The notes beneath the pieces were generated by a model that had not been told where the DNA came from, searched no databases, and saw only the letters and a program-made list of their open reading frames with translations. A stretch of 64,000 nt of DNA, taken from a phage. The position numbers were made by a program, and so were the translations under genes. The DNA lies in assembly GCA_024613925.1 (NCBI GenBank), contig GCA_024613925.1_4713.1; one strand, written 5' to 3'. Of the stretch, positions 1 to 64,000 are shown one piece after another (positions within the stretch are counted from its first letter, which is position 1; each line of letters opens with the position of its first letter).

Positions 1-889
1 TCACGAGCGCGCAGGCCTTAATGGTATCTTTCTCAGCCAAAAGAGCGTCAAGACCTTTAACAACATATCGTTTCCCACCGCTTTCTGGTATTTTGAGTCC
101 TTTTAACGCAGGCTTGATAGCGTAAATATAATCGTCCAGAATATCGGCAAGTGTCGTCAAATCAGTTAGTTTATTAACTTTCTTGTTAATGTCGTCAGTT
201 TGGAGTAGTAAAAAAGCGGATGCTTGTGTGGATGCCGCTAACTGCTCGATATGTTTACGAACCTCCAACGCGTTAACCATTTTTGCGTTAGGGAACATGC
301 TAATCATATTCCCGGTCGGTTTATTTAGTTGTTTGATGTGACGCTCGCCTTTATTTACAGCGGTTGCAACATCGGTAATTTTTTTATACGCTACCGCAAG
401 GTTTTTGAAAAGCAGCTGAATCAGTTTACATAACTGTTCAGCCATGTTCGCAATGATTACCCAAACTGCGTATAACGCTTGTGCTGCGCGTTCTTTAAAG
501 CCTTCCAGTACAATAGCCTGTCCTTCCACCAAACGATCGTCAGCTTGGAACATGTCTTCATCGGACATCCCCAGGTTTGCTGCTGACGTCGAAGCAATCT
601 GACGGATAAGGGCGATGTCGCTCGCACGTGCTTCCGGGATCGTAGGCGCGATCATGTACGCGGTATCTTCCAGCGTTGCTGAGGTACGCACTGCAATTTC
701 AGCCAGTTCGCTGGATTCATCGATCGTCTCGTCGGTGCGTCGAATCACCAACTCAACTTCGTCCTCTTCGATTTCTGCGTTGGGATCATTTTGCTCCGCT
801 GGAATTGTCGCAAGAAGATCTTCGGCGCTCAGCAAAGCGAGTTCGAATGCGTTTTTATTGACGTTATCAAAAAGAGAGATGCGGGCCAT
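1..889 (-). CDS. Acidic virion-associated protein, paralog A (partial; C-terminus runs off the left edge)
   Basis: Hand translation of minus strand from ATG at 889-887 (MARISLFDNVNKNAFELALLSAEDLL...) stays open to position 2; AGGAA Shine-Dalgarno upstream; N-terminus resembles the next gene (MVHIPLFATQGDISLEAFEK). Confidence 0.6.
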   Translation of the reverse strand, partial: MARISLFDNVNKNAFELALLSAEDLLATIPAEQNDPNAEIEEDEVELVIRRTDETIDESSELAEIAVRTSATLEDTAYMIAPTIPEARASDIALIRQIASTSAANLGMSDEDMFQADDRLVEGQAIVLEGFKERAAQALYAVWVIIANMAEQLCKLIQLLFKNLAVAYKKITDVATAVNKGERHIKQLNKPTGNMISMFPNAKMVNALEVRKHIEQLAASTQASAFLLLQTDDINKKVNKLTDLTTLADILDDYIYAIKPALKGLKIPESGGKRYVVKGLDALLAEKDTIKACALV

Positions 890-898
890 GTTAGTTCC

Positions 899-2215
899 TT
901 AACCTTTGGTATAAGCTTTAACGAGAGTGTTGATAAATGAGGTCAATGCACGAAGATACTGGTAAGCGAACTGGTTTTGAATACGGTTCTCTTTACCGCA
1001 AAGCAGAATCGCGCGCTTAACGAGTTTAGGATAGATCTCGACGTATGGCTGGTAGCTTGCATCAAAATTCTGCTCGTTGAAGCGTTTCATGGTGATTTCC
1101 TGGATGCGCTCCATGGTGCGAATTTTATTGCGAGAGAACATCTCAGAGAAAGCACGTCCGCGTTTTGTTACCATCAACAGATCTTTCGCGAACGTCAGTT
1201 GTCGAACGCTACGCAAATCGTCAGGTGTCGGTAGGACGTACGTTTCCGGATCGCTATCCCATTCAACATCTTCAACGACAATATCCAAGTCGAGGTAACG
1301 TTTAACCGCATCGATGATATTGTCTTTTGACGCATCGAATTCTTTCAAGAAGACTGCACCGTTGATGTAACGGATACGTTTCCCGGAAACCGTTGGAGTG
1401 ATAACGTCAGTACCTTCCACGGAACCGCGATTTTCCAGTGTCGATTTGACAGCGTGCAAGAAAGACAGATAATCAACGGGAAGTTTTTCGACCTTATCTA
1501 AATGGAAGTCGATGATGTTTAATCCTAACCCATCAATAACCGAATAACCATCCGATTTAAGGAACATCTGATTGAAGGTATCGATGTTGCTTTTCAGCGT
1601 GTCTACACCACCAACGCTGTTACGGTTAGGGAAAAGCGTCCGCCACTCCGCTTTAAACGCAACTTCTTTATTTTCCTCGTATTTGCCTTTAGGCATTTGT
1701 TCGAGGGCTGCAACGGCTTTTTGAAAATTGCGCGTCTCGTCGTAAACAAGACGGGTAAGCTTCTCGAAGGCTGCTGCCAAGGTCAGGGCAATATCAACAA
1801 TGATATCCCAGATCTTTTTCATGGCTTTTACAACGGTGTCCTTAAACCCTTCAACAACCAAAGCTTCTCCAACCTCAACACGATCGGTTGGCGTCAGCAA
1901 TGCTTCGGAGGGTAGACCCAGAGCAATCGATGCGGATTCTTGCACGTTACGAACTAATGCAACGTCACTGTAGTTAGCCGATTCGATAGTCGGAGCAACA
2001 TCAAAACTGATTTCCCGTAATGCGGCAACAGCAGGGAAAGCACGATCAAGTGCATCTTCATGTTCGTCGATTGTCGCTAAACGTAATTCAACGCCATCGG
2101 CATCGATAACTTCAGCGGTAGGCTCCACAGCAAGCGCCTCAGCAACAATAGGATCTTTTTCAAACGCCTCAAGGCTAATATCGCCTTGGGTCGCAAATAA
2201 CGGTATGTGTACCAT
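899..2215 (-). CDS. Acidic virion-associated protein, paralog B
   Basis: Track ORF 899..2239; start moved to ATG at 2215 (MVHIPLF) because GGAGA sits 6 nt upstream and the 2239 start overlaps it; paralogous to 1..889. Confidence 0.6.
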   Translation of the reverse strand: MVHIPLFATQGDISLEAFEKDPIVAEALAVEPTAEVIDADGVELRLATIDEHEDALDRAFPAVAALREISFDVAPTIESANYSDVALVRNVQESASIALGLPSEALLTPTDRVEVGEALVVEGFKDTVVKAMKKIWDIIVDIALTLAAAFEKLTRLVYDETRNFQKAVAALEQMPKGKYEENKEVAFKAEWRTLFPNRNSVGGVDTLKSNIDTFNQMFLKSDGYSVIDGLGLNIIDFHLDKVEKLPVDYLSFLHAVKSTLENRGSVEGTDVITPTVSGKRIRYINGAVFLKEFDASKDNIIDAVKRYLDLDIVVEDVEWDSDPETYVLPTPDDLRSVRQLTFAKDLLMVTKRGRAFSEMFSRNKIRTMERIQEITMKRFNEQNFDASYQPYVEIYPKLVKRAILLCGKENRIQNQFAYQYLRALTSFINTLVKAYTKG

Positions 2216-2263
2216 GTGTTGTCTCCAGTAATGATTCAAAAGATAAACCTGAGCGGCATAGAA

Positions 2264-2295
2264 CCCTCTCCCTTCCCTTACGGGTTGGGAGAGGG
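2264..2295 (-). terminator. GC-rich hairpin CCCTCTCCC..GGGAGAGGG downstream of gene 2318..3655
   Basis: 9-bp stem plus 3-bp extension, loop TTAC; weak U tract; member of repeated hairpin family. Confidence 0.4.
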
Positions 2296-2317
2296 GATAT
2301 ATCAGTTTATTAACTGA

Positions 2318-3655
2318 TTACTGCTGTGCTTTCTTTGCTTCCAGAGCTTCCTTTTTCGCGTAGTATTTCGACTGGATGTGCCCTTTCAGCATTTTAGCAA
2401 CGCCGTCCAGAACAGCGTTACCTGCCTGAACACCGTATTTCATCAGACCGACCTGCGGGTTCACGTAGCAGGAACGTGCGTCTTTCAGTGCAGACAGTAC
2501 AGCTTGAACACGCTGTTTTTCCTGAGCGGAAACATCGCCTTTCTTAGACAGATCGGCTTCCATATCGTCACCGAATTTAACAGCGTCTTTGAAGCCCTGG
2601 GATTTCTTACCGATGGTGCCTTTCAGTGCAATCAGTTTATCAGCCAGTACATCAACGCTGTGAACCGCAGCAGTCAGTTGATTCTGAGACAGAACAGGCG
2701 CTTCAACTTCTTTCGCTTCGCCGGAACGTTCCCAGGTTACTTTACCGTCGTTGGTTTTGAAACCCCAACCAGCCGGGCCAGTAACATCTGCGATCGCCGG
2801 TGCGTTCAGTTTATCAGTGTATTCGGTGTGGGACTTAGATTTGACTAACCCAACGAATTTATCAGCACGATCGTCAGCAGCCTTCATTGCTTTCTCGAAG
2901 GTGTCAGCGATTTTAGTCGCTGCGGTAACCAGATCGTCACCACCGATATAGCCAGAAACGCCGCTACCCAGAGTAACTTTGGCATTTTCAGCAACGCCAA
3001 TACTCTTGCCGATCATTTCTTTCAGTTTAGCAGCACGTGCTTTCAGTTTGGTCGCGCCGTCGAAGATGCGATCCATGAACTTCACGAAGGTTTCCCAGGA
3101 AGTTTTCAGGAAGTTCTTGATGGTTGCCCACAGTTTCTGCCACCATTTTTGTTCTTCCAGGAAGATCATGTTGGTCGCATCGTAACGGGAAGCGGAACCA
3201 CCGAAGCTTTCGAAGGACGGCATGGTTTCCGGCATTTTGAAACCGATAGTACCACACAAACGTTTCAGATTACGCATGTGTTCCTGAGCGGTTTGTGCAG
3301 ACATACCGCCGTCTTTCAGGTAGCTTTCGGTTGCAACAACGGTTTCCGTCAGTTCATCCATGGCTTCATCCATGGCTTCTGCGGTTTCGTCGTCTTTTGC
3401 AATTTCGATAACAACAGCATCAACCTGCTCGATATCACCACGAACTTCGATAGCCAGTTCGGTTTCAGCTGCGGTATCTTCAGCGATTTCAGCACGTTCG
3501 GTCAGTTCAGCCACAACGTTTTCATCCGCTGCTGCAGCATCAGCTGCCGGTTCTGCTTCAACGGTTGCCGCTGCATCCGGATCGATCTCAGCAGCCAGTT
3601 GAACCAGCTGTGCGTTAGATGGATTTGCGACAAGACGATCAAAAATAGAAGGCAT
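2318..3655 (-). CDS. Hypothetical protein with strongly acidic Ala/Glu/Asp-rich N-terminal region (scaffold or internal virion protein candidate)
   Basis: 445-aa ORF; AAAGGAAAC ribosome-binding site before ATG; low-complexity acidic N-terminus then helical-looking sequence. Confidence 0.6.
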   Translation of the reverse strand: MPSIFDRLVANPSNAQLVQLAAEIDPDAAATVEAEPAADAAAADENVVAELTERAEIAEDTAAETELAIEVRGDIEQVDAVVIEIAKDDETAEAMDEAMDELTETVVATESYLKDGGMSAQTAQEHMRNLKRLCGTIGFKMPETMPSFESFGGSASRYDATNMIFLEEQKWWQKLWATIKNFLKTSWETFVKFMDRIFDGATKLKARAAKLKEMIGKSIGVAENAKVTLGSGVSGYIGGDDLVTAATKIADTFEKAMKAADDRADKFVGLVKSKSHTEYTDKLNAPAIADVTGPAGWGFKTNDGKVTWERSGEAKEVEAPVLSQNQLTAAVHSVDVLADKLIALKGTIGKKSQGFKDAVKFGDDMEADLSKKGDVSAQEKQRVQAVLSALKDARSCYVNPQVGLMKYGVQAGNAVLDGVAKMLKGHIQSKYYAKKEALEAKKAQQ

Positions 3656-3719
3656 AATTTGTTTCCTTTACAATAAATTACACATTAGCTAATGCGGCTT
3701 AAGTGAACCGTCAGCTCAC

Positions 3720-4250
3720 TTAAAAGCCCTTAAAACCCGGTGCCATAGGTTGCCCAAACACCGCATTCAAAGTACATATGATGTCCTGGATGCCATTGTC
3801 CCAATGGAGCCAAGTACGCACCATCTCTTCGTCTGACAACGTGATATAACTCATAAGTTTACCGCTGCTTTCCAGACGTTGGTGCGAACTTAACGACTGA
3901 CGATCCGACCAGTTATCAATCAATTGACCCGCAATCTGAACGTTCGTGTCTCGTCTACCCGTGTGAATGAACCGTAGTGTATCACGGATAAACTCCAGAC
4001 TGGTGAAGTTCAGATTTGGGTTATGGCTGTTCATTTCCACCCAATCGGTGATAGGGTACATCAAACGATAAAGGGTAGAAAGAACCTGACGTTCATATTT
4101 CCAGTCATCGAGAGGAGTACCGTCGACCAGACGCTGATACAAACTAACAACGTCGCGATCGTAGTTCTCCTGGCGTTTTACACCGTTAACCGGAAATCCA
4201 AAGAACCCGGTACCGTATAACGTTAAAGGGACGTCACGAAGTGCATTCAT
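3720..4250 (-). CDS. Hypothetical protein
   Basis: 176-aa ORF; 4-bp overlap (ATGA-type coupling) with upstream gene. Confidence 0.5.
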   Translation of the reverse strand: MNALRDVPLTLYGTGFFGFPVNGVKRQENYDRDVVSLYQRLVDGTPLDDWKYERQVLSTLYRLMYPITDWVEMNSHNPNLNFTSLEFIRDTLRFIHTGRRDTNVQIAGQLIDNWSDRQSLSSHQRLESSGKLMSYITLSDEEMVRTWLHWDNGIQDIICTLNAVFGQPMAPGFKGF

Positions 4251-5149
4251 ACAGCTGCCTCTTCTTTTCGTTTAATATCATAACGAAGTTTCTTCAGTCG
4301 CTCTTCGTGATATTCGATCTGCTGCTGGATTTTTGGATCGTTGCCTGCATTCTGTTGCTTTTGCTTCAGTGACAAAATCCAATACTCCAACGCTTGGGCT
4401 TCTTCTTTGGCTGCTTGTAACGACGCTTCTTCACGTTCGCTGCGCCAGATGCGATAACGGTAAATAAGCGTGTTGGTCATTTGAGTGTCGGACCATGAAC
4501 CCATACGCATCGGGTCAGTATTACCTGCGTTGTACAATCCATTACCAACACCGTCTTCATCAGAAACCACAACATCCGGGATTTTATCCAACCCAGCAAG
4601 GATCTGTTGTTTCTGTCCACACAGCACCTCGGTGGCGATGGCGAAACCGTACATGTTGGCGGTCAGGTAAGCAATCTCGTTTTTGGTGAAGAACTCACCA
4701 AGTGCTTTATCACCACCTGGCATGCTTTCGCAGATGACCGTCGCACGAAGCAGCGTACGAGCGTAGCTAACGTAGAAGCCCAGGGACTCAACAAGACGTA
4801 CCAGAGCGGCTTCTTTGAAACTTAGGCCGTCAGCAGCAACATCGATTTCCAGGTTTTTGTTAACACGTTTAACAATTTCTGGAATCAGGTCAACAGCATT
4901 ACGTAGCGCTAAGTGAACGTTTTCTACCCAGCTTCCAGAGCGAACGCGGGTTAAACGCTGGTGAAGATCCTTATCGGCAAGTTTCCATAAGGCGCTTTCA
5001 CCCTTTTGGAGAAGCGAAGCGGATGTCTCGTAGTAAGGAATCGCGGTGTTGTTGATTTCGTCACGGATTGATTCAAGTGCGTCAGCAACACCGGTGCGTT
5101 TAAAAAGCGGCTTCAAACCGCGAATGAATTCTTTAAAATCGATTGCCAT
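4247..5149 (-). CDS. Hypothetical protein, Lys/Glu-rich coiled-coil-like C-terminus
   Basis: 300-aa ORF in minus-strand operon. Confidence 0.55.
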   Translation of the reverse strand: MAIDFKEFIRGLKPLFKRTGVADALESIRDEINNTAIPYYETSASLLQKGESALWKLADKDLHQRLTRVRSGSWVENVHLALRNAVDLIPEIVKRVNKNLEIDVAADGLSFKEAALVRLVESLGFYVSYARTLLRATVICESMPGGDKALGEFFTKNEIAYLTANMYGFAIATEVLCGQKQQILAGLDKIPDVVVSDEDGVGNGLYNAGNTDPMRMGSWSDTQMTNTLIYRYRIWRSEREEASLQAAKEEAQALEYWILSLKQKQQNAGNDPKIQQQIEYHEERLKKLRYDIKRKEEAAV

Positions 5150-5188
5150 GAGTGAGCACCTATGCTATTTCGAAACAGGTTGCGTGTA

Positions 5189-6295
5189 TTAACGAATCTG
5201 TGGGACGTTTCCGGTACGGAGCGCCTGGAGGATCGTCAGAAGATCGGAACCCGAGGTTGACGAACTGTTGGATTTTTCCAGTTGCTTGAAGCTTACGGTG
5301 GTCCCTTGATCCAAGCTGTGGAAATAGAAGGTCACCATCTCTTCAGCTTCGTCGATGATGATCAACTGCATTGCGAGGGCTTCAGCCATGACTTTCTGAC
5401 GTGTGGTATAGTCAGATAAACGACGTCCGATCTTACGCTCGATGGCTTCCTGGTTAGCCTTAGAGATGATATAGGTGGAGGCGATGGCTCCAGAAGAAGG
5501 GATCTTTGTGCTCGCTGCAGCTTTTGCGGCATTGATGCGCGCAGCATTAACAGCCTTACGGATACCCTCTTTATCCATGCGTGAGATTCGTTTGTGTTCA
5601 CGAACCAGATCGCTAAGCAGGATCATATCGCTCCAGAAAGACAGCTCACCGGCCATCATGCGATGCCAACGTGCTCGCCAGGTGTTCTGTGGACCGCCGA
5701 TCGCTAAAATCGACGCAAGCACTTCCGCTGGTGAACTTGCGATACGCATGCTGATATTCAGCGGCATTTTCATCGTTGCCTGACCATCGGTCAGCGTCAC
5801 GGTTAAGAACTTCCCGGTGACCGCATTCGCATCTTTGTTCAGCAATTCGATCGCCGCGTCGCTGGCTCCAACATCGAGGCTATTTTTTTGTTTCCCCTGC
5901 AGGTTGAATCCTTTGCCGTCAAGGAAAACAAGGCTTTTGCTATCCGCACTTTCCAGCGCTAATTTAATAGCCTTATCCGTCAGGTTAGCGTTACGGTTTG
6001 GATTCACGCGACCCAGCGTTTTATCGACACTGATATTACCCACCTGCATGATGGTGTTCAACGCCAGTAAATAGAACCCGGTATACATGTTTTCAGCGGT
6101 GCGCATGCAGTTGCCTAACGCATTGCGTGCGTCGCTATAATACAACTCACGTTCAAAGATCAGCGGTGCGATAACGCGTGAAGGTTGTGAGAGTTCAACC
6201 AGCGAACCTGGCTGGATAAGTTTATTAACTTCGTAGACTTTAGCGATACCGGACGCAACAACGTTAACAGCGTCGGCAATTTCTGATGCTACCAT
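5189..6295 (-). CDS. Hypothetical structural protein (capsid-related candidate, unverified)
   Basis: 368-aa ORF with AAGGA ribosome-binding site; no diagnostic motif recognised. Confidence 0.5.
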   Translation of the reverse strand: MVASEIADAVNVVASGIAKVYEVNKLIQPGSLVELSQPSRVIAPLIFERELYYSDARNALGNCMRTAENMYTGFYLLALNTIMQVGNISVDKTLGRVNPNRNANLTDKAIKLALESADSKSLVFLDGKGFNLQGKQKNSLDVGASDAAIELLNKDANAVTGKFLTVTLTDGQATMKMPLNISMRIASSPAEVLASILAIGGPQNTWRARWHRMMAGELSFWSDMILLSDLVREHKRISRMDKEGIRKAVNAARINAAKAAASTKIPSSGAIASTYIISKANQEAIERKIGRRLSDYTTRQKVMAEALAMQLIIIDEAEEMVTFYFHSLDQGTTVSFKQLEKSNSSSTSGSDLLTILQALRTGNVPQIR

Positions 6296-6329
6296 ATTGA
6301 AATCCTTATTTACAAATAAAGGAAAGAAA

Positions 6330-7535
6330 ATGTCTAATTACTACGACCAAGCTATTCAAACCATTCAGGAGAATAATGCGTCGTTAACACCCGAAGCTGT
6401 GGAGGCAGCGGGCAATGCGGTGTTATTCACTGATTCGGATTGGGCAATAGCGCGGAAGAATATTCGTACCAGTGTCGGTCAAGGGACATACGAGGACAGT
6501 ATCGCCAGACGGTATCGGAATGTTTCACCTATTCCAGGGAACAGCCCGATTCCGATTAACCGCGATCATGCCGGTATTACCTTCTTCACACGACCTAATT
6601 TACATCTTACCGACGCGAACTTAAAACGAGATCGACGTTTGTGGTCGTTACGCACGGATAACCCTAACAGTATTCAGGCTGTTGTCCGCGACTACTTGGA
6701 CCCTGTGGGTGCCAGAAAGCGGAACCATCGAGGACGTGCCATCGTCGATGAGCGCAATCCATTCATAAGTATACTGACGGACAACCTGACGGATATCAGC
6801 GGTTTCAATGACATGGAAATGCAGGTCTATCAGGGCAAACCGGGATTACGCCAAGAAACCGTTGTGATGGCTGACGGTTCAGTGGATATGTTTCAACCCT
6901 ATAACCTGAACGCGACGTTCAAGAACATCATGGGTAACCCCATCATGTTCCTTCATTATATTTGGTTGATTTACATCGCTGGTGTGCATAATGGCGAACT
7001 GACGCCAAGCCCTCAGGCCATCATCGATAACGAAATGGATTACTGGACAAGATGTTATCGTATCATCTTGGATCCGACTGGGATGTATGTTCGTTATATC
7101 TTCGCACCGACCGCGATGTTTCCTGTCGGGTTACCGATCGGTAATATGGCTAACTACAGCATCGATAAACCCTTCACGCAGGATAACGAACGTATCACTA
7201 TCCCATACCAAGCGGTTGGTAATAACGCATTCGATGAAATTCTGAAGGATGAATTCAATCGACTTGTCTTGATGTTCTATTACGGTGAGAACGATACCCG
7301 TACGTTCCTTGAAGATGAGGAGTTGGTACCTATCTCACCCTACGAACGTCGAATCATGTCGTATCGTGTCGATATGTATCCATTTATTCATCCGTTGACC
7401 TCAGAGCTTCTTTGGTTCGTACCCGCTGATGATTACAACGAATTCTATCTGGATCTTGAGCCGTCGGCGTTACCACCGGATACGTTCAGTCGCGATCTTG
7501 TCCGAACCACCATTCCGCAAAATTACGAGGGATAA
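6330..7535 (+). CDS. Hypothetical protein
   Basis: Track ORF 6297..7535 begins with TTG; ATG at 6330 preceded by AAGGAAAGAAA is the better start. Confidence 0.6.
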   Translation: MSNYYDQAIQTIQENNASLTPEAVEAAGNAVLFTDSDWAIARKNIRTSVGQGTYEDSIARRYRNVSPIPGNSPIPINRDHAGITFFTRPNLHLTDANLKRDRRLWSLRTDNPNSIQAVVRDYLDPVGARKRNHRGRAIVDERNPFISILTDNLTDISGFNDMEMQVYQGKPGLRQETVVMADGSVDMFQPYNLNATFKNIMGNPIMFLHYIWLIYIAGVHNGELTPSPQAIIDNEMDYWTRCYRIILDPTGMYVRYIFAPTAMFPVGLPIGNMANYSIDKPFTQDNERITIPYQAVGNNAFDEILKDEFNRLVLMFYYGENDTRTFLEDEELVPISPYERRIMSYRVDMYPFIHPLTSELLWFVPADDYNEFYLDLEPSALPPDTFSRDLVRTTIPQNYEG

Positions 7536-7538
7536 TAA

Positions 7539-10532
7539 ATGAGCGTAACCAACAAAGATCTTGCTGAACAGCTCAATCGCTATATGCTTTCACCTATTGA
7601 AATGCAGGCTGTTGCAAGCGATATGATTCGTTTGGCCTCTGATGGCGAGTTAACCCTGGTTGACCCCAGCTGTCCGTTTGTTTATCTGCTGGAGGTTGCA
7701 ACAGCAACGGCGGCGAACCAGAACGCACGAGATGAGTCCCGTGTTCGCGAACTGTATCCGAAGCTTGCAACCAACTGGAGCCAGCTCTATCGTTGGATGT
7801 ATGACGAGTCGTACGTCGGACGTTTCGCAATGCCGGGTAAAACGGAAATCATTTATTCGTTAGGGTATCAGGAAATCCTCGACCGGGCTGTAGAGATTCC
7901 CAACACCATCGCCTCCGATGATTTAAGCCGTTCTTACAGCCGTAAGTTAGTGATACCACGTACGACGGCGTTTACGGTAGCCGGAATGGATTTCGGGTTG
8001 CATTATCCCATCGAAATCCAAGTACAGGCGCACGATCAGATACGCGTTGTTTATAACACCGATAACATCAGCCCGTTGCAAACCTTGGAGAGTAACCAAG
8101 TTGAGTACGGGGTTGTTCGCGTAAAAGCGGGTAAAGTGTTGGTGATGCGTATCCCGCTGTTCCAGTTTAAAACGCTGGTAAAAGATGTGCCGTTTAACAG
8201 CGTTCACGGGATGAACAGCAGCATTACCTTCGAAGATCAGTTTTACCATTGTCGTGCGTACATGTCGTCGGACAACGATACCTGGACGGAGATAGCGACA
8301 ACACACAGCCAGCAGATCTACGATCCGTTAACACCAACCATCGCGTTACAAGTAGAAGGGAACAAACTGAACTGGCGTGTTCCTGAAATTTATTTGTCTC
8401 AAGGTACGATGGATAAAAGCACCATTCGACTTGAGGTGTTGACGACGAAAGGGAAAATCAGCGTCGACCCGTCTGATTACGACGTGACCGATTGGAAAGA
8501 TAACTACATCGATTTGTCGCCAAAAGCCGAACAGAAATACAGTGCGCCGCTAAGTGCGTTCAATATTAAAGGGATTTATAGTGAAGGGGCATTGTCGGGT
8601 GGACGATCTGCGTTAACGTTCGAGGAACAACGTGAACGCGTTATGGCGGGCGTGAACAAAACCAAGGTGCCGATCACAGGAACGCAGGTAGAGCTGGTGC
8701 TTCAAGATGCGGGTTATGGGATGGTGACCACCATCGATAACGTAACCAATCGTTCGTTCCTGGCAACCCGAGATTTACCGCAATTGAGCGACAGCGTGCC
8801 GCAAGCCGGTTCGTTGATGGGGTCTTTCTATACGTCAGCCGCAGCATTGGTGAAAAGTAAGTTTGTCGCTGATAACGGCGATCGTATTACGATTAAACCG
8901 GATTGCTTGTATCGTGACAGTAACGGAAGTATCGCGCTGTTGTCGGACGATGAAATTGACCGTATTAATGCAGGCAACTCCGATGCGAAGTTGAACGCGG
9001 TAAACAACACCATGTTGTTTTACAGTCCGTTTCATTACGTATTAGACGCAACAAGCGATTTCGACATCCATGCTTATTACCTGGATGCCCCTAAGATCGG
9101 CACACAAGCATTCCTCGACGCGAACGAGACAATCCCGTTAACCGCTATGGTGACCGGATACCGTCTGGATCGTATCGCTGAAGGATATCGTCTAAGCCTC
9201 ATTGTAGAAGGTAACGACGCATGGAAGGCGCTCGACGATAAAAACGTGCACATCCAGCTGGGGTTCAATCCGCGGGGTGAGGGCGATTATGCGACGATGT
9301 TGGCGTCACCGACAACCGATGAACAAGGTCGTCGTTTGTTCACCTTCGATATCACCACGAATTATGATTTTACGCGGATCCTGGCCGATGATTCCACGGC
9401 GTATGAACCGTATATCGCACTGACTTCGTTCTCGATGTATGAATCAACACCGCGGGATTATTGGGCATCACTGCAGCAGTATTTGGAAATCTTCCATGTG
9501 GTGACGGATTACGCACCGGAAGATGTCGACGGTATTTTACACAGTGCTTCCGATAATTACCTGGTTAAGAAACTTACGCTTCAAAATGGGTATTGTTTCT
9601 ACCGTGAACGTCTCACCGCAACCTTTGGTTATGATCTGGATGGCCTTTGGATGCGTTCTCGTACGGTGGCCTCGGAGATCACGTATAAACGTTACACCGA
9701 GAACATCCCGTGGGTGTATGACGAAGACATTCCAGCGACGGATGAGACCGGTTCGGTTATCATCGAGCAAGGTGATGATGGTACGTTGTCGGTTAAATAT
9801 CTGCATCGTAAAGGTGACCCGAAATTAAACAGTGATGGAAGCCAAGCCTATCGTTATCTGAAAGGCGACATCATGAAAGATAATTACGGTAATCCGATCC
9901 CTGTCGATGAACGTGAGGTTCTGCGTAACCTGGACATGTTCTTTATCGATGCGTCGTATCTGCTCGCGAACGATACGGACGTGATTGACTATCGTAACAC
10001 GATTCCTACACAGCTTATTGAGTGGATTCAGAACGATATCAGCACGTTCAGGAATTTCTGTTATGAGGAAACAGCGATTTCACTGTATCCTAAGCAATCG
10101 CTGGGGTATGTGGATGTTATTGTGGAAAACGGATTGGAAACAACGCTTCCTGCTGCCTTATCGTTCAACGTGACGCTTTACTTACCGGCTAAGCAATACG
10201 CAGACTTGGATCTACGTCAAGTCCTTCAAGCGATGGTATCGAAAGTCATCAATGAATGTTTAACATCCCGTACGGTGGCTAAAGCAGAAATGATCGCGAT
10301 GATTCGTGAAGAGGGTGGTGACGACATCCTGAACGTTGAAATCGATGATTTTGGACCAGGTAAGAACCTCAGTGTTTATACCGCGAAGAACGATGGTGTT
10401 CGTTGTGCGGTGAAGAAAGAGCTTTATGTGAAAGCGGATGGTATCTTGTCCGTACGCGAAGCGATTGATGTGAATTTTGTGAAACACGCACAAAGCAACA
10501 GTTCAGCGCTAGCGCAAGGCCTTCGTGTCTAA
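7539..10532 (+). CDS. Large hypothetical protein (997 aa)
   Basis: Long ORF, GAGGGA ribosome-binding site, immediately follows 6330..7535. Confidence 0.6.
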   Translation: MSVTNKDLAEQLNRYMLSPIEMQAVASDMIRLASDGELTLVDPSCPFVYLLEVATATAANQNARDESRVRELYPKLATNWSQLYRWMYDESYVGRFAMPGKTEIIYSLGYQEILDRAVEIPNTIASDDLSRSYSRKLVIPRTTAFTVAGMDFGLHYPIEIQVQAHDQIRVVYNTDNISPLQTLESNQVEYGVVRVKAGKVLVMRIPLFQFKTLVKDVPFNSVHGMNSSITFEDQFYHCRAYMSSDNDTWTEIATTHSQQIYDPLTPTIALQVEGNKLNWRVPEIYLSQGTMDKSTIRLEVLTTKGKISVDPSDYDVTDWKDNYIDLSPKAEQKYSAPLSAFNIKGIYSEGALSGGRSALTFEEQRERVMAGVNKTKVPITGTQVELVLQDAGYGMVTTIDNVTNRSFLATRDLPQLSDSVPQAGSLMGSFYTSAAALVKSKFVADNGDRITIKPDCLYRDSNGSIALLSDDEIDRINAGNSDAKLNAVNNTMLFYSPFHYVLDATSDFDIHAYYLDAPKIGTQAFLDANETIPLTAMVTGYRLDRIAEGYRLSLIVEGNDAWKALDDKNVHIQLGFNPRGEGDYATMLASPTTDEQGRRLFTFDITTNYDFTRILADDSTAYEPYIALTSFSMYESTPRDYWASLQQYLEIFHVVTDYAPEDVDGILHSASDNYLVKKLTLQNGYCFYRERLTATFGYDLDGLWMRSRTVASEITYKRYTENIPWVYDEDIPATDETGSVIIEQGDDGTLSVKYLHRKGDPKLNSDGSQAYRYLKGDIMKDNYGNPIPVDEREVLRNLDMFFIDASYLLANDTDVIDYRNTIPTQLIEWIQNDISTFRNFCYEETAISLYPKQSLGYVDVIVENGLETTLPAALSFNVTLYLPAKQYADLDLRQVLQAMVSKVINECLTSRTVAKAEMIAMIREEGGDDILNVEIDDFGPGKNLSVYTAKNDGVRCAVKKELYVKADGILSVREAIDVNFVKHAQSNSSALAQGLRV

Positions 10533-10553
10533 AACAAAATAGCATGAGCATAA

Positions 10554-10585
10554 CCCTCCTCCTTCCCTGATGGGAAGGAGGAGGG
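10554..10585. terminator. Bidirectional hairpin between convergent genes
   Basis: Perfect 14-bp stem CCCTCCTCCTTCCC/GGGAAGGAGGAGGG, loop TGAT, flanked by GCATAA/ATATGC. Confidence 0.5.
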
Positions 10586-10594
10586 AATATGCTG

Positions 10595-13500
10595 TTATCT
10601 TACGTTATTGCTATTCTGCTGTTCGCTGAACCAACCGTACACCTTGAGATCGGTACCGTATTTCAATGCGATATACGCATTGAGCGCAGCACAGAACAAA
10701 GACGCGAATGCCCATATCAGCGAAGGATCAACATCTTCCGTTACCACCGGGAGAGTATTATCCGGTTCCCACGATGGAGAACCGTCCATGAACGTCGTGT
10801 ACCATTCCCGCCGTTGTTCTTCGGTGGTAAAGTCGCTATGGGGTTCCAATGCTTCTTTTGCCAAACGTCGATATTCGAACATATGCGTTGCTAAAGCCGA
10901 TGAGTTACCAGATTCGCCTTCATAGTTCGGATCCACCGCATAACAGAGTTCTGTTGAATCTAACAAAGCAACCGCCTGTGTGATGCTGTCGGCAGTGCCT
11001 GCACCATAGAGCTCGATAGACTGCGAAAGCTTCTCACAGAACGCATTTAACGCGGCAGGATTGGACACCTGAAGGTCAAGGCCTAATGTCCACGGATAGT
11101 TACTGAACACACCCGTAAACCGCGGCATGACACCCAACAGATGTTGTCCGATTACGGCACGGTTATAAACAGCCCGGTTATAGACTTGAAACGCAGCCTC
11201 CAAGGCTTGGTTATAATGACGACGAAGTTCGTCACGCGAGTTGCGGAATCTGTTTGCCGCAAGACTCGTGGCTGCGACGCTACAAACATCGTAATTGGTG
11301 GACGAGAGCACAGTTTCGTTAAGATCGAACGATTCCTGTTTCAACGATCCGCTAACCGCTGCTGCTTCGCTGTTTGCTTTATCGACAACTGTACTCAAAG
11401 CGTTGATGTAACGTTTCGCTCGGACTTCCAACCATTGTGCAATGCCGAGAATATCCACCGCAGCTTTAGCAAGATCGCGTGCATTCACGATTTCGTTCTT
11501 CAACGCCCCTAAACCTTTATTCTCAGGCGAAGAGGCTTGTTGACGAATCATGCTGTTCAACATGGTAAGCAGATTATCCAACTCATGTCCACTGACCTTG
11601 TTACGCGCATCGGTAATCGGCCCTTGCAGGAATTTACGGCAACCGTCGTTGTATCGAATCAGTTTATCCACATCGATCGATTCGTTCGTAGATTCCTTGA
11701 ACTGATCCTTCAATTCTTCACGGTAGTCATGGATTTCACTTGCGAGATTATCGATAGTGATACCGTTATGTCCAAGAAGAACTTTATTGAAGCTACCTTT
11801 CTCGAATGCAAGAGCAAGACCTTCACGAATCTTAGCGAGTTTATCCTGATCGAGTTCACGACCGTTCGATAGCTCTTTCACTTCCGAGCTGATTAGTGCC
11901 GCAACGTTACCCAGATTGTCGGTAACCCCTTTGAACGCTCCCGACCAGATCGTTCCTGCTTCAGCATATTTCGCAATGGTCTGAATACCGACGGTGTGCA
12001 GCGACGCTAAACGTTTCTTCGTGCCTTCGGTAAGCAGTGCGTCTTTAGCTCGCGTAAGTTGACTGTTATTAGCTTCCGCCTGCTGAATCGCCGCTTTCGC
12101 ACTTCCATTACGCCAGCTCTTAACCAACCAATCAACCAAACGTTTTAAGATGTTGACGGTGTATTCCATCGTCCGCCGTAACGTTTCCCACGCGCTTTCT
12201 GCGGTATAGATGCCGTACCCTTCCATCTTCAACGCTTTCAAGCTTGTTTGACGTGCCAACCATTCTACCGTTGCAGAACAAACGTTTACTAATGCTTCCA
12301 GGTAGTTGTAATAGACGTCTGTTGCGGCCGTTTCGTTGAGCTTTGAATGCAGATAAAACTGATCGTAAAGTTCGTCGTCATCGCCGAAGGCATCGTAGTT
12401 CCACAGCTCAGTATCGCAGCCTGTGCCGCAGAAGACGTCTGCTGTTGTAAACTCTTTAAGCGCTTTAGCCGCATCATTCGTCAGGAATTTACCTGTTTCA
12501 ACTACATCATCGACGTTAAGCTTGGGGAGTTCATCAGTAACTGGCTCTTGCAACATTAACGTGTTGAAGAATGCGTTGTACTTGTATCCGAGCCATTTTG
12601 GATAACTGCTTTCAGGTATCGTAGACAACGGCTTGATTTTCTTGGCTTCAGCCAGCGTGTCTTTTGCAACCTGATATTGGTTTTCCCCGGCCTTGATACG
12701 ACGTAATGCTTTTTCTTCCAACTGCTGGAGTTTGGCATGCCGTGCTTGTGCGGGAGCTTCAACAAGTTTTTGTACCGACCGCACTGCAGAAATCGCTTCT
12801 TTTAATACGATCATCGGCATACGAACTTTGCCGTCGTCAAAACTAAGAGCCCGAGCGACACGCTTACTTACGACAGGTTTGTCGTGGATATTTCGTTCCA
12901 CCCACGATTTGTTTGCGTAAGTTTGGGTGAGCTGCTGCTGGATATTTTCAAGGTATTTCCAGCTTTTGGACGCTTTGCTATCCAAAAGCGGATTCGGTCC
13001 CTTCTTATCGAAAAGTTTCAGAATCGGATCAAAGAAACCTTCCTGTACGAGATCGATACACGTGTAACCATCAGCCGCTTCGATTTCCTCTTGGGTTTTA
13101 TCCCAGAGTTGTTCACTGTGTACCGCACGAGCTGTTTCTGATACGGACATAATAACTTCAGTGACAACCTCAGCGTAAGACAATACTGCCCGCACCCACT
13201 CTACCAACATACGCTGATAGATAACACGTTGACATTGACAACGTGTGATGATGGCGAGATAACTTACGCTGTCGAGTTGTTCATTCGTACGAACATCCTC
13301 AACTTGTTCAATTAGTTGTTTAACTAACTGTGCTGTCTCTGGGTAATCGTGGACGACGTCGCGAATAACTTGCGAAGCATACACTGCGGTACCAAGGGCG
13401 AGATGGAGTTTGGTTGCATCCCACTCTTTTTCTGCTGTTGCCGGATTGTTCGGTATTAGGTAACCGATATCGTCGAAATATGGCTTAATAACATCGATAT

Positions 13501-14191
13501 TAGTCTTACTCTTAGTCGGTATCAGCGTATCATCAATGTTGCTTTGGTCTGGTGTTAATGCTAGCATACCCTTGAGAATTTGAGTATCAGCAGCGTATAA
13601 CGAAGTTAATGCTTCAGTTACGTCAGCGAGATCGATAATAGGCGACCATACCTTCAAGAGTTTACTTTCGTATTTCTCAATCGCGATTTCGATATCTTCC
13701 TTTACATCGGGATGATCGATAAGACGACCTACCGTCTGTTGTATCTCGGCAAATCGGTTGACATGATTTTGAGTCAATGCGGTAAAATCGTCAACGTACG
13801 ACGCATTGTCTTCAAGACGCGTAAGTTCCTGCTCCAGAAGATCTTTTACTTGCGTGGCGGATGCGTTTCTCAACTGTTCCCCGATAATCGCGATGGCTTT
13901 ATCGACAACACGGCAGGCTTCATTGAAACCGGTTGTTGAAGGTAACTCGGTCCATAATGCCAGCGGCTTACCTTCCATTGCGTCAGGAAGGGAATATGAC
14001 AACATTGCTAGTTGTTGACGTGATACCTGTTTGTCACGATGTAACGTTTCTTTCAACGCCAGAAGCTCATCAAGACCCACACTGCTAGGGATCGTGGGAT
14101 GTGATACGGCGTTGATATTTTCTGTCAATGACTCAAGAACCAATAAACCATTTTCAGCGGAAGATAACCCTGCTTTAAGGTATTTGTTCAT
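10595..14191 (-). CDS. Giant alpha-helical protein (1198 aa), virion or ejection protein candidate
   Basis: Long ORF, helix-rich composition, no catalytic motif recognised. Confidence 0.6.
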   Translation of the reverse strand: MNKYLKAGLSSAENGLLVLESLTENINAVSHPTIPSSVGLDELLALKETLHRDKQVSRQQLAMLSYSLPDAMEGKPLALWTELPSTTGFNEACRVVDKAIAIIGEQLRNASATQVKDLLEQELTRLEDNASYVDDFTALTQNHVNRFAEIQQTVGRLIDHPDVKEDIEIAIEKYESKLLKVWSPIIDLADVTEALTSLYAADTQILKGMLALTPDQSNIDDTLIPTKSKTNIDVIKPYFDDIGYLIPNNPATAEKEWDATKLHLALGTAVYASQVIRDVVHDYPETAQLVKQLIEQVEDVRTNEQLDSVSYLAIITRCQCQRVIYQRMLVEWVRAVLSYAEVVTEVIMSVSETARAVHSEQLWDKTQEEIEAADGYTCIDLVQEGFFDPILKLFDKKGPNPLLDSKASKSWKYLENIQQQLTQTYANKSWVERNIHDKPVVSKRVARALSFDDGKVRMPMIVLKEAISAVRSVQKLVEAPAQARHAKLQQLEEKALRRIKAGENQYQVAKDTLAEAKKIKPLSTIPESSYPKWLGYKYNAFFNTLMLQEPVTDELPKLNVDDVVETGKFLTNDAAKALKEFTTADVFCGTGCDTELWNYDAFGDDDELYDQFYLHSKLNETAATDVYYNYLEALVNVCSATVEWLARQTSLKALKMEGYGIYTAESAWETLRRTMEYTVNILKRLVDWLVKSWRNGSAKAAIQQAEANNSQLTRAKDALLTEGTKKRLASLHTVGIQTIAKYAEAGTIWSGAFKGVTDNLGNVAALISSEVKELSNGRELDQDKLAKIREGLALAFEKGSFNKVLLGHNGITIDNLASEIHDYREELKDQFKESTNESIDVDKLIRYNDGCRKFLQGPITDARNKVSGHELDNLLTMLNSMIRQQASSPENKGLGALKNEIVNARDLAKAAVDILGIAQWLEVRAKRYINALSTVVDKANSEAAAVSGSLKQESFDLNETVLSSTNYDVCSVAATSLAANRFRNSRDELRRHYNQALEAAFQVYNRAVYNRAVIGQHLLGVMPRFTGVFSNYPWTLGLDLQVSNPAALNAFCEKLSQSIELYGAGTADSITQAVALLDSTELCYAVDPNYEGESGNSSALATHMFEYRRLAKEALEPHSDFTTEEQRREWYTTFMDGSPSWEPDNTLPVVTEDVDPSLIWAFASLFCAALNAYIALKYGTDLKVYGWFSEQQNSNNVR

Positions 14192-14207
14192 AAAACACTC
14201 CGTTGAC

Positions 14208-14237
14208 CTAGGTGGAGGCCAATAACCTCCACCTAGG
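14208..14237 (-). terminator. Perfect palindromic hairpin between the two giant genes
   Basis: CCTAGGTGGAGG ccaataa CCTCCACCTAGG, 12-bp stem. Confidence 0.35.
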
Positions 14238-14272
14238 GTTGAACAACGCGTACGGTTATACGGTACGCACGA

Positions 14273-17068
14273 TTACGCTAATTTACCGAAACCGGCTTTC
14301 TGTAGTTTCTCGTTGATCAGTTTTGCTTCCGCGAAAACATAATCACGATACGCAGTAACTAATCCGTCCACCCGTGAGCGCAAGGCTTCTTCGAAGCTAT
14401 ACCACGCAGCGATTTCACGAATCTGTGCGTTGATATAATCAACGGTTGAGTGAAGCTCGGTTGCGTTTTCTTGCGGGATGGCTTTCACCTGGCGAGCAAC
14501 GTCATTTAAACGACGGAACTGTGTTTCGATTTCTTTAAACTTACTGTCGGCAAGTTTGCTGAATTCATCACCGGAACGGGTAAATAACAGATAGCTGTTG
14601 CCGTCAAGTGCGGTCGCTAACTGCTGAAGTACGTTGGTGTCCGGATACACTGGGGTACCGCTTTGCAGTACTTTCTCACCGAATTCCGCGAAGTCCTTCG
14701 GTGGTAAGTGCGCAGACGTTGTCAACTCGTTGAAACGGAAAGTCAGCGAATTATCATACAGCATCCGGTACGCTTCCATACCCTGTTTCATGGTACCAGC
14801 CAGGTTAGCCAGACGCGGAGCAATCTCGCCTTCTTTAGCGCGTTTCTGGTCTTCTAACGCCCCTTCGAGTTCTTTACACTGGTCGTTCAGATACACGATA
14901 CGATCGGGACGCAGACGACGCATCTCACGAAGAATAGTATCCAGCTTACCTTCCTGGAAATAACCTAACGTTAAAGACGTACACGCTTGCTGAAGACGAT
15001 CGAACACCGGTAAGGTTACCATCTCTTTACGGATACCATCAACAATCGCAGAAACAGCCGAAAGTTTCTGTTCGGTAGTTAATGGAACGTCAGAGACCGA
15101 CTTACTCGGCGCACCAACAACGTTACGCATTGCGTCGGTATCCTCGGTTTTATCAACCTCTTTACGAACATGCTCGTCAGGAACATAAACGTTCGCGTTA
15201 CGTTTCGCCTGCTTGATAGCATCGCTGGCCGCTTTTTCGGTGGCAGCTACGCTATCGGTACGTTTCTTCAAGAGTTCGATAATCCAGAGCAACAGACGAC
15301 GAATCGCGGTATAGGCCGTCGTGATGATGACGCCGATAACAGCCATCTTCATGATACCGAACGATTCCATGGTCGGCTCTAACGCCTGGTCTGGCATATA
15401 CCGTTCACGTAGCTCGAGATAGATCTGCTCGTCCGGTTTGCTGATCTCACCACGATGCGATGTCCGATAGATAGCTTCATCAATTTCAACAAGATCTTTG
15501 CGTGCCTGACGGTCTGTTTCGGTCAAATAAGCGCAGCCGGATACGTCGTCTTCAAAACTTTCGAACTTAAAGAAATCGACAACCATCTTGGCAAGCGTCT
15601 CTTTCTTAGCAGGGTCGAATGTCTTCGCATTTTCTTTTATTTCCTTGAATTTCTCTTTATAGTCATTCAAGGGTTTTACCGCCCTTGTCTTCAACGCGTT
15701 ATAGATAGTTTTCCAACTTTCTTCACGTTCTAAGATAAGGAAGTAATTTTTGAGTTCAAAAGCACGATAACGTGCAACGAGCTGCTCCACCTGAATGTGG
15801 GCGAGCTGGATATCCATTAACCAACGCGACATCGCCGAGATCAAACGGCTATAAGCGAACAACGTTTGGTAGGTTAACTTCATGTATGTTTCATACAGCT
15901 CAATATCGCCGCTCTGAATATTGGCCGTTGGATTCATTTCCTTCGTTGCTTTGAAAACTTGCTCTGCTTCTTTCAAGGTCTTCTCGAACTTAACCTCGTT
16001 GAAAGCAGTGAATGGCTCAGCCAACTCGTGCATTTTATCATGAAGCTCGCGTACCCATTCTTCCTTGTTGTTGCGAATACTGATGTCGTCATGAAGCTCG
16101 GTTTGATGTTTTCGTACCCATTCTTCCACGATATCGGCTGCGGAAACAATCGGGACGCGATCTGAAATGAGTGGGACGATCGCGTGAAGCGCCCCGACAC
16201 ATTCTGGTGTGTCCCAGTATTTTTGGAGTTCATCACGGAAACGGTTGATGTTTTCTAAGGTGGTACCTAAATCAAGGAAAGTACCGCCATTATGACTCAT
16301 TTGTGCAACCAGATCGGCAAATACCTTTTGTTTTTCGATGACAAAAGGAACCATCTGCATAAGCCACTCAGCGGTTGCTTTAGCCTTTTCTTTCAGGTTC
16401 TTATCGGCGATTTCTTTGAGGTTAATCGCACTACCGTATCCGGCCAGTTCTTTGTAAATATCACTAAGTGTCATCTCTTTATCCAACATTTCTTTGAAAC
16501 GTGGATAATCCGCACCTAACGCGTCGATGACTTCTTGGATGACGTCGTCTGTGGTAGCGATAAATTTATTTGTGCCGCCGTAATGTTTCCAGATTTTCTG
16601 TAGCATCTTCTTAAAGAATTCGAAGACGAATGTCCAGATACGCTTGATGAGTTCCCAGACTTTCTTCGCGCCATCAACAAACAGTTTAGAGACCTTAGCA
16701 ACGAATCCTTCCTGCACCAACTCAACGCCGTTACGTGACGGGATTTCCGTGAAGAAAGCATCCGGCAGTTGTTTCGGGAACGCGTCACCAAGACGCATAC
16801 GCAGTTCGGGTACATCAGCGCGAGAAATACCGCGTGTCGTTAGTTGCTCGTGAAGACGAACGTTTTCTTCACCAGAGGCTACGAATTCGTTAACATCGAA
16901 GGACACCATTGCTTCCTGATCTTCGGTGGTAACGACGCTTGAACCATCGCTGGTTTGGATGTCTTCGTCAGGGAATGCCATGAGCATACCGTGACGCATT
17001 TCAACCACCCCGTAATCGGTTGCTAAACCGAATTCGTTATGATCGGGGGTAATAACTGGGATACTCAT
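14273..17068 (-). CDS. Giant alpha-helical protein (931 aa)
   Basis: Long ORF; 4-bp overlap with upstream gene 17065..17505. Confidence 0.6.
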   Translation of the reverse strand: MSIPVITPDHNEFGLATDYGVVEMRHGMLMAFPDEDIQTSDGSSVVTTEDQEAMVSFDVNEFVASGEENVRLHEQLTTRGISRADVPELRMRLGDAFPKQLPDAFFTEIPSRNGVELVQEGFVAKVSKLFVDGAKKVWELIKRIWTFVFEFFKKMLQKIWKHYGGTNKFIATTDDVIQEVIDALGADYPRFKEMLDKEMTLSDIYKELAGYGSAINLKEIADKNLKEKAKATAEWLMQMVPFVIEKQKVFADLVAQMSHNGGTFLDLGTTLENINRFRDELQKYWDTPECVGALHAIVPLISDRVPIVSAADIVEEWVRKHQTELHDDISIRNNKEEWVRELHDKMHELAEPFTAFNEVKFEKTLKEAEQVFKATKEMNPTANIQSGDIELYETYMKLTYQTLFAYSRLISAMSRWLMDIQLAHIQVEQLVARYRAFELKNYFLILEREESWKTIYNALKTRAVKPLNDYKEKFKEIKENAKTFDPAKKETLAKMVVDFFKFESFEDDVSGCAYLTETDRQARKDLVEIDEAIYRTSHRGEISKPDEQIYLELRERYMPDQALEPTMESFGIMKMAVIGVIITTAYTAIRRLLLWIIELLKKRTDSVAATEKAASDAIKQAKRNANVYVPDEHVRKEVDKTEDTDAMRNVVGAPSKSVSDVPLTTEQKLSAVSAIVDGIRKEMVTLPVFDRLQQACTSLTLGYFQEGKLDTILREMRRLRPDRIVYLNDQCKELEGALEDQKRAKEGEIAPRLANLAGTMKQGMEAYRMLYDNSLTFRFNELTTSAHLPPKDFAEFGEKVLQSGTPVYPDTNVLQQLATALDGNSYLLFTRSGDEFSKLADSKFKEIETQFRRLNDVARQVKAIPQENATELHSTVDYINAQIREIAAWYSFEEALRSRVDGLVTAYRDYVFAEAKLINEKLQKAGFGKLA

Positions 17069-17505
17069 GCATTCTCTCCTTGCAGTGCGTTAGCGAAAGC
17101 CGTTGCGAGTTGCGCAACCAGCTTAGGATCAACACCTTCGATAACGTCGGGCAGTCCTGCGGTTTCTTGGTCACGAACAGCGGAGGCTAATAACAACATG
17201 GTTTCAGGTGCTGTCGGCTCGTGCACCATGCGGTAACGCAAGCACCAGAAATAGCGAGCGACGTCTAACGCGTCAGCTAACCCGATAACCAGTACCTTGT
17301 TCAGCTTATCCAGCCCTTCACGGATTTTAGGGAGATGTTCACGAACGAAGATGCTATCCGCAGTCAGATCTTCTTTTTCAGCGAATACTGGCATGCTGTA
17401 ACCGGCGATGTAACCTGCGGCAATACTTAATGCACGGGTCTGTTGTTCGGCCGGGAAGTCACGTACCAGGTCTTTCAGCTGAACGGCGAAATCAGAAATA
17501 TTCAT
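17065..17505 (-). CDS. Hypothetical protein
   Basis: 146-aa ORF, translationally coupled to downstream gene. Confidence 0.5.
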   Translation of the reverse strand: MNISDFAVQLKDLVRDFPAEQQTRALSIAAGYIAGYSMPVFAEKEDLTADSIFVREHLPKIREGLDKLNKVLVIGLADALDVARYFWCLRYRMVHEPTAPETMLLLASAVRDQETAGLPDVIEGVDPKLVAQLATAFANALQGENA

Positions 17506-17538
17506 GTTAAATTCCTTTATAGTAGAAGGTGAATTAGG

Positions 17539-18858
17539 TTACGCGACGACAGAGTCGAGTTTCGCTGACACTTTGAACAGATCGTTGTTGATAACCGTAG
17601 ACAGTGTTTTCTGAACCTGCTCCTGCTTCACGGCTTGATGAACGTCAGGACGCAATGCGATGGTAATGAGCTCCATAATGGTACGATTATCGTTGAGAGT
17701 TTTCAAGATCTTGTCGATTTCCTTTATTGCGTCTAATGTCGATACGCGGATATCCTGAGGCAAATCGCGATCTTTAAGACGCCCAACCAACTCTTGTTTT
17801 AATTTCGCAACACGATCCTTATCACTGGTATACGTGGAATAGGTGAAGTCATACTGCGTTATTGTTTTCAGGTTGACGAAAAGAGCCACCGTGCCCATTG
17901 TACCCAGGAATGGGTTAATTAACGATAAACCGGCGATTGCACTAATAACTGACAATGAACATATGGCATATTGCGCCCAAACACTAACGCGATCCCTTAC
18001 TGATATTCTTCCGAAGTGTTTATACATCTTCGCTAGTGTGTCTGCCATTGCAGCCCCACCACCATGACGGGTGACGAATTGATCAGCAGCAAATTCCGCT
18101 GAGGTATCAGAATACCGTCCGGTATGCGTTGCGACACGTGCCTGTTCTTCTTTATTGCTTATATACACGGTATACCAAGTGGCAACATCGCTTGATTCCG
18201 CAATGGCGTTGACATCAACCGTTGTGCCCATCGCATCGTTTAATGATTTCGCGAGAGTGATCTTTTTCTCTTTATCCGTTGTTTGCAGTAGTTCGCGTGC
18301 GACGGTTGCGAGAGAAAAATCGGTCTTAGCGGATTCGGCGATAAATTCCAGGAAAGTAAAAGCATGCCCAACCTCGTGCATGATAAGCGCTGCTTTGTTT
18401 TCTGGAATAAATTCCGTGGTACGAATAAATCCGTCGGTTACTAATACACGGATAGTGATTTTCTCGAATGCGCCTTTCACCCTACCGTTGACAAGATCGA
18501 CCACACCGACGACTTCGTCGATGTTTTTGCTTAACTGTTTAAAGTCGCTGTTTCGGTAGAACTGTTTACGCCATTCCTCAATAAGCACGTTGTTTTTTGT
18601 AATATCCGGAGTAATACAGAAACAGTTAACTTCACTCATGTTCGGTATTACTTCTGTCTGGATAGTCAACCCAGTGTATTTGCGTATTAAATCGGTTAAT
18701 ATTTTACCACCGATATATTTTACCTTTTCCTCATAGCTGGTAAGATTATCCATTGTTTTGAAGAACTCGGTCATTTCCTTGAACATGGAACCATCTTGAA
18801 ACTTGATGGCCTCCATCGTTAATTCGTCATGACCATACACGCGTTGTAGTAATGACAT
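17539..18858 (-). CDS. Putative Zn-metallopeptidase (HEXXH) with hydrophobic C-terminal segment
   Basis: ALIMHEVGHAF contains HEXXH; hydrophobic stretch WAQYAICSLSVISAIAGLSLINPFLGTMGTVALFV. Confidence 0.55.
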   Translation of the reverse strand: MSLLQRVYGHDELTMEAIKFQDGSMFKEMTEFFKTMDNLTSYEEKVKYIGGKILTDLIRKYTGLTIQTEVIPNMSEVNCFCITPDITKNNVLIEEWRKQFYRNSDFKQLSKNIDEVVGVVDLVNGRVKGAFEKITIRVLVTDGFIRTTEFIPENKAALIMHEVGHAFTFLEFIAESAKTDFSLATVARELLQTTDKEKKITLAKSLNDAMGTTVDVNAIAESSDVATWYTVYISNKEEQARVATHTGRYSDTSAEFAADQFVTRHGGGAAMADTLAKMYKHFGRISVRDRVSVWAQYAICSLSVISAIAGLSLINPFLGTMGTVALFVNLKTITQYDFTYSTYTSDKDRVAKLKQELVGRLKDRDLPQDIRVSTLDAIKEIDKILKTLNDNRTIMELITIALRPDVHQAVKQEQVQKTLSTVINNDLFKVSAKLDSVVA

Positions 18859-19080
18859 ATTACACTCTCTAAATTCACGTAAATTTAAGGGTTAATGGAT
18901 CGGCTGGCCGCACCAATCACAATGTGTTCGTTGCTATGCAACGGCATTCATAGAAATACCTTTTGACGGTAACATCACCTTTCACACCCCAAGCGATAAG
19001 AGTGGTCGGTTAAAAACAACAGAACGTGGGGATGATATAGAAAATCACCTTTTTAACACTTATTACGAGTTTATCAAGCC

Positions 19081-20580
19081 ATGAGCGAACAAGAACGAAA
19101 ACCTAAGAAGAAACTGCTCGGTATTCAATGTCGACACATCAGCTATAACGAAGCGAACGATGGCAGCAAGAACGACCTCATGATCGCAAAAGAGATCATG
19201 TTCTTTGATGATAATACGCAAGCGACGAACCTTCGCTTCTTCGAGAATTACAAACGTCCGTTTTGGGTGACGGTAGAGAGTAAACGCAAGAACAAATATA
19301 AAAAGGAAAGCGAGAAGCTATCGCATGTGCGTCGCTACGATGTCCGTCAAAGTGAACTGGTTGAAAAGATCAGTTCGGTGCTTTATAAAAGACGTGCTGA
19401 TGATAACACCCGTTTACAACAGCTTGCACGGAGTCCCTACCTCTATGGCACGGACGTTAGCGCCAGCTGTTATTTAAAAACCCAATACAATACAAAATGG
19501 CCGGAATACGTCGATAAATTACCTGCTTCCATTGCCTGTTTCGATATCGAAACCGACGTTGTCCACGGGCACGGTAAGATCGTCTGTATGTCTATTACAA
19601 TGGGATACAATGCGATACTTTGCTATACCAAGGACTTCGTTGGTCATATTCCGAATGCGATTGAGAAAACCCATGAGAAGATTCGATATTACCTGGCCGA
19701 ACGTCTGAACACCAAAGAAGATCCGCACGCATTTGAAAAATACCAATACGATGTTCGAATCGTAGAAAGTCCAGCACAAGCGGTCATCCAATGCATGCAG
19801 AAGGTTCACGAATGGCAACCGGATTATCTCCTTGGCTGGAATATCGCGTTCGATATTCCGCGTATGCTCCAGGCACTGAACGAGGAAGGGTATCGTCCCG
19901 AGGATGTTTTCTCCGATCCTCGTGTACCACCTAAATACCGTATTGCTCGCTGGGTGCCACCGAAGACCGACAAGGTATCTGCTTCAGGTCGTAAAACCAA
20001 CCTTACCCTTGAGCAAACCTGGCCGATGTTTTATACGATGGCCACGTATCAGGTTATGGATGCGATGTGTGGTTATAAGTTCGTTCGTTTAGGAAGACCG
20101 GATGAGGGACGCTATTCACTCGATGCGGTATTAGAGCGAAATAAATGCCATACGAAATTAAAAGCAATTCCTGGTACAGAAGGGTTCACAGAGCTCGCCT
20201 GGCACGAAGAGATGCAAACGAACCATCAAATCGACTACGGCGTATATAACCTTTGGGATAACCAAGGCATCGAGGCGTTGGACCAGAAAACAAAAGACTA
20301 TTCGATGACCATCCCTATTCGTTTGGCGGCGTCGGATTTGAAAGATTTCAGTTCTAACCCTAAACGTATCTGCGATAAACTTTTCTTCGTTTATCTTAAC
20401 CGTGGGGAAGTCATGGGATGCACCGCCGACGATATGACTCAGGAAGAAGATAAGTGGGTTATCTCACGAACCGGACATATCGTCACATTACCATGCGATC
20501 TCATGGCGGACAACGGCATTCATCTCTTCTGGGATATGCCGAACCTGAGAAGTTATATTCGATTATTTGTTGCGGATTAA
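19081..20580 (+). CDS. Family-B (T4 gp43-like) DNA polymerase N-terminal plus 3'-5' exonuclease fragment
   Basis: Exo I CFDIETD, Exo II GWNIAFDIP (cf. T4 GWNIEGFDVPYI), Exo III block NHQIDYGVYNLWD (cf. T4 NHQRYISYNIIDV); GHIVTLP then FWD at residue 485 resembles the pre-motif-A region; ORF stops before any fingers, motif B/C or thumb. Confidence 0.7.
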   Translation: MSEQERKPKKKLLGIQCRHISYNEANDGSKNDLMIAKEIMFFDDNTQATNLRFFENYKRPFWVTVESKRKNKYKKESEKLSHVRRYDVRQSELVEKISSVLYKRRADDNTRLQQLARSPYLYGTDVSASCYLKTQYNTKWPEYVDKLPASIACFDIETDVVHGHGKIVCMSITMGYNAILCYTKDFVGHIPNAIEKTHEKIRYYLAERLNTKEDPHAFEKYQYDVRIVESPAQAVIQCMQKVHEWQPDYLLGWNIAFDIPRMLQALNEEGYRPEDVFSDPRVPPKYRIARWVPPKTDKVSASGRKTNLTLEQTWPMFYTMATYQVMDAMCGYKFVRLGRPDEGRYSLDAVLERNKCHTKLKAIPGTEGFTELAWHEEMQTNHQIDYGVYNLWDNQGIEALDQKTKDYSMTIPIRLAASDLKDFSSNPKRICDKLFFVYLNRGEVMGCTADDMTQEEDKWVISRTGHIVTLPCDLMADNGIHLFWDMPNLRSYIRLFVAD

Positions 20581-20648
20581 GAAATAAATCGGTTAAGTAT
20601 TACTACTCTGTTCGATGGTTATGGGATAACCAAATGGAGTAGTCATGC

Positions 20649-21755
20649 ATGAATAAATGGTATTTACCAGAGGCACGTTTTAAATACTACGCAACTGACG
20701 ATGGTCTTTTCCATTCAACTGGAGAGGCTGTTCCGGTTACCGTTAAAGATGGTATCTCGTATGTCGAGATCGACTGGTATCGTGGTCTAGGTCTATATGA
20801 CGCCGGACTCGCTGTTATGTGTGCGTTGAGAGCGATAAACATACCAATCTACTTACTTGATCAAGCATATTCTCTTTACATTGACGGGAATCCTGAGAAT
20901 GTAAAACGTGAGAACCTGCTTTACCGTTTCAAAGGCGGTAGGTTGGAAGTACCTGGATGTCCCGGCTATTATTTCATCCCCTTCCATTCTCGTTATGCTA
21001 TTAACGAGGAAGGTTTGGTGATCAATGTCGAGACGGGGTTCGAAAAACGCTGGTCGCAAATGAAACCTAACAAGAAACAAAAGACCCATGGCGGTTACGT
21101 TTACCAACGTACGGTAAATGATAACGGATTCACATCCCAGCTTTATCAGCATCGTGCTATGGGTTACGTGTTTCTTGAATACGGTGCCGACGTTATGGAT
21201 AAGACAATAAACCATAAGAACGGCATCAAATGGGATAATCGTCCATGTAACATTGAGTGGGCAACGTATACGGACAATAATAAGCATGCGGTTGATAGCG
21301 GTCTTCGTACAGAAGGATTGCATCCTGTTAAGGTTAAGGATTACAACACCGGTGAAGTCAGGGTATTCCCTTCAATCGCTGCGTGTTGTGCTGCTTATCC
21401 ATGCTTGGAACGTAAACGTGTTTGGTATTGGATGACGCGTAAAACGAAATTCATGCCAGCCTGCAATCTGTATTTCAAAGAAGTTGACGATGATACCCCA
21501 TGGCCAGATTGGCAGATCGGACAGCCTCGTCGTCTTCAAGAATATACGATGCCTAACCCTATCGCAGCTATCGATAAACAAACTGGTAAACGTTATGTGT
21601 TTGCATCAATTGCTCACGCACAACGAGAGACAGGTGTTTCTAACGTGACTATCATGAAGTACTGTCGTAATAGGCTTACAGAAGGTCGTTCTCCATTCAT
21701 CTTCCGCTATTTTGAAGATGTTAGTTCGATGCCTGTAGGCCTTAACGACGCTTAA
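20649..21755 (+). CDS. HNH homing endonuclease (HNH_3 type)
   Basis: INHKNGIKWDNRPCNIEWATYTDNNKH matches the H-N-(DNR)-N-H signature; C-terminal G.RVFPSIA / GKRYVFASIAHA repeats resemble intron-encoded nuclease DNA-binding modules. Confidence 0.8.
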   Translation: MNKWYLPEARFKYYATDDGLFHSTGEAVPVTVKDGISYVEIDWYRGLGLYDAGLAVMCALRAINIPIYLLDQAYSLYIDGNPENVKRENLLYRFKGGRLEVPGCPGYYFIPFHSRYAINEEGLVINVETGFEKRWSQMKPNKKQKTHGGYVYQRTVNDNGFTSQLYQHRAMGYVFLEYGADVMDKTINHKNGIKWDNRPCNIEWATYTDNNKHAVDSGLRTEGLHPVKVKDYNTGEVRVFPSIAACCAAYPCLERKRVWYWMTRKTKFMPACNLYFKEVDDDTPWPDWQIGQPRRLQEYTMPNPIAAIDKQTGKRYVFASIAHAQRETGVSNVTIMKYCRNRLTEGRSPFIFRYFEDVSSMPVGLNDA

Positions 21756-21789
21756 CCGATTTTAGGTCCCGGTGGGGATAACGCCCCCA

Positions 21790-22114
21790 CCGGATTCCCG
21801 TTAATTGCTGGAACCCCCTAAAGCCTTTCGACCACAGCGGATTCTGAAAAGAAAAACGTCAAGGTTAGAAAACAGAAAGGATGTTCGTAAGGAAACGATA
21901 AATGGGCAATCAGCAGCGAAGCTTCTAAGGGCCTGCATTAGCAATAAGACCTAAGAAGAACGTTCAACGACTATCCGGTCGCGCGGAGTAAGGGACAAGC
22001 GTCCCCAAACACGGGAGGGGTGCGAAAGCATTCCATGATATAGTCTGCTCCTAAGTGAAAGCTTAGGCGGGTGGTACACACCGGCATAAGAGTTGCGTCT
22101 TATGTGGACAATGG
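21790..22114 (+). ncRNA. Group I intron-like ribozyme core
   Basis: Q-like AATCAGCAGC (21908-21917), R-like GTTCAACGACTA (21962-21973) and S-like GATATAGTC (22037-22045) in the canonical order; P7 GACTA/TAGTC pairing; P9-like hairpins CCTAAG..CTTAGG and CATAAGA..TCTTATG. Confidence 0.5.
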
Positions 22115-22369
22115 CTTGACATTTCTTCAAGTTATCCCAACGGGCAGATACTGCTCAATCTATCCAGAGCATGTGTTTTTCGTGAGCTCTCGCGCATTGA
22201 GGGCGTCTCTGACTATCAATTCAGGAAGTTAGGTATCAACTTTATTACCGGAGGTAAAACGAACGCTGTAGACTTCTGTAGAATCGTTTATAAAGCGCCA
22301 TCGATGTTTGAACTCTTAGAACATTTCGATGCGACGCGTCCAAAAGAGGAAGCGCGGACCATCGAATGA
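22115..22369 (+). CDS. Putative 3' exon (start-less ORF) of the interrupted polymerase gene
   Basis: Frame with no stop from 22067 to TGA at 22367-22369 and no start codon; translation ..QWLDISSSYPNGQILLNLSR.. contains a motif-A-like DxxSxYP; a terminator hairpin follows. Confidence 0.3.
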   Translation, partial: LDISSSYPNGQILLNLSRACVFRELSRIEGVSDYQFRKLGINFITGGKTNAVDFCRIVYKAPSMFELLEHFDATRPKEEARTIE

Positions 22370-22417
22370 TTCAAGTAAGTTGATCCTCGTTTAACAAAAA
22401 AGAAAACGCATGCGAAG

Positions 22418-22449
22418 CCCCTCCCCCTGGCGGAAGCCGGAGGGAGGGG
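22418..22449. terminator. GC-rich hairpin between convergent transcription units
   Basis: CCCCTCCC..GGGAGGGG stem followed by TTT; lies between the putative 3' exon and minus gene 22456..22941. Confidence 0.4.
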
Positions 22450-22455
22450 TGGGGT

Positions 22456-22941
22456 TTATGCGTGTTCGTTGCCAACCTTCACTTTGTAATCAGCGTCGGT
22501 TAAGAAAATAGACAGGAATCCATGTTCTTTGCAAATCTGACTAAGGATGTCAGCAATGATTTCGTTGATCATCGGTTTGTTTGCAAGGGCATAGATGTAC
22601 CCGGGTGTAAAAGAAAGTGCATGATTGATCATAGGCTCATGAGAAGCCAAGATAAGGATCACGTGATGCTTCCCATCGTCGGTAACGACCGCTTGCGTAG
22701 ACACGAAGAAATCAGTGAAGCAGCAGCGATCACAGGCTTTAGGTATATACAAATCACCCAGAGCTTCGTCGCGTGCTTTTATGTGTGTTTCAGGGGTGAT
22801 GCTGCTAAGTTGATCTTCAGCGAGATCCAAGACATCCTCAATCGTTTTAAGAATAGCGTTGCGGAAATCCTCGCGGTAGAATGGGATGATATCACGATCG
22901 TTCATGTAATCGCCGGATTCGATAGTAAAGTTGATGTTCAT
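22456..22941 (-). CDS. Small hypothetical protein (array member 1)
   Basis: 161-aa ORF with AGGAG ribosome-binding site. Confidence 0.5.
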   Translation of the reverse strand: MNINFTIESGDYMNDRDIIPFYREDFRNAILKTIEDVLDLAEDQLSSITPETHIKARDEALGDLYIPKACDRCCFTDFFVSTQAVVTDDGKHHVILILASHEPMINHALSFTPGYIYALANKPMINEIIADILSQICKEHGFLSIFLTDADYKVKVGNEHA

Positions 22942-23011
22942 TGAATGCTCCTAGTGGTTATGTCGATTGATTGATGTATTGATTTATGTTTGAAGGTGTT
23001 GTTCACCTTCG

Positions 23012-23479
23012 TTAGATATCATCATCCGTGGTGCCGTAGGACATATGCTGAATTAATTTTCTCGGCTCGATGAAAATACGACATGTGATAAACACATCGG
23101 GATCGTATTGCTCCACGCAACGTCCGAAGGCTTGTTTTGCGGCTTGACGCACCGATGTTATTTCCTGATCGTTCATCGCATTATCGAATTCGATGTTGAT
23201 CGTGATTTTATCGGGAAATAAATAGATAAAGTAATCGCCACTGATACCACCATCATCAAAGTGACGTTCATTGTAACACTGGACGAGCTTACCTTCACGT
23301 TCTTTCTGATACCATCCAAGGATACTATTAAGACCTCTGTCCACGCATTCGAATGCTTGAGTAATAACATCCTCAACGACGGAGGCTGCCGTGGGACCAT
23401 TGAATAGACGATCTAAGCGCTTTTTCATCGATTTGTCGGTTTTCATGTTCATTGTTTCTTTTCCTGTTATAGTCAACAT
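23012..23479 (-). CDS. Small hypothetical protein (array member 2)
   Basis: 155-aa ORF. Confidence 0.5.
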   Translation of the reverse strand: MLTITGKETMNMKTDKSMKKRLDRLFNGPTAASVVEDVITQAFECVDRGLNSILGWYQKEREGKLVQCYNERHFDDGGISGDYFIYLFPDKITINIEFDNAMNDQEITSVRQAAKQAFGRCVEQYDPDVFITCRIFIEPRKLIQHMSYGTTDDDI

Positions 23480-23529
23480 ATAGCCCTTCCCCGGCCTTGA
23501 CGGCTAGGGAAGGGTATGTTTACGTGTAA

Positions 23530-23925
23530 TTACTCTTTGACGTCAGTTGTCGTTTCGACATGCTTCTCACTACTGACGTACCAGAGCAGGTACGTTGGGA
23601 AAAGATTGACCTCTAAGCTAAATGGGATATTGTATTTCTCTTCCATTTTACAGAGATGTTCTTTAAGTAAATTTCTCGCGTCTCTGTCACCACGAACAGA
23701 GTGCCAGTCTAGTTCTTTGTTCTCCTTTACCAGGACCTCTACGATGATACGTTGCTCGTGAACCTCGGTTTTCACAGTGAAAAGTAAATCGCTGCTATCA
23801 AAACGGGTAAAACGAATGTATGAGCCAGGTGTTTTTTCTTGTTTAATAATATCGATCATGGTAGAAATGCGCGGATGATCGATGTTGTCGTTAACAGCTT
23901 TAACGATGGATTCTACAATGCTCAT
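23530..23925 (-). CDS. Small hypothetical protein (array member 3)
   Basis: 131-aa ORF. Confidence 0.5.
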   Translation of the reverse strand: MSIVESIVKAVNDNIDHPRISTMIDIIKQEKTPGSYIRFTRFDSSDLLFTVKTEVHEQRIIVEVLVKENKELDWHSVRGDRDARNLLKEHLCKMEEKYNIPFSLEVNLFPTYLLWYVSSEKHVETTTDVKE

Positions 23926-24084
23926 TTTTTTTATCCTTAATGTTATCGGTTTAGAAATATTACTTAAATATTGTTTTATTTATCGATGGTTGTTACCCAT
24001 GATGGGAAAGCCGGATGGAAACAGAGCGTGAACGTAACCTTCGTATCGTATTTAATCGCTGAACTTTATCTTTGATAGACATGA

Positions 24085-24543
24085 TTACCCCTTAGCTCCT
24101 TCTTCGTCTGGAGAGTATTCCATCGTGTAGAATTCATAACCATCGGAAAACTTGAGTGTTAATGTAATAGGGAAATCGCACGGCATAGCTGATTTCGTAA
24201 ATGCGTTATTAGCAACATCAGCCAACCGACGTATAGCATCAACCCCGCTGACGCTGAATGGTAGTTGTATGTTGATAAGGATACGATGCTTGTAAACATA
24301 GAAAACAACGGTACTGTCGAGATAAACGCTATGGAACGGTATTGTTGGGATGCGTTCCACAATGGTAAAATACGTCCCGTCATTATCGCTATGCCCCATC
24401 GACCAAATATCGGATTTGCGTAGATTTTGTTTGAGGGATTCGATACTTCGAGTGACGGTCTCAGCAACAGGCGTGACGTAAGTGTCTCTATGCGAGTCGA
24501 AAAGTTCGTTGACGTTAGATTCGAATGAATACATTGTTGCCAT
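24085..24543 (-). CDS. Small hypothetical protein (array member 4)
   Basis: 152-aa ORF, GAGG ribosome-binding site. Confidence 0.5.
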   Translation of the reverse strand: MATMYSFESNVNELFDSHRDTYVTPVAETVTRSIESLKQNLRKSDIWSMGHSDNDGTYFTIVERIPTIPFHSVYLDSTVVFYVYKHRILINIQLPFSVSGVDAIRRLADVANNAFTKSAMPCDFPITLTLKFSDGYEFYTMEYSPDEEGAKG

Positions 24544-24609
24544 TTTCTACCTCAATAGTTTAACCGGCACGTGTCCCCACCTAACAAGGGACACGATATC
24601 GTTGATTAA

Positions 24610-25110
24610 TTACTCTTCTGTGTTTTCATTGTCAGGATCGTAGTGGAATTCGAACAGCCCTGAACCGTCGTGTCCGTTGATTGTTAGTATAACGGGCATA
24701 TCGAATCCTCGGACGCGCGAATGAAAACACTGTGCTAATTTGAGTTTGGCGTATGCCACTATTTCATTGACGGCAATGCACGACTCACCTGTTATACTCA
24801 GTATAACGTCGATACTAACAATGTTGTCGTGCAACGCAAAACGCCAACGATCGATACGAGTATTATCTTTAGCGGTTGTCTCGTTTACGAGATAGACTTT
24901 ATCATCAACCGACAAAGCGGGACTCCAGCAACGTTCGTTTATTAAATTCGCCTGGAGTTTTAGTATCGTCTGATCGATAATATCCCAACACGTAACCAGC
25001 GTGACGTCAGGCACTGAGTAGAGAAGGGCGAGCACTTTATCCTTTATTTTAGGTGTCTCTGCAGGACGTCCGCAAATACCATGCATTTCAACTTTCTTAT
25101 TCATATTCAC
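24610..25110 (-). CDS. Small hypothetical protein (array member 5)
   Basis: 166-aa ORF. Confidence 0.5.
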   Translation of the reverse strand: MNMNKKVEMHGICGRPAETPKIKDKVLALLYSVPDVTLVTCWDIIDQTILKLQANLINERCWSPALSVDDKVYLVNETTAKDNTRIDRWRFALHDNIVSIDVILSITGESCIAVNEIVAYAKLKLAQCFHSRVRGFDMPVILTINGHDGSGLFEFHYDPDNENTEE

Positions 25111-25148
25111 TTCTTTCTTAATCTAAATGTTAGTTGGGGATGGGATGC

Positions 25149-25781
25149 TTACATGCTTTCTAGCATATTGACGATCATGGAACCCATACCGAAACTCGGT
25201 CTCTCACCGATATACTCAGCAAGTTGACGGTGTACGTCTTTTGGATTTCCTTCTTCACCATCGGCATCGATGTAGACCGAAAAAGAAACCGAATCGGAAT
25301 CCACGCTGATAACCAGACGACGTTCATTGCGTTCCTTGAGCGTGTCGACGATAGATGCTTTCAGTACCGGGATCGCATTCATCGCGTGCAAGATATCTCC
25401 ATCGGGTTTCGGCAGATCGATCTTTTCTTTCAGGTCGATATTGATGTTGGTTACAATTGGGTTGAGGTCGACCTTGACATAATCGTTGGGATACATGCGA
25501 ATAATCGCACGATCGATATCTGAACCGTAAAAGTCAACACGTAGCTTTAACACTTCTTTGTTTGGATCCATGTTTTCATCCATACCCGCCTGCAAGAAAC
25601 GTTCTACGTTATCCAGTTCACGATAAACTGACGCTTCGATTTCTTTCAGATAGTTGGCTGCGGTTTCATGTTCCTTACGTAGCTCGTCTTTAAGGAGCTG
25701 TACGGTGGTTTCACTGGAACGAATGCTGTTCGCGAATTGGGTAATTGACATATTGAATTCCTTAAATTCTCTTGAGTTCAA
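25149..25781 (-). CDS. Small hypothetical protein (array member 6)
   Basis: 210-aa ORF, AGGAA ribosome-binding site. Confidence 0.5.
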   Translation of the reverse strand: MNSREFKEFNMSITQFANSIRSSETTVQLLKDELRKEHETAANYLKEIEASVYRELDNVERFLQAGMDENMDPNKEVLKLRVDFYGSDIDRAIIRMYPNDYVKVDLNPIVTNINIDLKEKIDLPKPDGDILHAMNAIPVLKASIVDTLKERNERRLVISVDSDSVSFSVYIDADGEEGNPKDVHRQLAEYIGERPSFGMGSMIVNMLESM

Positions 25782-25799
25782 TTAATGATGAAAAGCTGT

Positions 25800-25827
25800 A
25801 AAAAAAAAAGGTGGGGCGAACCCCACC
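25800..25827 (-). terminator. Rho-independent terminator (minus strand)
   Basis: GGTGGGG cgaa CCCCACC hairpin followed on the minus strand by a 10-nt U run; directly after the stop of 25853..26278. Confidence 0.65.
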
Positions 25828-25852
25828 AAAACGTCAGACACACGCAGGAAAA

Positions 25853-26278
25853 TTAATTCAGTGATGCATATAAGGCATAACGACTGTAGATCTCAACCGC
25901 CGGTCCGTTATGGGTTAACAGACCATCCTGGCTGTAATACTGGAAAAATGAATAACGTTTGTCGAAGTGATAAACAAAAGCAATGTCTTTGCCGTCAAAA
26001 CCCATGACGCGCGGCCTGTTTTTATCTAGCAACGCTTTGACTTTTAACAGTGTTGCCGCACGCGCTTTAACATTAGGGATTAATCCATCACAATCGATAT
26101 AAACCGTGTAACCTGTTTCAGATGTTGCGACGGTTGTATTGCGATTGACGCGAAAGATTTTTGTTTTGTACGTATCATCTTCAAGAATTGGGTTTTGTTT
26201 TTCGTATTTTCGTTTACGTAGAAATTCTACAACGGTGATATAGTTAGCGGTAATATGCCCGGTTATAGCTTGTAACAT
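25853..26278 (-). CDS. Small hypothetical protein (array member 7)
   Basis: 141-aa ORF; shares its 5' leader with gene 54730..55047. Confidence 0.5.
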   Translation of the reverse strand: MLQAITGHITANYITVVEFLRKRKYEKQNPILEDDTYKTKIFRVNRNTTVATSETGYTVYIDCDGLIPNVKARAATLLKVKALLDKNRPRVMGFDGKDIAFVYHFDKRYSFFQYYSQDGLLTHNGPAVEIYSRYALYASLN

Positions 26279-26289
26279 CTCGACATCCT

Positions 26290-26317
26290 TTTATATTGGA
26301 TTGATTGCAATTGTCTT
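26290..26317 (-). promoter_or_regulatory. Sigma70-like promoter candidate (AAGACA, 16-nt spacer, TATAAA) with conserved leader
   Basis: About 30 nt including the TATAAA and AAAGGATG ribosome-binding site identical to the leader of gene 54730..55047. Confidence 0.3.
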
Positions 26318-26449
26318 AAATAGATGATAAGATATTTTGCTCTTATCATTAAGGTAACGCTTACGCGTCGCGTTCATGATGTCATGCATCATGAAGGTAA
26401 TGTAGTCGTGAAATAAACTGCGTTAACACGAAATAAAACAGCATAGAAC

Positions 26450-26480
26450 CCTCTCCCAACCCGTAAGGGAAGGGAGAGGG
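26450..26480 (-). terminator. GC-rich hairpin, inverted copy of the 2264..2295 element
   Basis: CCCTCTCCCAACCCGTAAGGGAAGGGAGAGGG preceded by GCATAGAA. Confidence 0.4.
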
Positions 26481-26493
26481 AATATTAAAATTG

Positions 26494-26949
26494 TCACTTT
26501 ATATTGAACGCTTTTCGCAACGCATTAAGAACTAAATTAATTTCTTGCGCTTGTAACTTTAATCCCTGTGCTGAGCCATCAAACCCAAGCCAACGCCATA
26601 CAAGGCATTTTACAGGTTTGTTGTTATCGTCGATACTATATGTGATCTCCAGTGTACTTTGATACGCGTAGTCACCATGTGTTTTCAGCGACTGATTGAA
26701 ATAAATATCAAATGCTTCTTCTATAGCCTGTTTACCGCGATCGTTACAAACAAACGCGATGTATCCGTCGGAATATCCAACTTCCTCTGGATGTCCTTGG
26801 CAGGAGAAAATACTGATGGCGTCTTGCTGAGCAAGATTGAACACCGTGAAGAAATCACCAAATAAAGGATCGAGATTTAATGCGTTGTTATCGATAAGGT
26901 TCCTTACCGCTTTACGGTATTCTCCCAGACTATTGTTCGCTGTAAACAT
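26494..26949 (-). CDS. Small hypothetical protein (array member 8)
   Basis: 151-aa ORF. Confidence 0.5.
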   Translation of the reverse strand: MFTANNSLGEYRKAVRNLIDNNALNLDPLFGDFFTVFNLAQQDAISIFSCQGHPEEVGYSDGYIAFVCNDRGKQAIEEAFDIYFNQSLKTHGDYAYQSTLEITYSIDDNNKPVKCLVWRWLGFDGSAQGLKLQAQEINLVLNALRKAFNIK

Positions 26950-26959
26950 TCTTTTACCT

Positions 26960-27361
26960 TTAAATATCGTGGATAGCGGTGCCGTTTAGCCAACAATACA
27001 ACTTAATGCGACACGGATAGCGATTCGTAGCCAAGAGCAGTTCGTCGCGTAAACGCTGGTAGATTTCATCCTGGTGTTCACGATCAATTGGGTAATCAGC
27101 CCAACATTCGATCATGACGTCACCATTCGTCAGAATCGTCGTACGCATCCTGTCCTGGATACGGCGGTCTTTCCCGGCATTAGGGAAATACATTCCTTCA
27201 GTACGAATAAGGTCGCCGCAGGGCATGACTAACCATTCGTTCGTTTTGCCGGTATTCTTATAATCCATTACGGCTTGCATTGCGGTGTCAACGCTAAAAG
27301 AAACATAATTCCAAACGGATGTCCAACGATAGATTGCGGGTTGTTCGAGTGTTTCGTTCAT
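26960..27361 (-). CDS. Small hypothetical protein (array member 9)
   Basis: 133-aa ORF; possible TTGAAT-17-TAAAAA promoter upstream. Confidence 0.5.
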   Translation of the reverse strand: MNETLEQPAIYRWTSVWNYVSFSVDTAMQAVMDYKNTGKTNEWLVMPCGDLIRTEGMYFPNAGKDRRIQDRMRTTILTNGDVMIECWADYPIDREHQDEIYQRLRDELLLATNRYPCRIKLYCWLNGTAIHDI

Positions 27362-27575
27362 GGAGTGCTTGTCCTATTTTTTATTTTCTGCACAGGATAA
27401 ATTCAACGGCATAAAGCCCTTCCCTGCCCTTATATGGGGCGGGAAGAGTTTATGACCGCAATGAGAATCTCTCACGACAAGCTCACGACGATTATCGCAT
27501 CACCCCGCGAGTGAGGGAGATCAGGATCACCTCCTACGTCGTAACGACAGCAATCCCGTTACGTCGCCTTAGACG

Positions 27576-28202
27576 TTATGCAAAGCGACGCATGTAACCT
27601 GCCAGATAGTTACGCGTATCGAAGTAGGCAATTTCAGGAATTGCGATATTAAGGTCGATAGCGCGGATTTCAACTTGGCGACGGCTTTCATCATAGATCG
27701 CATCCATCAGACGCAGTACTGTCAGGAAAGCCATGCGTGTATGGTAGTCCAGCGGCATGTTATCGATACCGCGATACAGATAACGGTTTGCATTAAATGC
27801 CCCTTCGCTGTTATCTTTCCAGATCTTCAGAATATCAGCAAAGGCGGTGCGGAAAACCTCAGGATTATCCACATCCAGTAACGCACGGAAAGCAGACATT
27901 AAAGACCGCTGATGACGGATCAACGACTGCGGCGTTTGCGGCATGGTCGGACCCATTTCTTCCGCATATTTCTGGAACGGGGCAACCAGGGTTGCGGCAC
28001 GAGAAGCCACGATAGAAACAGCAGGCGATTCTTTCACCGCTGGTTTCGCAGGCTTTTCTTCAACAACGGTTTCCTTCTTCTCAACAGCGACCGTTTCCGG
28101 CTGTGCTACAACATCACCAACCGGAGCATCTGCAATGGTGGTTTCTACCGCAGTAATCTCCTCGTCCATTTTTGCAGAACGTTGGTCTTTATTCTTGCTC
28201 AT
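27576..28202 (-). CDS. Hypothetical protein with Lys/Glu/Val-rich low-complexity N-terminus
   Basis: 208-aa ORF. Confidence 0.5.
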   Translation of the reverse strand: MSKNKDQRSAKMDEEITAVETTIADAPVGDVVAQPETVAVEKKETVVEEKPAKPAVKESPAVSIVASRAATLVAPFQKYAEEMGPTMPQTPQSLIRHQRSLMSAFRALLDVDNPEVFRTAFADILKIWKDNSEGAFNANRYLYRGIDNMPLDYHTRMAFLTVLRLMDAIYDESRRQVEIRAIDLNIAIPEIAYFDTRNYLAGYMRRFA

Positions 28203-28227
28203 GTTTATTTCCTTTCATTTAACAAGG

Positions 28228-29529
28228 TTAACTAATATAAAGTTCAGGATCGTAAGGCGCTAACGATACACTGGCGTTATGCATTGCTTTCATCATAGTG
28301 TTCATGAAAACGTTGTTTACACCGGTGATCTCTGCCCCGATCGCATCTGGGGTTGGAGCCATCGCGTTACCGCAACAGGTAGCACAGTATTCCAATGGGC
28401 CTGCTTTACAACGTTGAGGATCACGTAACTTGATGGTCTGTCCTTCCAAGGAAGCGAGTAATTCAGCATCAATAAGTTTAAGCGCCGCGCCGTCGATCAT
28501 GTAACGGCCGACAAGCAGCTTATCTTTGATGTGGTCGCGGTTTACCGTGAACAGAATATGTTCGTGGGTACCGCAGTCGTCCATCGTGATTTTAAGGTTC
28601 TGTGTCGCACGTTGCGATTCTTTCGCCGTCTGTCCAGCTAAAGCGGTCAACGCACCACGTGAGAACGAACCAGCACGTGCGCTGTTGTTGTACTCCGCCC
28701 AATGGTCGACACGCATCCCTTCAGCCAGGCTGTGTGTGATAACGTTACGTTTACCGGGGTCAACGAAGTCGGCTTCAACCCCCATCATGATGTGCGTTTT
28801 CTTTCGAGTATTACCGAAACTCTTGCCTGGGTTAATATAGAACCCTTCCGATTCATCGCCCTTAAAGGATTCCTTATCCATTTTGGTTAACGTGGCTTCG
28901 AGTTTGATCAGTTCTTCAGGCGTGAACTTACCTTCCTCTTGTAAGCGTGCCAACTCTTTATCACGATAGGCAATAATATCATCATCGACCGTTAACGCCT
29001 TATCGCTCATCGATGGGACAATTAAACGGTTGATGGCGGTTAGCGCACTGATATTGTTGGTGAATTTCTTCACTTCGCTTGCGTACAACGGACCAATTGG
29101 ACGTTCGTTAGGATCGGGTATTCCCTCTTCAGGATCGTCCGCTACGCGTGGCGCAATCAGTGACTCCAGTGTACCGCTGGTTAACCGTCCTGCCTGATAT
29201 TCAATCTGAATACCGAAAGCATCATAAAGGACGTACATATTGAACAGAGCTTCGCCGAAGGTTGTGGTGGTTGTGTTCTTAACCGACGGTAGATCGCCAG
29301 GTGCGAGCTCCAATGGCTCCCAGAAACTCAACAAGGGTTTTGTTGGCTCGGTTTCCCACCGGTGTTCTTCACCGTCGATGGTAACCGTAACGACGTTACC
29401 TTGACGACGTAATTTAGGCTGATACTTCTCAGCGCCACCTTCCGTAAAAGCAAATGCGTCGTTAATCCATTCAAGATAACGGTAGTGCCCTTCACGCATC
29501 GCGTAAAGGAAATATTCACGAGGTGTCAT
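28228..29529 (-). CDS. Hypothetical protein with C-terminal Cys cluster (CKAGPLEYCATCCG)
   Basis: 433-aa ORF; no family assignable by eye. Confidence 0.55.
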   Translation of the reverse strand: MTPREYFLYAMREGHYRYLEWINDAFAFTEGGAEKYQPKLRRQGNVVTVTIDGEEHRWETEPTKPLLSFWEPLELAPGDLPSVKNTTTTTFGEALFNMYVLYDAFGIQIEYQAGRLTSGTLESLIAPRVADDPEEGIPDPNERPIGPLYASEVKKFTNNISALTAINRLIVPSMSDKALTVDDDIIAYRDKELARLQEEGKFTPEELIKLEATLTKMDKESFKGDESEGFYINPGKSFGNTRKKTHIMMGVEADFVDPGKRNVITHSLAEGMRVDHWAEYNNSARAGSFSRGALTALAGQTAKESQRATQNLKITMDDCGTHEHILFTVNRDHIKDKLLVGRYMIDGAALKLIDAELLASLEGQTIKLRDPQRCKAGPLEYCATCCGNAMAPTPDAIGAEITGVNNVFMNTMMKAMHNASVSLAPYDPELYIS

Positions 29530-29542
29530 GTAACAACTCCTT

Positions 29543-30421
29543 TTAAACCCGGGTCAGGTCACCGTGACGTGAAACGAACTCTGATAACGCTCGGGTTGCT
29601 TCTTTGGATTCTTCAGCCATCGGGAAGTTTGCGGTAATAAGTTCTCGTAAGACAGGGACGAGTTCGTTATCTTCGAGATCGGAAGCTAAAGCGAATGCAA
29701 TCAGTTCTTGGGTGTATGCGTACGGTTGCTGACGTAATGCAGCAAGCTGATCCCGACACTGCGCCATCAGCAGGTCCAGTGGAACCGCTATCGTACCCCC
29801 TTCATCAATATACTGGCTGAACACCGGTGGGAACGCATCGCTGATGACACGAATACGTCGACGAATATGATCCGGAATCTGGACGTTTTCCTCGTCGACT
29901 ATGTTCTCGCTGTCTTTCTCCAGCTTCTTGGTCAGTACCTGTTGAATGCGTGGGAGTAAGCTTGAATGTACGAAACCGATTAATGGGGTTACATTCGCAG
30001 CATCAACGCTGTAAATATGATGCACGCATTCCGCCAGCGCTTCAGCTGTGGTGTAGTCTTCATCTTCAACGATAGCAAGTAGAAAAGCGGTATCGTCGTG
30101 TGTTTCCAGGTCTAATAACGTAGACGCTAGCGCATGAAGATATTTCAGGCTATCCAGCGATAGCTGTCCTTCGTTAATTCGGATCCCGAAGGCAAGCAAT
30201 TGTTGTTTATAAAGTTCGATACATCCGTTTGTTAAAATGATGTCTAATTCGTTTAAATCGTATTGTTCCCCAGCACCTGACAACATCGTACTGCAGAACG
30301 TTTCCAGTTGTTCACATTTAAAATCTTGGTATAAACGATGCATGCAGTGCTGTAACAGCGTACGCCTTGTTTCAGGGATCTTACCTTCTAACAAAGCCAA
30401 GACGGAATCAATCATATCCAC
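29543..30421 (-). CDS. Hypothetical protein
   Basis: 292-aa ORF. Confidence 0.55.
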   Translation of the reverse strand: MDMIDSVLALLEGKIPETRRTLLQHCMHRLYQDFKCEQLETFCSTMLSGAGEQYDLNELDIILTNGCIELYKQQLLAFGIRINEGQLSLDSLKYLHALASTLLDLETHDDTAFLLAIVEDEDYTTAEALAECVHHIYSVDAANVTPLIGFVHSSLLPRIQQVLTKKLEKDSENIVDEENVQIPDHIRRRIRVISDAFPPVFSQYIDEGGTIAVPLDLLMAQCRDQLAALRQQPYAYTQELIAFALASDLEDNELVPVLRELITANFPMAEESKEATRALSEFVSRHGDLTRV

Positions 30422-30511
30422 TCCGATGCGGTAAATGTCTACTAGCTCTCATAATCTATTGAAGAAACTACCAGCTTACGCCAACTTAGATTAATCAGGA
30501 GTAACCATCCC

Positions 30512-30985
30512 ATGCCAGTTTCATCCAAACCAAGAAAAAAATCCGTAGGAAACCCTAAAGCTCAGGAAACAACAGCAATTCGTTGGGACGAGTTACGTGA
30601 ACCTATCGAAAACTGCGAATTGTTATTAGGTACCCTGGGTGCGGCTATTTACCAAGCGACGCAACCCTGTCGTTTACGATTAACCCAAAACAAACGTGAT
30701 GAGTTCGTTGCGTTATCAACAAGCACGAATAAAGATCTGACCGAACTTCAAACCGAGTTGACGACGATCAAGAACTCCATTACGCCGATGTACGGTAAAG
30801 AAGTTGATGAACAAAGTATTCTGTTACAGTACAACTACGGGATGTCGTTAATGAACATCCTGGAACGCGCATCCGATATTCTGCGTCCTGACGTTGCACG
30901 CCTGAGCCAACTGCGTGTCGAAGGGATGGAGAACCAGATCCGATTCGCTAACAGTGTTAAATCTCAAGGAGCCACCGAAGCATGA
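30512..30985 (+). CDS. Hypothetical protein
   Basis: 157-aa ORF; AGGAG before ATG; 4-bp overlap with next gene. Confidence 0.5.
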   Translation: MPVSSKPRKKSVGNPKAQETTAIRWDELREPIENCELLLGTLGAAIYQATQPCRLRLTQNKRDEFVALSTSTNKDLTELQTELTTIKNSITPMYGKEVDEQSILLQYNYGMSLMNILERASDILRPDVARLSQLRVEGMENQIRFANSVKSQGATEA

Positions 30986-32667
30986 GCGAACAAGAAAAAG
31001 AAGTCGTGACGAATCAGGAAGCCGTTGAGCGTTCAGAGTCGTCCGCTGAAACAACGATTCCAGCAAGTTCCGATCCTGTTGGTTCCGCACAGCAGGAAAG
31101 TAAAGACGAAGTAAACACTACTAAAGAAGATGTAGTGGCTCCAGAAGCAACCCGTGAAGAAGAACCGTCACATCCGCCGCTGGTCGATTTCTCGAAGGCG
31201 ACGATACGTTTCCAATGCGAAGACATTCGTCCTAAGAGTCCGAAGAAAACAAAACGCCAGCCGCTGGTGTTACCGCTGTATTCTCCACGTGTGCAGACAA
31301 CGTATTACCGGGAATACATCAACGAAGCAATGGATACCGTACAAGCCATTGTCGCTCAACGCGGTAAACCTACAGACGAACAGTTTGATAAATTCAGTAA
31401 AGCGGTGGTACAATCGGTTGCTGATGGACAATACCATCCGCGTGGCCCAGCTCACGATCGCGCGTTGGAACGTAAGGGCAGTCAGTGGACTAACGTACCC
31501 GTAGACTCATCGGGTGTTGGTCGCGTTATTCCTGGCATCCCGCAACCGAACCATATCCCTGATGATGTCGAAGCGCCGCTGACAGGAACCGATGCGATCT
31601 ATTTTGCCATCCGCAATACGAAATCAGGCGCACCTGCGGTAATGCCGTTATGGCATAGCGGTATTAAGCTGCAGTTCAATCCGCCATCAAATGAACGTGT
31701 TGCAATTATGCACGAACGTATTGCACGCGATAAAATCCTGGGTGGACGTGATAGCACCGGTTTCCTGTTTTCGGCAACCTCGATTATCACCATGAAGCAT
31801 GCTATCGAATTAGCGTTAGAATGCTGTTACATGGCCAACGTACCGAACCTGGATATCCAGCGTTTGAAAGACATTATTCCGGTTACCGATGTTCCGGCAT
31901 TGTTGTTGAACGTGCTGGTAACCATGTATCCGTACGGGTATCCTTACGTACAGACCTGCTATCAGAATCCAGAAACCTGCGACTATCGTGTCGAAGACAC
32001 CGTAAGCTTTGCGAAGCTCTATCAAGTTGACAACAGCGCAATTACCAAACGTATGCGACAGATCATGACCGAAGGTCCGGTCATGACCGATGAACTTTTG
32101 CGTGAGTATGCAAACGAACTGGGTGAAACGAACTCCCGCACGTTGGATCTGTCCGACAACGGTTCTGTTATCATTGAGCTTGAAGTGCCGAAGATTTCAC
32201 GACAAATCGCCATGGGTGAACGTTGGTTAAGCGATACCTTGGAAGATCTGCGTGATATTCTATCGCGTCCGTCAATGACCGAAGAAGAGCGTGATCGTGT
32301 TATTCGTGAACGTCAGTTCTATAGCTGGATGCGTCAGTATGATGCATGGATCAAATCGATGCATGTGTCAGTAAACGGTACCATGCGTCGTGTAAGCGAT
32401 GCGGATACGGCAACGGTATTAGCACAGCTGTCTCGTGACAGCGACCTTCGTGAACGCTATATCGATGGGCTGATGCAATTCATCGGTGATTCGACGATTG
32501 CGCTCGCAGCAATGCCTGCCTGGAAATGTCCGAAATGTAATGCCGATATTGCTGACAATCTGCGCGACCAGAAATACTACGATCTGATTGCTTTGGATGT
32601 ACCCCAGCTTTTTTTTACCCTAAACTCCGTCCAATCTCTTCAGGAGGGGATGGACGCGGTATTCTAA
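30982..32667 (+). CDS. Hypothetical protein (561 aa), candidate upstream partner of a -1 frameshift
   Basis: Long ORF ending 51 nt after a T8 run; the -1 frame stays open from 32556 to 33089. Confidence 0.6.
   Translation: MSEQEKEVVTNQEAVERSESSAETTIPASSDPVGSAQQESKDEVNTTKEDVVAPEATREEEPSHPPLVDFSKATIRFQCEDIRPKSPKKTKRQPLVLPLYSPRVQTTYYREYINEAMDTVQAIVAQRGKPTDEQFDKFSKAVVQSVADGQYHPRGPAHDRALERKGSQWTNVPVDSSGVGRVIPGIPQPNHIPDDVEAPLTGTDAIYFAIRNTKSGAPAVMPLWHSGIKLQFNPPSNERVAIMHERIARDKILGGRDSTGFLFSATSIITMKHAIELALECCYMANVPNLDIQRLKDIIPVTDVPALLLNVLVTMYPYGYPYVQTCYQNPETCDYRVEDTVSFAKLYQVDNSAITKRMRQIMTEGPVMTDELLREYANELGETNSRTLDLSDNGSVIIELEVPKISRQIAMGERWLSDTLEDLRDILSRPSMTEEERDRVIRERQFYSWMRQYDAWIKSMHVSVNGTMRRVSDADTATVLAQLSRDSDLRERYIDGLMQFIGDSTIALAAMPAWKCPKCNADIADNLRDQKYYDLIALDVPQLFFTLNSVQSLQEGMDAVF
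32609..32616 (+). other. T8 homopolymer, candidate -1 slippery site (U UUU UUU in the zero frame)
   Basis: Codons CTT TTT TTT in the 30982..32667 frame; a -1 slip gives ..FFYPKLRPISSGGDGRGILIDPRYGLHDGQLV.. Confidence 0.4.
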
Positions 32668-32729
32668 TCGATCCGCGATACGGGTTACATGACGGACAAC
32701 TTGTTCGTAATGATGAAAAAATCTGGGAA

Positions 32730-33089
32730 TTGCTGTTAGCGCGTAAAGGCGACGGCGGCATGAAACTGAACATCGAAATGGGTATTGCGTACGATACCAT
32801 GTTTGGTTTGTACGACCGCGTTAACGAATGGACACCGTTGAAATGGGTGGCTCAGCATCCCGCTGAAGATCCCTGGGACAGATTAGGGATTAAACCCTTA
32901 ATCGAGGATTATGTTCGATTCGGTATTAAAGAGTTCATGACGCTGGATGCGTTTTTAAAAGCACCGTATCCTTACGCGCAAACGGTACTCAAAATCGCAC
33001 AAGACGAACTGCGGAAACGTAGTGCGGTACTGGACGACGATGAGGACAAGTTACGACGAGAAGAAGAACGTTTACGAAACGGAAAATAA
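32730..33089 (+). CDS. Downstream ORF, either a frameshift extension of 30982..32667 or a separate small gene
   Basis: Track start is TTG with no convincing ribosome-binding site; frame is open upstream to 32556. Confidence 0.35.
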   Translation: MLLARKGDGGMKLNIEMGIAYDTMFGLYDRVNEWTPLKWVAQHPAEDPWDRLGIKPLIEDYVRFGIKEFMTLDAFLKAPYPYAQTVLKIAQDELRKRSAVLDDDEDKLRREEERLRNGK

Positions 33090-33090
33090 A

Positions 33091-33600
33091 ATGGCGAGAT
33101 TTACCAGTTTGATTGGGTTGGATATTTGGGAAACACCGGCTGACGTTCGGGTTATTCCTGTCAACACCGTCGGTGTGATGGGACGCGGTCTTGCCAAGCA
33201 GGCGGCCGATCGTGTACCCGGTCTTCTTGAAGCGTACCGTAAGCAATGTCAAGATGGGTTTAAGGTGGGCGAAGTCGTGTCATATCAGCATGGCGAGAAC
33301 GATCAGCTCACCTACGTGTTGTTTCCATCAAAATCGGATTGGCGCGAAAAAACACGACGTGAGTATATCGTTAATGGTTTACTGGCGTTAAAAGCGTGGT
33401 TATTGGAGCTTCAGTTCGAAAGAGACGGCTTCTCATACCACCGTCCGGCTGAACCGTTGATTGTCGCAATTCCTCCGGTTGGTTCTGGTTGCGGTAATAT
33501 CGGTTACGGACAATCCGAAACAATCCAGCCTCAATGGGTACGCGCACAAATCAAACAGTATCTTGCCACCGTGCCAAACGTTCATTTCTACTTGTTCTAA
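33091..33600 (+). CDS. Macro-domain protein (ADP-ribose binding or processing)
   Basis: VIPVNTVGVMGRGLAKQ matches the N-terminal glycine-rich macro-domain motif; start moved to ATG at 33091 (MARFTSL) one nt after the upstream stop. Confidence 0.65.
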   Translation: MARFTSLIGLDIWETPADVRVIPVNTVGVMGRGLAKQAADRVPGLLEAYRKQCQDGFKVGEVVSYQHGENDQLTYVLFPSKSDWREKTRREYIVNGLLALKAWLLELQFERDGFSYHRPAEPLIVAIPPVGSGCGNIGYGQSETIQPQWVRAQIKQYLATVPNVHFYLF

Positions 33601-33611
33601 TGCAACGGTAA

Positions 33612-33653
33612 CATAACCCTCTCCCTTCCCTTACGGGTTGGGAGAGGGCTTAT
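33612..33653. terminator. Bidirectional hairpin between convergent genes
   Basis: CATAACCCTCTCCC...GGGAGAGGGCTTATG extended stem, same core as the 2264 and 26450 elements. Confidence 0.5.
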
Positions 33654-33665
33654 GCTGTTATGTTA

Positions 33666-34040
33666 TTAATGTTCGTTCCAGATGGCATCTTCCGGTGGAA
33701 CAATAGGATCTTTCTTCGGCATTGATGGCACTTCATGACGATGTTTACGGAACTGCCTATCAATAACCTCACGAAGCCGGTACGCGTCAACCCATGTTGA
33801 TTTATTGAACAGCTCCAACGTCACGGTTAATCGTGTTCTTGACATTGAATAGCTTTTCTTTGCAATCAAATTGGGATAATTCAGTTGAGCGAACCACGCA
33901 CGTATCTGTGCTTCGGTAAAAGCGATGCTGTAATAACTAAGTTTACCGTCATTAAAATCGTGCGCGTGGGTGTAGCGTCCAGCGTAACGCCAGACAAGAT
34001 GCACATTCAGATCGATCCATGGTGGGGTGGTATCAGCCAT
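33666..34040 (-). CDS. Hypothetical protein
   Basis: 124-aa ORF. Confidence 0.5.
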   Translation of the reverse strand: MADTTPPWIDLNVHLVWRYAGRYTHAHDFNDGKLSYYSIAFTEAQIRAWFAQLNYPNLIAKKSYSMSRTRLTVTLELFNKSTWVDAYRLREVIDRQFRKHRHEVPSMPKKDPIVPPEDAIWNEH

Positions 34041-34049
34041 GTGTTACCC

Positions 34050-34619
34050 TCAACGATTCTTCATCACTTTACCCAGGCTTTCGATATTATCCCAAAAGCG
34101 ATTTTTACTTGGCGCATCGCCAACGATAACCGACATCAAATCGCGACGTTCACGACTGATGATGCCCTGTGATTTCCAGATCACCATCGTCCAGCAAGCT
34201 GCCAGAACGAACAGATGGTTAATGCTCGGTTTGGTTTGCGCGATGAACGCAAGCCATGCCCAGATACCGGTATATACTAGCGTCACTAAAAAGAGGGAGA
34301 TTGTCGCAATGACAACAACGAAGTTTTGGACAGCGGGTTGATTCGCGTTATCATGAATAGCGGTAAGATCGGGAAGGTTACCTTCAACTGAACTCGTTTC
34401 ATCGATTTCCAATTCTTCGATTTCTTTTCGTGTGTCGGGAGCTAATCCGGCATCATCAAGATGCTTTTTTAACCGCTGTATACTTAATCGTTGACCGACA
34501 GGAATGTTGATGTTGTCGTAACTATTAAGCGCATCAACCAGGGAGCGCCCGTCAACGAGAACCAAGCTCGCAGTACCCATTGTCTGCGGTTTTATTTTGT
34601 AAAGGTCTTTTACTTTCAT
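34050..34619 (-). CDS. Putative membrane protein
   Basis: 189-aa ORF with hydrophobic segments (FVVVIATISLFLVTLVYTGIWAWLAFIA, LFVLAACWTMVIW). Confidence 0.5.
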   Translation of the reverse strand: MKVKDLYKIKPQTMGTASLVLVDGRSLVDALNSYDNINIPVGQRLSIQRLKKHLDDAGLAPDTRKEIEELEIDETSSVEGNLPDLTAIHDNANQPAVQNFVVVIATISLFLVTLVYTGIWAWLAFIAQTKPSINHLFVLAACWTMVIWKSQGIISRERRDLMSVIVGDAPSKNRFWDNIESLGKVMKNR

Positions 34620-34640
34620 GTAGACACCACCTCCAACGTG

Positions 34641-37253
34641 TTAAGCGTCTGGTGTAAAATCAAAAGGAATGTCCGTACGAATGACATCATAGCGTTTTCC
34701 GAGGAAATAAAACTCTTCGGGAACCTGACCGGGAATAATGCTATCGCCGATGAACTGCGGATACGCCCAGATGTACTGAGTGAGTCCTTCGAACATATCC
34801 AGGTTATTTGCGTGGTTGCCCATGATACGTTTCCAGAGTTCGCGTTTATACGGTGTTTTAACATCGAACCCATAAAGCGGTGCAAGATCTTCACCAGGAA
34901 CAAATCCCAGGTAATAGTGAATCTGACTAACCGGGAAACCAAGCGTATCTCGCGGAATGGTGATCGCTTGCTCTGCCTTGGTGACATGCGTCTCAATAAT
35001 CCAGTCGTAACACTCCGAATAGAACCGATCGAATTTCTCTGGATTATACCACGCTTTGGGAAGATTCAGTTTCTCCGTGAACGCGTTCGACATGATCGTC
35101 GGCAAGAACGGAAGAATACCGGTTTTGATCTGCGTGTATTTCGATTTTACCCGGTTAACCAAATTCCAGCAACTGTATCCTAACTGTTCGTTACAAAACT
35201 CAACGTAGAGATCGTAGTCACCGCCGGATAATGGGTTGTTGATGTCACCGATGTCTGCGGCATATTTGTTGGGATATCGGTTATTGAAAGCCAGTTTGGT
35301 CTGGTAGTCGTAGATACACGGTTTGTTGTTCGCTGTATTGATCCACCACCAAGGTTCACCTACCTGCACACAAATGTCCTGGACATGAGGGTAGATGATA
35401 TCAGCGAATGCCGTTAACACATCCCCTAACCACGCCATCGCCTGTTGGTTACATGGAGACAGCAACCAAGATGGTGGCGTATATCCGGTTGCTGCGATGT
35501 TTCCTTCCCAATCCTGCTGCGCCCACTCGAACGGGCATGCGGTACTCATCAATTCGTAACTTAAACTGATGGTGACAGAGAAATGGTGTTTTGCAGCATA
35601 TGCGGCGAAAGCTTCATGCCACGCAATACAGGCCGGATTTAATACATCCGTGGTGTTTACCAGTAACTTACCTGCACTTGGCGTCCAGACAGTATCGTAG
35701 AAATGCGACATGCCAACATAATGCACTAATTCATCTTGATATCCCGCATAAACCAGGTTCTCAAATACGCGCTCCGGCGTGATGTTGTAATGGTCATCAT
35801 AAGCAGTTATCGCACGAAGTTCGTGTGGTGTACAGTGGTGGCGACTAACCGTCATTTCCTGATACACCCCATCGATAGGAAGAATCTCGAGGGTTAAGCC
35901 GAGGTCGATTGGCGTTTCCAGATAGGTCGTTTCAGTCGCACCTTCCTTATAATGTCGAGAACTCATGCTGAACATCAACGACGCTACCGATTCGAGTTCG
36001 ATAGGCTCGTCAGCATAGAACCCCGCCATTGCGTCATTGAAATCGATCGTCACGATTGCGCTTCTACCGTCTTCAGAGACATCGGTCGCATATCGGGTTA
36101 ATGAGATATACTGACGGCTATCGTCTTTGTGTACGACGGTTAAAACCGGCGGGTGTTCGGTATCTGCAAAGTTACGCTGGTCGCCAGTAAACGTGACCTT
36201 CGCTTTAAAGATCAAACCGAGTAACGATGTCATGGGATCATACGCAATACTGCCGTGATCCAGCGTATCCGTTGTCCGCCATTCTATCCCGACCAACCCG
36301 TTAGCGGTATGGCATCGCATATACGCATTAAGTGTCATGTCCTCACTGACAACCGCGAAGTTCTCTGTTGACTGACCGTTGATAATCCAATACATCGGTT
36401 GCCAGAGGTTACGCGTACCTTTTGCGTAGTGGTAGGTTGGTGCGCCTTTGGGATTGCCATTATTAAGATGAAATACAGCAGTACCTTGATAATGGTCGTT
36501 CGTATTAATCGGAACACTGTAAGCATCACCGAGGTCCGTACGTTCGACCTTCGTGACTGTTGCGTTTTCAAACAACCCACGTAACGCCGGTAAACCGATA
36601 TCTTCAGGTGCGTTTTCTCGACGAATCGCATCCGCGATGCGGTGGGCTAAGGCGGGGTAAATGGCATCACCCTGTTGTAGGTTTGCAAGACCTACAAAGC
36701 GATCGGGGTCGATGCCAGCAATCAATAACTCAACATCACCCTTCGTTCTATCGTTGTGAAGATATTTCAGTCCAGTAAGATCGAGGTGCTGAATAAGCGA
36801 CAACAGGTTGTATTTACGGTTTTCAACAGTTAGTACAAGATCGCCTGCCCAAACCAAACTTCCCTCATCCGCTGTTACTTTAACGGATTGTCGGCCTGTG
36901 GTAGACGTTGTTGTCGTTTTATTTAATTGTCCTTGTAGGAAGTCGGTTGCGAGGTCAAAGGCAATGCCGTAACGGTCAGCGACCGCTTGCATGATTTCAC
37001 GTAACTGGGTATCTTCTTCAATGATAATCTTGACAGGTATTCCCAAGAACGCTTTAGCGAGGTCTCGTTTAACCAACGAGACGAATACGGATTTGTAGTA
37101 TCGACTTCCATCTTTCCCTTTAAAAAGAATGGAGGTTGTTTCGGGTGACGATAGAATACGCGCAAATTCAACATCGTCGAAAGTAAGAGAAAGTCCGTTT
37201 TTCTCGTTGACCAATCTTAGTATTTCATTTTGCGCGGTTTCATGTAACTTCAT
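34641..37253 (-). CDS. Tail fibre or tailspike protein with conserved N-terminal anchor domain and aromatic-rich C-terminal domain
   Basis: N-terminal block ..RDLAKAFLGIPVKI..YGIAFDLATDF shared with three other genes; C-terminus rich in W/Y (GEPWWWINTANNKP). Confidence 0.6.
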   Translation of the reverse strand: MKLHETAQNEILRLVNEKNGLSLTFDDVEFARILSSPETTSILFKGKDGSRYYKSVFVSLVKRDLAKAFLGIPVKIIIEEDTQLREIMQAVADRYGIAFDLATDFLQGQLNKTTTTSTTGRQSVKVTADEGSLVWAGDLVLTVENRKYNLLSLIQHLDLTGLKYLHNDRTKGDVELLIAGIDPDRFVGLANLQQGDAIYPALAHRIADAIRRENAPEDIGLPALRGLFENATVTKVERTDLGDAYSVPINTNDHYQGTAVFHLNNGNPKGAPTYHYAKGTRNLWQPMYWIINGQSTENFAVVSEDMTLNAYMRCHTANGLVGIEWRTTDTLDHGSIAYDPMTSLLGLIFKAKVTFTGDQRNFADTEHPPVLTVVHKDDSRQYISLTRYATDVSEDGRSAIVTIDFNDAMAGFYADEPIELESVASLMFSMSSRHYKEGATETTYLETPIDLGLTLEILPIDGVYQEMTVSRHHCTPHELRAITAYDDHYNITPERVFENLVYAGYQDELVHYVGMSHFYDTVWTPSAGKLLVNTTDVLNPACIAWHEAFAAYAAKHHFSVTISLSYELMSTACPFEWAQQDWEGNIAATGYTPPSWLLSPCNQQAMAWLGDVLTAFADIIYPHVQDICVQVGEPWWWINTANNKPCIYDYQTKLAFNNRYPNKYAADIGDINNPLSGGDYDLYVEFCNEQLGYSCWNLVNRVKSKYTQIKTGILPFLPTIMSNAFTEKLNLPKAWYNPEKFDRFYSECYDWIIETHVTKAEQAITIPRDTLGFPVSQIHYYLGFVPGEDLAPLYGFDVKTPYKRELWKRIMGNHANNLDMFEGLTQYIWAYPQFIGDSIIPGQVPEEFYFLGKRYDVIRTDIPFDFTPDA

Positions 37254-37275
37254 TAAAAACCTCAGCCCTTTAGAA

Positions 37276-37917
37276 TTAAATGTACTGCTTACCGCCCACG
37301 AAGGAAGTTAACCAGTTACCCGAAACAAGCTGCGAAGCCCAGCCAGGCACTGCCCTACCATTCTGGCTCATGATGTTACCACACCAACCAGGGAATCCGG
37401 GACGGATGTAATAGAAAGTTAAATTGTAGAGATGGCAATTCCATACCGCAACGTTATGTTTACCAGAAACCGCTTTAAAGACAAACGCAACGGGTAAAGG
37501 CGACGATAACAATTCAGTCACAGGAACAGCTGACCAGTTCGCATTCGCGTTCCACGGCTGCCATGTGTGTTTGCGCGAGTCACAGTTAACGTTACCGTTG
37601 TTACCGCGCCCACCCGCATGCCACCATAGCGACGGACTCATGTTCTTAAGTGAGGTAAATTGCTGCGGTGGAATATTAGGAATGATAACAGGGTTGGTAC
37701 CTTGTCCGTGTTTCTTTTCTTTTGCGTTTACATACCCACTTATCGATTCGAGGTATTTGACACCAGGATAATTGTTCTGGACTTGTGTCGCAATATCACG
37801 AACGTCGAACGTCCAGCAGATCATGGTGTTGTAGTAAGCGTCGGTGTTATCGTGCCATGAGTTACCATCTTGTAAACGTGCGCCGCTATTCGGTGTTTTA
37901 TCTGTACTTATAGCCAT
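37276..37917 (-). CDS. Hypothetical Trp-rich protein in the fibre cluster
   Basis: 213-aa ORF. Confidence 0.5.
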   Translation of the reverse strand: MAISTDKTPNSGARLQDGNSWHDNTDAYYNTMICWTFDVRDIATQVQNNYPGVKYLESISGYVNAKEKKHGQGTNPVIIPNIPPQQFTSLKNMSPSLWWHAGGRGNNGNVNCDSRKHTWQPWNANANWSAVPVTELLSSPLPVAFVFKAVSGKHNVAVWNCHLYNLTFYYIRPGFPGWCGNIMSQNGRAVPGWASQLVSGNWLTSFVGGKQYI

Positions 37918-38055
37918 GGTCTTGTCCTATACGTTGGTGGTTGAAATGGCGGATATCGGATGCATGCTGGACGTGAACCCTATAATTCGCGCTATCGCCA
38001 TTTTCTACCTCGTTTCTATTCTCAAAAAGGAAATTTCATACGATGACGCCATAGC

Positions 38056-38090
38056 AGCTCCTCCTTCCCTGACGGGTTGGAGGAGCATAC
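38056..38090 (-). terminator. GC-rich hairpin downstream of the lipoprotein gene
   Basis: GCTCCTCC ttccctgacgggtt GGAGGAGC with CATAGCA flank. Confidence 0.35.
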
Positions 38091-38094
38091 TTAA

Positions 38095-38601
38095 TTACTT
38101 ACTGATAACCTCAACGGAATCCGGGTCGGCGATCAGCGCACGATCGGTAGAACAATTGAAGAAGACCATACCAACACCATCACCGTTCGAGTTCAGGGTT
38201 GAACTTGCGTAAGACAGGGTTGGTTTATTCATGCGGTAGAAGCGTTCGCTGGTTGTGGTATTGAACCCCAGATCAACGTAGTCTTTCACCGTGGTGTACA
38301 ACTGTGTGGACTCGAAAACGGTTACCGGAGAGTCAACGGTAAACTGACTGCCTTCATCCACAACCAGAACTTTATCGTTCCAGATTTCAGTGGTTGAGAA
38401 CTTCGGTTTCCAATGTTCGAATTCCTGGGTTGCACCCCAGCAAGAATACACAGCGAGATTGCTGTTCTTCTCGACAGGTTTCAACCCCACCAGTTGTGTC
38501 AGGTCTTTATCCAGGTTCGGTAAACCTTCCAGCGTAGCACACCCACCCAGAGAAAGCACCATCAACATACCAAGAACGATCGTGCAAAGTTTCTTCATCA
38601 T
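38095..38601 (-). CDS. Putative lipoprotein (superinfection-exclusion candidate)
   Basis: N-terminus MMKKLCTIVLGMLMVLSLGGCAT: signal peptide with lipobox-like LGGC; sits between fibre genes. Confidence 0.55.
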   Translation of the reverse strand: MMKKLCTIVLGMLMVLSLGGCATLEGLPNLDKDLTQLVGLKPVEKNSNLAVYSCWGATQEFEHWKPKFSTTEIWNDKVLVVDEGSQFTVDSPVTVFESTQLYTTVKDYVDLGFNTTTSERFYRMNKPTLSYASSTLNSNGDGVGMVFFNCSTDRALIADPDSVEVISK

Positions 38602-38641
38602 CGGATTTCCTTATGTGTAACGGGAGTGATCTCCATAGTAA

Positions 38642-39226
38642 TTACACAGTTGTAGGAAATTCCGGCCAATCGATATTTGGTGCTGTTGATGTGTCAACGC
38701 GATGCAGAGCCACCCGATACTTTTTCCATGCCGTCAACATGGACACCTCTTCTTCCGTTGCGATCTCCAGATCCACAGCATCCTGAAGTGGCGTAATATG
38801 ATCATTCGCCGCCTTCATCAGACTGTTTTTTGTTTCTTCCGCCTCCCGGATCCGGAACAGTTTTTCTGCTTCCGTATCCTTCACCCAGGCTGTGCCGTCC
38901 CACTTCTGAAACTCCCCTTCCGGCGATAACCAGGTAACATTTTCCGGTAACGGACCGAGTTCAGAAATAAATAACGCGTCGCCGGAAGCCACGTCATAAA
39001 CCGTTTTACCCCGATGATCTTCAACGAGATGCCACGATTCATTTTCATTGTTAAAAACTGCCACAAAACCAGCAGGAATTTCCGGTGGGGCGATATCTGT
39101 AGAATTAGCTGGCAGACCTGTATGAGGCGGAATATATGCATCACCTTCACCAATAAATTCATTAGTTCCGGCCAGCAGATTATAAATTTTTATGGTCCGT
39201 GGTTGTTCACTCATTCTGAATGCCAT
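38642..39226 (-). CDS. tfa: Tail fibre assembly protein (lambda Tfa family)
   Basis: [39 protein letters not shown]... matches the lambda/E. coli prophage Tfa chaperone as recalled from memory; directly follows the fibre gene with start/stop overlap. Confidence 0.85.
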
Positions 39227-42200
39227 TATGCAAGCCTCACGATGTAGTTAAATGCAATGTTTTTGACGGTGTTTTCCGCGTTACCCGTAGCGTTAACGGT
39301 GATGGTGTGTCCATGTGATCCAATCGCAACCGAGTGCGTATGCGCACCAATACCTACAGTATGTGCATGTGCGCCAGAACTTGCTGCAGTACCAGACAGC
39401 GAGTGGGTATGTGCTCCATCTGATGATGTCTTCCCTGATATACGGGTCATACCTGAGCCACCTTCCAGTGGTACAATTGGTGCTTTGACTGAAACCTGGG
39501 TATAACCGTTAGGAAAGAGTGCACCATTATTAGAATTCGTATATGGTCCAGAACTCCGGTGTTGGTGCCCACCTGCACTATTTGCAGTCCCGCTCACACT
39601 GTGTGTATGTGCCCCGGTGTTATTCGTGGATTTAGTGCCGTAATCAAACGACGATGTGGTTTTCGTCCCCAAATCCGTATTGGATGCGCTGGCGCTATGG
39701 TTGTGCGATTTTATGCCGTCCTGTTCCTGAGACAATACGGCACGACCACTGGCAGGTTTGCCCTTAATCGTCCAGCCACGCATATCAGGAATAACGCCTG
39801 ACGGATAAGCCACTGCAAGTTTCGGGTATACAGATTTGTCAAAAGTCTGCCCTTGCATCAGAGCATAACCAGACGGAACGGTATCTGAAGGCCATGGAAT
39901 AGGCGCGCCAACAGGCAACTCCGGAGGTGCGGTAAACTCACCCAACTCCTTTATTGCCTCAATAAGTAGAGCTATTTGGGCAGAGATAGAGACCGTTAAA
40001 ACGTCCTCACCATTAGCGTCTTTATAAGTAGAAACTGCTTCAGGTAACACTTTTTGTAAGGTTTGTGCTACAACGCCAACCTCACGATGAACATTAGTGG
40101 ATTTAAAGTTCTCCTTTTTGTCGTATATTAAACCTGACAATTTCTTTACCTTCTCCAATGCATTAGTTATTGGAGAGAAATTACTTTTCAGCCGGGCGTC
40201 TGATCGTGTATAAACTTCGTTAAAGTTACCGTTCCCATCACAATCTATATTTCCAGTAACGTTGAGAGGTACATAGCTTTGAACAGCCTCTCTCGTAAAG
40301 CGTAAAACGTGGTCATAATCGGCGTAAACATCTAGAACGCCGTCCCCGTTCTGCTTAAAGCCGGTGTCATCATCCCCTAAAGCTATGGAGTTCTCACCTA
40401 AATGATTCTCGGTTCCAATACCCAGATTATCGCTTAAAATACTATCAATAGCAAATATTGAATGAGAACAATAAAACCCTCGTCCATTGTTAAAATCCAA
40501 AATGGTTTGTGCGTTCGTGCTTTCTGTCGCGGGATTAGTTGCTCCCCACTTATAGGTTGTTTGACCGACGGTATAATTCTTGGTCGGAACACTAACCGAT
40601 AACCCTTCTTCGGCAAAAACTTGAATAGGGAAAGCCCTACCTTCGACGTAAAAAACGCTGCACACATCATCATCTTCCGCACCTGTTACAATGGAATGGA
40701 TTGCGCGCTCATCAGTATCATATATCGAAAAATACCCTGCTGCGTATGAACCACGATCAGTCCAACCGCCCGGCATTACCGTTCCATTGAATTCGCAGTT
40801 ATTCATTGCATAATCACCACTGGCAGATGTGGTTGTAATAACCACTCTGGAAGCCAGTTCGCCAGTGCTACCAGTGGAACGCCGGAAAATAACTGGATAC
40901 CACTTTCCGCCAACGGCTTTAGACGGCGCGTTAAATACGTACTGCCGCATTCCTTTTTTCTTATCCACCTCGTCTTTGCTGTAAACATTAATGTTACTCA
41001 GGAAGCGACCCTTATCAGGAATATCTGCGCCGTTAGAACTGCGTTGCATAGCGCCCGCAGCTTTATCAACAGTGGTTTTCAAACCCAGGAAGTTAATGAT
41101 ATCGGCCGTCGACCCTTTCGCTAACAAATCACGCGCAGTCGAGGTGAAATCCGCTAACCCTACCTGATTACTACCGGTAAAATAAGGGAGTTTATTCGCT
41201 TCTGTTGTTAGGTTAGACCACGCCGTGAGCAGCGCGTTCAAAGGTTGTTTACCCGCCAACGTATTGGTTATTGTCGTTGCGAAATTAGGATCGTTCCCTA
41301 AAGCTTGAGCCAGCTCATTAAGCGTATTTAGCGCTTCTGGAGACGAGTCGATCAGTGATGCGATAGCACGCATCACAAATTCCGTGTTGGCAATCTGTCG
41401 ACTGCTATCGTTCTCTGCAGCCGTAGGCGCTGCCGGGATACCGGTGAACACAGGGCTATTAAGATCTGCCTTGAGAGCGATGAGACGTTTAAGTGCGTCG
41501 ACATCGACTTTCAGGTTTTCCCATCCGATGAGAGAACCACCACTGCTGGCATGGTAACGGTTGTACCAGAAGTCACCGTTAACGCCTAAAAAGAATATTC
41601 CCTTCTCTTCGTTTTGTGGGCCGGAACTATTTCGTGACGAGCTGATGTAATTGATTTCAATGAGGCCGTTAAACGTCACTCCCGGGATGATTTTGTTGTC
41701 TCCAGCCGACTGTGATACCTGGTAAATCCCCGGGGTTGCGGCTTTGACCCATGTTAAGAATTCTGTTACTCCAGCGGTACCGCTGAAATTCTTAACGTCG
41801 GTAAGTATTGCCCCATAACCGAACATACCGGGTAGAGCCACTCGTCCGTTGGTGCGGTCACGAATATCTGTTGCAACAACAGGCAATTGTTTACGAACGG
41901 CATTAACCGCTTTAGGCGTGGCCGATTTTGTCTCGTCGTCGCTATCGGTTTCATTACTTAGAATAGTTAAACCGCGCGTAGCAGTCGTTGCATCAGGAAG
42001 AAATGCGTTATCCAACACCTTAAGCTGTATTGCACTCGTATTACTAACAACGACATGCACCTGACAGTTAAGAACGCTGGTTGCGCCTTCGGTAGGCGTA
42101 GGCTTATATCTTTCTGGCGCACTGCAGACGGCAATCAGAACACCTTGGTCATCATACAAACCGATCTCACGTACCCAGAACCCACCTTGACCAGCAGGAA

Positions 42201-42438
42201 TAATACCCTCAACGATAATCCTGGTTGTGCTGTCACCATCCGCATGGATATTAGAAACTTCCCCACGATAAACTTCGTGAACAAGCGCTGTTTGGCTGGC
42301 GTTCGGGGTTGGGATCGAGCCGTTACCATCACCAACGGCAAAGTGTGTGATTTTTAGTTTCTCACCGTCGGGAAGTAACGCAGCGGTGATACGTTCTGCT
42401 CCTTTATCGGTAACTACCGTTATATATGCTGTACTCAT
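39226..42438 (-). CDS. Tail fibre protein, mosaic: P2 gpH-like N-terminus and lambda Stf-like His-x-His C-terminal tip
   Basis: N-terminus ..[20 protein letters not shown].. and collar motif [26 protein letters not shown]; C-terminus [53 protein letters not shown]. Confidence 0.85.
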
Positions 42439-42444
42439 GGTGTT

Positions 42445-42972
42445 TTATCCTGGATAAATAGTGATGATATCACCAATGACGGTTGTGGCACCGGCGTAAA
42501 GATGAGCCGGGGATACATCGTGTTGGTTTGTCACAGTAAGATCCAATCGACCACGCCAAACCATGGAGGTATTCGCGATGGGGATAGAGATCTTTTTGGA
42601 TATATCGTCACGAAAATCAATAACAGTGGCAAGGGTAACTGCATCAAAATCGACGTCGGGGTCAAAGACGAACCCGTATCGATCTGAAATCGCCCGAATA
42701 ATCGCATGTATAGTTGTTGTCTCAACGGACTCTAAAACGATTTTTACCGGTATTCCTAAAAATGCCTTCGCGATATCGCGTCGAGCGTAAACGATAAAAC
42801 TTTCACCGCACCACTTTGTTCCTTCATTTGCTGTGACGATCACTTTTGCCCTGTTAGCACCAGAACTCCCATCCAATGTTAATGTAAGATCGGAGCTGCT
42901 GAACACGCTACCGTTACGTTGGTTTATCAACGTAATCAGTTCGTCTTTCCATGGCGGGTAAAGTGAACGCAT
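42445..42972 (-). CDS. Small fibre-associated protein with the conserved N-terminal anchor domain
   Basis: Start moved to ATG at 42972 (MRSLYPPWKDEL) with GGAGGAGGG ribosome-binding site; RRDIAKAFLGIPVKI..YGFVFDPDVDF block. Confidence 0.55.
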   Translation of the reverse strand: MRSLYPPWKDELITLINQRNGSVFSSSDLTLTLDGSSGANRAKVIVTANEGTKWCGESFIVYARRDIAKAFLGIPVKIVLESVETTTIHAIIRAISDRYGFVFDPDVDFDAVTLATVIDFRDDISKKISIPIANTSMVWRGRLDLTVTNQHDVSPAHLYAGATTVIGDIITIYPG

Positions 42973-43127
42973 AAGCGCACCCTCCTCCAACAATCAAATT
43001 AAATTGTAAACGCCTCGAGACCGGAGTGCGATTCGAGGTAAACGTAAACAGTCCAGACGACCGCATAAAATTCCGCGCATATTGCCCCTCTATCCCGACA
43101 AAGCGAGATAGAGGGAGGATAATACTT

Positions 43128-44882
43128 TTATGCTGCTACGTATCCCGGCCAACGTTCTCTTGGCCAGTTTGTTGCGCCCTGCCCAACGTTGTCCTTACCA
43201 GAAATTACATTACTTACGTCCCAACCGCTAAGGTCTTGGTTAAATGCGGTGTTATCGCGCATCATGAGATCGATCTCACGTAGTGACTGGGTATTCCAGC
43301 CGGAAATGTCTTGGTTAAATGCTTTATTGGAGGCAAACATGTTAGTCACGTTCTGTAATTTTGATGTGTTCCAACCACCGATATCACTATTGAACGACGT
43401 GTCCGAGAACATGCCTGCGGCGTTAATGAGGCTGTCTGTTTTCCAGTTAATCAGCTTGTCACCATCGAGCGCCCTGCAACCACCGAACATAAAACTCATA
43501 TCGTTAACTTTGGATACATTCCATTTATCTAACCCGTTACCAACGAACGCGTAACAAGACTGGAACATCCAGCTCATATCGGTAACCCGACTCACATTCC
43601 ATTTACTGAAGTCGAGGTTAAGTTTCTGACACCCTAAGAAGGTTTCACACATACTGGTGATACGACTAACATCCCACTCTTGGATGTTGGGGTCGTTAAG
43701 CGTCGTTAAATAGTTGAACAATTTGTCTAACGACGTCCATTTCTCTGGGATACGGTTTGGTACTGTATGAAGCGATGAAAGGTTATTGGTTGATGGAGAG
43801 CGGAACATGCCGTTATCCCAATTTACGATCTCCGTAATTTCGTACCCTCTGATCGTCTGAGTAGCGTAACCATCTTTCACCGTACCTGTAGCGACGATGG
43901 TATATTCACCAGTGTCCGCATAATCGTGGACGTAGGCATTGTTGCTGGCGGTCTCCGTCGTCTTAGTCCCATCACCCCAATCGATATTGACGTTATCCCA
44001 CCCACCTAGTTTGAACTGTACTTTGCCTCCGGTGGCTTTTAGGATGTATTTACCCCCATTGTCTGTATAATAACAGACAACCATTGGACCGTACAGATTA
44101 CCTATCTGCCAATCATCCTTTTGCGTTATTGCGATTTGCGCCGCACCACGCTGTACGAAGAGTACCGTACGATTCTCGGCAGTCTGTAATGTGGTTATTG
44201 CCTGAGCCTTATCGTCCTCGCTAATTTCACCAGACACCACTAAAGCGCTTAACATCCTTTCGAAGTATTCGATCGGTAACTCAGCTCCAACAGACTTATC
44301 AACAGACTGTACAGCAAGATCACCCAATGCTGCAGTGGTAGCCAATGCCAATGAACCCTTGGTCATATCTGTTTCTTGGATGTAATGCAGTCCCGTAAGC
44401 TGGTACGCTTGAATAATAGTAATCAGGTTCAGCGTATCGTTAACGACCTGTACTTGTAAATACCCGGACCACACATAGCTGTCTTCGGCAATTAGTAGAT
44501 CGACTGACTGAATACCTGATGTTTCAAAGGTGATCTTCTCATTAAGATCGGTTTCCAGGAAATCAACCGCGAGGTCGAAATTAATGCCGTACTTTTCAGC
44601 GATGGAATCTACGATATTTCTTAAAGTAACATCTGTGCTTACGATAAAACGTAACGGAATTCCTGTAAACGCTTTAGCAATGTCTCGACGAACATACGTA
44701 AGCGATTGTTCGAAGAAATACGGGCTGTTATCTCCAGGCTTGATGGTTACCTGGCACACTTCAGGATATTCGGCTGGGATGAACGATTCGAATTTAACAT
44801 CGGATTCTTTCAACGAAAGATTGTTATTCCGGTTCACTAACGCCAGAAGATCGGCTTTCCATCCGGGGTAAACTGTAGACAT
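43128..44882 (-). CDS. Tail fibre with N-terminal anchor domain and C-terminal DUF285/BspA-like repeats
   Basis: Start moved to ATG at 44882 (MSTVYPGWKADL, GGAG upstream); C-terminal repeats WDVSRITSMCETF / WNVSRVTDMSWMF / WNVSKVNDMSFMF / WNTSKLQNVTNMF / WNTQSLREIDLMM / WDVSNV. Confidence 0.65.
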   Translation of the reverse strand: MSTVYPGWKADLLALVNRNNNLSLKESDVKFESFIPAEYPEVCQVTIKPGDNSPYFFEQSLTYVRRDIAKAFTGIPLRFIVSTDVTLRNIVDSIAEKYGINFDLAVDFLETDLNEKITFETSGIQSVDLLIAEDSYVWSGYLQVQVVNDTLNLITIIQAYQLTGLHYIQETDMTKGSLALATTAALGDLAVQSVDKSVGAELPIEYFERMLSALVVSGEISEDDKAQAITTLQTAENRTVLFVQRGAAQIAITQKDDWQIGNLYGPMVVCYYTDNGGKYILKATGGKVQFKLGGWDNVNIDWGDGTKTTETASNNAYVHDYADTGEYTIVATGTVKDGYATQTIRGYEITEIVNWDNGMFRSPSTNNLSSLHTVPNRIPEKWTSLDKLFNYLTTLNDPNIQEWDVSRITSMCETFLGCQKLNLDFSKWNVSRVTDMSWMFQSCYAFVGNGLDKWNVSKVNDMSFMFGGCRALDGDKLINWKTDSLINAAGMFSDTSFNSDIGGWNTSKLQNVTNMFASNKAFNQDISGWNTQSLREIDLMMRDNTAFNQDLSGWDVSNVISGKDNVGQGATNWPRERWPGYVAA

Positions 44883-44922
44883 AAGCACTCCAAAGTTCAT
44901 GGGGCGGTAACCGCCCCGTTGG

Positions 44923-47900
44923 TTAAATTGTTGGTTTAATATCGCGTAATAGGGCAATATAATAGCCTAATCCTCGGAGGATCTCTCCACTCCAGAAACC
45001 AAAATACATTCCGTCTCTGCCGAGATTAGCGCTATCTGGTGCAGGACTCCACCCACCATTCATTACGTCATCAACGGTGTAGCGGTTGATGTAGTTCTCA
45101 ACGATTTCGTTATACGCATTAACCGCAACAGAATAGCCTTTATCGTTGGGATGTCCGTACAACATTGCTAACGACGCACCCGCCAACCATAATCCTGCCA
45201 TATGACCAGTAAAATCATTAGGGATAAAAGCAGGGGGTTTATCCATCGGAAAATCCGTAGGAGATTGATAAGCGTTTTCCTGTTGATACGTAAACAAGAA
45301 ATCGATCCAATGGCTGATGTAAGTGGTTAACTTCTCAGGGACGGCTAAACCACGATCGAGCAGTCCAGCATAAAGCCTCACCGCTGAGAAGAAAGCCCTC
45401 GGCTGATAACCAGACCATGCCGTCTGATCGCCGAAGTGGTACATCGTAAAATCATTAACTTTTGATCCGCTTGGCGCATCCCAACGATCCCACACGTACG
45501 CACTTGCCCCTGGCCCTAAAACCCCGAATTTCTGATAATACCACTGCTGCGAGTCATACCAGAAATTCACAACATTCTGAATCATGAGGTCACGTCGTTC
45601 AGCCGATACGTCCATATCCAGGAAGACCCATGGATGTTGGTAGCCGGGATAAGGCTGACCACGCCAACTGTCGAACGTCGGTGCGTTAGGGACATAGTTG
45701 TTCGAGAACGGAATAATACCCGGAGTATAAGGCAATGGATCCAGACGTTGGTTGACAATCGTACAATCGCCAACACGCAGTGTGCCCTCCGCCTCAAAGG
45801 TTGCTTTTAACGTAAACAGCATGGTATATCCGTCATCCGTGGTGTAAGTTGACGGTGGATTGTTGATGGCGTAAAGCTTAAATACCCCTTCAGCGATATC
45901 GCCGTCGTCAGGCAAGAACAGAATTTCAGTTGAACCATCGCCCCACACAGGTGCAGAAGGTTTAGGGTCAGTATCAGCGTGGCCCGGTTGATACCCTGAG
46001 AGCGTCCATCCGTTCGCCGAAAGCGTCAATGTATTTCTTGCTGTGGTGGCCGGTAGCATATACCACCATCGCCAGCCGTTTGTATCTTCTACACGAACGT
46101 TGTAGTCAATCGACGCGAAATAACTGACCTGCCTTACGATCTGTTTTGCGGTCGGATTGAATTCAAATTGCCCGCCTGCCGCAGTAAGCTGCGCTTTTAG
46201 GAACAACCCATCCCAGGAATCTTCCACCGCTTCGCTGAATTCTGTTGTGATGGCGACATCATCTTTCCAGCCGACTTTATCAGCCGATATCAACACAGAA
46301 CCTGTAACAGCATCGCCGGTTGGCGTTGAAGCTTCATCAACCGCATCAGCAGGAATCAACGAGCCTATTTTGAAATCCCATTCTTTCGGCTCGGCACTGG
46401 AAGGTAACACCAGCTTGTACGTTTTGGCTTTCGCTTCGGTTTTGTCCAAAGAAAGCGATAATGAGATCTCAACCGGAATTGCAATACCCGCTGTATCTTT
46501 ACCACCGCAGGTTACACGAAGAATTGAATCACGATTGACGCGGAACGGAATAGCCTGCTGTTCAAGGTAAATTTGTGCTGAGGATGCTTGAATCACGATC
46601 CAGCCGTCAGTATCACGTGTAATTGTGAACGGTGCTTTCGATGGATAGGTATACGTGTAAGCGATACCGTCGGTGTCGTAACGATCGGTTCCTTTTACCT
46701 GACGGAAGAACTTATCGTTGGCGTCGATACGAGTATATTCTTCAATCGTAAACAACGATGCCTTGTACGCTTTCTGATAGCGCTCCTGCTGCGTTAAACT
46801 GTATAAGGTGTAGGCTGCTTCACAAAACCACTGTTCAGCGTCTGACGCGTTTCCCATGTAGTCTCTGGTGACCGGCACCTGGATCGGTCGGTTATGCTGA
46901 CACTCGTTCGTTTTGATGAGGTATCCGCCATATTCAACAGGAACGCGGGGTGCCCACGCAACCAAATAAGAACCGCTGACGGACTTATCTTTGAGTACGA
47001 TGGTGCCCACCTCATCGTCAGTACACGCTTCAAGATCGTCCCCGCCCACACTTACGTATCGTTTTGTGCGTAACGCAACTTTCTCGATAGGGAACACCGT
47101 ACCCTTTGTATCCCAGTCAATCGTCCCATCATCATTGGTTTTGAACACATCGGCGTTCAAATTCTGCCAGCCGAGTTTACCCTCATAGACCTGAACAACA
47201 AGATCCATGTATTCCCCGAACGTTGGTGCCCCATGTGTTATTTTCCCGATACCGTTGGTGAATGTAACCGCGGTGTCATGGAAACCGCCATGTGTCGGGT
47301 AATCGTTTTTTGCAAGAGGATAATGGGCCAACACCGGCTGTTTACCATTAACAATCCAGTTAGCGATCCAGCGTGCCGGTGTATCCGGTGGTTCAAGACC
47401 CGCATAGAACGCTTTTATATACGCATCGAACGATGCCTCCGCTAATGTGAGATAGTGCGCTTTAAGCTTGGTATCATCCGTTGTATGACTGAATATACCC
47501 GCACCCAGAATTAACAACGACTGTCCTTCTGTTGTTGCGTCACCATCCGGTTGTGCTTCTTGTCGTGTTGCTGCAATGAAATGACGGTTGTTTACCATGA
47601 CCCCGCTTTCATTTAACACGTAATGATCGGTTTCTGGATCGGTAAACGTTCCTGTGTTTCGGGTTAAGAATCTTGCATGGCCATAACCAACGAAATTAAC
47701 CGGCGACGCTGTAATCATCCATTTACCGATAAGTTGAGCAACATCATTATAACGCTCGGATGCGGTGATTTGTTTCACGTACCAGTCTTTACGGTTAAAT
47801 GTCCAAAGCAGGAAGTAATAAGTTGTATCGATTTCCATCACTGGGAACGTCGGCGTTAACGGCTCCAGCATTAAGTAGTTGCTCCAGTCAATCTGTCCGC

Positions 47901-48519
47901 CAACAACCGATGGGGTAATCTCTAATAACTGACACCATTCATAACGGTCCGGTACACTACTGGACGTTGTTGGTAAAGGTAACTTGTATACGCCGGTACG
48001 ATTCAGATCGAACGCTTTTCTAGCCGATCCTAAATCAACATAAATACTCGATGATGCGCTTGCACTATACGCTCCCAAAGCACCTAGCGTTGACCGATAC
48101 ATTGAGATGAACAACGTATCTTTCCAGTACGGGTTATCCTTGGTTGGTTCTAAAGCGATTTGTGCGGAGATGCTGTTCTGTGTCCCTAACTGGTATGTTG
48201 CATTTAAAGATTCTTCCGTGAAATAACTTTCTGCAATTGCCAGATGGAACTGCTCGTTCAATAATGCGAGTGCGGCGCGTCCAGTAACATCCTCATTACC
48301 GGTTTCTTTTTTCATGATCGCGCCGAACGGAAACAATGTCGCGAATGACCGTTTTGGTTTATTAACCGTAACCGTCCCTGTGTAATTTCCAACACCATCA
48401 AGTTTTTGACTATCGCCAACAGCAGTGACTGCGATACCATCAGCCGGGATATCTGTTTTATTTAGTATATTGAGTTGGTCAACCAGATCCTGCTTATCGT
48501 CAGGTAAGAATGTCGCCAT
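44923..48519 (-). CDS. Large tailspike or fibre protein (1198 aa)
   Basis: Strong AAGGTGGAG ribosome-binding site; very long ORF next to fibre genes; Gly/Trp/Tyr-rich. Confidence 0.65.
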   Translation of the reverse strand: MATFLPDDKQDLVDQLNILNKTDIPADGIAVTAVGDSQKLDGVGNYTGTVTVNKPKRSFATLFPFGAIMKKETGNEDVTGRAALALLNEQFHLAIAESYFTEESLNATYQLGTQNSISAQIALEPTKDNPYWKDTLFISMYRSTLGALGAYSASASSSIYVDLGSARKAFDLNRTGVYKLPLPTTSSSVPDRYEWCQLLEITPSVVGGQIDWSNYLMLEPLTPTFPVMEIDTTYYFLLWTFNRKDWYVKQITASERYNDVAQLIGKWMITASPVNFVGYGHARFLTRNTGTFTDPETDHYVLNESGVMVNNRHFIAATRQEAQPDGDATTEGQSLLILGAGIFSHTTDDTKLKAHYLTLAEASFDAYIKAFYAGLEPPDTPARWIANWIVNGKQPVLAHYPLAKNDYPTHGGFHDTAVTFTNGIGKITHGAPTFGEYMDLVVQVYEGKLGWQNLNADVFKTNDDGTIDWDTKGTVFPIEKVALRTKRYVSVGGDDLEACTDDEVGTIVLKDKSVSGSYLVAWAPRVPVEYGGYLIKTNECQHNRPIQVPVTRDYMGNASDAEQWFCEAAYTLYSLTQQERYQKAYKASLFTIEEYTRIDANDKFFRQVKGTDRYDTDGIAYTYTYPSKAPFTITRDTDGWIVIQASSAQIYLEQQAIPFRVNRDSILRVTCGGKDTAGIAIPVEISLSLSLDKTEAKAKTYKLVLPSSAEPKEWDFKIGSLIPADAVDEASTPTGDAVTGSVLISADKVGWKDDVAITTEFSEAVEDSWDGLFLKAQLTAAGGQFEFNPTAKQIVRQVSYFASIDYNVRVEDTNGWRWWYMLPATTARNTLTLSANGWTLSGYQPGHADTDPKPSAPVWGDGSTEILFLPDDGDIAEGVFKLYAINNPPSTYTTDDGYTMLFTLKATFEAEGTLRVGDCTIVNQRLDPLPYTPGIIPFSNNYVPNAPTFDSWRGQPYPGYQHPWVFLDMDVSAERRDLMIQNVVNFWYDSQQWYYQKFGVLGPGASAYVWDRWDAPSGSKVNDFTMYHFGDQTAWSGYQPRAFFSAVRLYAGLLDRGLAVPEKLTTYISHWIDFLFTYQQENAYQSPTDFPMDKPPAFIPNDFTGHMAGLWLAGASLAMLYGHPNDKGYSVAVNAYNEIVENYINRYTVDDVMNGGWSPAPDSANLGRDGMYFGFWSGEILRGLGYYIALLRDIKPTI

Positions 48520-48532
48520 TATTTACTCCACC

Positions 48533-49363
48533 TTAATCGTAACTAAAATAAAGTTTGCTGCTGACGCCGCTATCGGAATGAGGTTTTAACACCAGAACAG
48601 AGCTTCCGAACGACGGAAGTATTGGAACATCTAAATCGTTCGCGTCAGCAACTTTTCCATTATAAACGACACTGGCTGTTGTGATGAGTTCCCAAGCTGA
48701 GGTATAACTCATTGAAATCAGCGATGAGGCTAAACGGAATGCGTTGTATCCTTCTGGACTATCTCCAACCGACATCGAACGTATCGCATCTTGCGGCGGT
48801 AAATTTAGCTTGATACCGTAAGTGCTGAATGTGTGGAAATCCCCTTGTTTACTATCTTCTGGATAGTACGAGGTTAGTGGTTCTCGCACCGTAAACAGTT
48901 CGCTAATATCGGTACTTACCGCTTTTCGTGCGAGGAATTGAAACGTACCGTACCACGATGCCGATGCATCAGAACGAACGGGAACAGATATGGTTTTCTC
49001 GCCGCTTTCAAATTTAACCTGTGATGCTAACGCTGAAGAATCAAAGATCGTTAAATCGATCTTCAACCCATACTTCTTAAACAGCTGCGTTAAGCAATCT
49101 GCTATCGTCGTCTTATCAGCAACGACAATAAAAGGTTGGTGTTTGATAAAGAGCTTATTAATGTCTCGACGTTGAAGATAAACCTGTACGGGGTCTTCGA
49201 CGTAGTAAACCGATTGTGGTGCGGGGGCTATAGAAAGGCGTAACCGACCCGATGCACCATACCAGGCTGGCGTTAACGTAATGTCTGACAGGGATAACGG
49301 ATGCTGGAGATAGGTGTTTATTTTAGATAACACTTCCTCCTGCCATGATGCTTCAGGATACAT
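48533..49363 (-). CDS. Fibre-associated protein with the conserved N-terminal anchor domain
   Basis: ..YLQRRDINKLFIKHQPFIVV..YGLKIDLTIFD resembles the anchor block; GAGG ribosome-binding site. Confidence 0.55.
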   Translation of the reverse strand: MYPEASWQEEVLSKINTYLQHPLSLSDITLTPAWYGASGRLRLSIAPAPQSVYYVEDPVQVYLQRRDINKLFIKHQPFIVVADKTTIADCLTQLFKKYGLKIDLTIFDSSALASQVKFESGEKTISVPVRSDASASWYGTFQFLARKAVSTDISELFTVREPLTSYYPEDSKQGDFHTFSTYGIKLNLPPQDAIRSMSVGDSPEGYNAFRLASSLISMSYTSAWELITTASVVYNGKVADANDLDVPILPSFGSSVLVLKPHSDSGVSSKLYFSYD

Positions 49364-49420
49364 GCTGACCTCATAGATGATCGTTGATAGGAAAGAGACC
49401 TAATTCATACCATGGGAACC

Positions 49421-49476
49421 TTAAAAAAAAGAAAAATAGGAAAACGGTGTTCATCCTTTTAGGGATGAACACCGTG
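49421..49476 (-). terminator. Rho-independent terminator (minus strand)
   Basis: 13-bp stem ACGGTGTTCATCC/GGGATGAACACCGT followed on the minus strand by a long U-rich run. Confidence 0.65.
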
Positions 49477-49494
49477 TACCGTTATATCGAACGA

Positions 49495-50070
49495 TTAATG
49501 AGGAATCAGATCGTTAAGCTTTTCTTCTTCAATGACAAAGAAGTTGTTCTGGTCGTCTAAATCTGTTAACAGGACTTGCCCAACAGTAAAGCAAGTTCCG
49601 CCTTTCTTAGGCACCCATACAGGCTCGTTCGTTACCTTATCGGGATACCATTTGAAACGATTGGTATCTAAGAAGAACGCTGCTTTGTTCGCTTTATCGG
49701 TTGAACGATAGCTAACTAGCGCAGGCCACTCAATCCAGGTGTTTGTGCACGGCACATGTAAAGGATACCATGCGCGCCAGCGTTTGCCTGGCCTGTTAGG
49801 ATCAACCCAATACTCGGCAGTCAATACAGCATCTTTATAATGTTTCTGCATTAACATTTCGAGCACAAGCTCATTGCCTTTTGATGCGTCTAAAGTCACT
49901 TCCGTCATATAAAGAGATTTAGGTAATTCAGACTGTTTTGCGGGTGTTACAACACCGGTAACCAACGGTCTGCTCGGTTTACGTTTCTGTTCTTTCCGAC
50001 GTGTGTAAAAGAATAGTCCGATAGATACAGCAACAAGTATAATAAACAACACTACCTTAATCCAACTCAT
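49495..50070 (-). CDS. Hypothetical protein with N-terminal transmembrane helix
   Basis: MSWIKVVLFIILVAVSIGLFFYTRRK..; 4-bp overlap with upstream gene. Confidence 0.5.
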   Translation of the reverse strand: MSWIKVVLFIILVAVSIGLFFYTRRKEQKRKPSRPLVTGVVTPAKQSELPKSLYMTEVTLDASKGNELVLEMLMQKHYKDAVLTAEYWVDPNRPGKRWRAWYPLHVPCTNTWIEWPALVSYRSTDKANKAAFFLDTNRFKWYPDKVTNEPVWVPKKGGTCFTVGQVLLTDLDDQNNFFVIEEEKLNDLIPH

Positions 50071-50855
50071 TCGTCAATATCTCCTTCCACAAACAGAGTC
50101 AATTTGATTTCAGGGTCATAGAACATGGTAATCACATCATCTTGCTCTACTGAACGCTGTGCTGTCCATATTAACTGTTCATCCCGAATATCAAATTTAT
50201 GTCGTTCGTCACTCACCACAGCTTCCGCATCAACGTAGTGGTAAACATCACCGAGAGGATTCTCAATCCAGCCGCGTACCATCAAACGTTCTTTTTGTTT
50301 ACGTGTAAAGAAGCGATAAGGATCTTCGCACGTGCGCCACACGTCCCCGTTCTCGTTAACCAACTCATCATAAACTTTAGAGAGTTCGTCGGGTACCGGA
50401 ATCAAAATGTTATCTTGATAGTTCGACCAGAAACAACGTACATCTTGGATCAACTCATCGCCTGGGAGTTTAGTCGCTATGTTACTATAATCGATTTCAA
50501 CAGTATCGATATCAGGACGGGTAAACGGAAGAGCGTCTAGGTTTCCCACCATGACCTCGATACTATCATGATGAACACGAATCCATCCATCGAACCATCT
50601 GTACCCATCAGCTTGATATAACGTTGTGTGATAAGTGACGACGTTAATATCCTCGAACGATTCTAATAAGGCTTTAGCGGCTAAAAGCGGCGAAAAGTTC
50701 TTTGATTGTCCTGGTTTACGTATTTCTTCTTTGATGAACAATTTACCAAGCGCCGGGTGTTCGATAACAAAACCACAGGAGAGCATGATGCTTCCTTGAT
50801 AACGTGCTTCTTGCATTTTCCATTCCTTAAACAAAGTGTGTCTTTTACGCGACAT
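50067..50855 (-). CDS. Hypothetical protein
   Basis: 262-aa ORF. Confidence 0.5.
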   Translation of the reverse strand: MSRKRHTLFKEWKMQEARYQGSIMLSCGFVIEHPALGKLFIKEEIRKPGQSKNFSPLLAAKALLESFEDINVVTYHTTLYQADGYRWFDGWIRVHHDSIEVMVGNLDALPFTRPDIDTVEIDYSNIATKLPGDELIQDVRCFWSNYQDNILIPVPDELSKVYDELVNENGDVWRTCEDPYRFFTRKQKERLMVRGWIENPLGDVYHYVDAEAVVSDERHKFDIRDEQLIWTAQRSVEQDDVITMFYDPEIKLTLFVEGDIDE

Positions 50856-50892
50856 GATTACTAGTACACAGGTTACTGAATTTCTGTAAAAG

Positions 50893-51393
50893 TTAATGTT
50901 TGTTCTTTACGAACTCTATCGCCTCCAGAATACCAGCGTTTAATCGTTGACCGCGTTCCTCCATTGTCCCGCCATCGCGATGTTTGAAATTAACCGAGTG
51001 GATATCCCAAGCCCAGTAATGTGTCTCCGGCGTGTCGTCTTCTTTGGTGGGATCGCTCAATCTGTTAACCCCAATTCGCCAAATATAATCAGCGGGTTGT
51101 CGTCGTAAGCATTCACCTATAGCGTCTATATAAGACAACCCTTCGGTCGTCACAGCGACGACAACGTGTGGGTGTTTTTTGACTTCTTTGGTTGTTTGTT
51201 TGCCGTCCAATGTCACGCTGATCTTTTGAATTTCGTGTCCTTCGCACGACCATATCGGTGCAATACCTGGCGCATCTAACAACGCCTGGCATGCGGGTAA
51301 TATACCAGGTTCAATGACTCCTTCCTTGATAGCCATCCGTGCGCGTTCTTTGAATATCGCTAATTGTTCTTCGGTGACAACAAAAGAAAACAT
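50893..51393 (-). CDS. Hypothetical protein
   Basis: Start moved to ATG at 51393 (MFSFVV) with AAGGAG 6 nt upstream. Confidence 0.5.
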   Translation of the reverse strand: MFSFVVTEEQLAIFKERARMAIKEGVIEPGILPACQALLDAPGIAPIWSCEGHEIQKISVTLDGKQTTKEVKKHPHVVVAVTTEGLSYIDAIGECLRRQPADYIWRIGVNRLSDPTKEDDTPETHYWAWDIHSVNFKHRDGGTMEERGQRLNAGILEAIEFVKNKH

Positions 51394-51465
51394 AATTACT
51401 CCTTTCTGGTTCTTCCCCTCCACAGCTTCAGGAAGAGAAGAACCGTTTGTTACGTTGCTAAGTAA

Positions 51466-51723
51466 TTAAAAGGCGTTGATTGGATTGTTCAATGCTTTAT
51501 CGCGGATTTGAATTGCTGCTCGCATTGCTTTCTGATACGAATCGTAAGCATCAACAGAAACCGTCATATCAACCAATTTCTCTAATACGGATTCAGCCGC
51601 TTTTACGCGGATGCGGAACTTGGTGATGGCGTTATCTTTGTTACGATAAACCGTGATATGGTGCAGCGGTTGAACGTTAGTTTTATTTGTTTTAACGGAT
51701 TTAGTTGCTTTGATCGTTTTCAT
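51466..51723 (-). CDS. Small basic hypothetical protein
   Basis: 85-aa ORF. Confidence 0.45.
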   Translation of the reverse strand: MKTIKATKSVKTNKTNVQPLHHITVYRNKDNAITKFRIRVKAAESVLEKLVDMTVSVDAYDSYQKAMRAAIQIRDKALNNPINAF

Positions 51724-51777
51724 GATGATTTCCTTCTTTATTAGGATAATTACGTTTTAGTCAGTTTAACAGCATAA

Positions 51778-51803
51778 ACCCTTCCTGCGTAAGGCAGGAA
51801 GGG
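51778..51803 (-). terminator. GC-rich hairpin with AGCATAAA flank
   Basis: CCCTTCCTGC gtaa GCAGGAAGGG, perfect 10-bp stem. Confidence 0.4.
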
Positions 51804-51817
51804 CATACGGATTTGTT

Positions 51818-52315
51818 TTACGTGTGTCGTCGTTTACCAAAGAAAATGTGGCTGTCTACCACGGTGATATTGGTAGCATGTTTTCTGAAATGTTTAGGGC
51901 GAAGATGTTTCGTGTTAAAGAATACGGCTCCTCGTGTTGGGTCGGCTTTATGGTAAGCCGCAATGTCAGTATAACGTAATGTTGCGACCTCTCGTGCTAT
52001 TGCTCTTGCTCGCTCAAAAGCAGCATGATCGCGTATGATAATACGCCTTTGTTTTGTCCAGGGGAATTGACCTCTTTGCAGTACGACGTCTTTGACGTTC
52101 GTAGGGAATCGGTAGTCCATAGATCGATTATGTATTAAAAACGCCACGGAGTATTGCCCTTTTACAGATTCGCCTCTGGCTTCCATATACACGGCGCATG
52201 CGACGATCTCTTTCCGGCAATCGATTCTAGGTCCTGCGTTCACTGATGCTTGACTGAACGGTGTGATAAGCAACATAACAAGCCCTAAAATCAACGTGTG
52301 TAAAATACCTTGCAT
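51818..52315 (-). CDS. Putative endolysin, SleB/CwlJ-type cell-wall hydrolase with N-terminal signal or signal-anchor sequence
   Basis: CAVYMEARGESVKGQYSVAFLIHNRSMDYRFPTNVKDVVLQRGQFPW matches the YxEARGE...NR...FP...QF signature of Hydrolase_2; hydrophobic N-terminus MQGILHTLILGLVMLLITPFSQA. Confidence 0.6.
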   Translation of the reverse strand: MQGILHTLILGLVMLLITPFSQASVNAGPRIDCRKEIVACAVYMEARGESVKGQYSVAFLIHNRSMDYRFPTNVKDVVLQRGQFPWTKQRRIIIRDHAAFERARAIAREVATLRYTDIAAYHKADPTRGAVFFNTKHLRPKHFRKHATNITVVDSHIFFGKRRHT

Positions 52316-52567
52316 CTTAATAACCTCACGATAAGGTGCTGTCCACTGGCGTCTTGATAACGCATCCCGTCATCGGGTTGTTCTATTCAGCGGGCAGCAG
52401 GTTAGCGTCAGATGTTTGCCCGACATCCACGACAGAAATAAACGGTACTGAAAATACGGTCTCCTCTGGTTTGGCAATAAACATAACGTTGGATAACAGA
52501 ACCCATTTCCCGCATCCAACGCGGTAAAGGTGTACATCGTTTGAATTCATATAGTTTCTCAAAGATG

Positions 52568-52879
52568 TTAACCTCTACCGTCGAGCCATAGGTTGTATTT
52601 ATCCCGAACATACGGATCGCGATAAATACGTCGATAGACTTGATGTGGTATAAACTCGCAATGTACGAGTTCGTCGCTTAATTTATGACGTCGTTCCATA
52701 ACGTTGTGAATACGACGTATCTCCCGGATATTAAAGGTTGTTTTATTCAAGAGAATAGACATAATGGCGGATCGATGATCCAGATTAAAGATCGCCATCA
52801 CGCTTCGTATCTCGCGTAAAACAACTTCCCTATCGACAAGGATGCGATTAGTTAACTTAAGATTCTCCGTGATACCCAT
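52568..52879 (-). CDS. Hypothetical protein (uncertain)
   Basis: Track ORF 52568..53050 trimmed to ATG at 52879 because its N-terminal part overlaps the better-supported membrane-protein gene. Confidence 0.3.
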   Translation of the reverse strand: MGITENLKLTNRILVDREVVLREIRSVMAIFNLDHRSAIMSILLNKTTFNIREIRRIHNVMERRHKLSDELVHCEFIPHQVYRRIYRDPYVRDKYNLWLDGRG

Positions 52880-53249
52880 AACCTTCATCCTCGACACGTC
52901 GACACCTCGGTAAAAATAAACACCAGCTTGTTGCACTGAGGATCGCCGTTGCGATGATACTTGCGATATCACCCAGTCGAGCATCGACCTGCCACATAAC
53001 AAGCATAAAAAGCCACATAACAAGCATAAAAAGAACGTACGCGAACCCATACACGATAAACCGTTTGATGTTGCGCGTCGACCCCGTACAAATATACAAA
53101 AGGGGAAGCTGCCCTATAACACAAACGATGGTTCGGATAACGTAATAAACGCGTTCCGTCGTTGTTTCAAAATCGATATTCGTTGCAGAAATCCCGATCA
53201 TTATAAAAGTGAAAAAGAAATAGATTTTTGCGTATGTCTTTAAACTCAT
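52857..53249 (-). CDS. Multi-pass membrane protein (lysis-associated candidate)
   Basis: 130 aa with about four hydrophobic segments; contains the in-frame duplication FMLVMWL FMLVMWQ. Confidence 0.5.
   Translation of the reverse strand: MSLKTYAKIYFFFTFIMIGISATNIDFETTTERVYYVIRTIVCVIGQLPLLYICTGSTRNIKRFIVYGFAYVLFMLVMWLFMLVMWQVDARLGDIASIIATAILSATSWCLFLPRCRRVEDEGYGYHGES
52991..53032. repeat. Perfect 21-bp tandem direct repeat, two copies
   Basis: GCCACATAACAAGCATAAAAA twice, read directly from the sequence. Confidence 0.9.
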
Positions 53250-53265
53250 GGCTTTTCCCGATCGT

Positions 53266-53460
53266 TTATTTGTGTTTTCCTACATTCCTCAACAAGGTAA
53301 CGATAACGAATACCGCTATCATCAAGAAGACGAACCATAACCCTACGTTAATTCGAGCAGCAGGTTCATCGACCATGAAGAACATCATCCCACAAAACCC
53401 AATGACCATCCATGCTAGAACCATCCCCGTTAATCCCCGTAGTAGCATATGTCCCATCAT
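53266..53460 (-). CDS. Small two-helix membrane protein (holin-like candidate)
   Basis: Start moved to ATG at 53460 (MMGHMLLRGL) with AGAAGGAG ribosome-binding site; two hydrophobic stretches. Confidence 0.45.
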   Translation of the reverse strand: MMGHMLLRGLTGMVLAWMVIGFCGMMFFMVDEPAARINVGLWFVFLMIAVFVIVTLLRNVGKHK

Positions 53461-53861
53461 GAACTCCTTCTTACTTTTTCTGATAAAGCGATGATTCAAA
53501 TTTTAGAAACATCCCTAATGCGAATGCGAGTAATATCGCACGTACCCACATACCTCCTTGACAACTGTTGTACAACATAAAGACCAGAGCGATGCCGCCC
53601 ATATGCAGGCGGCACTTATCGAACAGTGTTGGTTTATACATAAGAGATCAATCGTTGAATGATTTTTACTTTGCCTTTACCTGGACCTTTCTTGCGGCGA
53701 TTCAACAGACGGATACTGTTTCCAGTTACGGTGTCGCCATCATAATCAGCCTGGAACTGTGATAAAAAAGCAGGCTGTATCGGATCGACACCAGGATTGC
53801 TATAGAAAGGATTGAGACTTAAAAGAGGATTAGCTGGAATCATCGTATTGTCCTTACTCAA

Positions 53862-54212
53862 TTATTTACCCAGATAGAGGTATTCACCACCCTGAACAAC
53901 CCCGGTTGCTGGATCAACAAGTATACGAACCCGCGCGTAGGTCTTGAAAGAGGGGTTGAAAACTTCGAAGTCTGCCACTTTCAATTTCACGCTGGGGTTG
54001 GTAGGGTTCTTAACTCCGGGAAGTTCTTTCGGGGTACCAAAATCAACACCACATTCTTCAAGGTCTGCTGGTGTCATGCTCTCCATGGCCATGTAGATTG
54101 CTTTTGCTTTATCGTAAACTTCTGGGCTATCCAGCAACCCAGCCTGTGCTGAACCGACAACACTACCGAACAGAATAGCAATAGCAACAAACAATTTAGT
54201 TAACGTTTTCAT
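53862..54212 (-). CDS. Secreted or periplasmic protein with signal peptide
   Basis: MKTLTKLFVAIAILFGSVVGSAQA then mature region; GAGGA ribosome-binding site. Confidence 0.55.
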   Translation of the reverse strand: MKTLTKLFVAIAILFGSVVGSAQAGLLDSPEVYDKAKAIYMAMESMTPADLEECGVDFGTPKELPGVKNPTNPSVKLKVADFEVFNPSFKTYARVRILVDPATGVVQGGEYLYLGK

Positions 54213-54248
54213 GATATTTTCCTCGAAAGTAAAATGTTACAATACCTA

Positions 54249-54671
54249 TTAACGTACGGCCGCTACGCTGTTAGCGCATGCCTGAATATCATCGGTATTT
54301 ACGATGATGGTTTCGTTAAACGCACGAATACGCGCACGACGTGCTTCTTTAAGGCTGGCGATTGCGCTAGCAGCTTGATCTGTATTCGCAAGGCTAATAA
54401 CCGGGATCAAACGCATGTCAGGACTGCAGATATTCAATGCTTGGTATACACGCCCATTGATTCCTACGGTATCAGACATCGGATAGTGCGCGCTGCATTG
54501 AAATTGACCCATGACAACAAGCGAACGATCGGAGATACCAATCTGATAACGCCCGTCTTCGCTGTAGGCGTAGCAGTTATTCCCACGAGCCATCCAGTTA
54601 GCCTGTGCTTGCGTGCTAACAAAAGCCAGAGTGGTAACGATAGCGAATACGATATTTTTGAGCAGTTTCAT
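54249..54671 (-). CDS. Secreted protein with signal peptide
   Basis: Start moved to ATG at 54671 (MKLLKNIVFAIVTTLAFVSTQAQA) with GAGGA ribosome-binding site; four Cys in the mature part. Confidence 0.55.
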   Translation of the reverse strand: MKLLKNIVFAIVTTLAFVSTQAQANWMARGNNCYAYSEDGRYQIGISDRSLVVMGQFQCSAHYPMSDTVGINGRVYQALNICSPDMRLIPVISLANTDQAASAIASLKEARRARIRAFNETIIVNTDDIQACANSVAAVR

Positions 54672-54729
54672 GATAAAGATCCTCGTTGAAATAAAATCGG
54701 TATAAAGGCCCCCATTTAGGGGGACCTGA

Positions 54730-55047
54730 TTAGTTTGCACGTAAGAAATGACCCAGAACCGTTACGATTGGAAACAGTCCTGTAACAGTACCATCGCCCG
54801 AAAACATCATCATTGTTCCGTTAACGGTGATGAAACGGATGTCGGTTGCGGACCCATCGATAGCGACAAAACGCATCGAGTTCGGTGGAAGGTCCTCAAC
54901 CACTTCCACGAGATACTCGCGATTATCAAAGGCTTCTTTAACACGACGCATGAAACGAATCAATGTTCCTTCAGCGTCGGCTTCCAAATGGCCTAAGATA
55001 TCGCGATTATTACGAACAGCGAATACAGCCATTTTAAACATACACAT
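54730..55047 (-). CDS. Small hypothetical protein
   Basis: 105-aa ORF; shares promoter and leader with gene 25853..26278. Confidence 0.45.
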   Translation of the reverse strand: MCMFKMAVFAVRNNRDILGHLEADAEGTLIRFMRRVKEAFDNREYLVEVVEDLPPNSMRFVAIDGSATDIRFITVNGTMMMFSGDGTVTGLFPIVTVLGHFLRAN

Positions 55048-55058
55048 CTTGACATCCT

Positions 55059-55088
55059 TTTATATTGGATTGATTGCTAATAATTCAA
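55059..55088 (-). promoter_or_regulatory. Sigma70-like promoter candidate (TTGAAT, 18-nt spacer, TATAAA) with conserved leader
   Basis: Leader GCAATCAATCCAATATAAAAGGATGTC repeated at 26280-26306; preceded by hairpin GGTGAAGC..GCTTCACC. Confidence 0.3.
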
Positions 55089-55155
55089 GGTGAAGCTGAT
55101 TACTGCATTGCTTCACCTAAGTAATATAGCCGTGAAAATTAATGTATTAACCCAT

Positions 55156-56112
55156 TCACGCTTTTGCTAAGTAGGGTTGGATCTCATTAATCCGTTTAAC
55201 CACAACCTCAGGGAAAAGTTTGAGTATTTCATCAGGTGGTATCGCACCTTCTGTCCAACGATAGCGTTCAACCATCTCGATGCGTGGACTCCCTCCGACG
55301 TCAGCGATACGAAAGATGCAGGCGATGCCTAAATCGAAACATACGCTGTATATATCTTCCGTGCCTCCTTTATCAGCAAGTATTTTCGCAAAATGCTCGT
55401 TATCGGGAAGAATGGCTAAATTACGGATACACCAAACATTATTCCCCATTTCTTCAAGTTTTGGGTAGGTTAAAGTGTGCCCGTATTGTGTCAACCATCG
55501 ATGATTTTCGAGGTAGAAGTCCTTATCCCCTGGCCGATAACCCAGTATCACTCCCGTGTAGAAGAGATTGGGCATATCGAGCAGTTCTTGAATCGTTGGA
55601 CCCGTATGCTCCCAAAGACAGATTTGTTTACGGTCTATATCGTAATCTGTGACGTTACTCACCTCCCAACTTATCGTAAGTTCGTCGACAACGTGCCAAC
55701 CTAAAGCATGTTCGCCACCAAGCAGATTAACAATGGCTGATATTTCATACTTGTCAAATACGCCTAAATTACGCGGTGGTTGCATCGTACGTAATGGCTC
55801 CCACAGCACACTGTAATCATAGAGCAAATGGCGACATAAACTTTTTGTTAGCGGTGTCTGTTCGGTGAACAGCGGAAGAATTACCGTATCTAACAGTGGA
55901 CGTAATGGATGGTTGTCAGGTGGTAGAGGAGAAACCAGACGACCTCCTTCTTTGGGGTAATCGAGACCAAACCCGTAACGCTCCGAAATGAGCGCAATCA
56001 ACACTTTTGCTACGCGGTTACGTAGCATGCGATGGATATCATCACTGTAACTGAATTTCGGTTTATTACCGCAAACGAAGGTGAAGTATCTGGGCGTTAG
56101 CACAGCCATCAT
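55156..56112 (-). CDS. Hypothetical protein
   Basis: 318-aa ORF. Confidence 0.55.
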   Translation of the reverse strand: MMAVLTPRYFTFVCGNKPKFSYSDDIHRMLRNRVAKVLIALISERYGFGLDYPKEGGRLVSPLPPDNHPLRPLLDTVILPLFTEQTPLTKSLCRHLLYDYSVLWEPLRTMQPPRNLGVFDKYEISAIVNLLGGEHALGWHVVDELTISWEVSNVTDYDIDRKQICLWEHTGPTIQELLDMPNLFYTGVILGYRPGDKDFYLENHRWLTQYGHTLTYPKLEEMGNNVWCIRNLAILPDNEHFAKILADKGGTEDIYSVCFDLGIACIFRIADVGGSPRIEMVERYRWTEGAIPPDEILKLFPEVVVKRINEIQPYLAKA

Positions 56113-56119
56113 CTTTCCC

Positions 56120-56566
56120 TCAATCTAAATAGTACGTGATGGATAGGTCTTTTCCATCGAATACGATATCCGTGCAATCGTGGATCGTCGGTAATACCAT
56201 TTTTGCCGCTATTGGGACGTACGCCTGCAGCTCCACGAAGTTATTCATGCGGAACGCACGACGTACCATCAGCGGTGTTAGTGTAAACGTTACGCTAACG
56301 TTACCGCTTGGGAGCAGGTGCATTATCGCATGCCCGTGATCGCACCAGCAATGGTTTTCGATCCATCCGGTGTAAATCAGAATGTCTTTATCTTCGTCGT
56401 AATAAGCAATGCCGGTCTGCTTTAAGTGGCTGGTAAATCGAGAGGCTTGCTCGTAGCCTGCACGCAACATTCGAGCAACCAGTCGAGTATTGTTAGCGAT
56501 TCGATTCTGTTCGTTGGTTTTTGTGGTTTTGAAAATTTCGATACGTTCTGCTTTTGTAATTTGCAT
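56120..56566 (-). CDS. Hypothetical protein with His/Cys cluster (NHCWCDHGHAIMH)
   Basis: 148-aa ORF. Confidence 0.5.
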   Translation of the reverse strand: MQITKAERIEIFKTTKTNEQNRIANNTRLVARMLRAGYEQASRFTSHLKQTGIAYYDEDKDILIYTGWIENHCWCDHGHAIMHLLPSGNVSVTFTLTPLMVRRAFRMNNFVELQAYVPIAAKMVLPTIHDCTDIVFDGKDLSITYYLD

Positions 56567-56571
56567 GATTA

Positions 56572-56985
56572 CTAACCTAATGAATTGCGTTTAAATAATT
56601 GGATGTATGGGGTACCAAATAAAGGGCTATATGAATGTATTCGGTTCTCCTCCGATTCGTAATACTCGATAGGCCACGATATTGGTTTAGGTAGACGATC
56701 TAATGCTTGCAACACAGCAAGTTTAACATCATTACTTTCGATCGGATACGGAAGTACCGTCGACGAACAGAACACACGTGTTCGATGTAAATAAATGAGA
56801 TGCTGCTGTAGCTTAGACAAACGCCTACGTTTGATTAAGAAACCGATTACGCGGCAATCGGGGTGATCGTAGTGATAACGTGCGCTATCGAAATAAACCT
56901 GTTCTCCTCTAACAATGAGGTACTTTATTGCACGTATGAAAGAGTAACGGCGTAATTCTCCATTAGCCAACATAACACGAATCAT
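56572..56985 (-). CDS. Hypothetical protein
   Basis: 137-aa ORF. Confidence 0.5.
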   Translation of the reverse strand: MIRVMLANGELRRYSFIRAIKYLIVRGEQVYFDSARYHYDHPDCRVIGFLIKRRRLSKLQQHLIYLHRTRVFCSSTVLPYPIESNDVKLAVLQALDRLPKPISWPIEYYESEENRIHSYSPLFGTPYIQLFKRNSLG

Positions 56986-57584
56986 TACTTAGGTTCCAGT
57001 GTTGGTCCAAACAACCAGAATGTCAGGCGCTGATAGACCTGCTCAACGACTGCGGCTTCTGTTTGCTCTTCCAGTGCTTTCCCTTTCTTATGTTGTATTT
57101 CTGGCGGGATGTCTCCGCTGTAAACATACTCTGTTGAGAAGTCCCACGCCAACCGTTTACCGAAAGTGGGTAAGAACACCTCTTCGAATCGGAACGCTTT
57201 CGAATTCCAATGAAGTAGCTGATCGGATTCAACATGTAAAGCTTTATTACGTTTGCTTGGCACGTTTCCGAAGTACTGAACGATAGCTGATTTCATAACC
57301 CGATCTGCGAAGTCTTTGGCTTCGGCCTCATCGAGGGGAGGCAGACGATGCGACAGATTCAGCTTGCGTTGTTCAACATCGATCTTACGCATCGCTTTAA
57401 TCAAATCACCAGGAACGATTTTACCTTTATGTCCTTCCTGTCGATGTACGAAACACCCCTGGAATAACACGCAAAGCTCTTGAGGCGCGCTGCTTTCCAT
57501 TCGTCCGTAAGCAACGATCACCGATCGACGACGATCGATAACTTCGCGGATAAACCGCGGCTCAGTAATACTCACCACTGTCAT
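56985..57584 (-). CDS. Hypothetical protein
   Basis: 199-aa ORF with GAGGG ribosome-binding site. Confidence 0.5.
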   Translation of the reverse strand: MTVVSITEPRFIREVIDRRRSVIVAYGRMESSAPQELCVLFQGCFVHRQEGHKGKIVPGDLIKAMRKIDVEQRKLNLSHRLPPLDEAEAKDFADRVMKSAIVQYFGNVPSKRNKALHVESDQLLHWNSKAFRFEEVFLPTFGKRLAWDFSTEYVYSGDIPPEIQHKKGKALEEQTEAAVVEQVYQRLTFWLFGPTLEPK

Positions 57585-57629
57585 TTAAAGCCCTCTTTAT
57601 CTTTTTTCCATTTCTCTTTACATAACCAC

Positions 57630-58301
57630 TTAAGACGTTGCCATCTTATCTTCCAGAGACTTCTTCGGTAAACCATGGATAACTCCTTCCGGGGTTAAGA
57701 ACACGCAGTCTGGATTCTGCGTTCGTGAACGGTCGTCTGGACTGTTCAACGAAAACAACAACGCAGAAATACCTTTTGTCCGGTTTAACGTCGCTACGAT
57801 CACGTCAAGCTGCCGTAGCGCATCCGATACGGTTCGATGCGGAACGATTCGTGACTGTTTGAAGCTGGCTAACCGCCAAGTCTCGAACAAACAACGCAGT
57901 TTAAACACGTCGGACGGAATAGCTGTAGATCCCTGTTCGATAACCTCAACCCGATCCGCTTCAGGATAACCTACAGCAACCGCACTAAAGTGTCTTACCC
58001 CATTATGAAAATCATCGATAGACGCTTCAGCGTATTTACATACCGTACCAGAAACGACCATCACTTTTGCTAAACCGCGATAATTGATCGTTAACGGAAT
58101 ACGAAATACGCGTAAAGCATGTTCCGGATTTAATGAGACGTCATTCACTTTCGCAGATACCAGCGCACCTCGTTCATATCGAGCTTTGAACGGCAGTCCA
58201 TTATAAACGGGATTGATCACAACGCCCCCTGGGGAGGCGTTAGCGTTAAGATGAATGTTAAGCCAATCGGATACTTCCTGTCTGCTGGTTACGATTAACA
58301 T
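57630..58301 (-). CDS. Hypothetical protein
   Basis: Start moved to ATG at 58301 (MLIVTSRQ) with GGAGGA ribosome-binding site. Confidence 0.5.
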   Translation of the reverse strand: MLIVTSRQEVSDWLNIHLNANASPGGVVINPVYNGLPFKARYERGALVSAKVNDVSLNPEHALRVFRIPLTINYRGLAKVMVVSGTVCKYAEASIDDFHNGVRHFSAVAVGYPEADRVEVIEQGSTAIPSDVFKLRCLFETWRLASFKQSRIVPHRTVSDALRQLDVIVATLNRTKGISALLFSLNSPDDRSRTQNPDCVFLTPEGVIHGLPKKSLEDKMATS

Positions 58302-58326
58302 AAAACGGTCCTCCATTTCTTTTCCT

Positions 58327-58977
58327 TCATTCATGGCGCATATCTTCCAAATCATCCTTTTGTTTTGTAAATTCTGATTGCTTGCGATAAACCGTCCATG
58401 AGTCGTATATACCGTAAAAGTTCAAATGACGTGCATTTAAGTTCACAGTAAATTCTTCCACAGAGGCAAAATCAGAACGAAGCATCGAATGGAAGGTGTC
58501 GTCTCCGGTACAGCCTCCGTATCCTTCACCCTGATAGACCAAAAGCTGGTGAGGTTGGATACGTGCGGTAACCAATGCCGCTTGTGGTTTGTCGTAAGGC
58601 GGCCACGACAGTAAAATAACGTCGTACTGTGAAAGATCGATGTTTGTATAGTCGGCTTGCTGGATATCATCGATAAACGGATGGGGATGTACTGTAACAT
58701 CGTACGCGGTAATATCCTCCACGCCGAGTTTGCGTAACACGTATGTCAGGTAACCTGTCCCACAACCCAAGTCAGCGACACGTCGTCCGTAACAGATGTT
58801 CGCCAACTGGAGCGCGGTATCCATGGTTAACAACGACCATCCGACATGCTGAGTATATTCTTCACGCACAATCCATTGTTGATGGTGCGTCATCGGTTCT
58901 AAGATAGCAGCAAGCTGCTGGTACGGCAACGGCATTTTGGTTTCGCCTTGCGTGAGTAATGCGATAACATCGTTCAT
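58327..58977 (-). CDS. SAM-dependent methyltransferase with PPY-type motif (amino-methyltransferase candidate)
   Basis: Motif I VADLGCGTGYLT; LLSWPPY about 50 aa downstream; start moved to ATG at 58977 (MNDVIALL) with AAGGAA ribosome-binding site. Confidence 0.6.
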   Translation of the reverse strand: MNDVIALLTQGETKMPLPYQQLAAILEPMTHHQQWIVREEYTQHVGWSLLTMDTALQLANICYGRRVADLGCGTGYLTYVLRKLGVEDITAYDVTVHPHPFIDDIQQADYTNIDLSQYDVILLSWPPYDKPQAALVTARIQPHQLLVYQGEGYGGCTGDDTFHSMLRSDFASVEEFTVNLNARHLNFYGIYDSWTVYRKQSEFTKQKDDLEDMRHE

Positions 58978-59118
58978 TCTGTTTCCTTTTATCGGCATAA
59001 GCCCTCCCGGCATGGGAGGGTACAATTATTCATTTATGTGGGTAAAGGTGTGGATCGGCGGCCGTTGAGGCGATAACGCAATAGAACGGCCGTTCATTAA
59101 TAACTACGGTTTTGATGT

Positions 59119-59625
59119 TCATGCTAAAATTCCTTCATTACCTAACAGTCGATTACGATGACGTCGGTACATTTGACAAAGTGTTGTGATTTGATAATGT
59201 TTGTTGTAACGTACCTCGATACGTTTTTGCACCTCTTTCCATGGAAGTTTATCGTATTGCCGATAACGATGGATTTCATTTAACATACGAAGACGAGTAG
59301 GATCGGTGTTCTTTATCGTCGTGAGCTTCACGCGTTGATATCCACGCTGTAGTCCCGATTCGGAATACGTGACGTCAAACTCATCCTGAATGATGGTGAT
59401 GATCTCCCGCCACCGACGGTTCTCGCCGTCACGTAAATGGACAACCCGCGATAAGATATCGTTCCGATTACGATGACTCAGTTTGATGTTAAGCATTGAA
59501 GCAATCGCGCTAATTGCTCTCTGACTCCGTCCTAACGCTTCACCGATTTCTTTCGATGTCATGACGCCCGCGTTTCGGCGTATGAATGCGATTTCGGTTG
59601 TTGTGTATTCTTTACCTGCTGCCAT
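59119..59625 (-). CDS. Myb/SANT-like helix-turn-helix protein, array paralog 1
   Basis: Repeat YTTTEIAFIRRNAGVMTSKEIGEALGRSQRAISAI plus C-terminal W/Y-rich domain shared with neighbours. Confidence 0.5.
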   Translation of the reverse strand: MAAGKEYTTTEIAFIRRNAGVMTSKEIGEALGRSQRAISAIASMLNIKLSHRNRNDILSRVVHLRDGENRRWREIITIIQDEFDVTYSESGLQRGYQRVKLTTIKNTDPTRLRMLNEIHRYRQYDKLPWKEVQKRIEVRYNKHYQITTLCQMYRRHRNRLLGNEGILA

Positions 59626-60089
59626 TTCTTACCACGTGTGTTATAATAGTAACGCTGACAAAGATGTGTGTGACGATACTCCCGTTTGAACTCGACGCTG
59701 ATAATGCGAGCAACTTCTCTCCAGTTAACCCCTTCACGTCGAAGTGCTGTAATACGGTCTGAAATTCTGCACCATTCATCCGGGTCGTATCGTCGTAGCT
59801 TGAGTCGTCGTATTACGGAGGCGACACTCGCTCTCGATCGGCCAAGATGATTTGACAGCTGTTTAACCGAGTATCTGTGGATATTGTCACGAATATAGGA
59901 AATCTCGTTGTCCGTATATGCCTCATTGGTTCTCGACGAAGGGAACAGCATATACAGCTTATTCTTAATCGCGCTTTCTGTGCGTTGAAATACAGCAGCC
60001 AGCTCACTAACCGGTGGTCTGGGTATCCGGTCCGCGTAATCCTCGAGGCGTGAGAGTTCCTCATCTGTCCAGCGATGGTACTTGCGCAT
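59559..60089 (-). CDS. Myb/SANT-like helix-turn-helix protein, array paralog 2
   Basis: Start moved to ATG at 60089 (MRKYHRWTDEELSRLEDY) with AGGAG 6 nt upstream; two repeats. Confidence 0.5.
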   Translation of the reverse strand: MRKYHRWTDEELSRLEDYADRIPRPPVSELAAVFQRTESAIKNKLYMLFPSSRTNEAYTDNEISYIRDNIHRYSVKQLSNHLGRSRASVASVIRRLKLRRYDPDEWCRISDRITALRREGVNWREVARIISVEFKREYRHTHLCQRYYYNTRGKKWQQVKNTQQPKSHSYAETRAS

Positions 60090-60564
60090 GGGCAACTCCT
60101 TTGTTTTTCGTGTAGTAACACCAACGTTGATACAACGCATGTTTATTCGTTGTAATCCCAAATTTAACAACAACGTCGTAGGTAATAACATCCCAATTTT
60201 GGGTGACGTTAAGTCGTTCCGCGATAAACGCGATAATCGCTTCCCGTTCTTGCTTGGTTAGCGCACGACGAATTCCGTTAAGCCGTATAAACTGACGAAC
60301 CGAGTCATACGAACGGTTTAAATCGTACGCAATCTCCCGCAGCGATTTTTGTCTGATTACCGACTTGATGTATGTGCGTTCTTCTTCCGTATACGGCCGA
60401 TGCTTTTGACGTTGACGTATTCCCAAACGCCCCAGACGCGCGTCGACGCTGGCGCGTGTTCGCCCTGTCCGTTGCGCGATTTCATCAATCGTCATCGATG
60501 TGTTCAAATACAGATGCGTAACATCTTTCAGCTCGTCGTCACGCCACGGTCGAGATCGTCCCAT
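60061..60564 (-). CDS. Myb/SANT-like helix-turn-helix protein, array paralog 3
   Basis: RPWRDDELKDVTHLYLNTSMTIDEIAQRTGRTRASV and YTEEERTYIKSVIRQKSLREIAYDLNRSYDSVRQFI. Confidence 0.55.
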   Translation of the reverse strand: MGRSRPWRDDELKDVTHLYLNTSMTIDEIAQRTGRTRASVDARLGRLGIRQRQKHRPYTEEERTYIKSVIRQKSLREIAYDLNRSYDSVRQFIRLNGIRRALTKQEREAIIAFIAERLNVTQNWDVITYDVVVKFGITTNKHALYQRWCYYTKNKGVAHAQVPSLDR

Positions 60565-61042
60565 CTTGTATCCCTCTTTTCTTTCTATGATGCCACCAAC
60601 GCTGATAGACAGCTTGCTTCGTACGTGTTATACCGAAATGCGCATTAACCCGTTCAGCAATGTGGTGCCAATCCTGCGTTTCTTCCAACAATGTATCAAC
60701 GAAGGCTATGAAGATCTTAGTATCAGCCTCGCTTAACCGCTTGAAACCATGACGATGTGCTATCGTTCTGATACTGTTTGGATCCCTGTTTAAATCGCGT
60801 GCGAGTTGTTTGTAACTTTTGTGTTTGCAGTGTGCTCTGATATATTCCAACTCATCGACGCTGAAACGTTTATGTGGTTTACGACGTTCAACATTTAAGT
60901 ATACCAACCTCGATTTAATTGCACCGTACGTTGTTTCCATGATTTCTGCGATTTCACGGATTTTTAATTTCGGGTGACGATAGTACAATTCCAGCAACTG
61001 TTCATCATCCTTACGATTCCATCGTCGTACTGGAGGTTTCAC
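60539..61042 (-). CDS. Myb/SANT-like helix-turn-helix protein, array paralog 4
   Basis: RRWNRKDDEQLLELYYRHPKLKIREIAEIMETTYGAIKSR and FSVDELEYIRAHCKHKSYKQLARDLNRDPNSIRTI. Confidence 0.55.
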   Translation of the reverse strand: MKPPVRRWNRKDDEQLLELYYRHPKLKIREIAEIMETTYGAIKSRLVYLNVERRKPHKRFSVDELEYIRAHCKHKSYKQLARDLNRDPNSIRTIAHRHGFKRLSEADTKIFIAFVDTLLEETQDWHHIAERVNAHFGITRTKQAVYQRWWHHRKKRGIQDGTISTVA

Positions 61043-61055
61043 AACGAGATTTCTC

Positions 61056-61523
61056 CTATTCTACGCGTTTTAATGCTTGAGTGTAGTAGAGGCTATGAAC
61101 ACCGCTTAACGTGTAATGGGTGTTAAATTCGTTATTGATGATATTCCGTATTCTCTCCCAGGTGTTATTCTCTTTTCTAAGGGTGTGTATTCGATAATAA
61201 ATCATCTCTCGACGTTGCGCTTTGCATGCAACAATGCCATAACGGTAGCAGAGTTTAGCGATTGCGTCCACGCTACGATTGAACATCGCTGCAGCTTCTT
61301 TTACGCTATGCGTCTTAAGATAATCAGCTAACATCACACGTTCTTCGAAACAGCAATAGCGGTGACGCGACATGAGTTTCCAGCGCTTGCGATTGCGGTT
61401 AATTCGACCTTGAACAGAGCCTTCTGTTCGGTCAAGCCGTGCCGCAATCTCTTGCATCGGGATACCGTTTCGGTACAGGGTAATCAATATCGCGTCTTCT
61501 TCGGGTGTCCAGTCCTTGACCAT
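61056..61523 (-). CDS. Myb/SANT-like helix-turn-helix protein, array paralog 5
   Basis: KDWTPEEDAILITLYRNGIPMQEIAARLDRTEGSVQGR and second repeat; C-terminal ..W..I..F.....Y..Q.Y block. Confidence 0.55.
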   Translation of the reverse strand: MVKDWTPEEDAILITLYRNGIPMQEIAARLDRTEGSVQGRINRNRKRWKLMSRHRYCCFEERVMLADYLKTHSVKEAAAMFNRSVDAIAKLCYRYGIVACKAQRREMIYYRIHTLRKENNTWERIRNIINNEFNTHYTLSGVHSLYYTQALKRVE

Positions 61524-61535
61524 AGCGCCACCCCA

Positions 61536-64000
<2,465 letters not shown>

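What the first reader, a model, noticed from the sequence alone, without database searches (positions are those of the whole stretch)
2264..59020. Family of GC-rich intergenic hairpins sharing a conserved GCATA flank
At least eight intergenic sites carry closely related hairpins: 2264-2295 (CCCTCTCCCTTCCC ttac GGGTTGGGAGAGGG), its exact inverted copy at 26450-26480, the same core at 33617-33648, CCCTCCTCCTTCCC/GGGAAGGAGGAGGG at 10554-10585, and variants at 27430-27452, 38056-38090, 51778-51803 and 58995-59017. Most are preceded by (A)GCATA(A/G)A, and several have the complementary TTATGC after the stem. Few have a strong U tract, so they may be more than simple terminators, for example RNA processing sites or recognition sites for a phage factor. 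The same core in both orientations with a fixed flank suggests a repeated element rather than convergence.
Basis: seen in the sequence. Interest (0 to 1): 0.6.

Follow-up and report, generated by a model that had tools for sequence, protein, structure and literature searches.

The report
Conserved phiKZ-type terminator hairpins
The repeated GC-rich hairpins are real, and they match the conserved transcription terminators already mapped in the giant phages phiKZ and 201phi2-1, here found in an E. coli Goslar-like jumbo phage, so the finding is sound but mostly ordinary.

Summary
The window is a Goslar-like E. coli jumbo phage (about 95% identical to vB_EcoM_Goslar). All eight reported hairpins exist, and I found three more. 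The "GCATA" flank on the + strand is TATGC on the - strand, which is the transcribed strand for most genes here. On the transcribed strand the unit reads: stop codon, then a CCCUCY...RGAGGG hairpin (-15 to -37 kcal/mol), then (U)UUAUGCYGU. This matches the terminator motif published for phiKZ (5'-BCCYCCCCHWWDGGGRRGGBYTTATKYYGT-3', 61 mapped transcript 3' ends). A related 201phi2-1 motif was tested in vivo. A covariance model built from Goslar-lineage copies finds 9 window sites (E<=1.6e-4), about 33 sites in Goslar and at least 25 strand hits in 100 kb of phiKZ. In Goslar the hits lie at 15 of 19 convergent gene junctions and at 0 of 20 divergent ones. At tandem junctions the flank is on the transcribed strand (7/7 in the window, 14/15 in Goslar). 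The "same core in both orientations" arises because the hairpin centre flips between close relatives while the flanks stay fixed. Still unexplained is why TATG, the core of the phage RNA polymerase late promoter, and the following CYGT are conserved. Verdict: a new member of a known kind, of modest interest.

The parts
2249..2300 (-). Terminator element. Hairpin 2264-2295 (9 bp + 2x2 internal loop + 3 bp + tetraloop), then UUCUAUGCCG on the - strand. It lies 22 nt after the stop of ORF 2318-3655.
   Evidence: CM 67.5 bits E=6.7e-17; fold -25.2 kcal/mol
10541..10599 (.). Bidirectional element between convergent ORFs 7539-10532 (+) and 10595-14191 (-). Perfect 14-bp hairpin 10554-10585. AAUAUGCUGU follows on the + strand and UUAUGCUC on the - strand.
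   Evidence: CM 65.5 (+) and 53.7 (-) bits; -36.8 kcal/mol
22413..22468 (+). Outlying member at a convergent junction, after the DNA polymerase segment that follows the group I intron and facing ORF 22456-22941 (-). Hairpin 22418-22449. TTTATGC lies 5 nt further downstream than usual.
   Evidence: weak CM hit, 11.8 bits E=0.78; -31.5 kcal/mol
23469..23519 (-). Terminator element. Hairpin 23484-23514, then CUAUAUGUUG on the - strand. It lies 15 nt after the stop of ORF 23530-23925.
   Evidence: CM 25.4 bits E=9e-5; -26.9 kcal/mol
26434..26485 (-). Terminator element. Hairpin 26449-26480, the reverse complement of the 2264 core, then UUCUAUGCUGUUUU on the - strand. It lies 13 nt after the stop of ORF 26494-26949.
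   Evidence: CM 68 bits E=5e-17
27402..27453 (-). Terminator element. Hairpin 27417-27448 with one bulge, then CUUUAUGCCGUUG on the - strand. It closes a structured 127-nt spacer that follows ORF 27576-28202.
   Evidence: CM 26.6 bits E=4e-5
33604..33662 (.). Bidirectional element between convergent ORFs 33022-33600 (+) and 33666-34040 (-). Hairpin 33617-33648. CUUAUGCUGUUAUG follows on the + strand and UUAUGUUACCG on the - strand. The orthologous Goslar site is annotated as a putative terminator.
   Evidence: CM 66.7 (+) and 55.5 (-) bits
38042..38092 (-). Terminator element. Hairpin 38057-38086, then UGCUAUGGCGUC on the - strand. It lies 8 nt after the stop of ORF 38095-38601.
   Evidence: CM 41.8 bits E=1.7e-9
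43071..43122 (-). Divergent member. Hairpin 43085-43116 (UCCCUCUAUC...GAUAGAGGGG), then CAAUAUGCGCGG on the - strand. It lies 11 nt after the stop of ORF 43128-44957.
   Evidence: -22.6 kcal/mol; not detected by the CM
51765..51806 (-). Terminator element. Hairpin 51778-51803, then UUUAUGCUGUUAAAC on the - strand. It lies 14 nt after the stop of the endolysin-like ORF 51818-52315.
   Evidence: CM 25.5 bits E=8.6e-5
58988..59025 (-). Terminator element of the short phiKZ-like form. Hairpin 59002-59020 (7 bp, CCCUCCC/GGGAGGG), then CUUAUGCCGAU on the - strand.
   Evidence: CM 24.6 bits E=1.6e-4; BLAST of the phiKZ-type 36-mer hits the Goslar orthologue

Best explanation
These are hairpin-dependent transcription terminators of the conserved class found in phiKZ-like nucleus-forming jumbo phages. 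The nascent RNA forms a very stable hairpin with a pyrimidine-rich 5' arm (CCCUCY...) and a purine-rich 3' arm (...RGAGGG), usually 8-25 nt past the stop codon. A short U-rich stretch, (U)UUAU, follows directly and continues as G-C-Y-G-U. The polymerase stops and releases the transcript there. At convergent gene pairs the whole unit, flanks included, is palindromic and so works in both directions. Shown here: the structure, the covariation, the placement, the strand of the flank, and the match to the phiKZ motif in sequence and structure. Taken from the literature: transcript 3' ends map to this motif in phiKZ, and 201phi2-1 terminators of a motif its authors say strongly resembles it stop transcription in vivo. 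Inferred: that the same happens in this phage, and which polymerase is affected (the phage non-virion and virion RNA polymerases, possibly the host enzyme too).
For: The window is about 95% identical to phage Goslar. Hairpins are stable. In 16 aligned copies, 100% of cells pair and 5 of 12 pairs show compensatory double changes, with 0 of 500 shuffles as good. At 9 of the 11 window sites the hairpin starts 8-22 nt (about 45 nt at 22418) after the upstream stop codon (127 and 98 nt at 27417 and 59002), while the distance to the next start codon ranges from 0 to about 170 nt. All 3 convergent junctions in the window carry an element and neither divergent gap does. In Goslar, CM hits lie at 15 of 19 convergent and 0 of 20 divergent junctions, Fisher p=1.5e-7. 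At tandem junctions the transcribed strand scores higher in 7/7 window sites and 14/15 Goslar sites. The flank consensus T-TATG-C-Y-G-T (n=37) equals the published phiKZ flank YTTATKYYGT. The published 3' half-motif matches 6 times against 0.17 expected. The Goslar-lineage CM finds at least 25 phiKZ strand hits at E<0.01 in 100 kb, for example GCCCUCUCC..GGAGAGGGCUUAUGCUGUUAUC. Eight strong 201phi2-1 terminators, chosen to cover that phage's motifs (motif A strongly resembles the phiKZ motif), terminated in a P. chlororaphis reporter. Goslar's own record annotates some of these sites as putative terminators.
Against: No transcript 3'-end data exist for this phage or for Goslar. The U tract is short, and no family member in 20-40 kb passes a canonical T-run scan. 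Classical intrinsic termination does not explain the conserved G-C-Y-G-T. Mapping 3' ends in phiKZ cannot by itself separate termination from exonuclease trimming back to a hairpin. SPN3US, another phage of the same family, lacks the flank in its first 50 kb, so the motif is not universal.
Confidence: 0.85

Rival explanations
1. Combined terminator and restart promoter. The TATG after the hairpin is the core of the non-virion RNA polymerase late promoter (G = +1), so each element ends one transcript and starts the next just downstream.
For: The phiKZ late promoter is 5'-TATG-3' with the G as start site, and each of the four positions is needed in vitro. The beta-like subunit GP123 binds TATG on the non-template strand. 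TATG follows 19 of 22 phiKZ motif instances and nearly all Goslar-lineage ones. At tandem junctions it always points at the next gene, 0-170 nt upstream of its start codon.
Against: The same flank occurs on both strands at convergent junctions, where it would drive antisense transcription into the opposing gene. No divergent junction has one, 0 of 20. The elements are anchored to stop codons, not to start codons. The strong phiKZ promoter P119L has no upstream hairpin. The published late-promoter logo shows no conservation beyond TATG, whereas this flank continues as CYGT. Outside these elements TATG is not enriched upstream of Goslar genes, 92 seen against about 108 expected.
Confidence: 0.2
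2. RNA processing or stabilising sites. An endonuclease (RNase E or III) cuts at the hairpin or in the AU-rich flank, or the hairpin simply blocks 3' exonucleases. Either would define mRNA ends after transcription.
For: Stable 3' hairpins protect mRNAs, as E. coli REP elements do (background knowledge). Mapped 3' ends in phiKZ cannot by themselves rule out trimming.
Against: 201phi2-1 terminators, including ones combining motifs, lowered downstream reporter expression in uninfected cells, which indicates termination. Placement at every gapped convergent junction fits polymerase stopping. No data suggest cleavage.
Confidence: 0.1
3. A selfish or neutral palindromic repeat (REP- or MITE-like) that spreads by copying or gene conversion, with no transcription role of its own.
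For: At least 12 Goslar copies and 5 window copies share a nearly identical bipartite 30-32-nt core, including a conserved 2x2 mismatch. Three window copies are identical over 32 of 32 nt. Four of ten window-versus-Goslar synteny breaks (five break ends) lie within about 25 nt of a terminator-type hairpin, three of them family members.
Against: The copies sit at orthologous positions in both phages. They show strict placement after stop codons and strict flank orientation. No target-site duplications were seen. Elements with unrelated stems (43085, 51778, 59002) carry the same flank, and so do phiKZ elements, which points to selection on function.
Confidence: 0.05
4. A sequestered ribosome-binding site. 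The GGAGG-like 3' arm plus the AUG of UAUG starts translation of small ORFs or of the next gene.
For: The 3' arm resembles a Shine-Dalgarno sequence 4-8 nt before the AUG. At 23479 and 58998 the AUG is in frame with the downstream gene, and Goslar gp111 is annotated to start at that AUG.
Against: Nine of 13 flank AUGs open ORFs of only 4-28 codons, and two more are antisense ORFs at a convergent site. In phiKZ the G is sometimes T. The Shine-Dalgarno-like arm is locked in a hairpin of -15 to -37 kcal/mol.
Confidence: 0.03

Closest known systems
Conserved phiKZ intrinsic terminator motif, 5'-BCCYCCCCHWWDGGGRRGGBYTTATKYYGT-3' (Putzeys et al. 2024, PMC10914365; 61 mapped terminators)
   Same: The arms have the same composition (CCYCCC / GGGRGG). 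The flank is the same, (Y)TTATG-Y-Y-G-T. The placement is the same: after genes, and bidirectional at convergent pairs. The Goslar-lineage covariance model finds the phiKZ sites, and the phiKZ 3' half-motif finds the window sites.
   Different: Most copies here have a longer, two-part stem (9 bp, a 2x2 A.A or U.U internal loop, 3 bp, a tetraloop) instead of 7-8 bp. Position +1 after TATG is mostly C here and mostly T or C in phiKZ. The host is E. coli, and the phage shares only weak protein similarity with phiKZ. No transcript mapping exists for this lineage.
201phi2-1 terminator motifs A and A/B (PMC11512511)
   Same: A conserved stem-loop terminator family. The A/B combination gives elongated stems, as here. 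Terminators from this set were validated in vivo.
   Different: I could not see the 201phi2-1 sequences (figures and tables are not held), so the comparison rests on the authors' statement that motif A strongly resembles the phiKZ motif.
Canonical bacterial intrinsic (Rho-independent) terminators
   Same: A GC-rich hairpin directly followed by U-rich RNA. Upstream A-rich and downstream U-rich symmetry at bidirectional sites.
   Different: Only 3-4 U in the first 8 nt, and a fixed UAUG-C-Y-G-U in place of a U run. The stem sequence is conserved between sites. True U-tract terminators also exist in the window for comparison (25810-25827 and 49439-49480, - strand).
phiKZ non-virion RNA polymerase late promoter, 5'-TATG-3' (PMC4666361, PMC12809450)
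   Same: The identical four bases, on the non-template strand, pointing in the direction of transcription.
   Different: Late promoters have no upstream hairpin (P119L) and no conserved bases after TATG. The elements here are tied to gene 3' ends.
REP/BIME repetitive extragenic palindromes of enterobacteria
   Same: Multi-copy, near-identical extragenic palindromes at gene ends, with central mismatches and both orientations.
   Different: No sequence relation. REP elements have no fixed TATG flank and are not the main terminators of their genomes.

Membership tests
phiKZ-type conserved jumbo-phage terminator motif | Stem-loop with a CCYCCC-type 5' arm and a GGGRGG-type 3' arm | tested here: met
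   All 11 window sites have these arms. Stable folds. 100% pairing with 5 covarying pairs in 16 copies.
phiKZ-type conserved jumbo-phage terminator motif | A 5'-TTAT-3' region and the KYYGT continuation directly after the stem on the transcribed strand | tested here: met
   Flank logo T-TATG-C-Y-G-T, n=37. GGGRRGGBYTTATKYYGT matches 6 times against 0.17 expected. Outliers: the flank at 22418 is displaced by 5 nt, and 38057 has TATGG.
phiKZ-type conserved jumbo-phage terminator motif | Mutual recognition with genuine phiKZ instances by a sequence-plus-structure model | tested here: met
   CM R1, built only from Goslar-lineage copies, gives at least 25 strand hits at E<0.01 in 100 kb of phiKZ. 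These overlap the hits of the published motif. Their density, 22 per 100 kb, extrapolates to about 61 per genome, as published.
phiKZ-type conserved jumbo-phage terminator motif | Placed at gene 3' ends, and bidirectional between convergent genes | tested here: met
   Window: 3 of 3 convergent junctions, 0 of 2 divergent gaps. Goslar: 15 of 19 convergent against 0 of 20 divergent.
phiKZ-type conserved jumbo-phage terminator motif | Transcript 3' ends map to the element during infection | not testable with these tools
   I found no transcriptome for Goslar or this phage. Supplementary tables of the phiKZ study are not held.
Canonical intrinsic terminator | A run of U (at least 5 T in 8 nt) right after the hairpin | tested here: not met
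   No family member in 20-40 kb is called by the T-run scan. Only 25810-25827 is.
nvRNAP late promoter (TATG) | TATG with a primary transcript starting at the G | not testable with these tools
   The sequence is present. Placement argues against a general promoter role: both strands at convergent sites and none at divergent junctions.
Any described RNA family (Rfam 15) | A match at the family's gathering score | tested here: not met
   Only a group I intron and IS009 were found in the window. Nothing matched at the hairpins.

The most novel reading that the evidence does not exclude
The invariant TATG after the hairpin could be read by the phage non-virion RNA polymerase itself. The same beta-lobe pocket that binds non-template TATG at late promoters would catch this sequence during elongation and hold the enzyme with its RNA 3' end at the U before the G. 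That promoter-like pause would take the place of a U tract, making a polymerase-specific terminator. It might also allow immediate re-initiation at the same G. This would explain why TATG-C-Y-G-T is shared by phages as distant as phiKZ and Goslar but was not found in the 50 kb of SPN3US that I searched.
Probability: 0.15. Interest if true: 0.6.

Novelty: new member of a known kind. Interest (0 to 1): 0.3.

Why it matters
It gives a transcription-unit map for an unannotated E. coli jumbo phage: 11 terminators in 64 kb and about 33 in Goslar. It extends the phiKZ terminator signal to an enterobacterial phage that shares only weak protein similarity with phiKZ. That implies the signal is read by machinery the two phages share, most likely their multisubunit RNA polymerases. 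The elements could serve as compact terminators for engineering Goslar-type phages. The overlap of the flank with the late-promoter core is a concrete hypothesis that can be tested, and none of the papers I read mentions it.

Tried and rejected
1. Start-codon or small-ORF reading of the flank ATG. Most such ORFs are 4-28 codons long, so I rejected it as a general explanation.
2. Flank as part of an extended stem. Upstream CAUAA pairs with UUAUG only where both strands carry the flank. At tandem sites such as 2264 and 26449 the upstream flank is not complementary, so it is a directional element and not part of the helix.
3. Free-standing TATGCYG boxes. There are 22 in the window, against about 15 expected from my own rough base-composition estimate. 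Only 6 are intergenic, and 5 of those adjoin family hairpins.
4. Bare TATG as an enriched upstream promoter word in Goslar. It is not enriched.
5. Rfam. No family matches the hairpins.
6. MAFFT alignment of all 13 variable-length copies was poor. I therefore built the model from the 16 copies with uniform geometry. That model misses the most divergent member, 43085.
7. Supplementary TSS and TTS tables for phiKZ are not held, and Ceyssens 2014 is not held. I could not check whether phiKZ start sites coincide with terminator TATGs.
8. ChmC eCLIP paper. No binding motif and no link to these hairpins.
9. SPN3US, first 50 kb. No significant model hit. A similar CCCUCUCC hairpin there has an ordinary U-rich tail.
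Full report
IDENTITY OF THE WINDOW. The first 20 kb matches Escherichia phage vB_EcoM_Goslar at 94.8% identity. Goslar is a 237-kb phiKZ-like, nucleus-forming jumbo phage. Whole-window BLAST gives eleven collinear blocks with Goslar positions 61,452-124,247. Most genes lie on the - strand.

THE OBSERVATION. All eight sites exist. Some coordinates are a few bases off, and the corrected stems are listed under the parts. Sites 2264 and 33617 share an identical 32-nt core, and 26449 is its exact reverse complement. A hairpin scan and a look at every intergenic gap added three sites: 22418-22449, 23484-23514 and 43085-43116. Each element folds into a stable hairpin, -14.6 to -36.8 kcal/mol. The usual Goslar-lineage form has two parts: a 9-bp outer stem, a 2x2 A.A or U.U internal loop, a 3-bp inner stem and a tetraloop.

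ANATOMY ON THE TRANSCRIBED STRAND. Read along the direction of the neighbouring genes, every site has the same layout. First comes the stop codon. Then comes the hairpin, with a CCCUCY 5' arm and an RGAGGG 3' arm. Next is a 0-3-nt spacer, and last TATG followed by C-Y-G-T. The 3 convergent gene pairs in the window (10554, 22418, 33617) carry the element. At 10554 and 33617 the flank is present on both strands, so the whole unit is palindromic. Anchoring 37 Goslar instances on TATG gives T at -1 (23/37), C at +4 (24/37), Y at +5 (33/37), G at +6 (23/37) and T at +7 (23/37).

IS IT MORE THAN CHANCE? In 16 aligned copies all 192 pair cells are standard pairs. Five of 12 pairs show changes on both sides, and no shuffle out of 500 did as well. 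I built a covariance model (R1) from those copies.
- In the window it finds 9 sites at E<=1.6e-4, with non-family noise starting at E about 0.6.
- In the whole Goslar genome it gives 54 strand hits, about 33 sites.
- Across Goslar, TATG lies within 10 nt downstream of intergenic GC-rich hairpins in 40 of 96 strand instances, against 9 of 328 for hairpins inside genes (p=3.8e-21).

WHAT IT IS. Putzeys et al. 2024 mapped phiKZ transcript 3' ends with ONT-cappable-seq. They reported that 61 intrinsic terminators share 5'-BCCYCCCCHWWDGGGRRGGBYTTATKYYGT-3', a stem-loop followed by TTAT. The 201phi2-1 study found a motif (n=59) that its authors say strongly resembles it, saw elongated stems when motifs combine, and showed that eight selected terminators work in a P. 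chlororaphis reporter. The window elements match in three ways.
- The arms and the flank consensus are the same.
- The published 3' half-motif matches the window 6 times against 0.17 expected, 5 of them at family sites.
- The Goslar-lineage model detects at least 25 strand hits at E<0.01 in 100 kb of phiKZ, with alignments such as GCCCUCUCC..GGAGAGGGCUUAUGCUGUUAUC.
My own scan of that phiKZ stretch with the published motif gave 22 instances per 100 kb, which extrapolates to the published 61 per genome. A 36-nt phiKZ-type consensus hits 58 phage records by BLAST. Of these, 55 are Pseudomonas phages, nearly all phiKZ-like jumbo phages with 13-16 places each, two are Goslar records and one is a chance Streptococcus hit. 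The longer Goslar-type 51-mer occurs 15 times in Goslar and only as single partial matches elsewhere.

TERMINATOR VERSUS PROMOTER OR OTHER ROLES. Placement discriminates between these.
- At 9 of the 11 window sites the hairpin starts 8-22 nt (about 45 nt at 22418) after the upstream stop codon; the distances are 127 and 98 nt at 27417 and 59002. The distance to the next start codon ranges from 0 to about 170 nt.
- Using Goslar's annotation, model hits lie at 15 of 19 convergent junctions, or 17 of 19 with the hairpin descriptor. The two without have overlapping genes and no gap. Hits lie at 0 of 20 divergent junctions (p=1.5e-7 and 3.4e-9).
- At tandem junctions the transcribed strand scores higher in 7/7 window sites and 14/15 Goslar sites.
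- No family member in 20-40 kb passes a classical T-run scan, whereas 25810-25827 does.
- Flank ATGs mostly open ORFs of 4-28 codons.
- The upstream flank is not complementary to the downstream one at tandem sites such as 2264 and 26449, so the flank is not part of the helix.

THE OPEN POINT. TATG is exactly the phiKZ late-promoter core, with G as +1. A pocket of the beta-like subunit GP123 binds it on the non-template strand. TATG follows 19 of 22 phiKZ motif instances. None of the papers I read connects the terminator flank with the promoter core. A general restart-promoter role is unlikely for these reasons:
- The flank occurs on both strands at convergent sites.
- It is absent from divergent junctions.
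- P119L has no upstream hairpin.
- Outside the elements TATG is not enriched upstream of genes.
A polymerase-specific pause through that pocket remains possible but untested. By my own count, G at -10/-11 with Y at -1 and G at +1 also fits the general pause consensus of multisubunit polymerases. That point is inference from background knowledge. The first 50 kb of SPN3US lacks the flank, although a similar CCCUCUCC hairpin there has an ordinary U-rich tail. The flank is therefore lineage-restricted.

"BOTH ORIENTATIONS WITH A FIXED FLANK." At orthologous sites the hairpin centre is inverted between this phage and Goslar while the flanks are unchanged.
- 2264: TTCCCTTACGGGTT against AACCCGTGAGGGAA, which is one inversion plus one substitution rather than seven substitutions.
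- 33617: the same kind of flip.
- 59002: the loop GGCAT against ATGCC, an exact reverse complement.
- 49439: the loop of this U-tract terminator is also flipped.
- 10554: the A.A mismatches are "corrected" to pairs.
These are the marks of template switching within quasi-palindromes, which is background knowledge. Centre orientation therefore looks neutral and labile. The three identical window cores also suggest gene conversion among copies.

VERDICT. The elements belong to a known, experimentally mapped terminator class and are newly recognised in the Goslar lineage. The conserved TATGCYGT flank is the only truly unexplained feature.

Noticed in passing
window 2264-2295, 10554-10585, 33617-33648, 49439-49480, 59002-59020 compared with Goslar 63715-63746, 71990-72021, 93445-93476, about 108131-108162, 117670-117688: The centre of the hairpin (loop plus mismatch positions) is inverted between this phage and Goslar at orthologous sites while the flanks are identical. 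At 10554 the A.A mismatches are converted to pairs. This looks like template switching within quasi-palindromes or flip-flop inversion.
   Followed up: partly
window 23514/24099, 26357/26960, 43139/44886, 59035: Four of ten synteny breaks against Goslar (five break ends) fall within about 25 nt of a terminator-type hairpin, three of them family members. The window has extra ORFs 23530-23925, 26494-26949 and 43128-44957 (609 aa, bounded by hairpins 43085 and 44899). Goslar has an extra 861 nt after the 59002 hairpin. Gene cassettes seem to come and go together with their terminators.
   Followed up: partly
window 21742-22067 (+): A group I intron (Rfam RF00028, 73 bits) starts at the end of an HNH/NUMOD-like ORF (20649-21755) that follows DNA polymerase ORF 19081-20580. 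A further coding segment in frame 0 ends near 22370. This region differs from Goslar (synteny gap 20580-22114).
   Followed up: partly
window 38685-38883 (-): Rfam IS009 (RF02111, 163 bits) matches inside ORF 38642-39226 in the tail-fibre-assembly region. The adjacent tail-fibre segment 38683-41174 has no counterpart at that identity in Goslar, as if a host-range cassette had been swapped.
   Followed up: no
window 27449-27575 (-): The 127-nt spacer between ORF 27576-28202 and the 27417 terminator is strongly structured. The 172-nt stretch 27404-27575 folds at -70.2 kcal/mol, z=-4.2. The surrounding 332 nt (27267-27598) is 98.8% identical to Goslar, above the local average. It could be a small RNA or a structured 3' UTR that ends at a family terminator.
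   Followed up: partly
window 26279-26320 and 55048-55090 (- strand leaders): Nearly the same 33-nt leader, GCAATCAATCCAATATAAAAGGATGTCRAGATG, precedes the ORFs that start at 26278 and 55047. It is a shared 5' UTR or promoter region of two unrelated-looking small genes.
   Followed up: no
Goslar upstream regions; window 51297-51304 (-) and 55121-55128 (-): The words TATATTA and ATATTAC are 8-9-fold enriched upstream of Goslar genes. As I recall it (not checked against a paper here), they resemble the phiKZ early-promoter core TATATTAC. The window has two exact copies, one in the gap upstream of the ORF starting at 55047. Two copies is no more than chance predicts for the window alone.
   Followed up: partly
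window 54705-54727 (-): A GC-rich hairpin (AGGUCCCCC..GGGGGCCU) is followed by UUAUACCG. It looks like a degenerate relative of the family flank with A in place of the G of TATG.
   Followed up: no
Goslar record (L003 1-38; L005 26233-26291): A family copy sits at each end of the linear Goslar record (positions 1-38 and 237232-237290). This suggests the assembly was opened inside one of these elements, or that there is a terminal repeat.
   Followed up: no

Follow-up and report, generated by a model that had tools for sequence, protein, structure and literature searches.

The vertex-binding complex of the inner capsid consists of gp65 and gp66 in phage Goslar and of gp86 and gp85 in phiKZ, and SPN3US gp47, at the gp86 position, was proposed to act in ejection as an essential protein bearing a transmembrane helix. 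Encoded beside this complex is a further virion protein. In SPN3US it is gp45, a head protein from which the prohead protease gp245 removes a 20-aa propeptide. Its phiKZ counterpart, gp84, is annotated as a "structural head protein", and in Goslar, published mass spectrometry (MS) of CsCl-purified virions detected gp067 (gp67) with 46.8% coverage and 19 peptides at an estimated 32/48/76 copies, a number accurate to about ±50%. Our literature search (phiKZ gp84; M48 and jumbo phage; metalloprotease and Chimalliviridae) found no functional study, and the label "M48 family" occurred for a homologue only as a GenBank product name in the literature and records searched.

We analyzed a member of this family encoded in a 64,000-nucleotide stretch of phage DNA (the window). 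The ORF occupies 17539–18858 on the minus strand, which the sequence-only reading had not specified, starts with ATG, and encodes the 439 aa given in that reading plus a stop codon. The entire ORF (17539..18858, minus strand) is orthologous to Goslar gp67, phiKZ gp84, PhiPA3 gp086, and SPN3US gp45. It matched phrog_2767 with an E-value of 1.6e-72 over residues 12–435; this family, which also includes 201phi2-1 gp145, is annotated as "virion structural protein" with function unknown. Full-length identity of the window protein to Goslar gp67 was 48%, and the two shared the HExGH...ExxAD residues, a hydrophobic segment, and an N-terminal [S/A/G/T]-x-E site. When the protein was used as a tblastn query, matches were obtained in 218 jumbo-phage records. 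Among representatives of 50%-identity clusters, 3052 relatives reached E ≤ 1e-3, of which 1578 also reached E ≤ 1e-30; this search gave the family its depth, and further homologue searches that returned alignments contributed hardly any new sequences. Family members that look like fusions (P0169, P0170, and P0162) were scanned for partner domains, and no informative one was found. The source of the window is a Goslar-like chimallivirus, and these results strongly support the window protein being a conserved virion (head) protein of the nucleus-forming, phiKZ-like jumbo phages (Chimalliviridae).

The gene order around the ORF was then compared with that of related phages. A DNA polymerase gene in divergent orientation, followed by gp84, gp85, and gp86-like genes all pointing the other way, is common to Goslar, phiKZ, PhiPA3, SPN3US, and PCH45, and the window matched this neighborhood with a divergent DNA polymerase upstream and gp85-like and gp86-like genes downstream. 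The first downstream gene (17065..17505, minus strand) encodes a 146-aa vertex-binding-complex protein homologous to Goslar gp66 and phiKZ gp85. It is followed on the same strand by a 931-aa gene (14273..17068) that is homologous to Goslar gp65, takes the place of phiKZ gp86 and SPN3US gp47 (vertex-binding complex), and has one hydrophobic segment at residues 571–589. The third gene (10595..14191, minus strand; 1198 aa) corresponds to Goslar gp64 in a long form and has a hydrophobic segment at residues 1157–1176; gp64 is a virion protein that was left unmodelled in the cryoEM map. The window contains two 1198-aa ORFs; they were considered as paralogues, which was rejected on comparison. The placement of the ORF inside a virion-gene block is thus borne out by these homologies and by the virion MS of homologues; the "two giant proteins" said to lie directly downstream, however, are separated from it by the 146-aa gene. 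Co-transcription of the window protein with homologues of inner-capsid vertex-binding-complex proteins is strongly supported.

We next examined the predicted active site. Residues 161–165 form the zinc-binding motif HEVGH (18364..18378, minus strand), as previously noted; it was invariant in 161 relatives and aligned to HELGH of ZMPSTE24. By analogy with M48 peptidases, both His residues are predicted to be zinc ligands and the Glu to be the catalytic residue. A second motif, E255-F-A-A-D259 (18082..18096, minus strand), matches the M48 "ExxAD", its Glu being the predicted third zinc ligand and its Asp the conserved one, and aligned to ZMPSTE24 residues 412–442, in which the Glu matching E255 is presumably the zinc ligand E415. 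H161, E162, G164, H165, E255, and D259 were 100% conserved in the 161 family representatives, as was R349, although the mean column identity across these divergent relatives was 25–28%. In the AF2 model, HEVGH lay inside a predicted helix (residues 152–192) and E255–D259 inside another (residues 251–264). Both belong to a putative M48-like zincin catalytic domain of approximately residues 63–285 (18004..18672, minus strand), composed of a beta-sheet, the helix that carries HEXXH, an inserted helical region, and the helix with the Glu. H161, E162, and H165, together with E255 in the ExxAD helix, strongly support a complete, predicted gluzincin active site.

Assignment to M48 came from the family rather than from the single protein. 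Against the window protein alone, Pfam Peptidase_M48 (PF01435) scored 12.2 bits (E 0.16; threshold, 20.3 bits), whereas it matched 22 of 110 family members at E ≤ 0.01, the best at 4.6e-6. The family profile matched ZMPSTE24 (E 1.4e-4) in an alignment that paired both zinc-ligand motifs, and hhalign of the family with Escherichia coli YcaL, BepA, and HtpX gave 86% probability (E 5e-6) over 63 columns only. The window protein had no match to PDB sequences in phmmer, no significant match to the PDB in Foldseek, and nothing meaningful in NCBIfam. The predicted catalytic fold was that of a zincin/gluzincin and was closest to solved structures of M48, the family of Ste24/ZMPSTE24, HtpX, Oma1, BepA, YcaL, and LoiP; M56 peptidases (BlaR1/MecR1) and ArdC/SprT zincins gave weaker matches, and their architecture differs in that the window protein has no sensor or ssDNA-binding domain. 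The membrane members of M48, HtpX and Ste24, also differ from it, with transmembrane helices that flank or interrupt the catalytic motifs, whereas the sole hydrophobic segment of the window protein follows both motifs. The metallopeptidase assignment of the sequence-only reading is therefore supported by the invariant catalytic residues, Pfam M48, the ZMPSTE24 profile match, and hhalign, and the absence of a metallopeptidase fold, which that reading had named as grounds for abandoning it, does not apply because family-level M48 evidence was found.

An inactive pseudo-protease, or a purely structural protein carrying HEXXH by chance, would agree with the weak Pfam match of the window protein alone and with the lack of a significant Foldseek hit. 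However, the metal-ligand and catalytic residues were all invariant over the 161 divergent relatives. When sequences of the protein's own composition were shuffled, HEXXH was expected in ~0.5–0.7% of them, and not in about 1 of 400 residues as had been estimated, and HEXXH followed 40–120 residues later by ExxAD appeared in 0 of 20,000 shuffles. Family-wide conservation and shuffling together rule out a chance HEXXH, and we regard loss of activity or a purely structural role as highly improbable.

The N terminus was then compared with those of head proteins that are processed during assembly. Residues 1–16 (18811..18858, minus strand) form a predicted propeptide that ends at a prohead-protease site, T-M-E16/A17 (the slash marks the cleaved bond). 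TME16/A aligned with the experimentally mapped end of the 20-aa propeptide of SPN3US gp45, ASE20/S, and 159 of the 161 members had S/A/G/T at P3 and E at P1; phiKZ gp84 lacked the conserved N-terminal cleavage motif in our alignment. In the Goslar virion MS data, a semi-tryptic peptide, AIKFQDGSLFKEMTEFFR, begins directly after E16, at A17, and one gp67 peptide spans HEIGH. A propeptide ending at TME16/A implies that the protein goes into the prohead, where the phage's dedicated prohead protease trims it. Site conservation and the MS of homologues strongly support the window protein being head-packaged and trimmed in this way. The internal proteins of T4 and other head proteins bearing a capsid targeting sequence (CTS) likewise have a short N-terminal propeptide (16–20 residues) cut at a P1 Glu by the prohead protease, and, as in the window-protein family, the head contains tens of copies of them. 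The internal proteins of T4 leave the head together with the DNA, a step that for the window protein is a proposal; they have no sequence relationship to it, and the window protein differs in being a predicted enzyme with a hydrophobic hairpin.

These processing data bear on the suggestion of the sequence-only reading that the protein is a maturation protease, that is, a second morphogenetic protease maturing the two giant downstream proteins in head assembly. Co-transcription with the giant-protein genes, the intact catalytic site, and the proteolytic processing of the neighbors' homologues are all consistent with such a role. However, the phiKZ and SPN3US homologues of these neighbors are cleaved at S/A/G-x-E by a dedicated prohead protease (PMC5694885, PMC10052503, PMC11297242). 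The mapped cuts in phiKZ gp86 and SPN3US gp47 are of this type and are ascribed to gp175 and gp245, respectively, and the reported SPN3US maturation sites are ascribed to gp245. Furthermore, the window protein itself carries such a site and is predicted to be cut there, which makes it a substrate of the prohead protease and not a maturation protease. The prohead proteases (phiKZ gp175 and SPN3US gp245; T4 gp21-like) are, like the window protein, proteases in the head during assembly. The window protein nevertheless belongs to a different catalytic class, showed no homology to the phiKZ gp175/SPN3US gp245 type, and is not the protein held responsible for the S/A/G-x-E cleavages. A morphogenetic role is thus very unlikely.

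We then analyzed the part of the protein that follows the catalytic domain. A hydrophobic helical hairpin at residues ~291–333 (17860..17988, minus strand), with a turn at N315-P316, is a candidate membrane-inserting or buried segment. It was the sole segment with a Kyte-Doolittle 19-residue mean of at least 1.6 (maximum, 1.78), and AF2 predicted helices at 290–314 and 316–335 with low-to-moderate confidence (pLDDT 54–70). The long hydrophobic stretch reported earlier thus exists, but it is not C-terminal: it ends near residue 333 of 439 and is followed by ~105 residues that form an amphipathic helical domain. This domain (residues ~345–439; 17542..17826, minus strand), with conserved Y343, R349, K362, N425, and F428, is a candidate docking domain. 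A hydrophobic segment was kept in 96% of the 161 family representatives, with a median span of 37 aa, although its sequence was not conserved. An E-x-x-K pair in the first hydrophobic helix was conserved in many family members and absent from the window protein.

With a family median of ~37 residues, the hairpin has little length for crossing a membrane twice, and protein contacts within the capsid could bury it instead. Such burial is part of an alternative in which the protein is a resident capsid component, a peripheral, flexible subunit of the inner vertex-binding complex that accompanies each gp65 at a ratio of roughly one to one and never leaves the head, where alone the protease would act, if at all, for example in trimming or clearing internal proteins. 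The conserved operon with vertex-complex gp85 and gp86 agrees with this alternative, as does the swapping of the center of the protein while the N- and C-terminal parts are kept (described below), as expected of docking surfaces. The estimate of ~48 copies compared with 55 modelled for vertex-complex subunits, and the unassigned density adjoining gp65 in the Goslar map, both favor a fixed capsid location over ejection, although the copy estimate is only good to that same ±50% and neither the phiKZ nor the Goslar capsid map resolves the protein. Hydrophobicity conserved without sequence conservation is also more typical of lipid-facing than of protein-facing helices. In addition, SPN3US gene 47 mutant particles look intact yet are non-infectious, which suggests that the module acts at infection. 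We consider permanent residence in the capsid a serious possibility, though not the probable one.

Comparison with Goslar at the nucleotide level revealed a divergent allelic cassette at residues 35–351 (17806..18755, minus strand; ~950 nt), which covers the protease domain and hairpin. The cassette had no nucleotide similarity to Goslar by blastn, whereas its flanks were 89–96% identical; unlike the gene center, the DNA of the C-terminal domain was ~89% identical. At the protein level, the first 34 residues shared 94% identity with Goslar gp67 and the cassette only ~40%, and the region-by-region values along the protein were 94%, 34%, 52%, 12%, and 57%. Two discrete allele groups were found, with the window protein carrying the allele other than that of Goslar. 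The cassette recombines freely among related phages. We also asked whether the gp67 allele goes with one form, long or short, of the gp64-like gene, as might be expected if the two proteins interact; it does not, as all four combinations occur in Goslar-like contigs. The exchange of a protease-plus-hairpin cassette between near-identical phages suggests, from the sequence pattern, that this part may face the host. The cassette is also a natural experiment, in which the portion facing conserved phage partners is set apart from a portion that may be turned toward the host.

A swapped, possibly host-facing cassette might also indicate an arms race, with the protein acting as a delivered counter-defense protease that arrives along with the DNA and destroys an immune or envelope protein of the host. 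An analogy would be ArdC, a plasmid anti-restriction protein that accompanies incoming DNA and has a metalloprotease domain. The two alleles are discrete, recombine freely, and are confined to the protease and hairpin, and virion packaging would give access before any phage gene expression. However, the family is core-like and conserved with an invariant active site rather than accessory, and there is no known defense target. Both alleles were also present in assemblies labelled Salmonella, so that no host-allele link was visible. We consider a counter-defense function unlikely.

Taken as a whole, the results are best explained by a head-packaged, M48-like zinc metallopeptidase that would be delivered at infection and act at a host membrane, a reading to which we assign a probability of roughly 0.55; both its ejection into the host and its insertion into a membrane are plausible. 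While stored in the head, the enzyme would be inactive or idle, and its conserved N- and C-terminal parts may dock it close to the vertex complex; at infection it would leave with the DNA and other internal proteins. The ~40-residue hydrophobic hairpin might then insert into a host-derived membrane, either the inner membrane or the early-infection vesicle, so that the protease domain, which is ATP-independent, would share one membrane face with the C-terminal domain. From there, the enzyme may cleave a host protein or a co-ejected phage protein.

The early-infection vesicle offers one specific setting for delivery and membrane action. The formation of this vesicle, the working of its transport channels, and its resolution are named in a review as questions for the field (PMC12908238). 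Action there before any phage gene expression means that the proteins concerned must come from the virion. In a speculative and rather improbable version of events, ~50 copies of the protease would belong to the membrane proteins that the phage delivers to the early-infection (EPI) vesicle, alongside the gp65-like and gp64-like products of the operon, which also carry hydrophobic segments. The short, Pro/Gly-broken hairpin would be wedged in the inner-membrane-derived bilayer, and the vesicle would be remodelled, matured, or opened. Cleavage of host inner-membrane proteins or co-ejected phage proteins might then lead to hand-over of the genome to the nascent nucleus. With an invariant protease site, virion packaging, and a conserved hairpin, E162 is a concrete, mutable residue for probing a virion-borne protease in early infection. 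If the vesicle version is true, this protein would be the first enzyme with an assigned part in forming or resolving a membrane organelle made by a phage.

The 439-aa ORF at 17539-18858 was confirmed as a single ATG-started frame on the minus strand, with HEVGH at residues 161-165 of its product (the window protein). The chance rate of HEXXH given in the sequence-only reading was wrong: ~0.5% of composition-matched shuffles contained the motif, and HEXXH followed 40-120 residues on by ExxAD was found in 0 of 20,000 shuffles of the window-protein composition. Searched alone, the window protein matched Pfam M48 under the threshold (E 0.16) and gave no match among PDB sequences; a Foldseek search against the PDB returned nothing significant. 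An exhaustive profile search yielded 3052 relatives at E<=1e-3 and 1578 at E<=1e-30, counted among 50%-identity cluster representatives. An alignment of 161 of these relatives (mean column identity about 25-28%) had seven invariant positions: H161, E162, G164, H165, E255, D259, and R349. A 143-sequence family profile aligned to human ZMPSTE24 (E 1.4e-4), with the family AAIxLHEvGH opposite LAVLGHELGH and the family tswEalADqFAaRhGagrdL also aligned; in the ZMPSTE24 structure, the aligned positions are the zinc-binding His and Glu residues. Peptidase_M48 was matched singly by 22 of 110 family members at E<=0.01 (best 4.6e-6), and no other Pfam family recurred among the 110 except for three SprT-like matches. 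In hhalign, the family aligned with Escherichia coli YcaL/BepA/HtpX over the stretch from the beta-sheet to HEXXH (86% probability, E 5e-6). The AlphaFold2 model had a pLDDT of 72.9 and a pTM of 0.71 at full length, and a pLDDT of 80.0 for residues 17-290 alone. The metallopeptidase assignment of the sequence-only reading was thus supported, and not refuted, by M48 matches at the family level. We read the window protein as a genuine, very distant M48-like gluzincin whose catalytic residues are all under strict selection; that it is an inactive pseudo-enzyme is very improbable.

The architecture was derived from the AlphaFold2 model and family conservation. A predicted propeptide (residues 1-16) is followed by three helices (24-62), beta-strands (65-141), a long active-site helix with HEVGH (152-192), a helical insert (196-245), a Glu helix with E255-x-x-A-D259 (251-264), two hydrophobic helices (290-314 and 316-335, with the junction at N315-P316), and a helical C-terminal domain (346-438) with conserved R349, K362, N425, and F428. 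The hydrophobic stretch first described as C-terminal does exist, at residues ~291-333, and is the sole strongly hydrophobic part of the protein (Kyte-Doolittle 19-residue maximum 1.78), but a helical domain of ~105 residues comes after it. Across the family, the hydrophobic character of this region was kept whereas its sequence was not: the Kyte-Doolittle mean was >=1.6 in 96% of members (median 2.19), over a span (median ~37 residues) mostly interrupted by Pro or Gly. This pattern fits a lipid-facing hairpin; given its shortness, it may be monotopic or re-entrant instead of forming two complete membrane spans. In contrast to HtpX and Ste24, the hydrophobic helices come after a complete catalytic domain, and if the hairpin enters a membrane, both the protease domain and the C-terminal domain would be on one side of it. 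An E-x-x-K pair (e.g., FMEVVK or AMEILK) is conserved in the first hydrophobic helix of many family members; the window allele has WAQYAI there (residues ~293-300). Long extensions at the N or C terminus, in which no family was recognised, occur in three relatives (P0169, 1237 aa; P0170, 963 aa; P0162, 575 aa); these proteins may be true fusions or may result from the merging of gene calls.

By tblastn, the window protein matched only phiKZ-like jumbo phages (218 records), the best match being Escherichia phage Goslar (48% identity, full length), and the DNA around the gene was 88-96% identical to Goslar save for a few patches. The window therefore derives from a Goslar-like chimallivirus absent from the phage collection searched. 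Gene names were assigned by synteny with annotated genomes. The window protein, which matched phrog_2767 (PHROGs, function unknown; E 1.6e-72), is the counterpart of Goslar gp67, phiKZ gp84 ("structural head protein"), PhiPA3 gp086, 201phi2-1 gp145, and SPN3US gp45. On the same strand lie a 146-aa gene (17065-17505; Goslar gp66, phiKZ gp85), a 931-aa gene (14273-17068; Goslar gp65, in the position of phiKZ gp86/SPN3US gp47), and a 1198-aa gene (10595-14191; Goslar gp64, long form). The window-protein gene had been placed directly upstream of the two giant proteins, a position occupied by the 146-aa gene. In the literature searchable, the phiKZ gp84/Goslar gp67 family has been assigned no function, only "virion structural protein"; the product name "M48 family lipoprotein protease" is given to the homologue in one GenBank record (Serratia phage Moabite).

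The DNA polymerase gene, divergently transcribed from 19081 (plus strand), is interrupted (19081-22366): exon 1 at 19081-20589, an insert at 20590-22114, and exon 2 at 22115-22366. The 583-aa polymerase of intron-less relatives mapped onto two window segments. The ~1.5-kb insert, present in some and absent from other Goslar-like contigs, contains an HNH endonuclease ORF (20649-21755) and a group I intron (21742-22067; Rfam RF00028, 73.4 bits, E 2.8e-18). Further along the window, the minus strand carries large genes for a tail fibre (39226-42438; phrog_295 and others) and a tail protein (44923-48519; phrog_2871); the product of the latter, also 1198 aa, was rejected as a paralogue of the gp64-like protein, being unrelated and of the same length by coincidence.

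The N-terminal site is conserved in the family and agreed with the S/A/G-x-E preference of prohead proteases from giant phages: P3 was S/A/G/T in 154 and P1 was Glu in 159 of 161 sequences, followed by [A/S]-I-x-F-Q. SPN3US gp45 is reported to be a head protein from which the prohead protease gp245 removes a 20-residue propeptide (PMC5694885, PMC10052503), and its ASE20/SIGFQ aligned in exact register with TME16/AIKFQ of the window protein. The supplementary peptide list of the 2026 preprint on the Goslar structure (10.64898/2026.04.21.720040) contains the semi-tryptic peptide AIKFQDGSLFKEMTEFFR, assigned to gp67 and starting directly after E16, and AAIMLHEIGHAFTFLETLSETVR, spanning the gp67 active site. 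Coverage of gp067 was 46.8% (19 peptides), with an estimated 32/48/76 copies per virion, compared with 51/76/120 for gp65 (55 modelled) and 73/110/173 for gp64 (10.64898/2026.04.21.720040). Over its first 34 residues, the window protein shares 94% identity with Goslar gp67, and it is therefore expected to be processed in the same way. These results strongly support head entry of the window protein with a short targeting-type propeptide that the prohead protease cuts off, as well as its presence in tens of copies per virion. We put the probability that it is a head-carried, active M48-like enzyme at about 0.85. The window protein falls outside the prohead-protease family, and a second morphogenetic protease, including the maturation of neighbouring proteins suggested by the sequence-only reading, is improbable: cleavage in homologues of the neighbours takes place at S/A/G-x-E sites ascribed to gp175/gp245, and the window-protein family is itself cut at a site of this type.

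That the gene shares an operon with vertex-complex proteins is likewise strongly supported, and unassigned density adjoins gp65 in the Goslar map (10.64898/2026.04.21.720040). The main rival, a vertex-bound resident with its hairpin buried in protein, is a less probable reading. SPN3US gp47, in the gp86 position, is essential; amber mutant particles look normal but are non-infectious, and its authors proposed it to be an ejection protein bearing a transmembrane helix. Single hydrophobic, transmembrane-like segments were found in the gp65-like protein (residues 571-589, KD19 1.68) and the gp64-like protein (residues 1157-1176, KD19 1.93), echoing the helix reported for gp47; the whole operon thus codes for head proteins bearing membrane-like segments.

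The region at 17806-18755 (residues 35-351, the protease domain and hairpin) had essentially no nucleotide similarity to Goslar, the sole match being 66 nt at 76%, whereas its flanks were 89-96% identical. Amino acid identity to the Goslar allele was 94% for residues 1-34, 34% for 35-150, 52% for 151-290, 12% for 291-335, and 57% for 352-439. Public data contained two discrete allele groups, 87-96% and 47-48% identical to the window protein, with none between. A second mosaic patch lies at 12230-13893, inside the 1198-aa ORF, and the gp64-like gene is long (~1194-1205 aa) or short (930 aa) among near-identical Goslar-like phages. Co-segregation of the gp67 allele with either form of the gp64-like gene (~1200 aa or 930 aa) was rejected; all four combinations exist, so the cassettes recombine freely, with no linkage seen. 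We infer that the retained termini are candidate contacts with conserved phage partners and that the exchanged centre may be turned towards a variable factor, perhaps the host. A counter-defence protease delivered to the cell is unlikely.

Ejection and membrane insertion of the window protein is our favoured, still tentative, reading, at slightly under even odds. The enzyme would be kept in the head, possibly close to the vertices, and exit together with the DNA; its hairpin would insert into either the inner membrane or the early-infection vesicle, where a host or co-ejected protein would be cleaved without an ATP requirement. Compared with M48 enzymes, the window protein is a distant variant that differs in three ways: its hairpin follows the catalytic domain, it has additional helical domains, and it is packaged in the virion. 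It offers a concrete, testable candidate for enzyme action during the first minutes of a chimallivirus infection.

Follow-up and report, generated by a model that had tools for sequence, protein, structure and literature searches.

The segment from position 20578 to 22114 of the window, the whole 64,000-nt stretch of phage DNA analysed here, is very probably a mobile, subgroup IA-like, self-splicing group I intron, which interrupts the gene for the N-terminal/exonuclease part of a family-B DNA polymerase and would be spliced and would home by the mechanism proposed below. It is an unannotated, new intron of an already known class, and as a class of element it is unsurprising. The ribozyme match, the exact junctions, the host gene family, the position of the motif, and the presence/absence and variant polymorphism among relatives were established directly. 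The features are listed in Table 1.

Table 1. Features of the interrupted polymerase gene and its group I intron (positions in the window).
Feature	Position	Strand	Basis or remark
5′ exon	19081–20577	+	codons 1–499, DNA polymerase N-terminal/exonuclease subunit, end ...RLFVAD (GAT)
P1 5′ strand, GGAU/U	20574–20578	+	5′ splice site after U20577; pairs with 21765–21769
Group I intron	20578–22114	+	1537 nt, subgroup IA-like (P7.1/P7.2); first codon in-frame UAA (20578–20580), last nt G22114
P1-extension helix, 5′ strand	20586–20597	+	perfect 12-bp complement of 21751–21762; closes endonuclease-containing loop
GGAG, Shine-Dalgarno-like	20636–20639	+	9 nt upstream of endonuclease ATG, read from sequence
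Predicted homing endonuclease gene	20649–21755	+	368 aa, in P1 loop; stop codon inside closing helix
P1-extension helix, 3′ strand	21751–21762	+	complement of 20586–20597
Internal guide sequence GGUCC (P1 3′ strand)	21765–21769	+	conserved in otherwise unalignable Goslar intron
P2 hairpin (8 bp)	21770–21792	+	fold
P3 5′ strand	21795–21801	+	7/7 pairs with 22011–22017
P4-P5-P6 domain	21805–21961	+	Rfam alignment and domain fold; includes P element AAUUGCUGG and Q element AAUCAGCAGC
P4	21806–21811 with 21910–21915	+	Rfam alignment and domain fold
Long P5 extension	21812–21909	+	Rfam alignment and domain fold
P6	21916–21961	+	Rfam alignment and domain fold
R element GUUCAACGACUA	21962–21973	+	P7 5′ strand is 21969–21973 (GACUA)
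P7.1	21974–21987	+	hairpin between P7 and P3′
P7.2	21992–22005	+	hairpin between P7 and P3′
P3 3′ strand	22011–22017	+	fold
P8 hairpin, GAAA loop	22018–22033	+	fold
S element GAUAUAGUC	22037–22045	+	P7 3′ strand is 22041–22045
P9 (GAAA loop)	22050–22067	+	fold
P9.1	22070–22082	+	fold
P9.2	22084–22105	+	fold
Terminal guanosine (omega-G)	22114	+	3′ splice site directly after; final G also in Goslar, L007, L009, PhiPA3, and HPP-Temi introns
3′ exon	22115–22369	+	codons 500–583 (LDISSSYPNG...EEARTIE) and stop; holds motif A (D501, Y506, P507)
GC-rich hairpin	22417–22449	.	between convergent polymerase gene and − strand ORF 22456–22941

The host gene is the N-terminal/exonuclease half, together with the motif-A segment, of a divergent family-B DNA polymerase from a Goslar-like, nucleus-forming jumbo phage. 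The polymerase-exonuclease ORF of the initial annotation was present as a 499-codon frame at 19081–20580, and the 5′ exon shared 96.5% nucleotide identity with Goslar gp068. Conceptual splicing of the two exons gave a 583-residue protein that read ...FVAD-LDISSSYPNG... across the junction, was aligned to 60 homologues without a gap, and matched the uninterrupted product of an intron-less allele (L010/P0001). The exonuclease residues Asp155 and Glu157 (Exo I), Asn254 and Asp258 (Exo II), and Tyr389 and Asp393 (Exo III) were invariant in the 60 homologues, as were Asp499, Asp501, Tyr506, and Pro507, and the exonuclease motif patterns DxE, NxxxFD, and YxxxD were invariant in the polymerase homologues. 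When an AlphaFold model of the protein (pLDDT 86, pTM 0.80) was searched with Foldseek, it was matched to RB69/T4 gp43, E. coli Pol II, and Pol epsilon with E values of about 1e-12 over about 450–460 columns. The hhalign comparison with T4-like gp43 gave a probability of 97.3% (E = 1.9e-11), and the family-B assignment made earlier was thus borne out. Pfam DNA_pol_B_exo1 scored 16.4 bits on the host protein, below its cut-off of 23.

In the hhalign alignment, VADLDISSSYPNG of the host protein was paired with VMSFDLTSLYPSI of T4-like gp43 at motif A, and Asp501 with the following ISSSYPN was located opposite D-LTSLYPS of gp43, so that motif A occupied the corresponding position. This pairing placed the intron between Asp499 and Leu500, two codons before Asp501, the equivalent of the catalytic aspartate, in agreement with the insertion at motif A suggested at the outset. 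Because residues 496–521 of the structure model were unreliable (pLDDT <50), the equivalence with motif A was drawn from the profile alignment and from conservation. The host protein and all its homologues stopped about 80 residues past motif A; therefore, the gene ends naturally with this short 3′ exon, which is not truncated, and codes for no more than a portion of a polymerase. This polypeptide and its homologues lacked motifs B and C as well as the fingers and thumb, and a partner protein carrying them was not found by Pfam among the ten large ORFs of the window.

The splice junctions were placed between U20577 and U20578 and between G22114 and C22115 by protein alignment to intron-less homologues and by the near-identical intron-less allele L010. 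This allele, with 95.7% nucleotide identity, is carried by a 237-kb public contig and encodes the contiguous 583-residue protein, which fixed the junction. The intron-less homologues followed the pattern h-x-A-D-L-D-[IV]-x-S-x-Y-P across the junction, the homology with Goslar ended at 20580 and restarted at 22114, and both exon peptides were contiguous in 263–270 phage records. The base at −1 was T in all six introns examined and C in the intron-less allele. The intron length of 3n+1 shifted the gene from frame 1 to frame 2. The frame open from 22067, which had been proposed as the downstream exon, does contain that exon from 22115 onward, but 22067–22114 is intronic (P9.1, P9.2, and the terminal G), so that the proposed start lay 48 nt too early; the Trp of its WLDISSSYPNG fell outside the protein in the alignment to intron-less homologues. 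The stretch described after the HNH ORF was found, but it measured about 700 bp rather than about 650 bp: the ribozyme takes up 359 nt, exon 2 a further 255 nt, and the 3′ flank the last 86 nt.

When compared with Goslar, the 3′ exon had 11 differences in 255 nt, all synonymous, and the whole spliced gene had 63 nucleotide differences but only one amino acid difference in 583 residues. The 3′ exon is thus under strong purifying selection. The terminator hairpin reported downstream was real and strong, with a structure of −44 kcal/mol and a z score of −3.8, but was not flagged by a simple terminator scan; it is probably a bidirectional terminator.

The cmsearch check that had been suggested with the Rfam covariance model RF00028 was positive, and the model was matched over its full length at 21742–22067 with 73.4 bits (E = 9.5e-17), far beyond chance and well above the gathering score of 50 bits. 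No second group I match was detected in the 64-kb window by covariance search, even at E<0.1. The core elements recognized earlier by eye were in place, the Q-like AATCAGCAGC at 21908–21917, the R-like GTTCAACGACTA at 21962–21973, and the S-like GATATAGTC at 22037–22045, and the P7 pairing GACTA/TAGTC was reproduced in the Rfam alignment and the fold. P5 was weak, with 3 bp. The proposed P1 was derived from comparison with other introns and not from the covariance model, as the first helix of the Rfam alignment itself (21746–21771) contained several non-canonical pairs. This 5-bp P1 included a U20577·G21766 wobble at the 5′ splice site, its pairing was repeated in Goslar, and the ORF-less PhiPA3 intron had an equivalent compact P1 hairpin. 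For P10, no complement to CUUGAC was found by eye beside the guide sequence; many natural group I introns have a weak P10 or none, and hence P10 is not strictly defining.

Two hairpins between P7 and P3′ are a mark of subgroup IA introns in the classification of Michel and Westhof. By its P7.1 and P7.2 hairpins, the intron is IA-like, an assignment made from this criterion and not from a subgroup-specific model. When three independent intron types were compared, too few for a statistical test, the P7 pairing GACUA/UAGUC was found as GACCA/UGGUC in Goslar (U-A to C-G), and P3 showed compensatory differences in the Goslar and PhiPA3 types. The pairing of P2, P3, and the loop-closing helix was kept with a different sequence in each intron type. 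The loop-closing helix was present at the same place with 8 bp in Goslar and 7 bp in HPP-Temi, each of different sequence.

The HNH ORF of the initial annotation was located inside the intron, in a reading frame different from that of the exons. Pfam identified HNH_3 at residues 186–211, with the catalytic motif around His189 (30.5 bits, cut-off 24.8), and the C-terminal DNA-binding motif NUMOD1 (24.5 bits, cut-off 22.8); I-HmuI_NUMOD-like, at 18.8 bits, was below its cut-off of 27. The conserved motif NHKNG...N...NNKH supported the earlier designation, and the pattern NHKNGIK..D....N.EW.TY..NN.HA was kept in all four Goslar-like endonuclease copies. The protein shared 43% identity with Goslar gp069 and 24–30% with phiKZ ORF179 and the PA7, PhiPA3, and HPP-Temi endonucleases, and it matched PhiPA3 at two places. 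A relative of solved structure was not found by sequence search.

The pre-mRNA could not give the full protein: the intron opens with an in-frame UAA codon, and the 3′ exon (84 codons) lacks its own start. Splicing, which is predicted from sequence alone, would begin with folding of the ribozyme, in which P1 (exon GGAU and the first intron U, paired with GGUCC) would form together with a canonical P3–P9 core. An external guanosine would attack after U20577, and the exons would be ligated after the terminal G22114, which would restore the motif-A active-site segment and yield the 583-residue product. The HNH/NUMOD1 endonuclease, encoded in the P1 loop and presumably translated from its own ribosome-binding site, would nick or cut intron-less or differently occupied alleles near the site in co-infecting relatives, by analogy with I-HmuI-type enzymes. 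Repair off the intron-carrying genome would then copy the intron and some flanking exon sequence, that is, homing with co-conversion. The activity and target of the enzyme and the history of homing are likewise predictions.

The mobility of the intron is suggested by its presence/absence and type polymorphism at the population level and by flanking differences. Among the members listed of the 90% protein cluster, the interrupted 499-residue form was found in about 213 contigs and the uninterrupted 583-residue form in about 101. At the same codon, Goslar carried a different, unalignable ribozyme and the 43%-identical endonuclease between exons of about 96% identity. PhiPA3 and HPP-Temi carried related introns 6 nt downstream of this insertion site, that of PhiPA3 being an ORF-less version. 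The RF00028 scores of the Goslar, PhiPA3, and HPP-Temi introns were 44.7, 71.7, and 59.2 bits, respectively. In L007, the ribozyme was about 99% conserved while half of the adjoining endonuclease gene had diverged, and the endonuclease had a mosaic N-terminus.

It is unlikely, though deserving of serious weight, that the intron splices but is a vertically inherited passenger, with an endonuclease that is inactive or no longer has a target and with site variation that comes from ordinary recombination among Goslar-like phages. In all four Goslar-like phages, the endonuclease ORF was unbroken and its HNH motif was kept, which argues against such a passenger, even though the activity is predicted from the sequence. 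The polymorphism for presence and type among near-identical phages also argues against it. The synonymous differences from Goslar were bunched at the site, with 12 of the 63 within −37 to +27 (scan-statistic P about 6e-5), and the densest mismatch cluster of the gene fell exactly on the insertion site, which argues against an inert passenger; however, up to 8 mismatches per 64 nt were reached in another part of the gene, and other causes of the cluster are possible. The window differed from the empty allele at 23 of 93 nt around the site and at 53 of 1659 nt elsewhere. The heavy synonymous recoding around the site (about 60 nt) included TCT/AGC serine switches and, in the empty allele, C in place of T at −1. 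Flanking codons were mosaic in the empty allele and in each of the four alleles with an intron, a pattern that general recombination would likewise produce, but the first three codons of the 3′ exon followed the intron type, and the −24 to −1 tract was common to all intron-carrying alleles (with the exception of one R-codon change in L009) and differed from that of the empty allele at 6 of its 24 nt.

The two variants, the L007 mosaic, and the recoding might, as a tentative reading, reflect an ongoing contest among co-infecting Goslar-like phages. Each endonuclease would attack the polymerase active-site codons of its rivals, either intron-less or carrying the other variant, as with I-HmuI and I-HmuII, and the recoded empty allele would be a cleavage-resistant escape form.

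In some T4-like phages, gene 43 is split into separate pieces. A permanently split gene without RNA splicing, in which a free-standing HNH gene and a decayed ribozyme lie between two independently expressed fragments, is nevertheless very improbable here. This phage group builds its polymerase from more than one polypeptide in any case, and in the reference annotations the pieces appear as distinct genes or exon 2 is missing, but the only in-frame start codon of the 3′ exon was ATG 22304, with no start codon or ribosome-binding site before it, despite conservation at the protein level. In addition, the ribozyme had all core helices intact and a score well above the Rfam threshold, it was conserved in L007 next to the diverged endonuclease half, and all six introns had U at −1 and a final G; these features argue against decay.

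Inteins are common in family-B polymerase motifs. An intein or other protein-level splicing element with a nested endonuclease, such as the split intein inferred from a comparable arrangement of genes in phage MIJ3 (PMC6892783), has a negligible probability and is ruled out by the reading frames, with an in-frame stop at the start of the insert, 19 stops in the exon frame across it, and the endonuclease in another frame, besides the presence of a group I ribozyme.

[quoted passage not shown] Those introns reportedly encode the HNH nicking endonucleases I-HmuI and I-HmuII, described by Goodrich-Blair and Shub in 1994 and 1996 and by Landthaler and colleagues in 2004. The SPO1 polymerase belongs to family A, whereas the host gene here is a divergent family-B enzyme. 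Furthermore, the ribozymes of the two variants, and not only the ORFs, are unalignable, the ORF is located in the P1 loop, replication of the host phage takes place within a protein nucleus, and the system is known from its sequence. The T4 td, nrdB, and nrdD (sunY) introns belong to subgroup IA2 and have ORFs in P6 or P9 loops for GIY-YIG or other enzymes. As in the present intron, they have P7.1 and P7.2 hairpins, a stop codon closely follows the 5′ splice site, the endonuclease ORF is looped out from the core, and the host genes act in DNA metabolism, but the gene here is of the HNH type and is located in the P1 loop.

In PhiPA3, a group I intron of the virion RNA polymerase gene encodes the HNH endonuclease gp210, which nicks phiKZ gp178 in interference competition (Birkholz et al. 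2024, PMC11620839). Both phages are Chimalliviridae, the endonucleases belong to one superfamily (24–30% identity), and each intron is located at conserved codons of an essential polymerase gene; however, the target here is a DNA polymerase and not an RNA polymerase, and the host is E. coli/Salmonella and not Pseudomonas. HNH nicking endonucleases in group I introns of phage DNA polymerase genes have also been described as I-BasI of Bastille and in other Bastillevirinae (PMC11878797), and as I-PfoP3I of cyanophage Pf-WMP3 (PMC3428280), and polymerase genes are the most frequent intron hosts. These introns belong to other phage lineages and polymerase families, and chimalliviruses or this insertion site are covered by neither paper.

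Among E. coli models for nucleus-forming phages, Goslar is a main one; the polymerase subunit in its reference annotation is truncated to 499 residues, and neither the intron nor the 3′ exon is annotated. The PhiPA3 reference genome likewise misses the ORF-less intron and its 3′ exon. The correction gives a predicted replication protein of 583 residues with the motif-A segment restored (...FVADLDISSSYPNGQ... spans the junction), which matters for proteomics, structural work, and knock-down designs. Within one phage group, the locus combines two variants of the intron with a mosaic endonuclease, a relative that lacks the ORF, and an allele that is empty and recoded, which makes it a natural test set usable for homing, co-conversion, and possible interference competition. 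T4 introns are said, in the title of a paper, to need translation of the pre-mRNA for efficient splicing in vivo. The finding raises the concrete question of where and how a group I intron splices when transcription is walled off from ribosomes. If the contest among co-infecting phages is real, the intron would be a second, independent "weaponised intron" after PhiPA3 gp210, aimed at a DNA polymerase in a genetically tractable E. coli system, and it would require import of the endonuclease into the phage nucleus and splicing of the intron in a ribosome-free compartment.

When the segment 19081–22455 was compared with the genome of Escherichia phage Goslar (NC_048170), the identity was ~96% but covered only 55% of the length, in two blocks. 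The source of the window is a relative of Goslar, a nucleus-forming jumbo phage (Chimalliviridae). The homology stopped at 20580 and restarted at 22114, coinciding with the intron boundaries. The tail of the 499-codon polymerase ORF was joined to the downstream open frame as a tblastn query, and both exon parts were contiguous in 263–270 of 286–291 phage records, all from phiKZ-like jumbo phages. The intron-less homologues 201phi2-1 gp144, RSF1 ORF189, and PA7 gp298 gave the consensus h-x-A-D-L-D-[IV]-x-S-x-Y-P-N. The window frame read RLFVAD followed by a stop codon, and restarted at (W)LDISSSYPNG. The ADLD motif was obtained by a single junction, with the 5′ exon ending at U20577 (GAT/TAA; slashes within sequences mark exon junctions) and the 3′ exon starting at C22115, after G22114. 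A protein search returned a protein of 583 aa that matched the conceptually spliced product almost exactly, encoded by an uninterrupted 1752-nt polymerase gene on a 237-kb ENA contig (L010) with the gene neighbourhood of the window. This natural intron-less allele fixed the junction, which the conceptual product spans with the peptide ...LFVADLDISSSYPNGQILLNLSR. The initial annotation was correct, in observation and interpretation, in placing a group I intron in the polymerase gene, and the junctions are now exact. Its 3′ exon frame, taken from 22067, began 48 nt too early, since the intron-less allele sets the exon start at 22115; residues 22067–22114 are intronic (P9.1, P9.2, and the terminal G).

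The intron length of 1537 nt is 3n+1, and the frame therefore changes from 1 to 2 between the exons. The intron opens with an in-frame UAA codon, 19 stops follow in the exon frame across the intron, and the frame of the endonuclease ORF differs from that of the exons. The earliest in-frame start codon of exon 2 was ATG 22304. The exons of the window and Goslar differed at 63 of 1752 nucleotides and at 1 of 583 residues, and exon 2 is, by comparison of the coding sequences, conserved as protein. A polymerase gene split without RNA splicing is very unlikely, because exon 2 has no start before ATG 22304 and yet is conserved at the protein level. An intein is excluded by the in-frame stops through the insert and by the endonuclease in another frame. 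The segment 20578–22114 is very probably a functional self-splicing group I intron that restores the polymerase reading frame.

The covariance-model search proposed in the initial annotation was positive. The Rfam model RF00028 matched 21742–22067 (+) with 73.4 bits (gathering score 50; E 9.5e-17), far beyond chance, and no other group I match was found anywhere in the 64 kb of the window, even at E<0.1. The Q-, R-, and S-like core elements noted earlier by eye were all present, and the core folded as expected for a group I intron. Two hairpins, P7.1 and P7.2, between P7 and P3′ are a mark of subgroup IA. P5 comprised only 3 bp, and a P10 pairing was looked for in the window intron and not found. 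The P1-extension helix closed a loop containing the entire endonuclease gene.

A long-range P1 with the ORF in its loop was supported by the P1 regions of three related introns. The ORF-less intron of PhiPA3 (NC_028999) had a compact P1 hairpin, GGAU/UAA-AUA-UUAGUCC. In HPP-Temi (PP968062), the ribozyme was nearly that of PhiPA3, and the endonuclease gene was located in the P1 loop with a 7-bp closing helix. The Goslar intron had GGUCC as in the window, and its closing helix, of 8 bp, was unrelated in sequence. The cross-intron comparison used P1, the P1-extension, P2, P3, P4, and sequence-level P7, and the window coordinates were taken from the domain fold. P2 and P3 had a different sequence in each intron type, and P7 showed a compensatory change (GACUA with UAGUC versus GACCA with UGGUC). 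The first helix of the Rfam alignment (21746–21771) was rejected as P1; it contained several non-canonical pairs, and comparison with PhiPA3 and Goslar favoured the long-range P1. GUUCG 20610–20614, upstream of the ORF and taken by eye as a local guide sequence, was dropped for GGUCC 21765–21769, because the latter is retained in Goslar and, as in PhiPA3, lies next to P2.

Coordinates of ribozyme elements, introns and exons of relatives, and other genes of the window
Feature	Genome	Position	Strand	Remarks
P1	window	20574–20578 with 21765–21769	+	exon GGAU + first intron U with GGUCC; long-range; U20577.G21766 wobble
P1-extension helix	window	20586–20597 with 21751–21762	+	AAAUCGGUUAAG; 12 bp, perfect; next to P1
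P2	window	21770–21792	+	fold
P3	window	21795–21801 with 22011–22017	+	fold
P4	window	21806–21811 with 21910–21915	+	fold; then long P5 extension and P6
Q-like element	window	21908–21917		
R-like element	window	21962–21973		
P7	window	21969–21973 with 22041–22045	+	fold
P7.1/P7.2 hairpins	window	21974–22005	+	between P7 and P3′
P8	window	22018–22033	+	fold
S-like element	window	22037–22045		
P9, P9.1, P9.2	window	22050–22105	+	fold
Goslar intron	NC_048170	5498–7259		1762 nt, unannotated; RF00028 44.7 bits (below gathering score), E 7e-9
Goslar 3′ exon	NC_048170	7260–7514		84 codons, unannotated
PhiPA3 intron	NC_028999	3657–4000		344 nt, ORF-less, in gp085; RF00028 71.7 bits
PhiPA3 3′ exon	NC_028999	4001–4236		unannotated; junction ADLD/IVSTYPN
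HPP-Temi intron	PP968062	3428–5149		1722 nt with HNH gene; RF00028 59.2 bits
Other window genes	window	61849–63918, 43128–44957, 899–3655, 6297–7535	−, −, −, +	

The ORF 20649–21755, read as an HNH endonuclease gene in the initial annotation, was borne out by Pfam matches to HNH_3 (30.5 bits) and NUMOD1 (24.5 bits), both above the curated cut-offs. A GGAG was located 9 nt before the ATG, and the stop codon fell within the loop-closing helix. A PDB sequence search with the endonuclease alone gave nothing useful. The endonucleases of the window and Goslar intron types shared 43% identity. When the window was compared with L007, an IMG/VR contig carrying the same intron type, the C-terminal half of the endonuclease was 90–97% identical and the N-terminal half only 15–68%. 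The endonuclease gene itself appears mosaic within the window type, and a domain swap inside it is suggested. In nucleotide positions, L007 4350–4900 and window 20649–21200 delimited the diverged N-terminal half, and the C-terminal half and ribozyme were 90–99% identical. Current activity of the endonuclease in homing or competition is judged slightly favoured.

The Pfam match of the host protein to DNA_pol_B_exo1 was sub-threshold (16.4 bits; cut-off 23), and a PDB sequence search with a four-sequence polymerase profile gave nothing useful. Because the sequence evidence alone was weak, the family was assigned via structure prediction, Foldseek, and hhalign. The AlphaFold model from 60 homologues (pLDDT 86, pTM 0.80; unreliable at residues 496–521) matched RB69 and T4 gp43, E. 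coli Pol II, and Pol epsilon with E ~1e-12 over ~450–460 columns in Foldseek. The hhalign comparison with T4-like gp43 gave a probability of 97.3% (E 1.9e-11) and paired VAD-LDISSSYPNG...LNLS with VMS-FDLTSLYPSI...VNIS, which identified D501 as the motif-A Asp. By this alignment, the intron lies between D499 and L500, two codons upstream of D501. Residues D499, D501, Y506, and P507 were invariant in the 60 homologues. The window protein and all homologues terminated ~80 aa past motif A, so the gene encodes the N-terminal/exonuclease part of a polymerase together with its first palm segment. Another protein must supply motifs B and C. No Pfam polymerase domain was found when ten large ORFs of the window were scanned for the partner subunit; one candidate would be the homologue of PhiPA3 gp47, which has been named a putative DNA polymerase (PMC11077065).

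An intron at exactly this codon was present in four Goslar-like genomes, in two types. The first comprised the window and L007, with ribozymes ~99% identical, and the second, 1762 nt long, comprised Goslar and L009, another Goslar-like genome. The two types were alignable by blastn only at the P7 region and over a weak stretch of ~80 nt (73% identity). Among the members listed for the 90% protein cluster, the interrupted 499-aa form occurred on ~213 contigs and the uninterrupted 583-aa form on ~101; the contigs were mostly 230–260 kb, in E. coli, Salmonella, and Shigella assemblies. The exact 499-aa product of the window was on 139 contigs among the members listed. Many isolate assemblies at NCBI, under the labels E. 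coli, Salmonella enterica, and Shigella sonnei, contained Goslar-like contigs of 230–260 kb, a hint that Goslar-like jumbo phages are frequently carried in, or contaminate, clinical and surveillance isolates.

A second insertion site was located 6 nt downstream (ADLD/I) in the more distant chimalliviruses PhiPA3 and HPP-Temi. The polymerase exons of HPP-Temi were annotated as two separate 'DNA polymerase' CDSs. The polymerase gene of its relatives PS119XW and phiHQ was uninterrupted, and the intron is thus polymorphic in that genus too. In RefSeq, Goslar gp068 was given as a 499-aa DNA polymerase, and the PhiPA3 reference genome left the intron in gp085 unannotated. Metagenomic homologue clusters (P0042–P0120) ending at ...AD, ...DLD, or a few residues beyond accounted for 18 of the 120 listed, which suggests that both motif-A insertion sites are widely occupied in uncultured chimallivirus-like relatives. 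Three listed clusters ended at ...DLDV plus a few residues, which could represent a third insertion site or read-through.

Synonymous exon differences were concentrated around the insertion site. Of the 63 exon mismatches that separate the window from Goslar, 12, all synonymous, fell within −37..+27, the densest 64-nt stretch of the gene (scan-statistic P ~6e-5; the runner-up has 8 mismatches). The first three 3′-exon codons tracked the intron type (CTT GAC ATT in the window type, CTC GAT ATA in the Goslar type), and codons farther from the site were mosaic, including switches between TCT and AGC serine codons. The four intron-carrying alleles had TAT ATT CGA TTA TTT GTT GCG GAT/ in common (AGA for CGA in L009). 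The empty allele, L010, had TAT ATC CGT CTA TTC GTT GCA GAC/; the six changes over these 24 nt are all synonymous, and C occupies the position at which a group I intron requires U for its 5′ splice site. Within −45..+48, 23 of 93 nt distinguished the window from the empty allele, versus 53 of 1659 elsewhere. The pattern fits flanking exon sequence being co-converted when the intron homes, selection acting on the target of the endonuclease, or the two together, without discriminating between them; ordinary recombination is a further possible source.

Downstream of the polymerase gene, a GC-rich hairpin at 22417–22449 (−44 kcal/mol, z −3.8), preceded by a run of A and followed by a short run of U, was located between this gene and the convergent ORF 22456–22941 (−), and is probably a bidirectional terminator. 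A sigma-70 promoter and terminator scan of 18800–22600 yielded no signal beyond that expected from shuffled sequence and did not detect the hairpin; it says little, because these phages use their own RNA polymerases. A suspected paralogue array at 22456–25110 (−) was reduced to one weak pair (21% identity, E 1.6e-5), formed by neighbouring ORFs of ~150–166 aa at 24085–25110 (−). The region 22456–23500 was 85–88% identical to L010 or unaligned, more divergent between relatives than the flanking genes. The Rfam 'IS009' match at 38685–38883 (−; 163 bits, E 1.4e-38) was wholly within a 194-aa ORF (38642–39226, −), a putative tail-fibre assembly protein gene directly downstream of a 1070-aa ORF (39226–42438, −) read as a putative tail fibre. 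This match probably reflects coding-sequence homology and not an sRNA gene, and the Rfam family was perhaps derived from a prophage remnant. The products of the other window genes in the table were an NAD-dependent DNA ligase with a complete set of domains, a DUF285/DUF7941 protein, two phiKZ-type internal head proteins, and a tail tube protein.

Group I introns with HNH nicking endonucleases in phage DNA polymerase genes are of a classical kind, known from SPO1/SP82 (I-HmuI/II), Bastille (I-BasI), and many Bastillevirinae (PMC11878797). An HNH endonuclease is also encoded in a group I intron of the Pf-WMP3 DNA polymerase gene (PMC3428280). The window intron resembles these in combining a group I ribozyme and an HNH gene in a phage DNA polymerase gene. 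Chimallivirus RNA polymerase genes also contain introns with related HNH genes, one of which, PhiPA3 gp210, takes part in interference competition (PMC11620839); the gp210 intron is in an RNA polymerase gene, whereas the window intron is in a DNA polymerase gene. In the searchable literature, which included few subscription journals, the DNA polymerase gene of Goslar, PhiPA3, or another chimallivirus was nowhere described as containing an intron, and this absence is not proof. The system is useful for its two variants at one site, for a homing endonuclease gene in the P1 loop alongside a relative that lacks the ORF, and for an empty allele that has been recoded. These findings correct the annotation of model phages and provide a ready system in which competition between introns of nucleus-forming phages can be tested.

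Follow-up and report, generated by a model that had tools for sequence, protein, structure and literature searches.

A predicted group I intron within motif A of the DNAP-N gene, encoding one subunit of a split family-B DNA polymerase, in a Goslar-like jumbo phage

Introduction

In phage PhiKZ, the proteins DNAP-N and DNAP-C form a stable 1:1 polymerase core, which is accompanied by an Rhc subunit (Basu et al., bioRxiv 2026, PMC13648687). Another two-part arrangement is found in the Aeromonas T4-like phages 25 and 44RR, where gene 43 is split into 43A and 43B and yields two co-purifying active polypeptides (Petrov et al. 2006, as summarized in PMC2988022); according to that summary, the proteins are close relatives of T4 gp43, and the two cistrons are neighbors with either a seg gene or a short untranslated stretch between them. 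Group I introns encoding I-HmuI-like HNH nicking endonucleases are known from the polymerase genes of phages SPO1/SP82, Bastille (I-BasI), and Pf-WMP3 (I-PfoP3I), and the PhiPA3 gp210 intron, located in a chimallivirus RNA polymerase gene, has a demonstrated role as a weapon in mixed infections (PMC11620839, PMC12908238). In the HMU phages, going by the title of a cited study, similar introns contain highly divergent ORFs.

Here we analyze a locus at positions 19081–22369 of a 64-kb stretch of phage DNA, hereafter the window. The locus encodes the N-terminal domain, 3'–5' exonuclease, and motif A only of a family-B DNA polymerase. The window shares 96% nucleotide identity and gene order with the E. 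coli jumbo phage Goslar; on this basis we assign its source as a Goslar relative, a chimallivirus (nucleus-forming jumbo phage). We identify the gene as that of DNAP-N, a subunit of the two-piece polymerase whose PhiKZ version was recently solved. The PhiKZ protein (PHIKZ082) belongs to the same family (39% identity over 95% of the query by tblastn; both in PHROG 3011), and the partner family, PF20286, is likewise the same; Goslar also has an annotated RNase H protein, gp190. Unlike the PhiKZ gene, which is uninterrupted, the window gene carries a group I intron that encodes a homing endonuclease: the match in PhiKZ extends over 1893 contiguous nt (~630 codons), thus leaving room for a ~60-residue protein insertion only, and no intron.

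As in the summarized account of Aeromonas gene 43, the family-B replicase consists of two polypeptides and the split is linked to homing-endonuclease DNA; relative to that account, however, the Goslar halves are ~95 kb apart, the clade is divergent, and the split is fixed family-wide. The single-chain gp43 of RB69 and T4 has the N-terminal and exonuclease fold in common with DNAP-N, with Exo I–III and motif A in the same order, whereas motifs B, C, and KxY reside here in the partner protein; in local alignments that are weak, a DNAP-N tail of ~60 residues and a DNAP-C head of ~78 residues are without RB69 counterpart. The introns of SPO1/SP82, Bastille, Pf-WMP3, and PhiPA3 resemble the window intron in carrying an HNH/NUMOD ORF and in their insertion beside catalytic aspartates of an essential polymerase gene, and the divergent ORFs of the HMU introns parallel the 43% identity between endonucleases seen here. 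The host gene sets the window intron apart: it is the DNAP-N gene of a split family-B polymerase, unlike those of the other phage polymerase introns, and the activity of its endonuclease is predicted.

Results

Gene organization and the group I intron

The locus comprises an ATG-initiated ORF (19081–20580) of 499 amino acids and a separate frame, without an early start codon, that terminates at TGA 22367–22369. We assign the former, without its stop codon, as exon 1 (19081–20577, plus strand; codons 1–499), encoding the N-terminal domain, the 3'–5' exonuclease, and the strand leading into motif A; it matches positions 4–485 of the family profile A1 and is 96% identical to Goslar up to 20580. 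Exon 2 (22115–22369, plus strand; codons 500–583 and TGA) provides the motif A catalytic aspartate, D501, followed by a family-specific C-terminal tail; it matches profile A1 positions 486–564, and the 96% identity to Goslar resumes at 22114. Between these lies a 1537-nt intron (20578–22114, plus strand) that begins with the in-frame TAA 20578–20580 and ends at G22114. Motif A is divided by this intron, the 5' ORF ending in LFVAD and the 3' frame resuming with LDISSSYPNGQ, and the predicted spliced product is 583 residues long. The initial annotation placed the end of the coding region about 100 residues past Exo III even with a 3' exon added; the distance is actually 190 residues, the 5' ORF alone extending 106 residues after D393. 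The downstream neighbors are, as it had described, convergent small minus-strand ORFs, the first at 22456–22941. Scanning for sigma-70 promoters and terminators gave hits at chance level only, and complete RefSeq E. coli genomes contained no copy of the DNAP-N gene.

The intervening sequence matches Rfam model RF00028 with 73.4 bits (E=5.9e-18; gathering score 50). The match defines a ribozyme core of P2–P9 (21742–22067, plus strand), in which two additional hairpins separate P7 from P3' in the manner of subgroup IA introns, and the minimum-energy fold of an ORF-deleted construct recovered P2, P3, P4–P6, the two hairpins, P8, and P9. In the remaining segment, 22068–22114 (plus strand), folding placed two hairpins resembling P9.1 and P9.2, and the last nucleotide is the terminal G. 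At the splice sites, the 5' exon ends in GAT (U at −1), the intron ends in ATGG, and the exons join in frame. A tentative candidate for the internal guide sequence is AGGUCC (21764–21769, plus strand), in which GUCC could pair with exon GGAU (P1) and AG with exon 2 CU (P10). The Goslar intron, although diverged elsewhere, has this hexamer at the corresponding position immediately ahead of P2; the pairing is short (4–5 pairs in P1, two in P10), and several candidate guide sequences exist. P1 was not fixed by energy folding, the minimum-energy structure pairing the exon end with a distant sequence.

The boundaries were set by uninterrupted alleles together with the abutting profile coordinates (485/486), and the putative 3' exon of the initial annotation is upheld. 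A 237-kb ENA contig contains an uninterrupted 583-residue gene whose product is identical to the predicted spliced protein at 581 of 583 residues, and three further uninterrupted alleles encode the identical junction peptide (VAD/LDISSSYP). The existence of such alleles argues against a reading in which the intervening sequence remains unspliced, the 499-residue ORF being the final product and the 3' segment either unused or separately made. That reading has in its favor the GenBank record of Goslar, which lists gp068 as a 499-residue protein with no intron annotated, but we consider it very improbable: the intron core passes the Rfam gathering score, and the 3' segment picks up the family profile exactly at 486 and, like exon 1, is 96% conserved between the window and Goslar, whereas the intervening 1.5 kb is almost unalignable. 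Additionally, the 3' frame lacks a start codon until its last ~25 codons, and a 499-residue product would be without the catalytic D501.

Family-B motifs and the DNAP-N family

Exo I (DxE), Exo II (NxxxFD), Exo III (YxxxD), and motif A (DxxSxYP) are all present in order, together with the family-B fold. In an alignment of 34 family members, Exo I (FDIETD with D155 and E157; 19540–19557, plus strand), Exo II (WNIAFD with N254 and D258; 19837–19854, plus strand), and Exo III (YNLWD with Y389 and D393; 20245–20259, plus strand) fall in invariant columns, as do D499, D501, Y506, and P507 of motif A. The best PDB match of the family profile was RB69 gp43 (E=3.7e-6), with Exo II, Exo III, and motif A collinear; Exo II aligned to the corresponding RB69 region and Exo III to RB69 residues 270–380, which include YSLD and YNIID. 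An AlphaFold model of DNAP-N (pLDDT 83, with low confidence in the C-terminal 120 residues) matched RB69 gp43 in Foldseek with E=4e-13 and a probability of 1.00, at 14–17% identity.

Similarity to canonical family-B polymerases is weak at the sequence level: Pfam model DNA_pol_B_exo1 (PF03104) gave 16.1–16.4 bits, below its cut-off of 23, and single-sequence PDB searches with DNAP-N, DNAP-C, and the endonuclease returned nothing useful, RB69 being reached only by profiles and fold comparison. The close resemblance to T4/RB69 gp43 that had been proposed for this locus therefore holds for motifs and fold and fails for sequence, and the label 'T4-type' overstates the likeness of a divergent clade. 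Mapped onto RB69, the break point falls just after motif A (~431–438), in local alignments that are individually not significant (i-Evalues 780 and 29).

Within its own family, the gene is well placed. The PHROG 3011 'DNA polymerase' profile matched DNAP-N with E=1e-177 (residues 8–576 on profile positions 5–570 of 576), homologs share 33–67% identity at 95–100% query coverage, and the gene was found in 291 phage records, including PHIKZ082. Of 209 protein clusters, the best 120 are mostly 555–640 residues long; some of them, with 457–545 residues, end before or inside motif A. The maximum length among the 120 is 703 residues, so that none of these is fused to a polymerase C-half. DNAP-N of the window ends 82 residues after D501, and all 34 aligned members end 75–130 residues past motif A. 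These comparisons indicate that the two-piece layout is standard for the whole phage family and that the gene is not broken; the earlier term 'fragmented' wrongly implied damage.

The partner subunit DNAP-C

Neither a six-frame regular-expression search nor the DNAP-C profile, run on all six-frame ORFs, found motif B, motif C, or a thumb in the 64-kb window, the former search giving no match to motif B or C in any long ORF. The initial annotation, which had noted the lack of fingers, motif C, and thumb at the locus and recognized only the N-terminal and exonuclease parts with a possible motif A, is thus upheld, motif A being real and divided by the intron. Its suggestion of a separate gene elsewhere for the catalytic half is supported by the PhiKZ 1:1 core and by Goslar, the closest isolate, whose complete genome encodes gp244 (174314–176467, 717 aa). 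This protein matches Pfam PF20286, 'Divergent Family B DNA polymerase' (divDNApol), with 681 bits and contains KLDNNSLSG (motif B), SDTDS (motif C), and KNYY (KxY). The gene lies ~95 kb from the DNAP-N gene, and DNAP-C is single copy in Goslar. DNAP-C is also present in 234–235-kb Goslar-like contigs; all 112 DNAP-C clusters are stand-alone proteins of 687–796 residues, and the DNAP-C profile aligns to RB69 residues 438–505 and 706–756. For the window phage, DNAP-C is inferred from these relatives, because the partner gene would fall outside the 64 kb. Another Goslar protein annotated as 'polymerase', gp039, was considered as the missing half and rejected, as it lacks both motifs, gave no match to Pfam, and belongs instead to PHROG 2943.

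The locus encodes nothing of a polymerase beyond the N-terminal domain, exonuclease, and motif A, and the window lacks motifs B and C; it could also be read as an exonuclease-only derivative or a decaying polymerase relic with no role in polymerization. We regard this as extremely unlikely. The invariance of D499, D501, Y506, and P507 in the 34-sequence sample is not expected in an exonuclease-only protein, and the architecture is kept in the 291 phage records, with the 555–640-residue length conserved. Furthermore, a C-half with motifs B and C exists as a single copy in Goslar, and the corresponding PhiKZ pair makes a polymerase core (PMC13648687). Finally, comparison of the window, Goslar, and an intron-less allele showed that 74 of 76 nucleotide differences are synonymous, which points to strong purifying selection.

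In some archaea, the halves of split family-B polymerases are joined by split inteins, a precedent for a single-chain mature enzyme formed by a split intein or by RNA trans-splicing. Covalent joining is scarcely credible here: DNAP-N tails differ from one another in both length and sequence and share no conserved intein block (alignment columns 701–755), DNAP-C begins with a conserved MxNPF and has no intein C-block, and the published account of the PhiKZ enzyme is of a stable two-subunit 1:1 complex (PMC13648687).

The intron-encoded endonuclease

The intron contains an ORF of 368 aa (20649–21755, plus strand) that Pfam and PHROG matches assign as an HNH homing endonuclease of the I-HmuI-like type with NUMOD1: HNH_3 scored 30.5 bits (cut-off 24.8), NUMOD1 scored 24.5 bits (cut-off 22.8), and PHROG 59, 'HNH endonuclease', matched with 1.4e-20. 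The I-HmuI_NUMOD-like model reached 18.8 bits, below its cut-off of 27, and the sequence had no match among solved structures. Upstream of this ORF, a hairpin (20597–20648, plus strand) pairs its Shine–Dalgarno sequence GGAG (20636–20639), located 9 nt upstream of the ATG. The predicted stability is −21.4 kcal/mol (z = −4.1), a value matched by 0 of 200 shuffles, and the hairpin may be regulatory for the endonuclease ORF.

Intron polymorphism among Goslar-like phages

The counterpart intron in Goslar scores 44.7 bits with RF00028 and was missed because this falls under the Rfam cut-off of 50. Goslar-like phages that are ~96% identical carry either of two diverged intron types, whose endonucleases (the window ORF and Goslar gp069) are 43% identical, or no intron. 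No intron-less junction turned up when IMG/VR was scanned with exact patterns; intron-less alleles came from a scan with a degenerate pattern. The four that were read share a 5' flank carrying six synonymous changes, one of which turns the splice-site U into C, and the three Ser codons just 3' of the insertion site occur in four synonymous arrangements. In other family members, motif A contains introns at at least two further positions. Possibly, by analogy with the PhiPA3 intron, motif A of the DNAP-N gene is a battleground for homing endonucleases, in which the surviving intron-less alleles are recoded and cleavage-resistant and the introns act as mixed-infection weapons aimed at the replicative polymerase; we offer this proposal tentatively and think it rather doubtful at present.

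Discussion

We consider it very probable that the locus is the DNAP-N gene of a chimallivirus two-subunit family-B replicase, interrupted by a mobile group I intron, and that the spliced product pairs with a separate DNAP-C. The pre-mRNA would self-splice, joining GCG GAT (ending at 20577) to CTT GAC (starting at 22115) to give the junction TTTGTTGCGGAT/CTTGACATTTCT. The resulting 583-residue product would carry, behind its N-terminal domain, a proofreading exonuclease that is intact and motif A of the palm, and in the window phage would bind non-covalently a DNAP-C of the Goslar gp244 type (~717 residues), which would bring the fingers (motif B), motif C, and thumb. When relatives co-infect, the HNH endonuclease presumably nicks their intron-less alleles close to the insertion site, which would allow the intron to spread.

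The split polymerase itself is already known; what is new is the intron, unannotated in the Goslar record, and its polymorphism among Goslar-like phages. For annotation, this means that Goslar gp068 and many copies in public assemblies are listed as 499-residue proteins lacking the catalytic aspartate, while the predicted real product has 583 residues. At this locus, an essential gene occurs naturally in intron-plus, intron-minus, and intron-swapped forms. Since the host phage is a nucleus-forming phage of E. coli/Salmonella that can be grown, intron homing and endonuclease competition inside the phage nucleus would be directly testable.

Gene structure and exon junction

The DNAP-N gene, encoding the N-terminal subunit of a split family-B DNA polymerase, occupies 19081–22369 on the plus strand. 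An ORF scan identified a 5′ ORF with an ATG start (19081–20580; 499 aa) and a second ORF (20649–21755; 368 aa), followed by ~360 nt without a long ORF; translation then revealed a 3′ reading frame that ends at TGA 22367–22369 and whose first start codon lies within its last ~25 codons. The same gene order is found in the E. coli jumbo phage vB_EcoM_Goslar, to which the window is 96% identical; window 19081 corresponds to Goslar 79690, where gp068, annotated as 'DNA polymerase', is followed by gp069, 'NUMOD1 domain protein'.

Three independent observations place the exon junction. First, 96% identity to Goslar extends to 20580 and resumes from 22114, the intervening 1.5 kb being almost unalignable. 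Second, a 34-member family profile matches at positions 4–485 within 19057–20577 and at 486–564 within 22067–22366, so the two coding pieces abut exactly. Third, a 237-kb ENA contig carries an uninterrupted 583-codon gene whose product is identical at 581/583 residues to that of the 20577–22115 join, and three further uninterrupted alleles encode the same FVADLDISSSYPNGQ. Together, these place the end of the 5′ exon at ..GCG GAT (U at −1), an in-frame TAA at the start of the intron and ..ATGG at its end, and the beginning of exon 2 at CTT GAC. The putative 3′ exon of the initial annotation is thereby confirmed by both the profile and the uninterrupted alleles. The intron lies between D499 and L500, two codons upstream of D501.

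Small minus-strand genes follow the locus. Nine such ORFs (131–210 aa) form a run at 22456–27361 that varies between Goslar-like genomes from 85–98% identity to absent; paralogy among them is weak and confined to one pair (21% identity, E=3e-5). Elsewhere in the window, 38685–38883 (minus strand) matches Rfam RF02111 'IS009' (163 bits; gathering score 117) inside a 194-aa ORF (38642–39226) that is syntenic, by inferred position, with the Goslar tail-fibre-assembly gene gp089. This strong match probably reflects conserved tail-fibre-assembly coding sequence that the phage shares with prophages of E. coli, and not an sRNA.

A polymorphic group I intron

A group I intron interrupts the gene: 21742–22067 matches Rfam Intron_gpI with 73.4 bits (gathering score 50), and the 368-aa ORF contains HNH_3 and NUMOD1 domains, both over Pfam cut-offs. 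Folding of an ORF-deleted construct recovered P2, P3, P4–P6, P8, P9 and two terminal hairpins; a further pair of hairpins separates P7 from P3′, as it does in the subgroup IA introns of T-even phages. A stable hairpin at 20597–20648 (z = −4.1) pairs the Shine–Dalgarno sequence of the endonuclease ORF. AGGUCC (21764–21769), a candidate internal guide sequence, has an equivalent place in the Goslar intron; its P1 and P10 pairings are short, and the assignment is uncertain.

At the AD|LD site, Goslar too carries a homologous but deeply diverged group I intron (5498–7259 of locus L001; 81187–82948 of NC_048170), the two endonucleases being 43% identical. The Goslar intron is unannotated, and its core scores 44.7 bits in Rfam, under the gathering score of 50, which explains why two RNA polymerase-gene introns are annotated in Goslar but this one is not. 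As a result, gp068 is recorded as 499 residues, without the catalytic Asp; the 84-codon exon 2 (record 82949–83203) is also unannotated.

Contig counts in the protein collection are 139 for the window's exact 499-aa 5′ ORF (many of these contigs bearing E. coli or Salmonella assembly labels), 51 for the Goslar-type 5′ ORF, and 71 and 19 for uninterrupted 583-aa forms. Of the eight alleles read, four have an intron (the window, Goslar and a pair of IMG/VR contigs that represent one intron type each) and four lack it. The 5′ flank reads ATT (C/A)GA TTA TTT GTT GCG GAT in 4/4 intron-plus alleles and ATC CGT CTA TTC GTT GCA GAC in 4/4 intron-less alleles. One intron-less allele differs from the window at 76 positions, 23 of them ≤45 nt from the junction against an expectation of 2.9 (P about 8e-15); all 23 differences are synonymous. 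Such a pattern would be expected if the flanks were co-converted along with the intron, if selection favoured intron-less sites that resist the endonuclease, or if both applied.

Synonymous variation in the exon flanks takes two forms, which track intron presence (window 20557–20577 and 22115–22138 versus loci L007 and L016–L021). The three Ser codons after the site read TCT TCA AGY, AGC TCA TCT or AGC AGT TCA, and show four synonymous arrangements with TCN and AGY switches. Locus L019 combines an intron-less-type 5′ flank with a Goslar-type 3′ flank, and from its sequence looks recombinant.

Goslar-like DNAP-N proteins (the cluster of P0001, the uninterrupted 583-residue protein) occur on well over 200 contigs of up to 259 kb, many deposited as E. 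coli or Salmonella enterica isolate assemblies; the gene was found in no complete RefSeq E. coli genome. Goslar-like phages seem to accompany isolates as carried or contaminating genomes.

A polymerase divided after motif A

Similarity to canonical family-B polymerases is clear by profile and fold but weak by sequence; the close resemblance to T4/RB69 gp43 originally proposed for the Exo blocks holds only for motifs and fold. Pfam DNA_pol_B_exo1, with a cut-off of 23 bits, scores only 16, and a PDB search with the single DNAP-N sequence gave no match. The family profile has RB69 gp43 as its best PDB match (E=3.7e-6), with Exo II, Exo III and motif A collinear; RB69 404–431 (YKYVMSFDLTSLYPS..) aligns with ..hvaDLDvsssYPn.., making D501 the counterpart of RB69 D411. 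Foldseek with the AlphaFold model (pLDDT 83; residues 1–450 high, 460–583 low) likewise returned RB69 gp43 first (E=4e-13), then Pol epsilon, Pol II and T4 gp43. D155, E157, N254, D258, Y389, D393, D499, D501, Y506 and P507 do not vary, so that proofreading and the portion of the polymerase site formed by motif A both appear functional.

As initially annotated, with motif A then given as possible, only the N-terminal and exonuclease parts and motif A are encoded here; no motif B or C was found anywhere in the 64-kb window. The suggestion that the catalytic half is a separate gene is also supported: in the complete Goslar genome, gp244 (174314–176467; 717 aa), the DNAP-C subunit, is the only other DNA-polymerase gene, present in one copy adjoining the chimallin gene ~95 kb from gp068. 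Goslar gp039, annotated as 'polymerase', is unrelated. The gp244 protein scores 681 bits against Pfam PF20286 'Divergent Family B DNA polymerase', and its sequence includes KLDNNSLSG (motif B), SDTDS (motif C) and KNYY; K152, N156, G160, D405, T406, D407, S408, K484 and Y486 are invariant. Its profile aligns to RB69 438–505 (the palm strands that follow motif A, and the beginning of the fingers) and 706–756 (KxY), and its family comprises 112 clusters, every one of 687–796 residues. The break would fall shortly after motif A, near RB69 431–438, a position that is approximate because local alignments to RB69 are weak; in these, the DNAP-N tail (~60 residues) and DNAP-C head (~78 residues) have no RB69 counterparts.

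Truncation after motif A is the norm for the family. Among the best 120 of 209 protein clusters, most are stand-alone proteins of 555–640 residues, some, of 457–545 residues, end in or ahead of motif A, and the longest has 703 residues. DNAP-N matches PHROG 3011 'DNA polymerase' (576 positions) end to end, and tblastn located the gene in 291 records, including PHIKZ082, from jumbo phages of Pseudomonas, Erwinia, Salmonella, Vibrio, Serratia, Aeromonas, Klebsiella and Ralstonia. A 2026 preprint (PMC13648687) reports that in PhiKZ the pair of 'DNA polymerase' proteins assembles into a stable 1:1 DNAP-N/DNAP-C core. This core, whose structure was solved at 2.1 Å, is homologous to family-B polymerases, and Rhc, a subunit combining RNase H with a clamp-like part, boosts it. 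Goslar encodes an RNase H protein, gp190. Splicing, subunit assembly and endonuclease activity are inferred for the window's phage; by homology, the DNAP-N gene would be spliced and then translated to DNAP-N, which would pair with DNAP-C.

Motif A as an insertion hot spot

Approximately 20 of the 120 best protein clusters end within motif A. In chimalliviruses elsewhere in the family, the DNAP-N gene has interruptions at two or more additional positions within motif A: at ADLD|IVSTYP and following ADLDV-x-x-(A/G). At ADLD|IVSTYP, locus L011 carries an ORF-less insert of ~420 nt (5477–5897) with no Rfam match at E≤0.001; at ADLDVKSA| there is a group I core (E=1.9e-6). Locus L012 has a 2.4-kb intron at AD|LD (5465–7898), and motif A is also interrupted in L013 (about 5460) and L014 (5471–5837); group I cores were detected in L012 and L014 with sub-gathering scores. 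This seven-codon stretch of motif A, which includes the window's AD|LD site, is an insertion hot spot.

Downstream of the L014 intron, duplicate exon-2 coding segments (5838–6032 and 7102–7296; peptides about 88% identical) flank a reverse-oriented HNH gene (6081–7043), an arrangement that looks like a remnant of endonuclease-mediated recombination.

The split polymerase itself was already known (Pfam PF20286; PHROGs 3011 and 2927; PMC7824862; PMC13648687). The new finding is modest: in Goslar-like phages, the catalytic motif of DNAP-N hosts a mobile intron that is polymorphic and had not been annotated.
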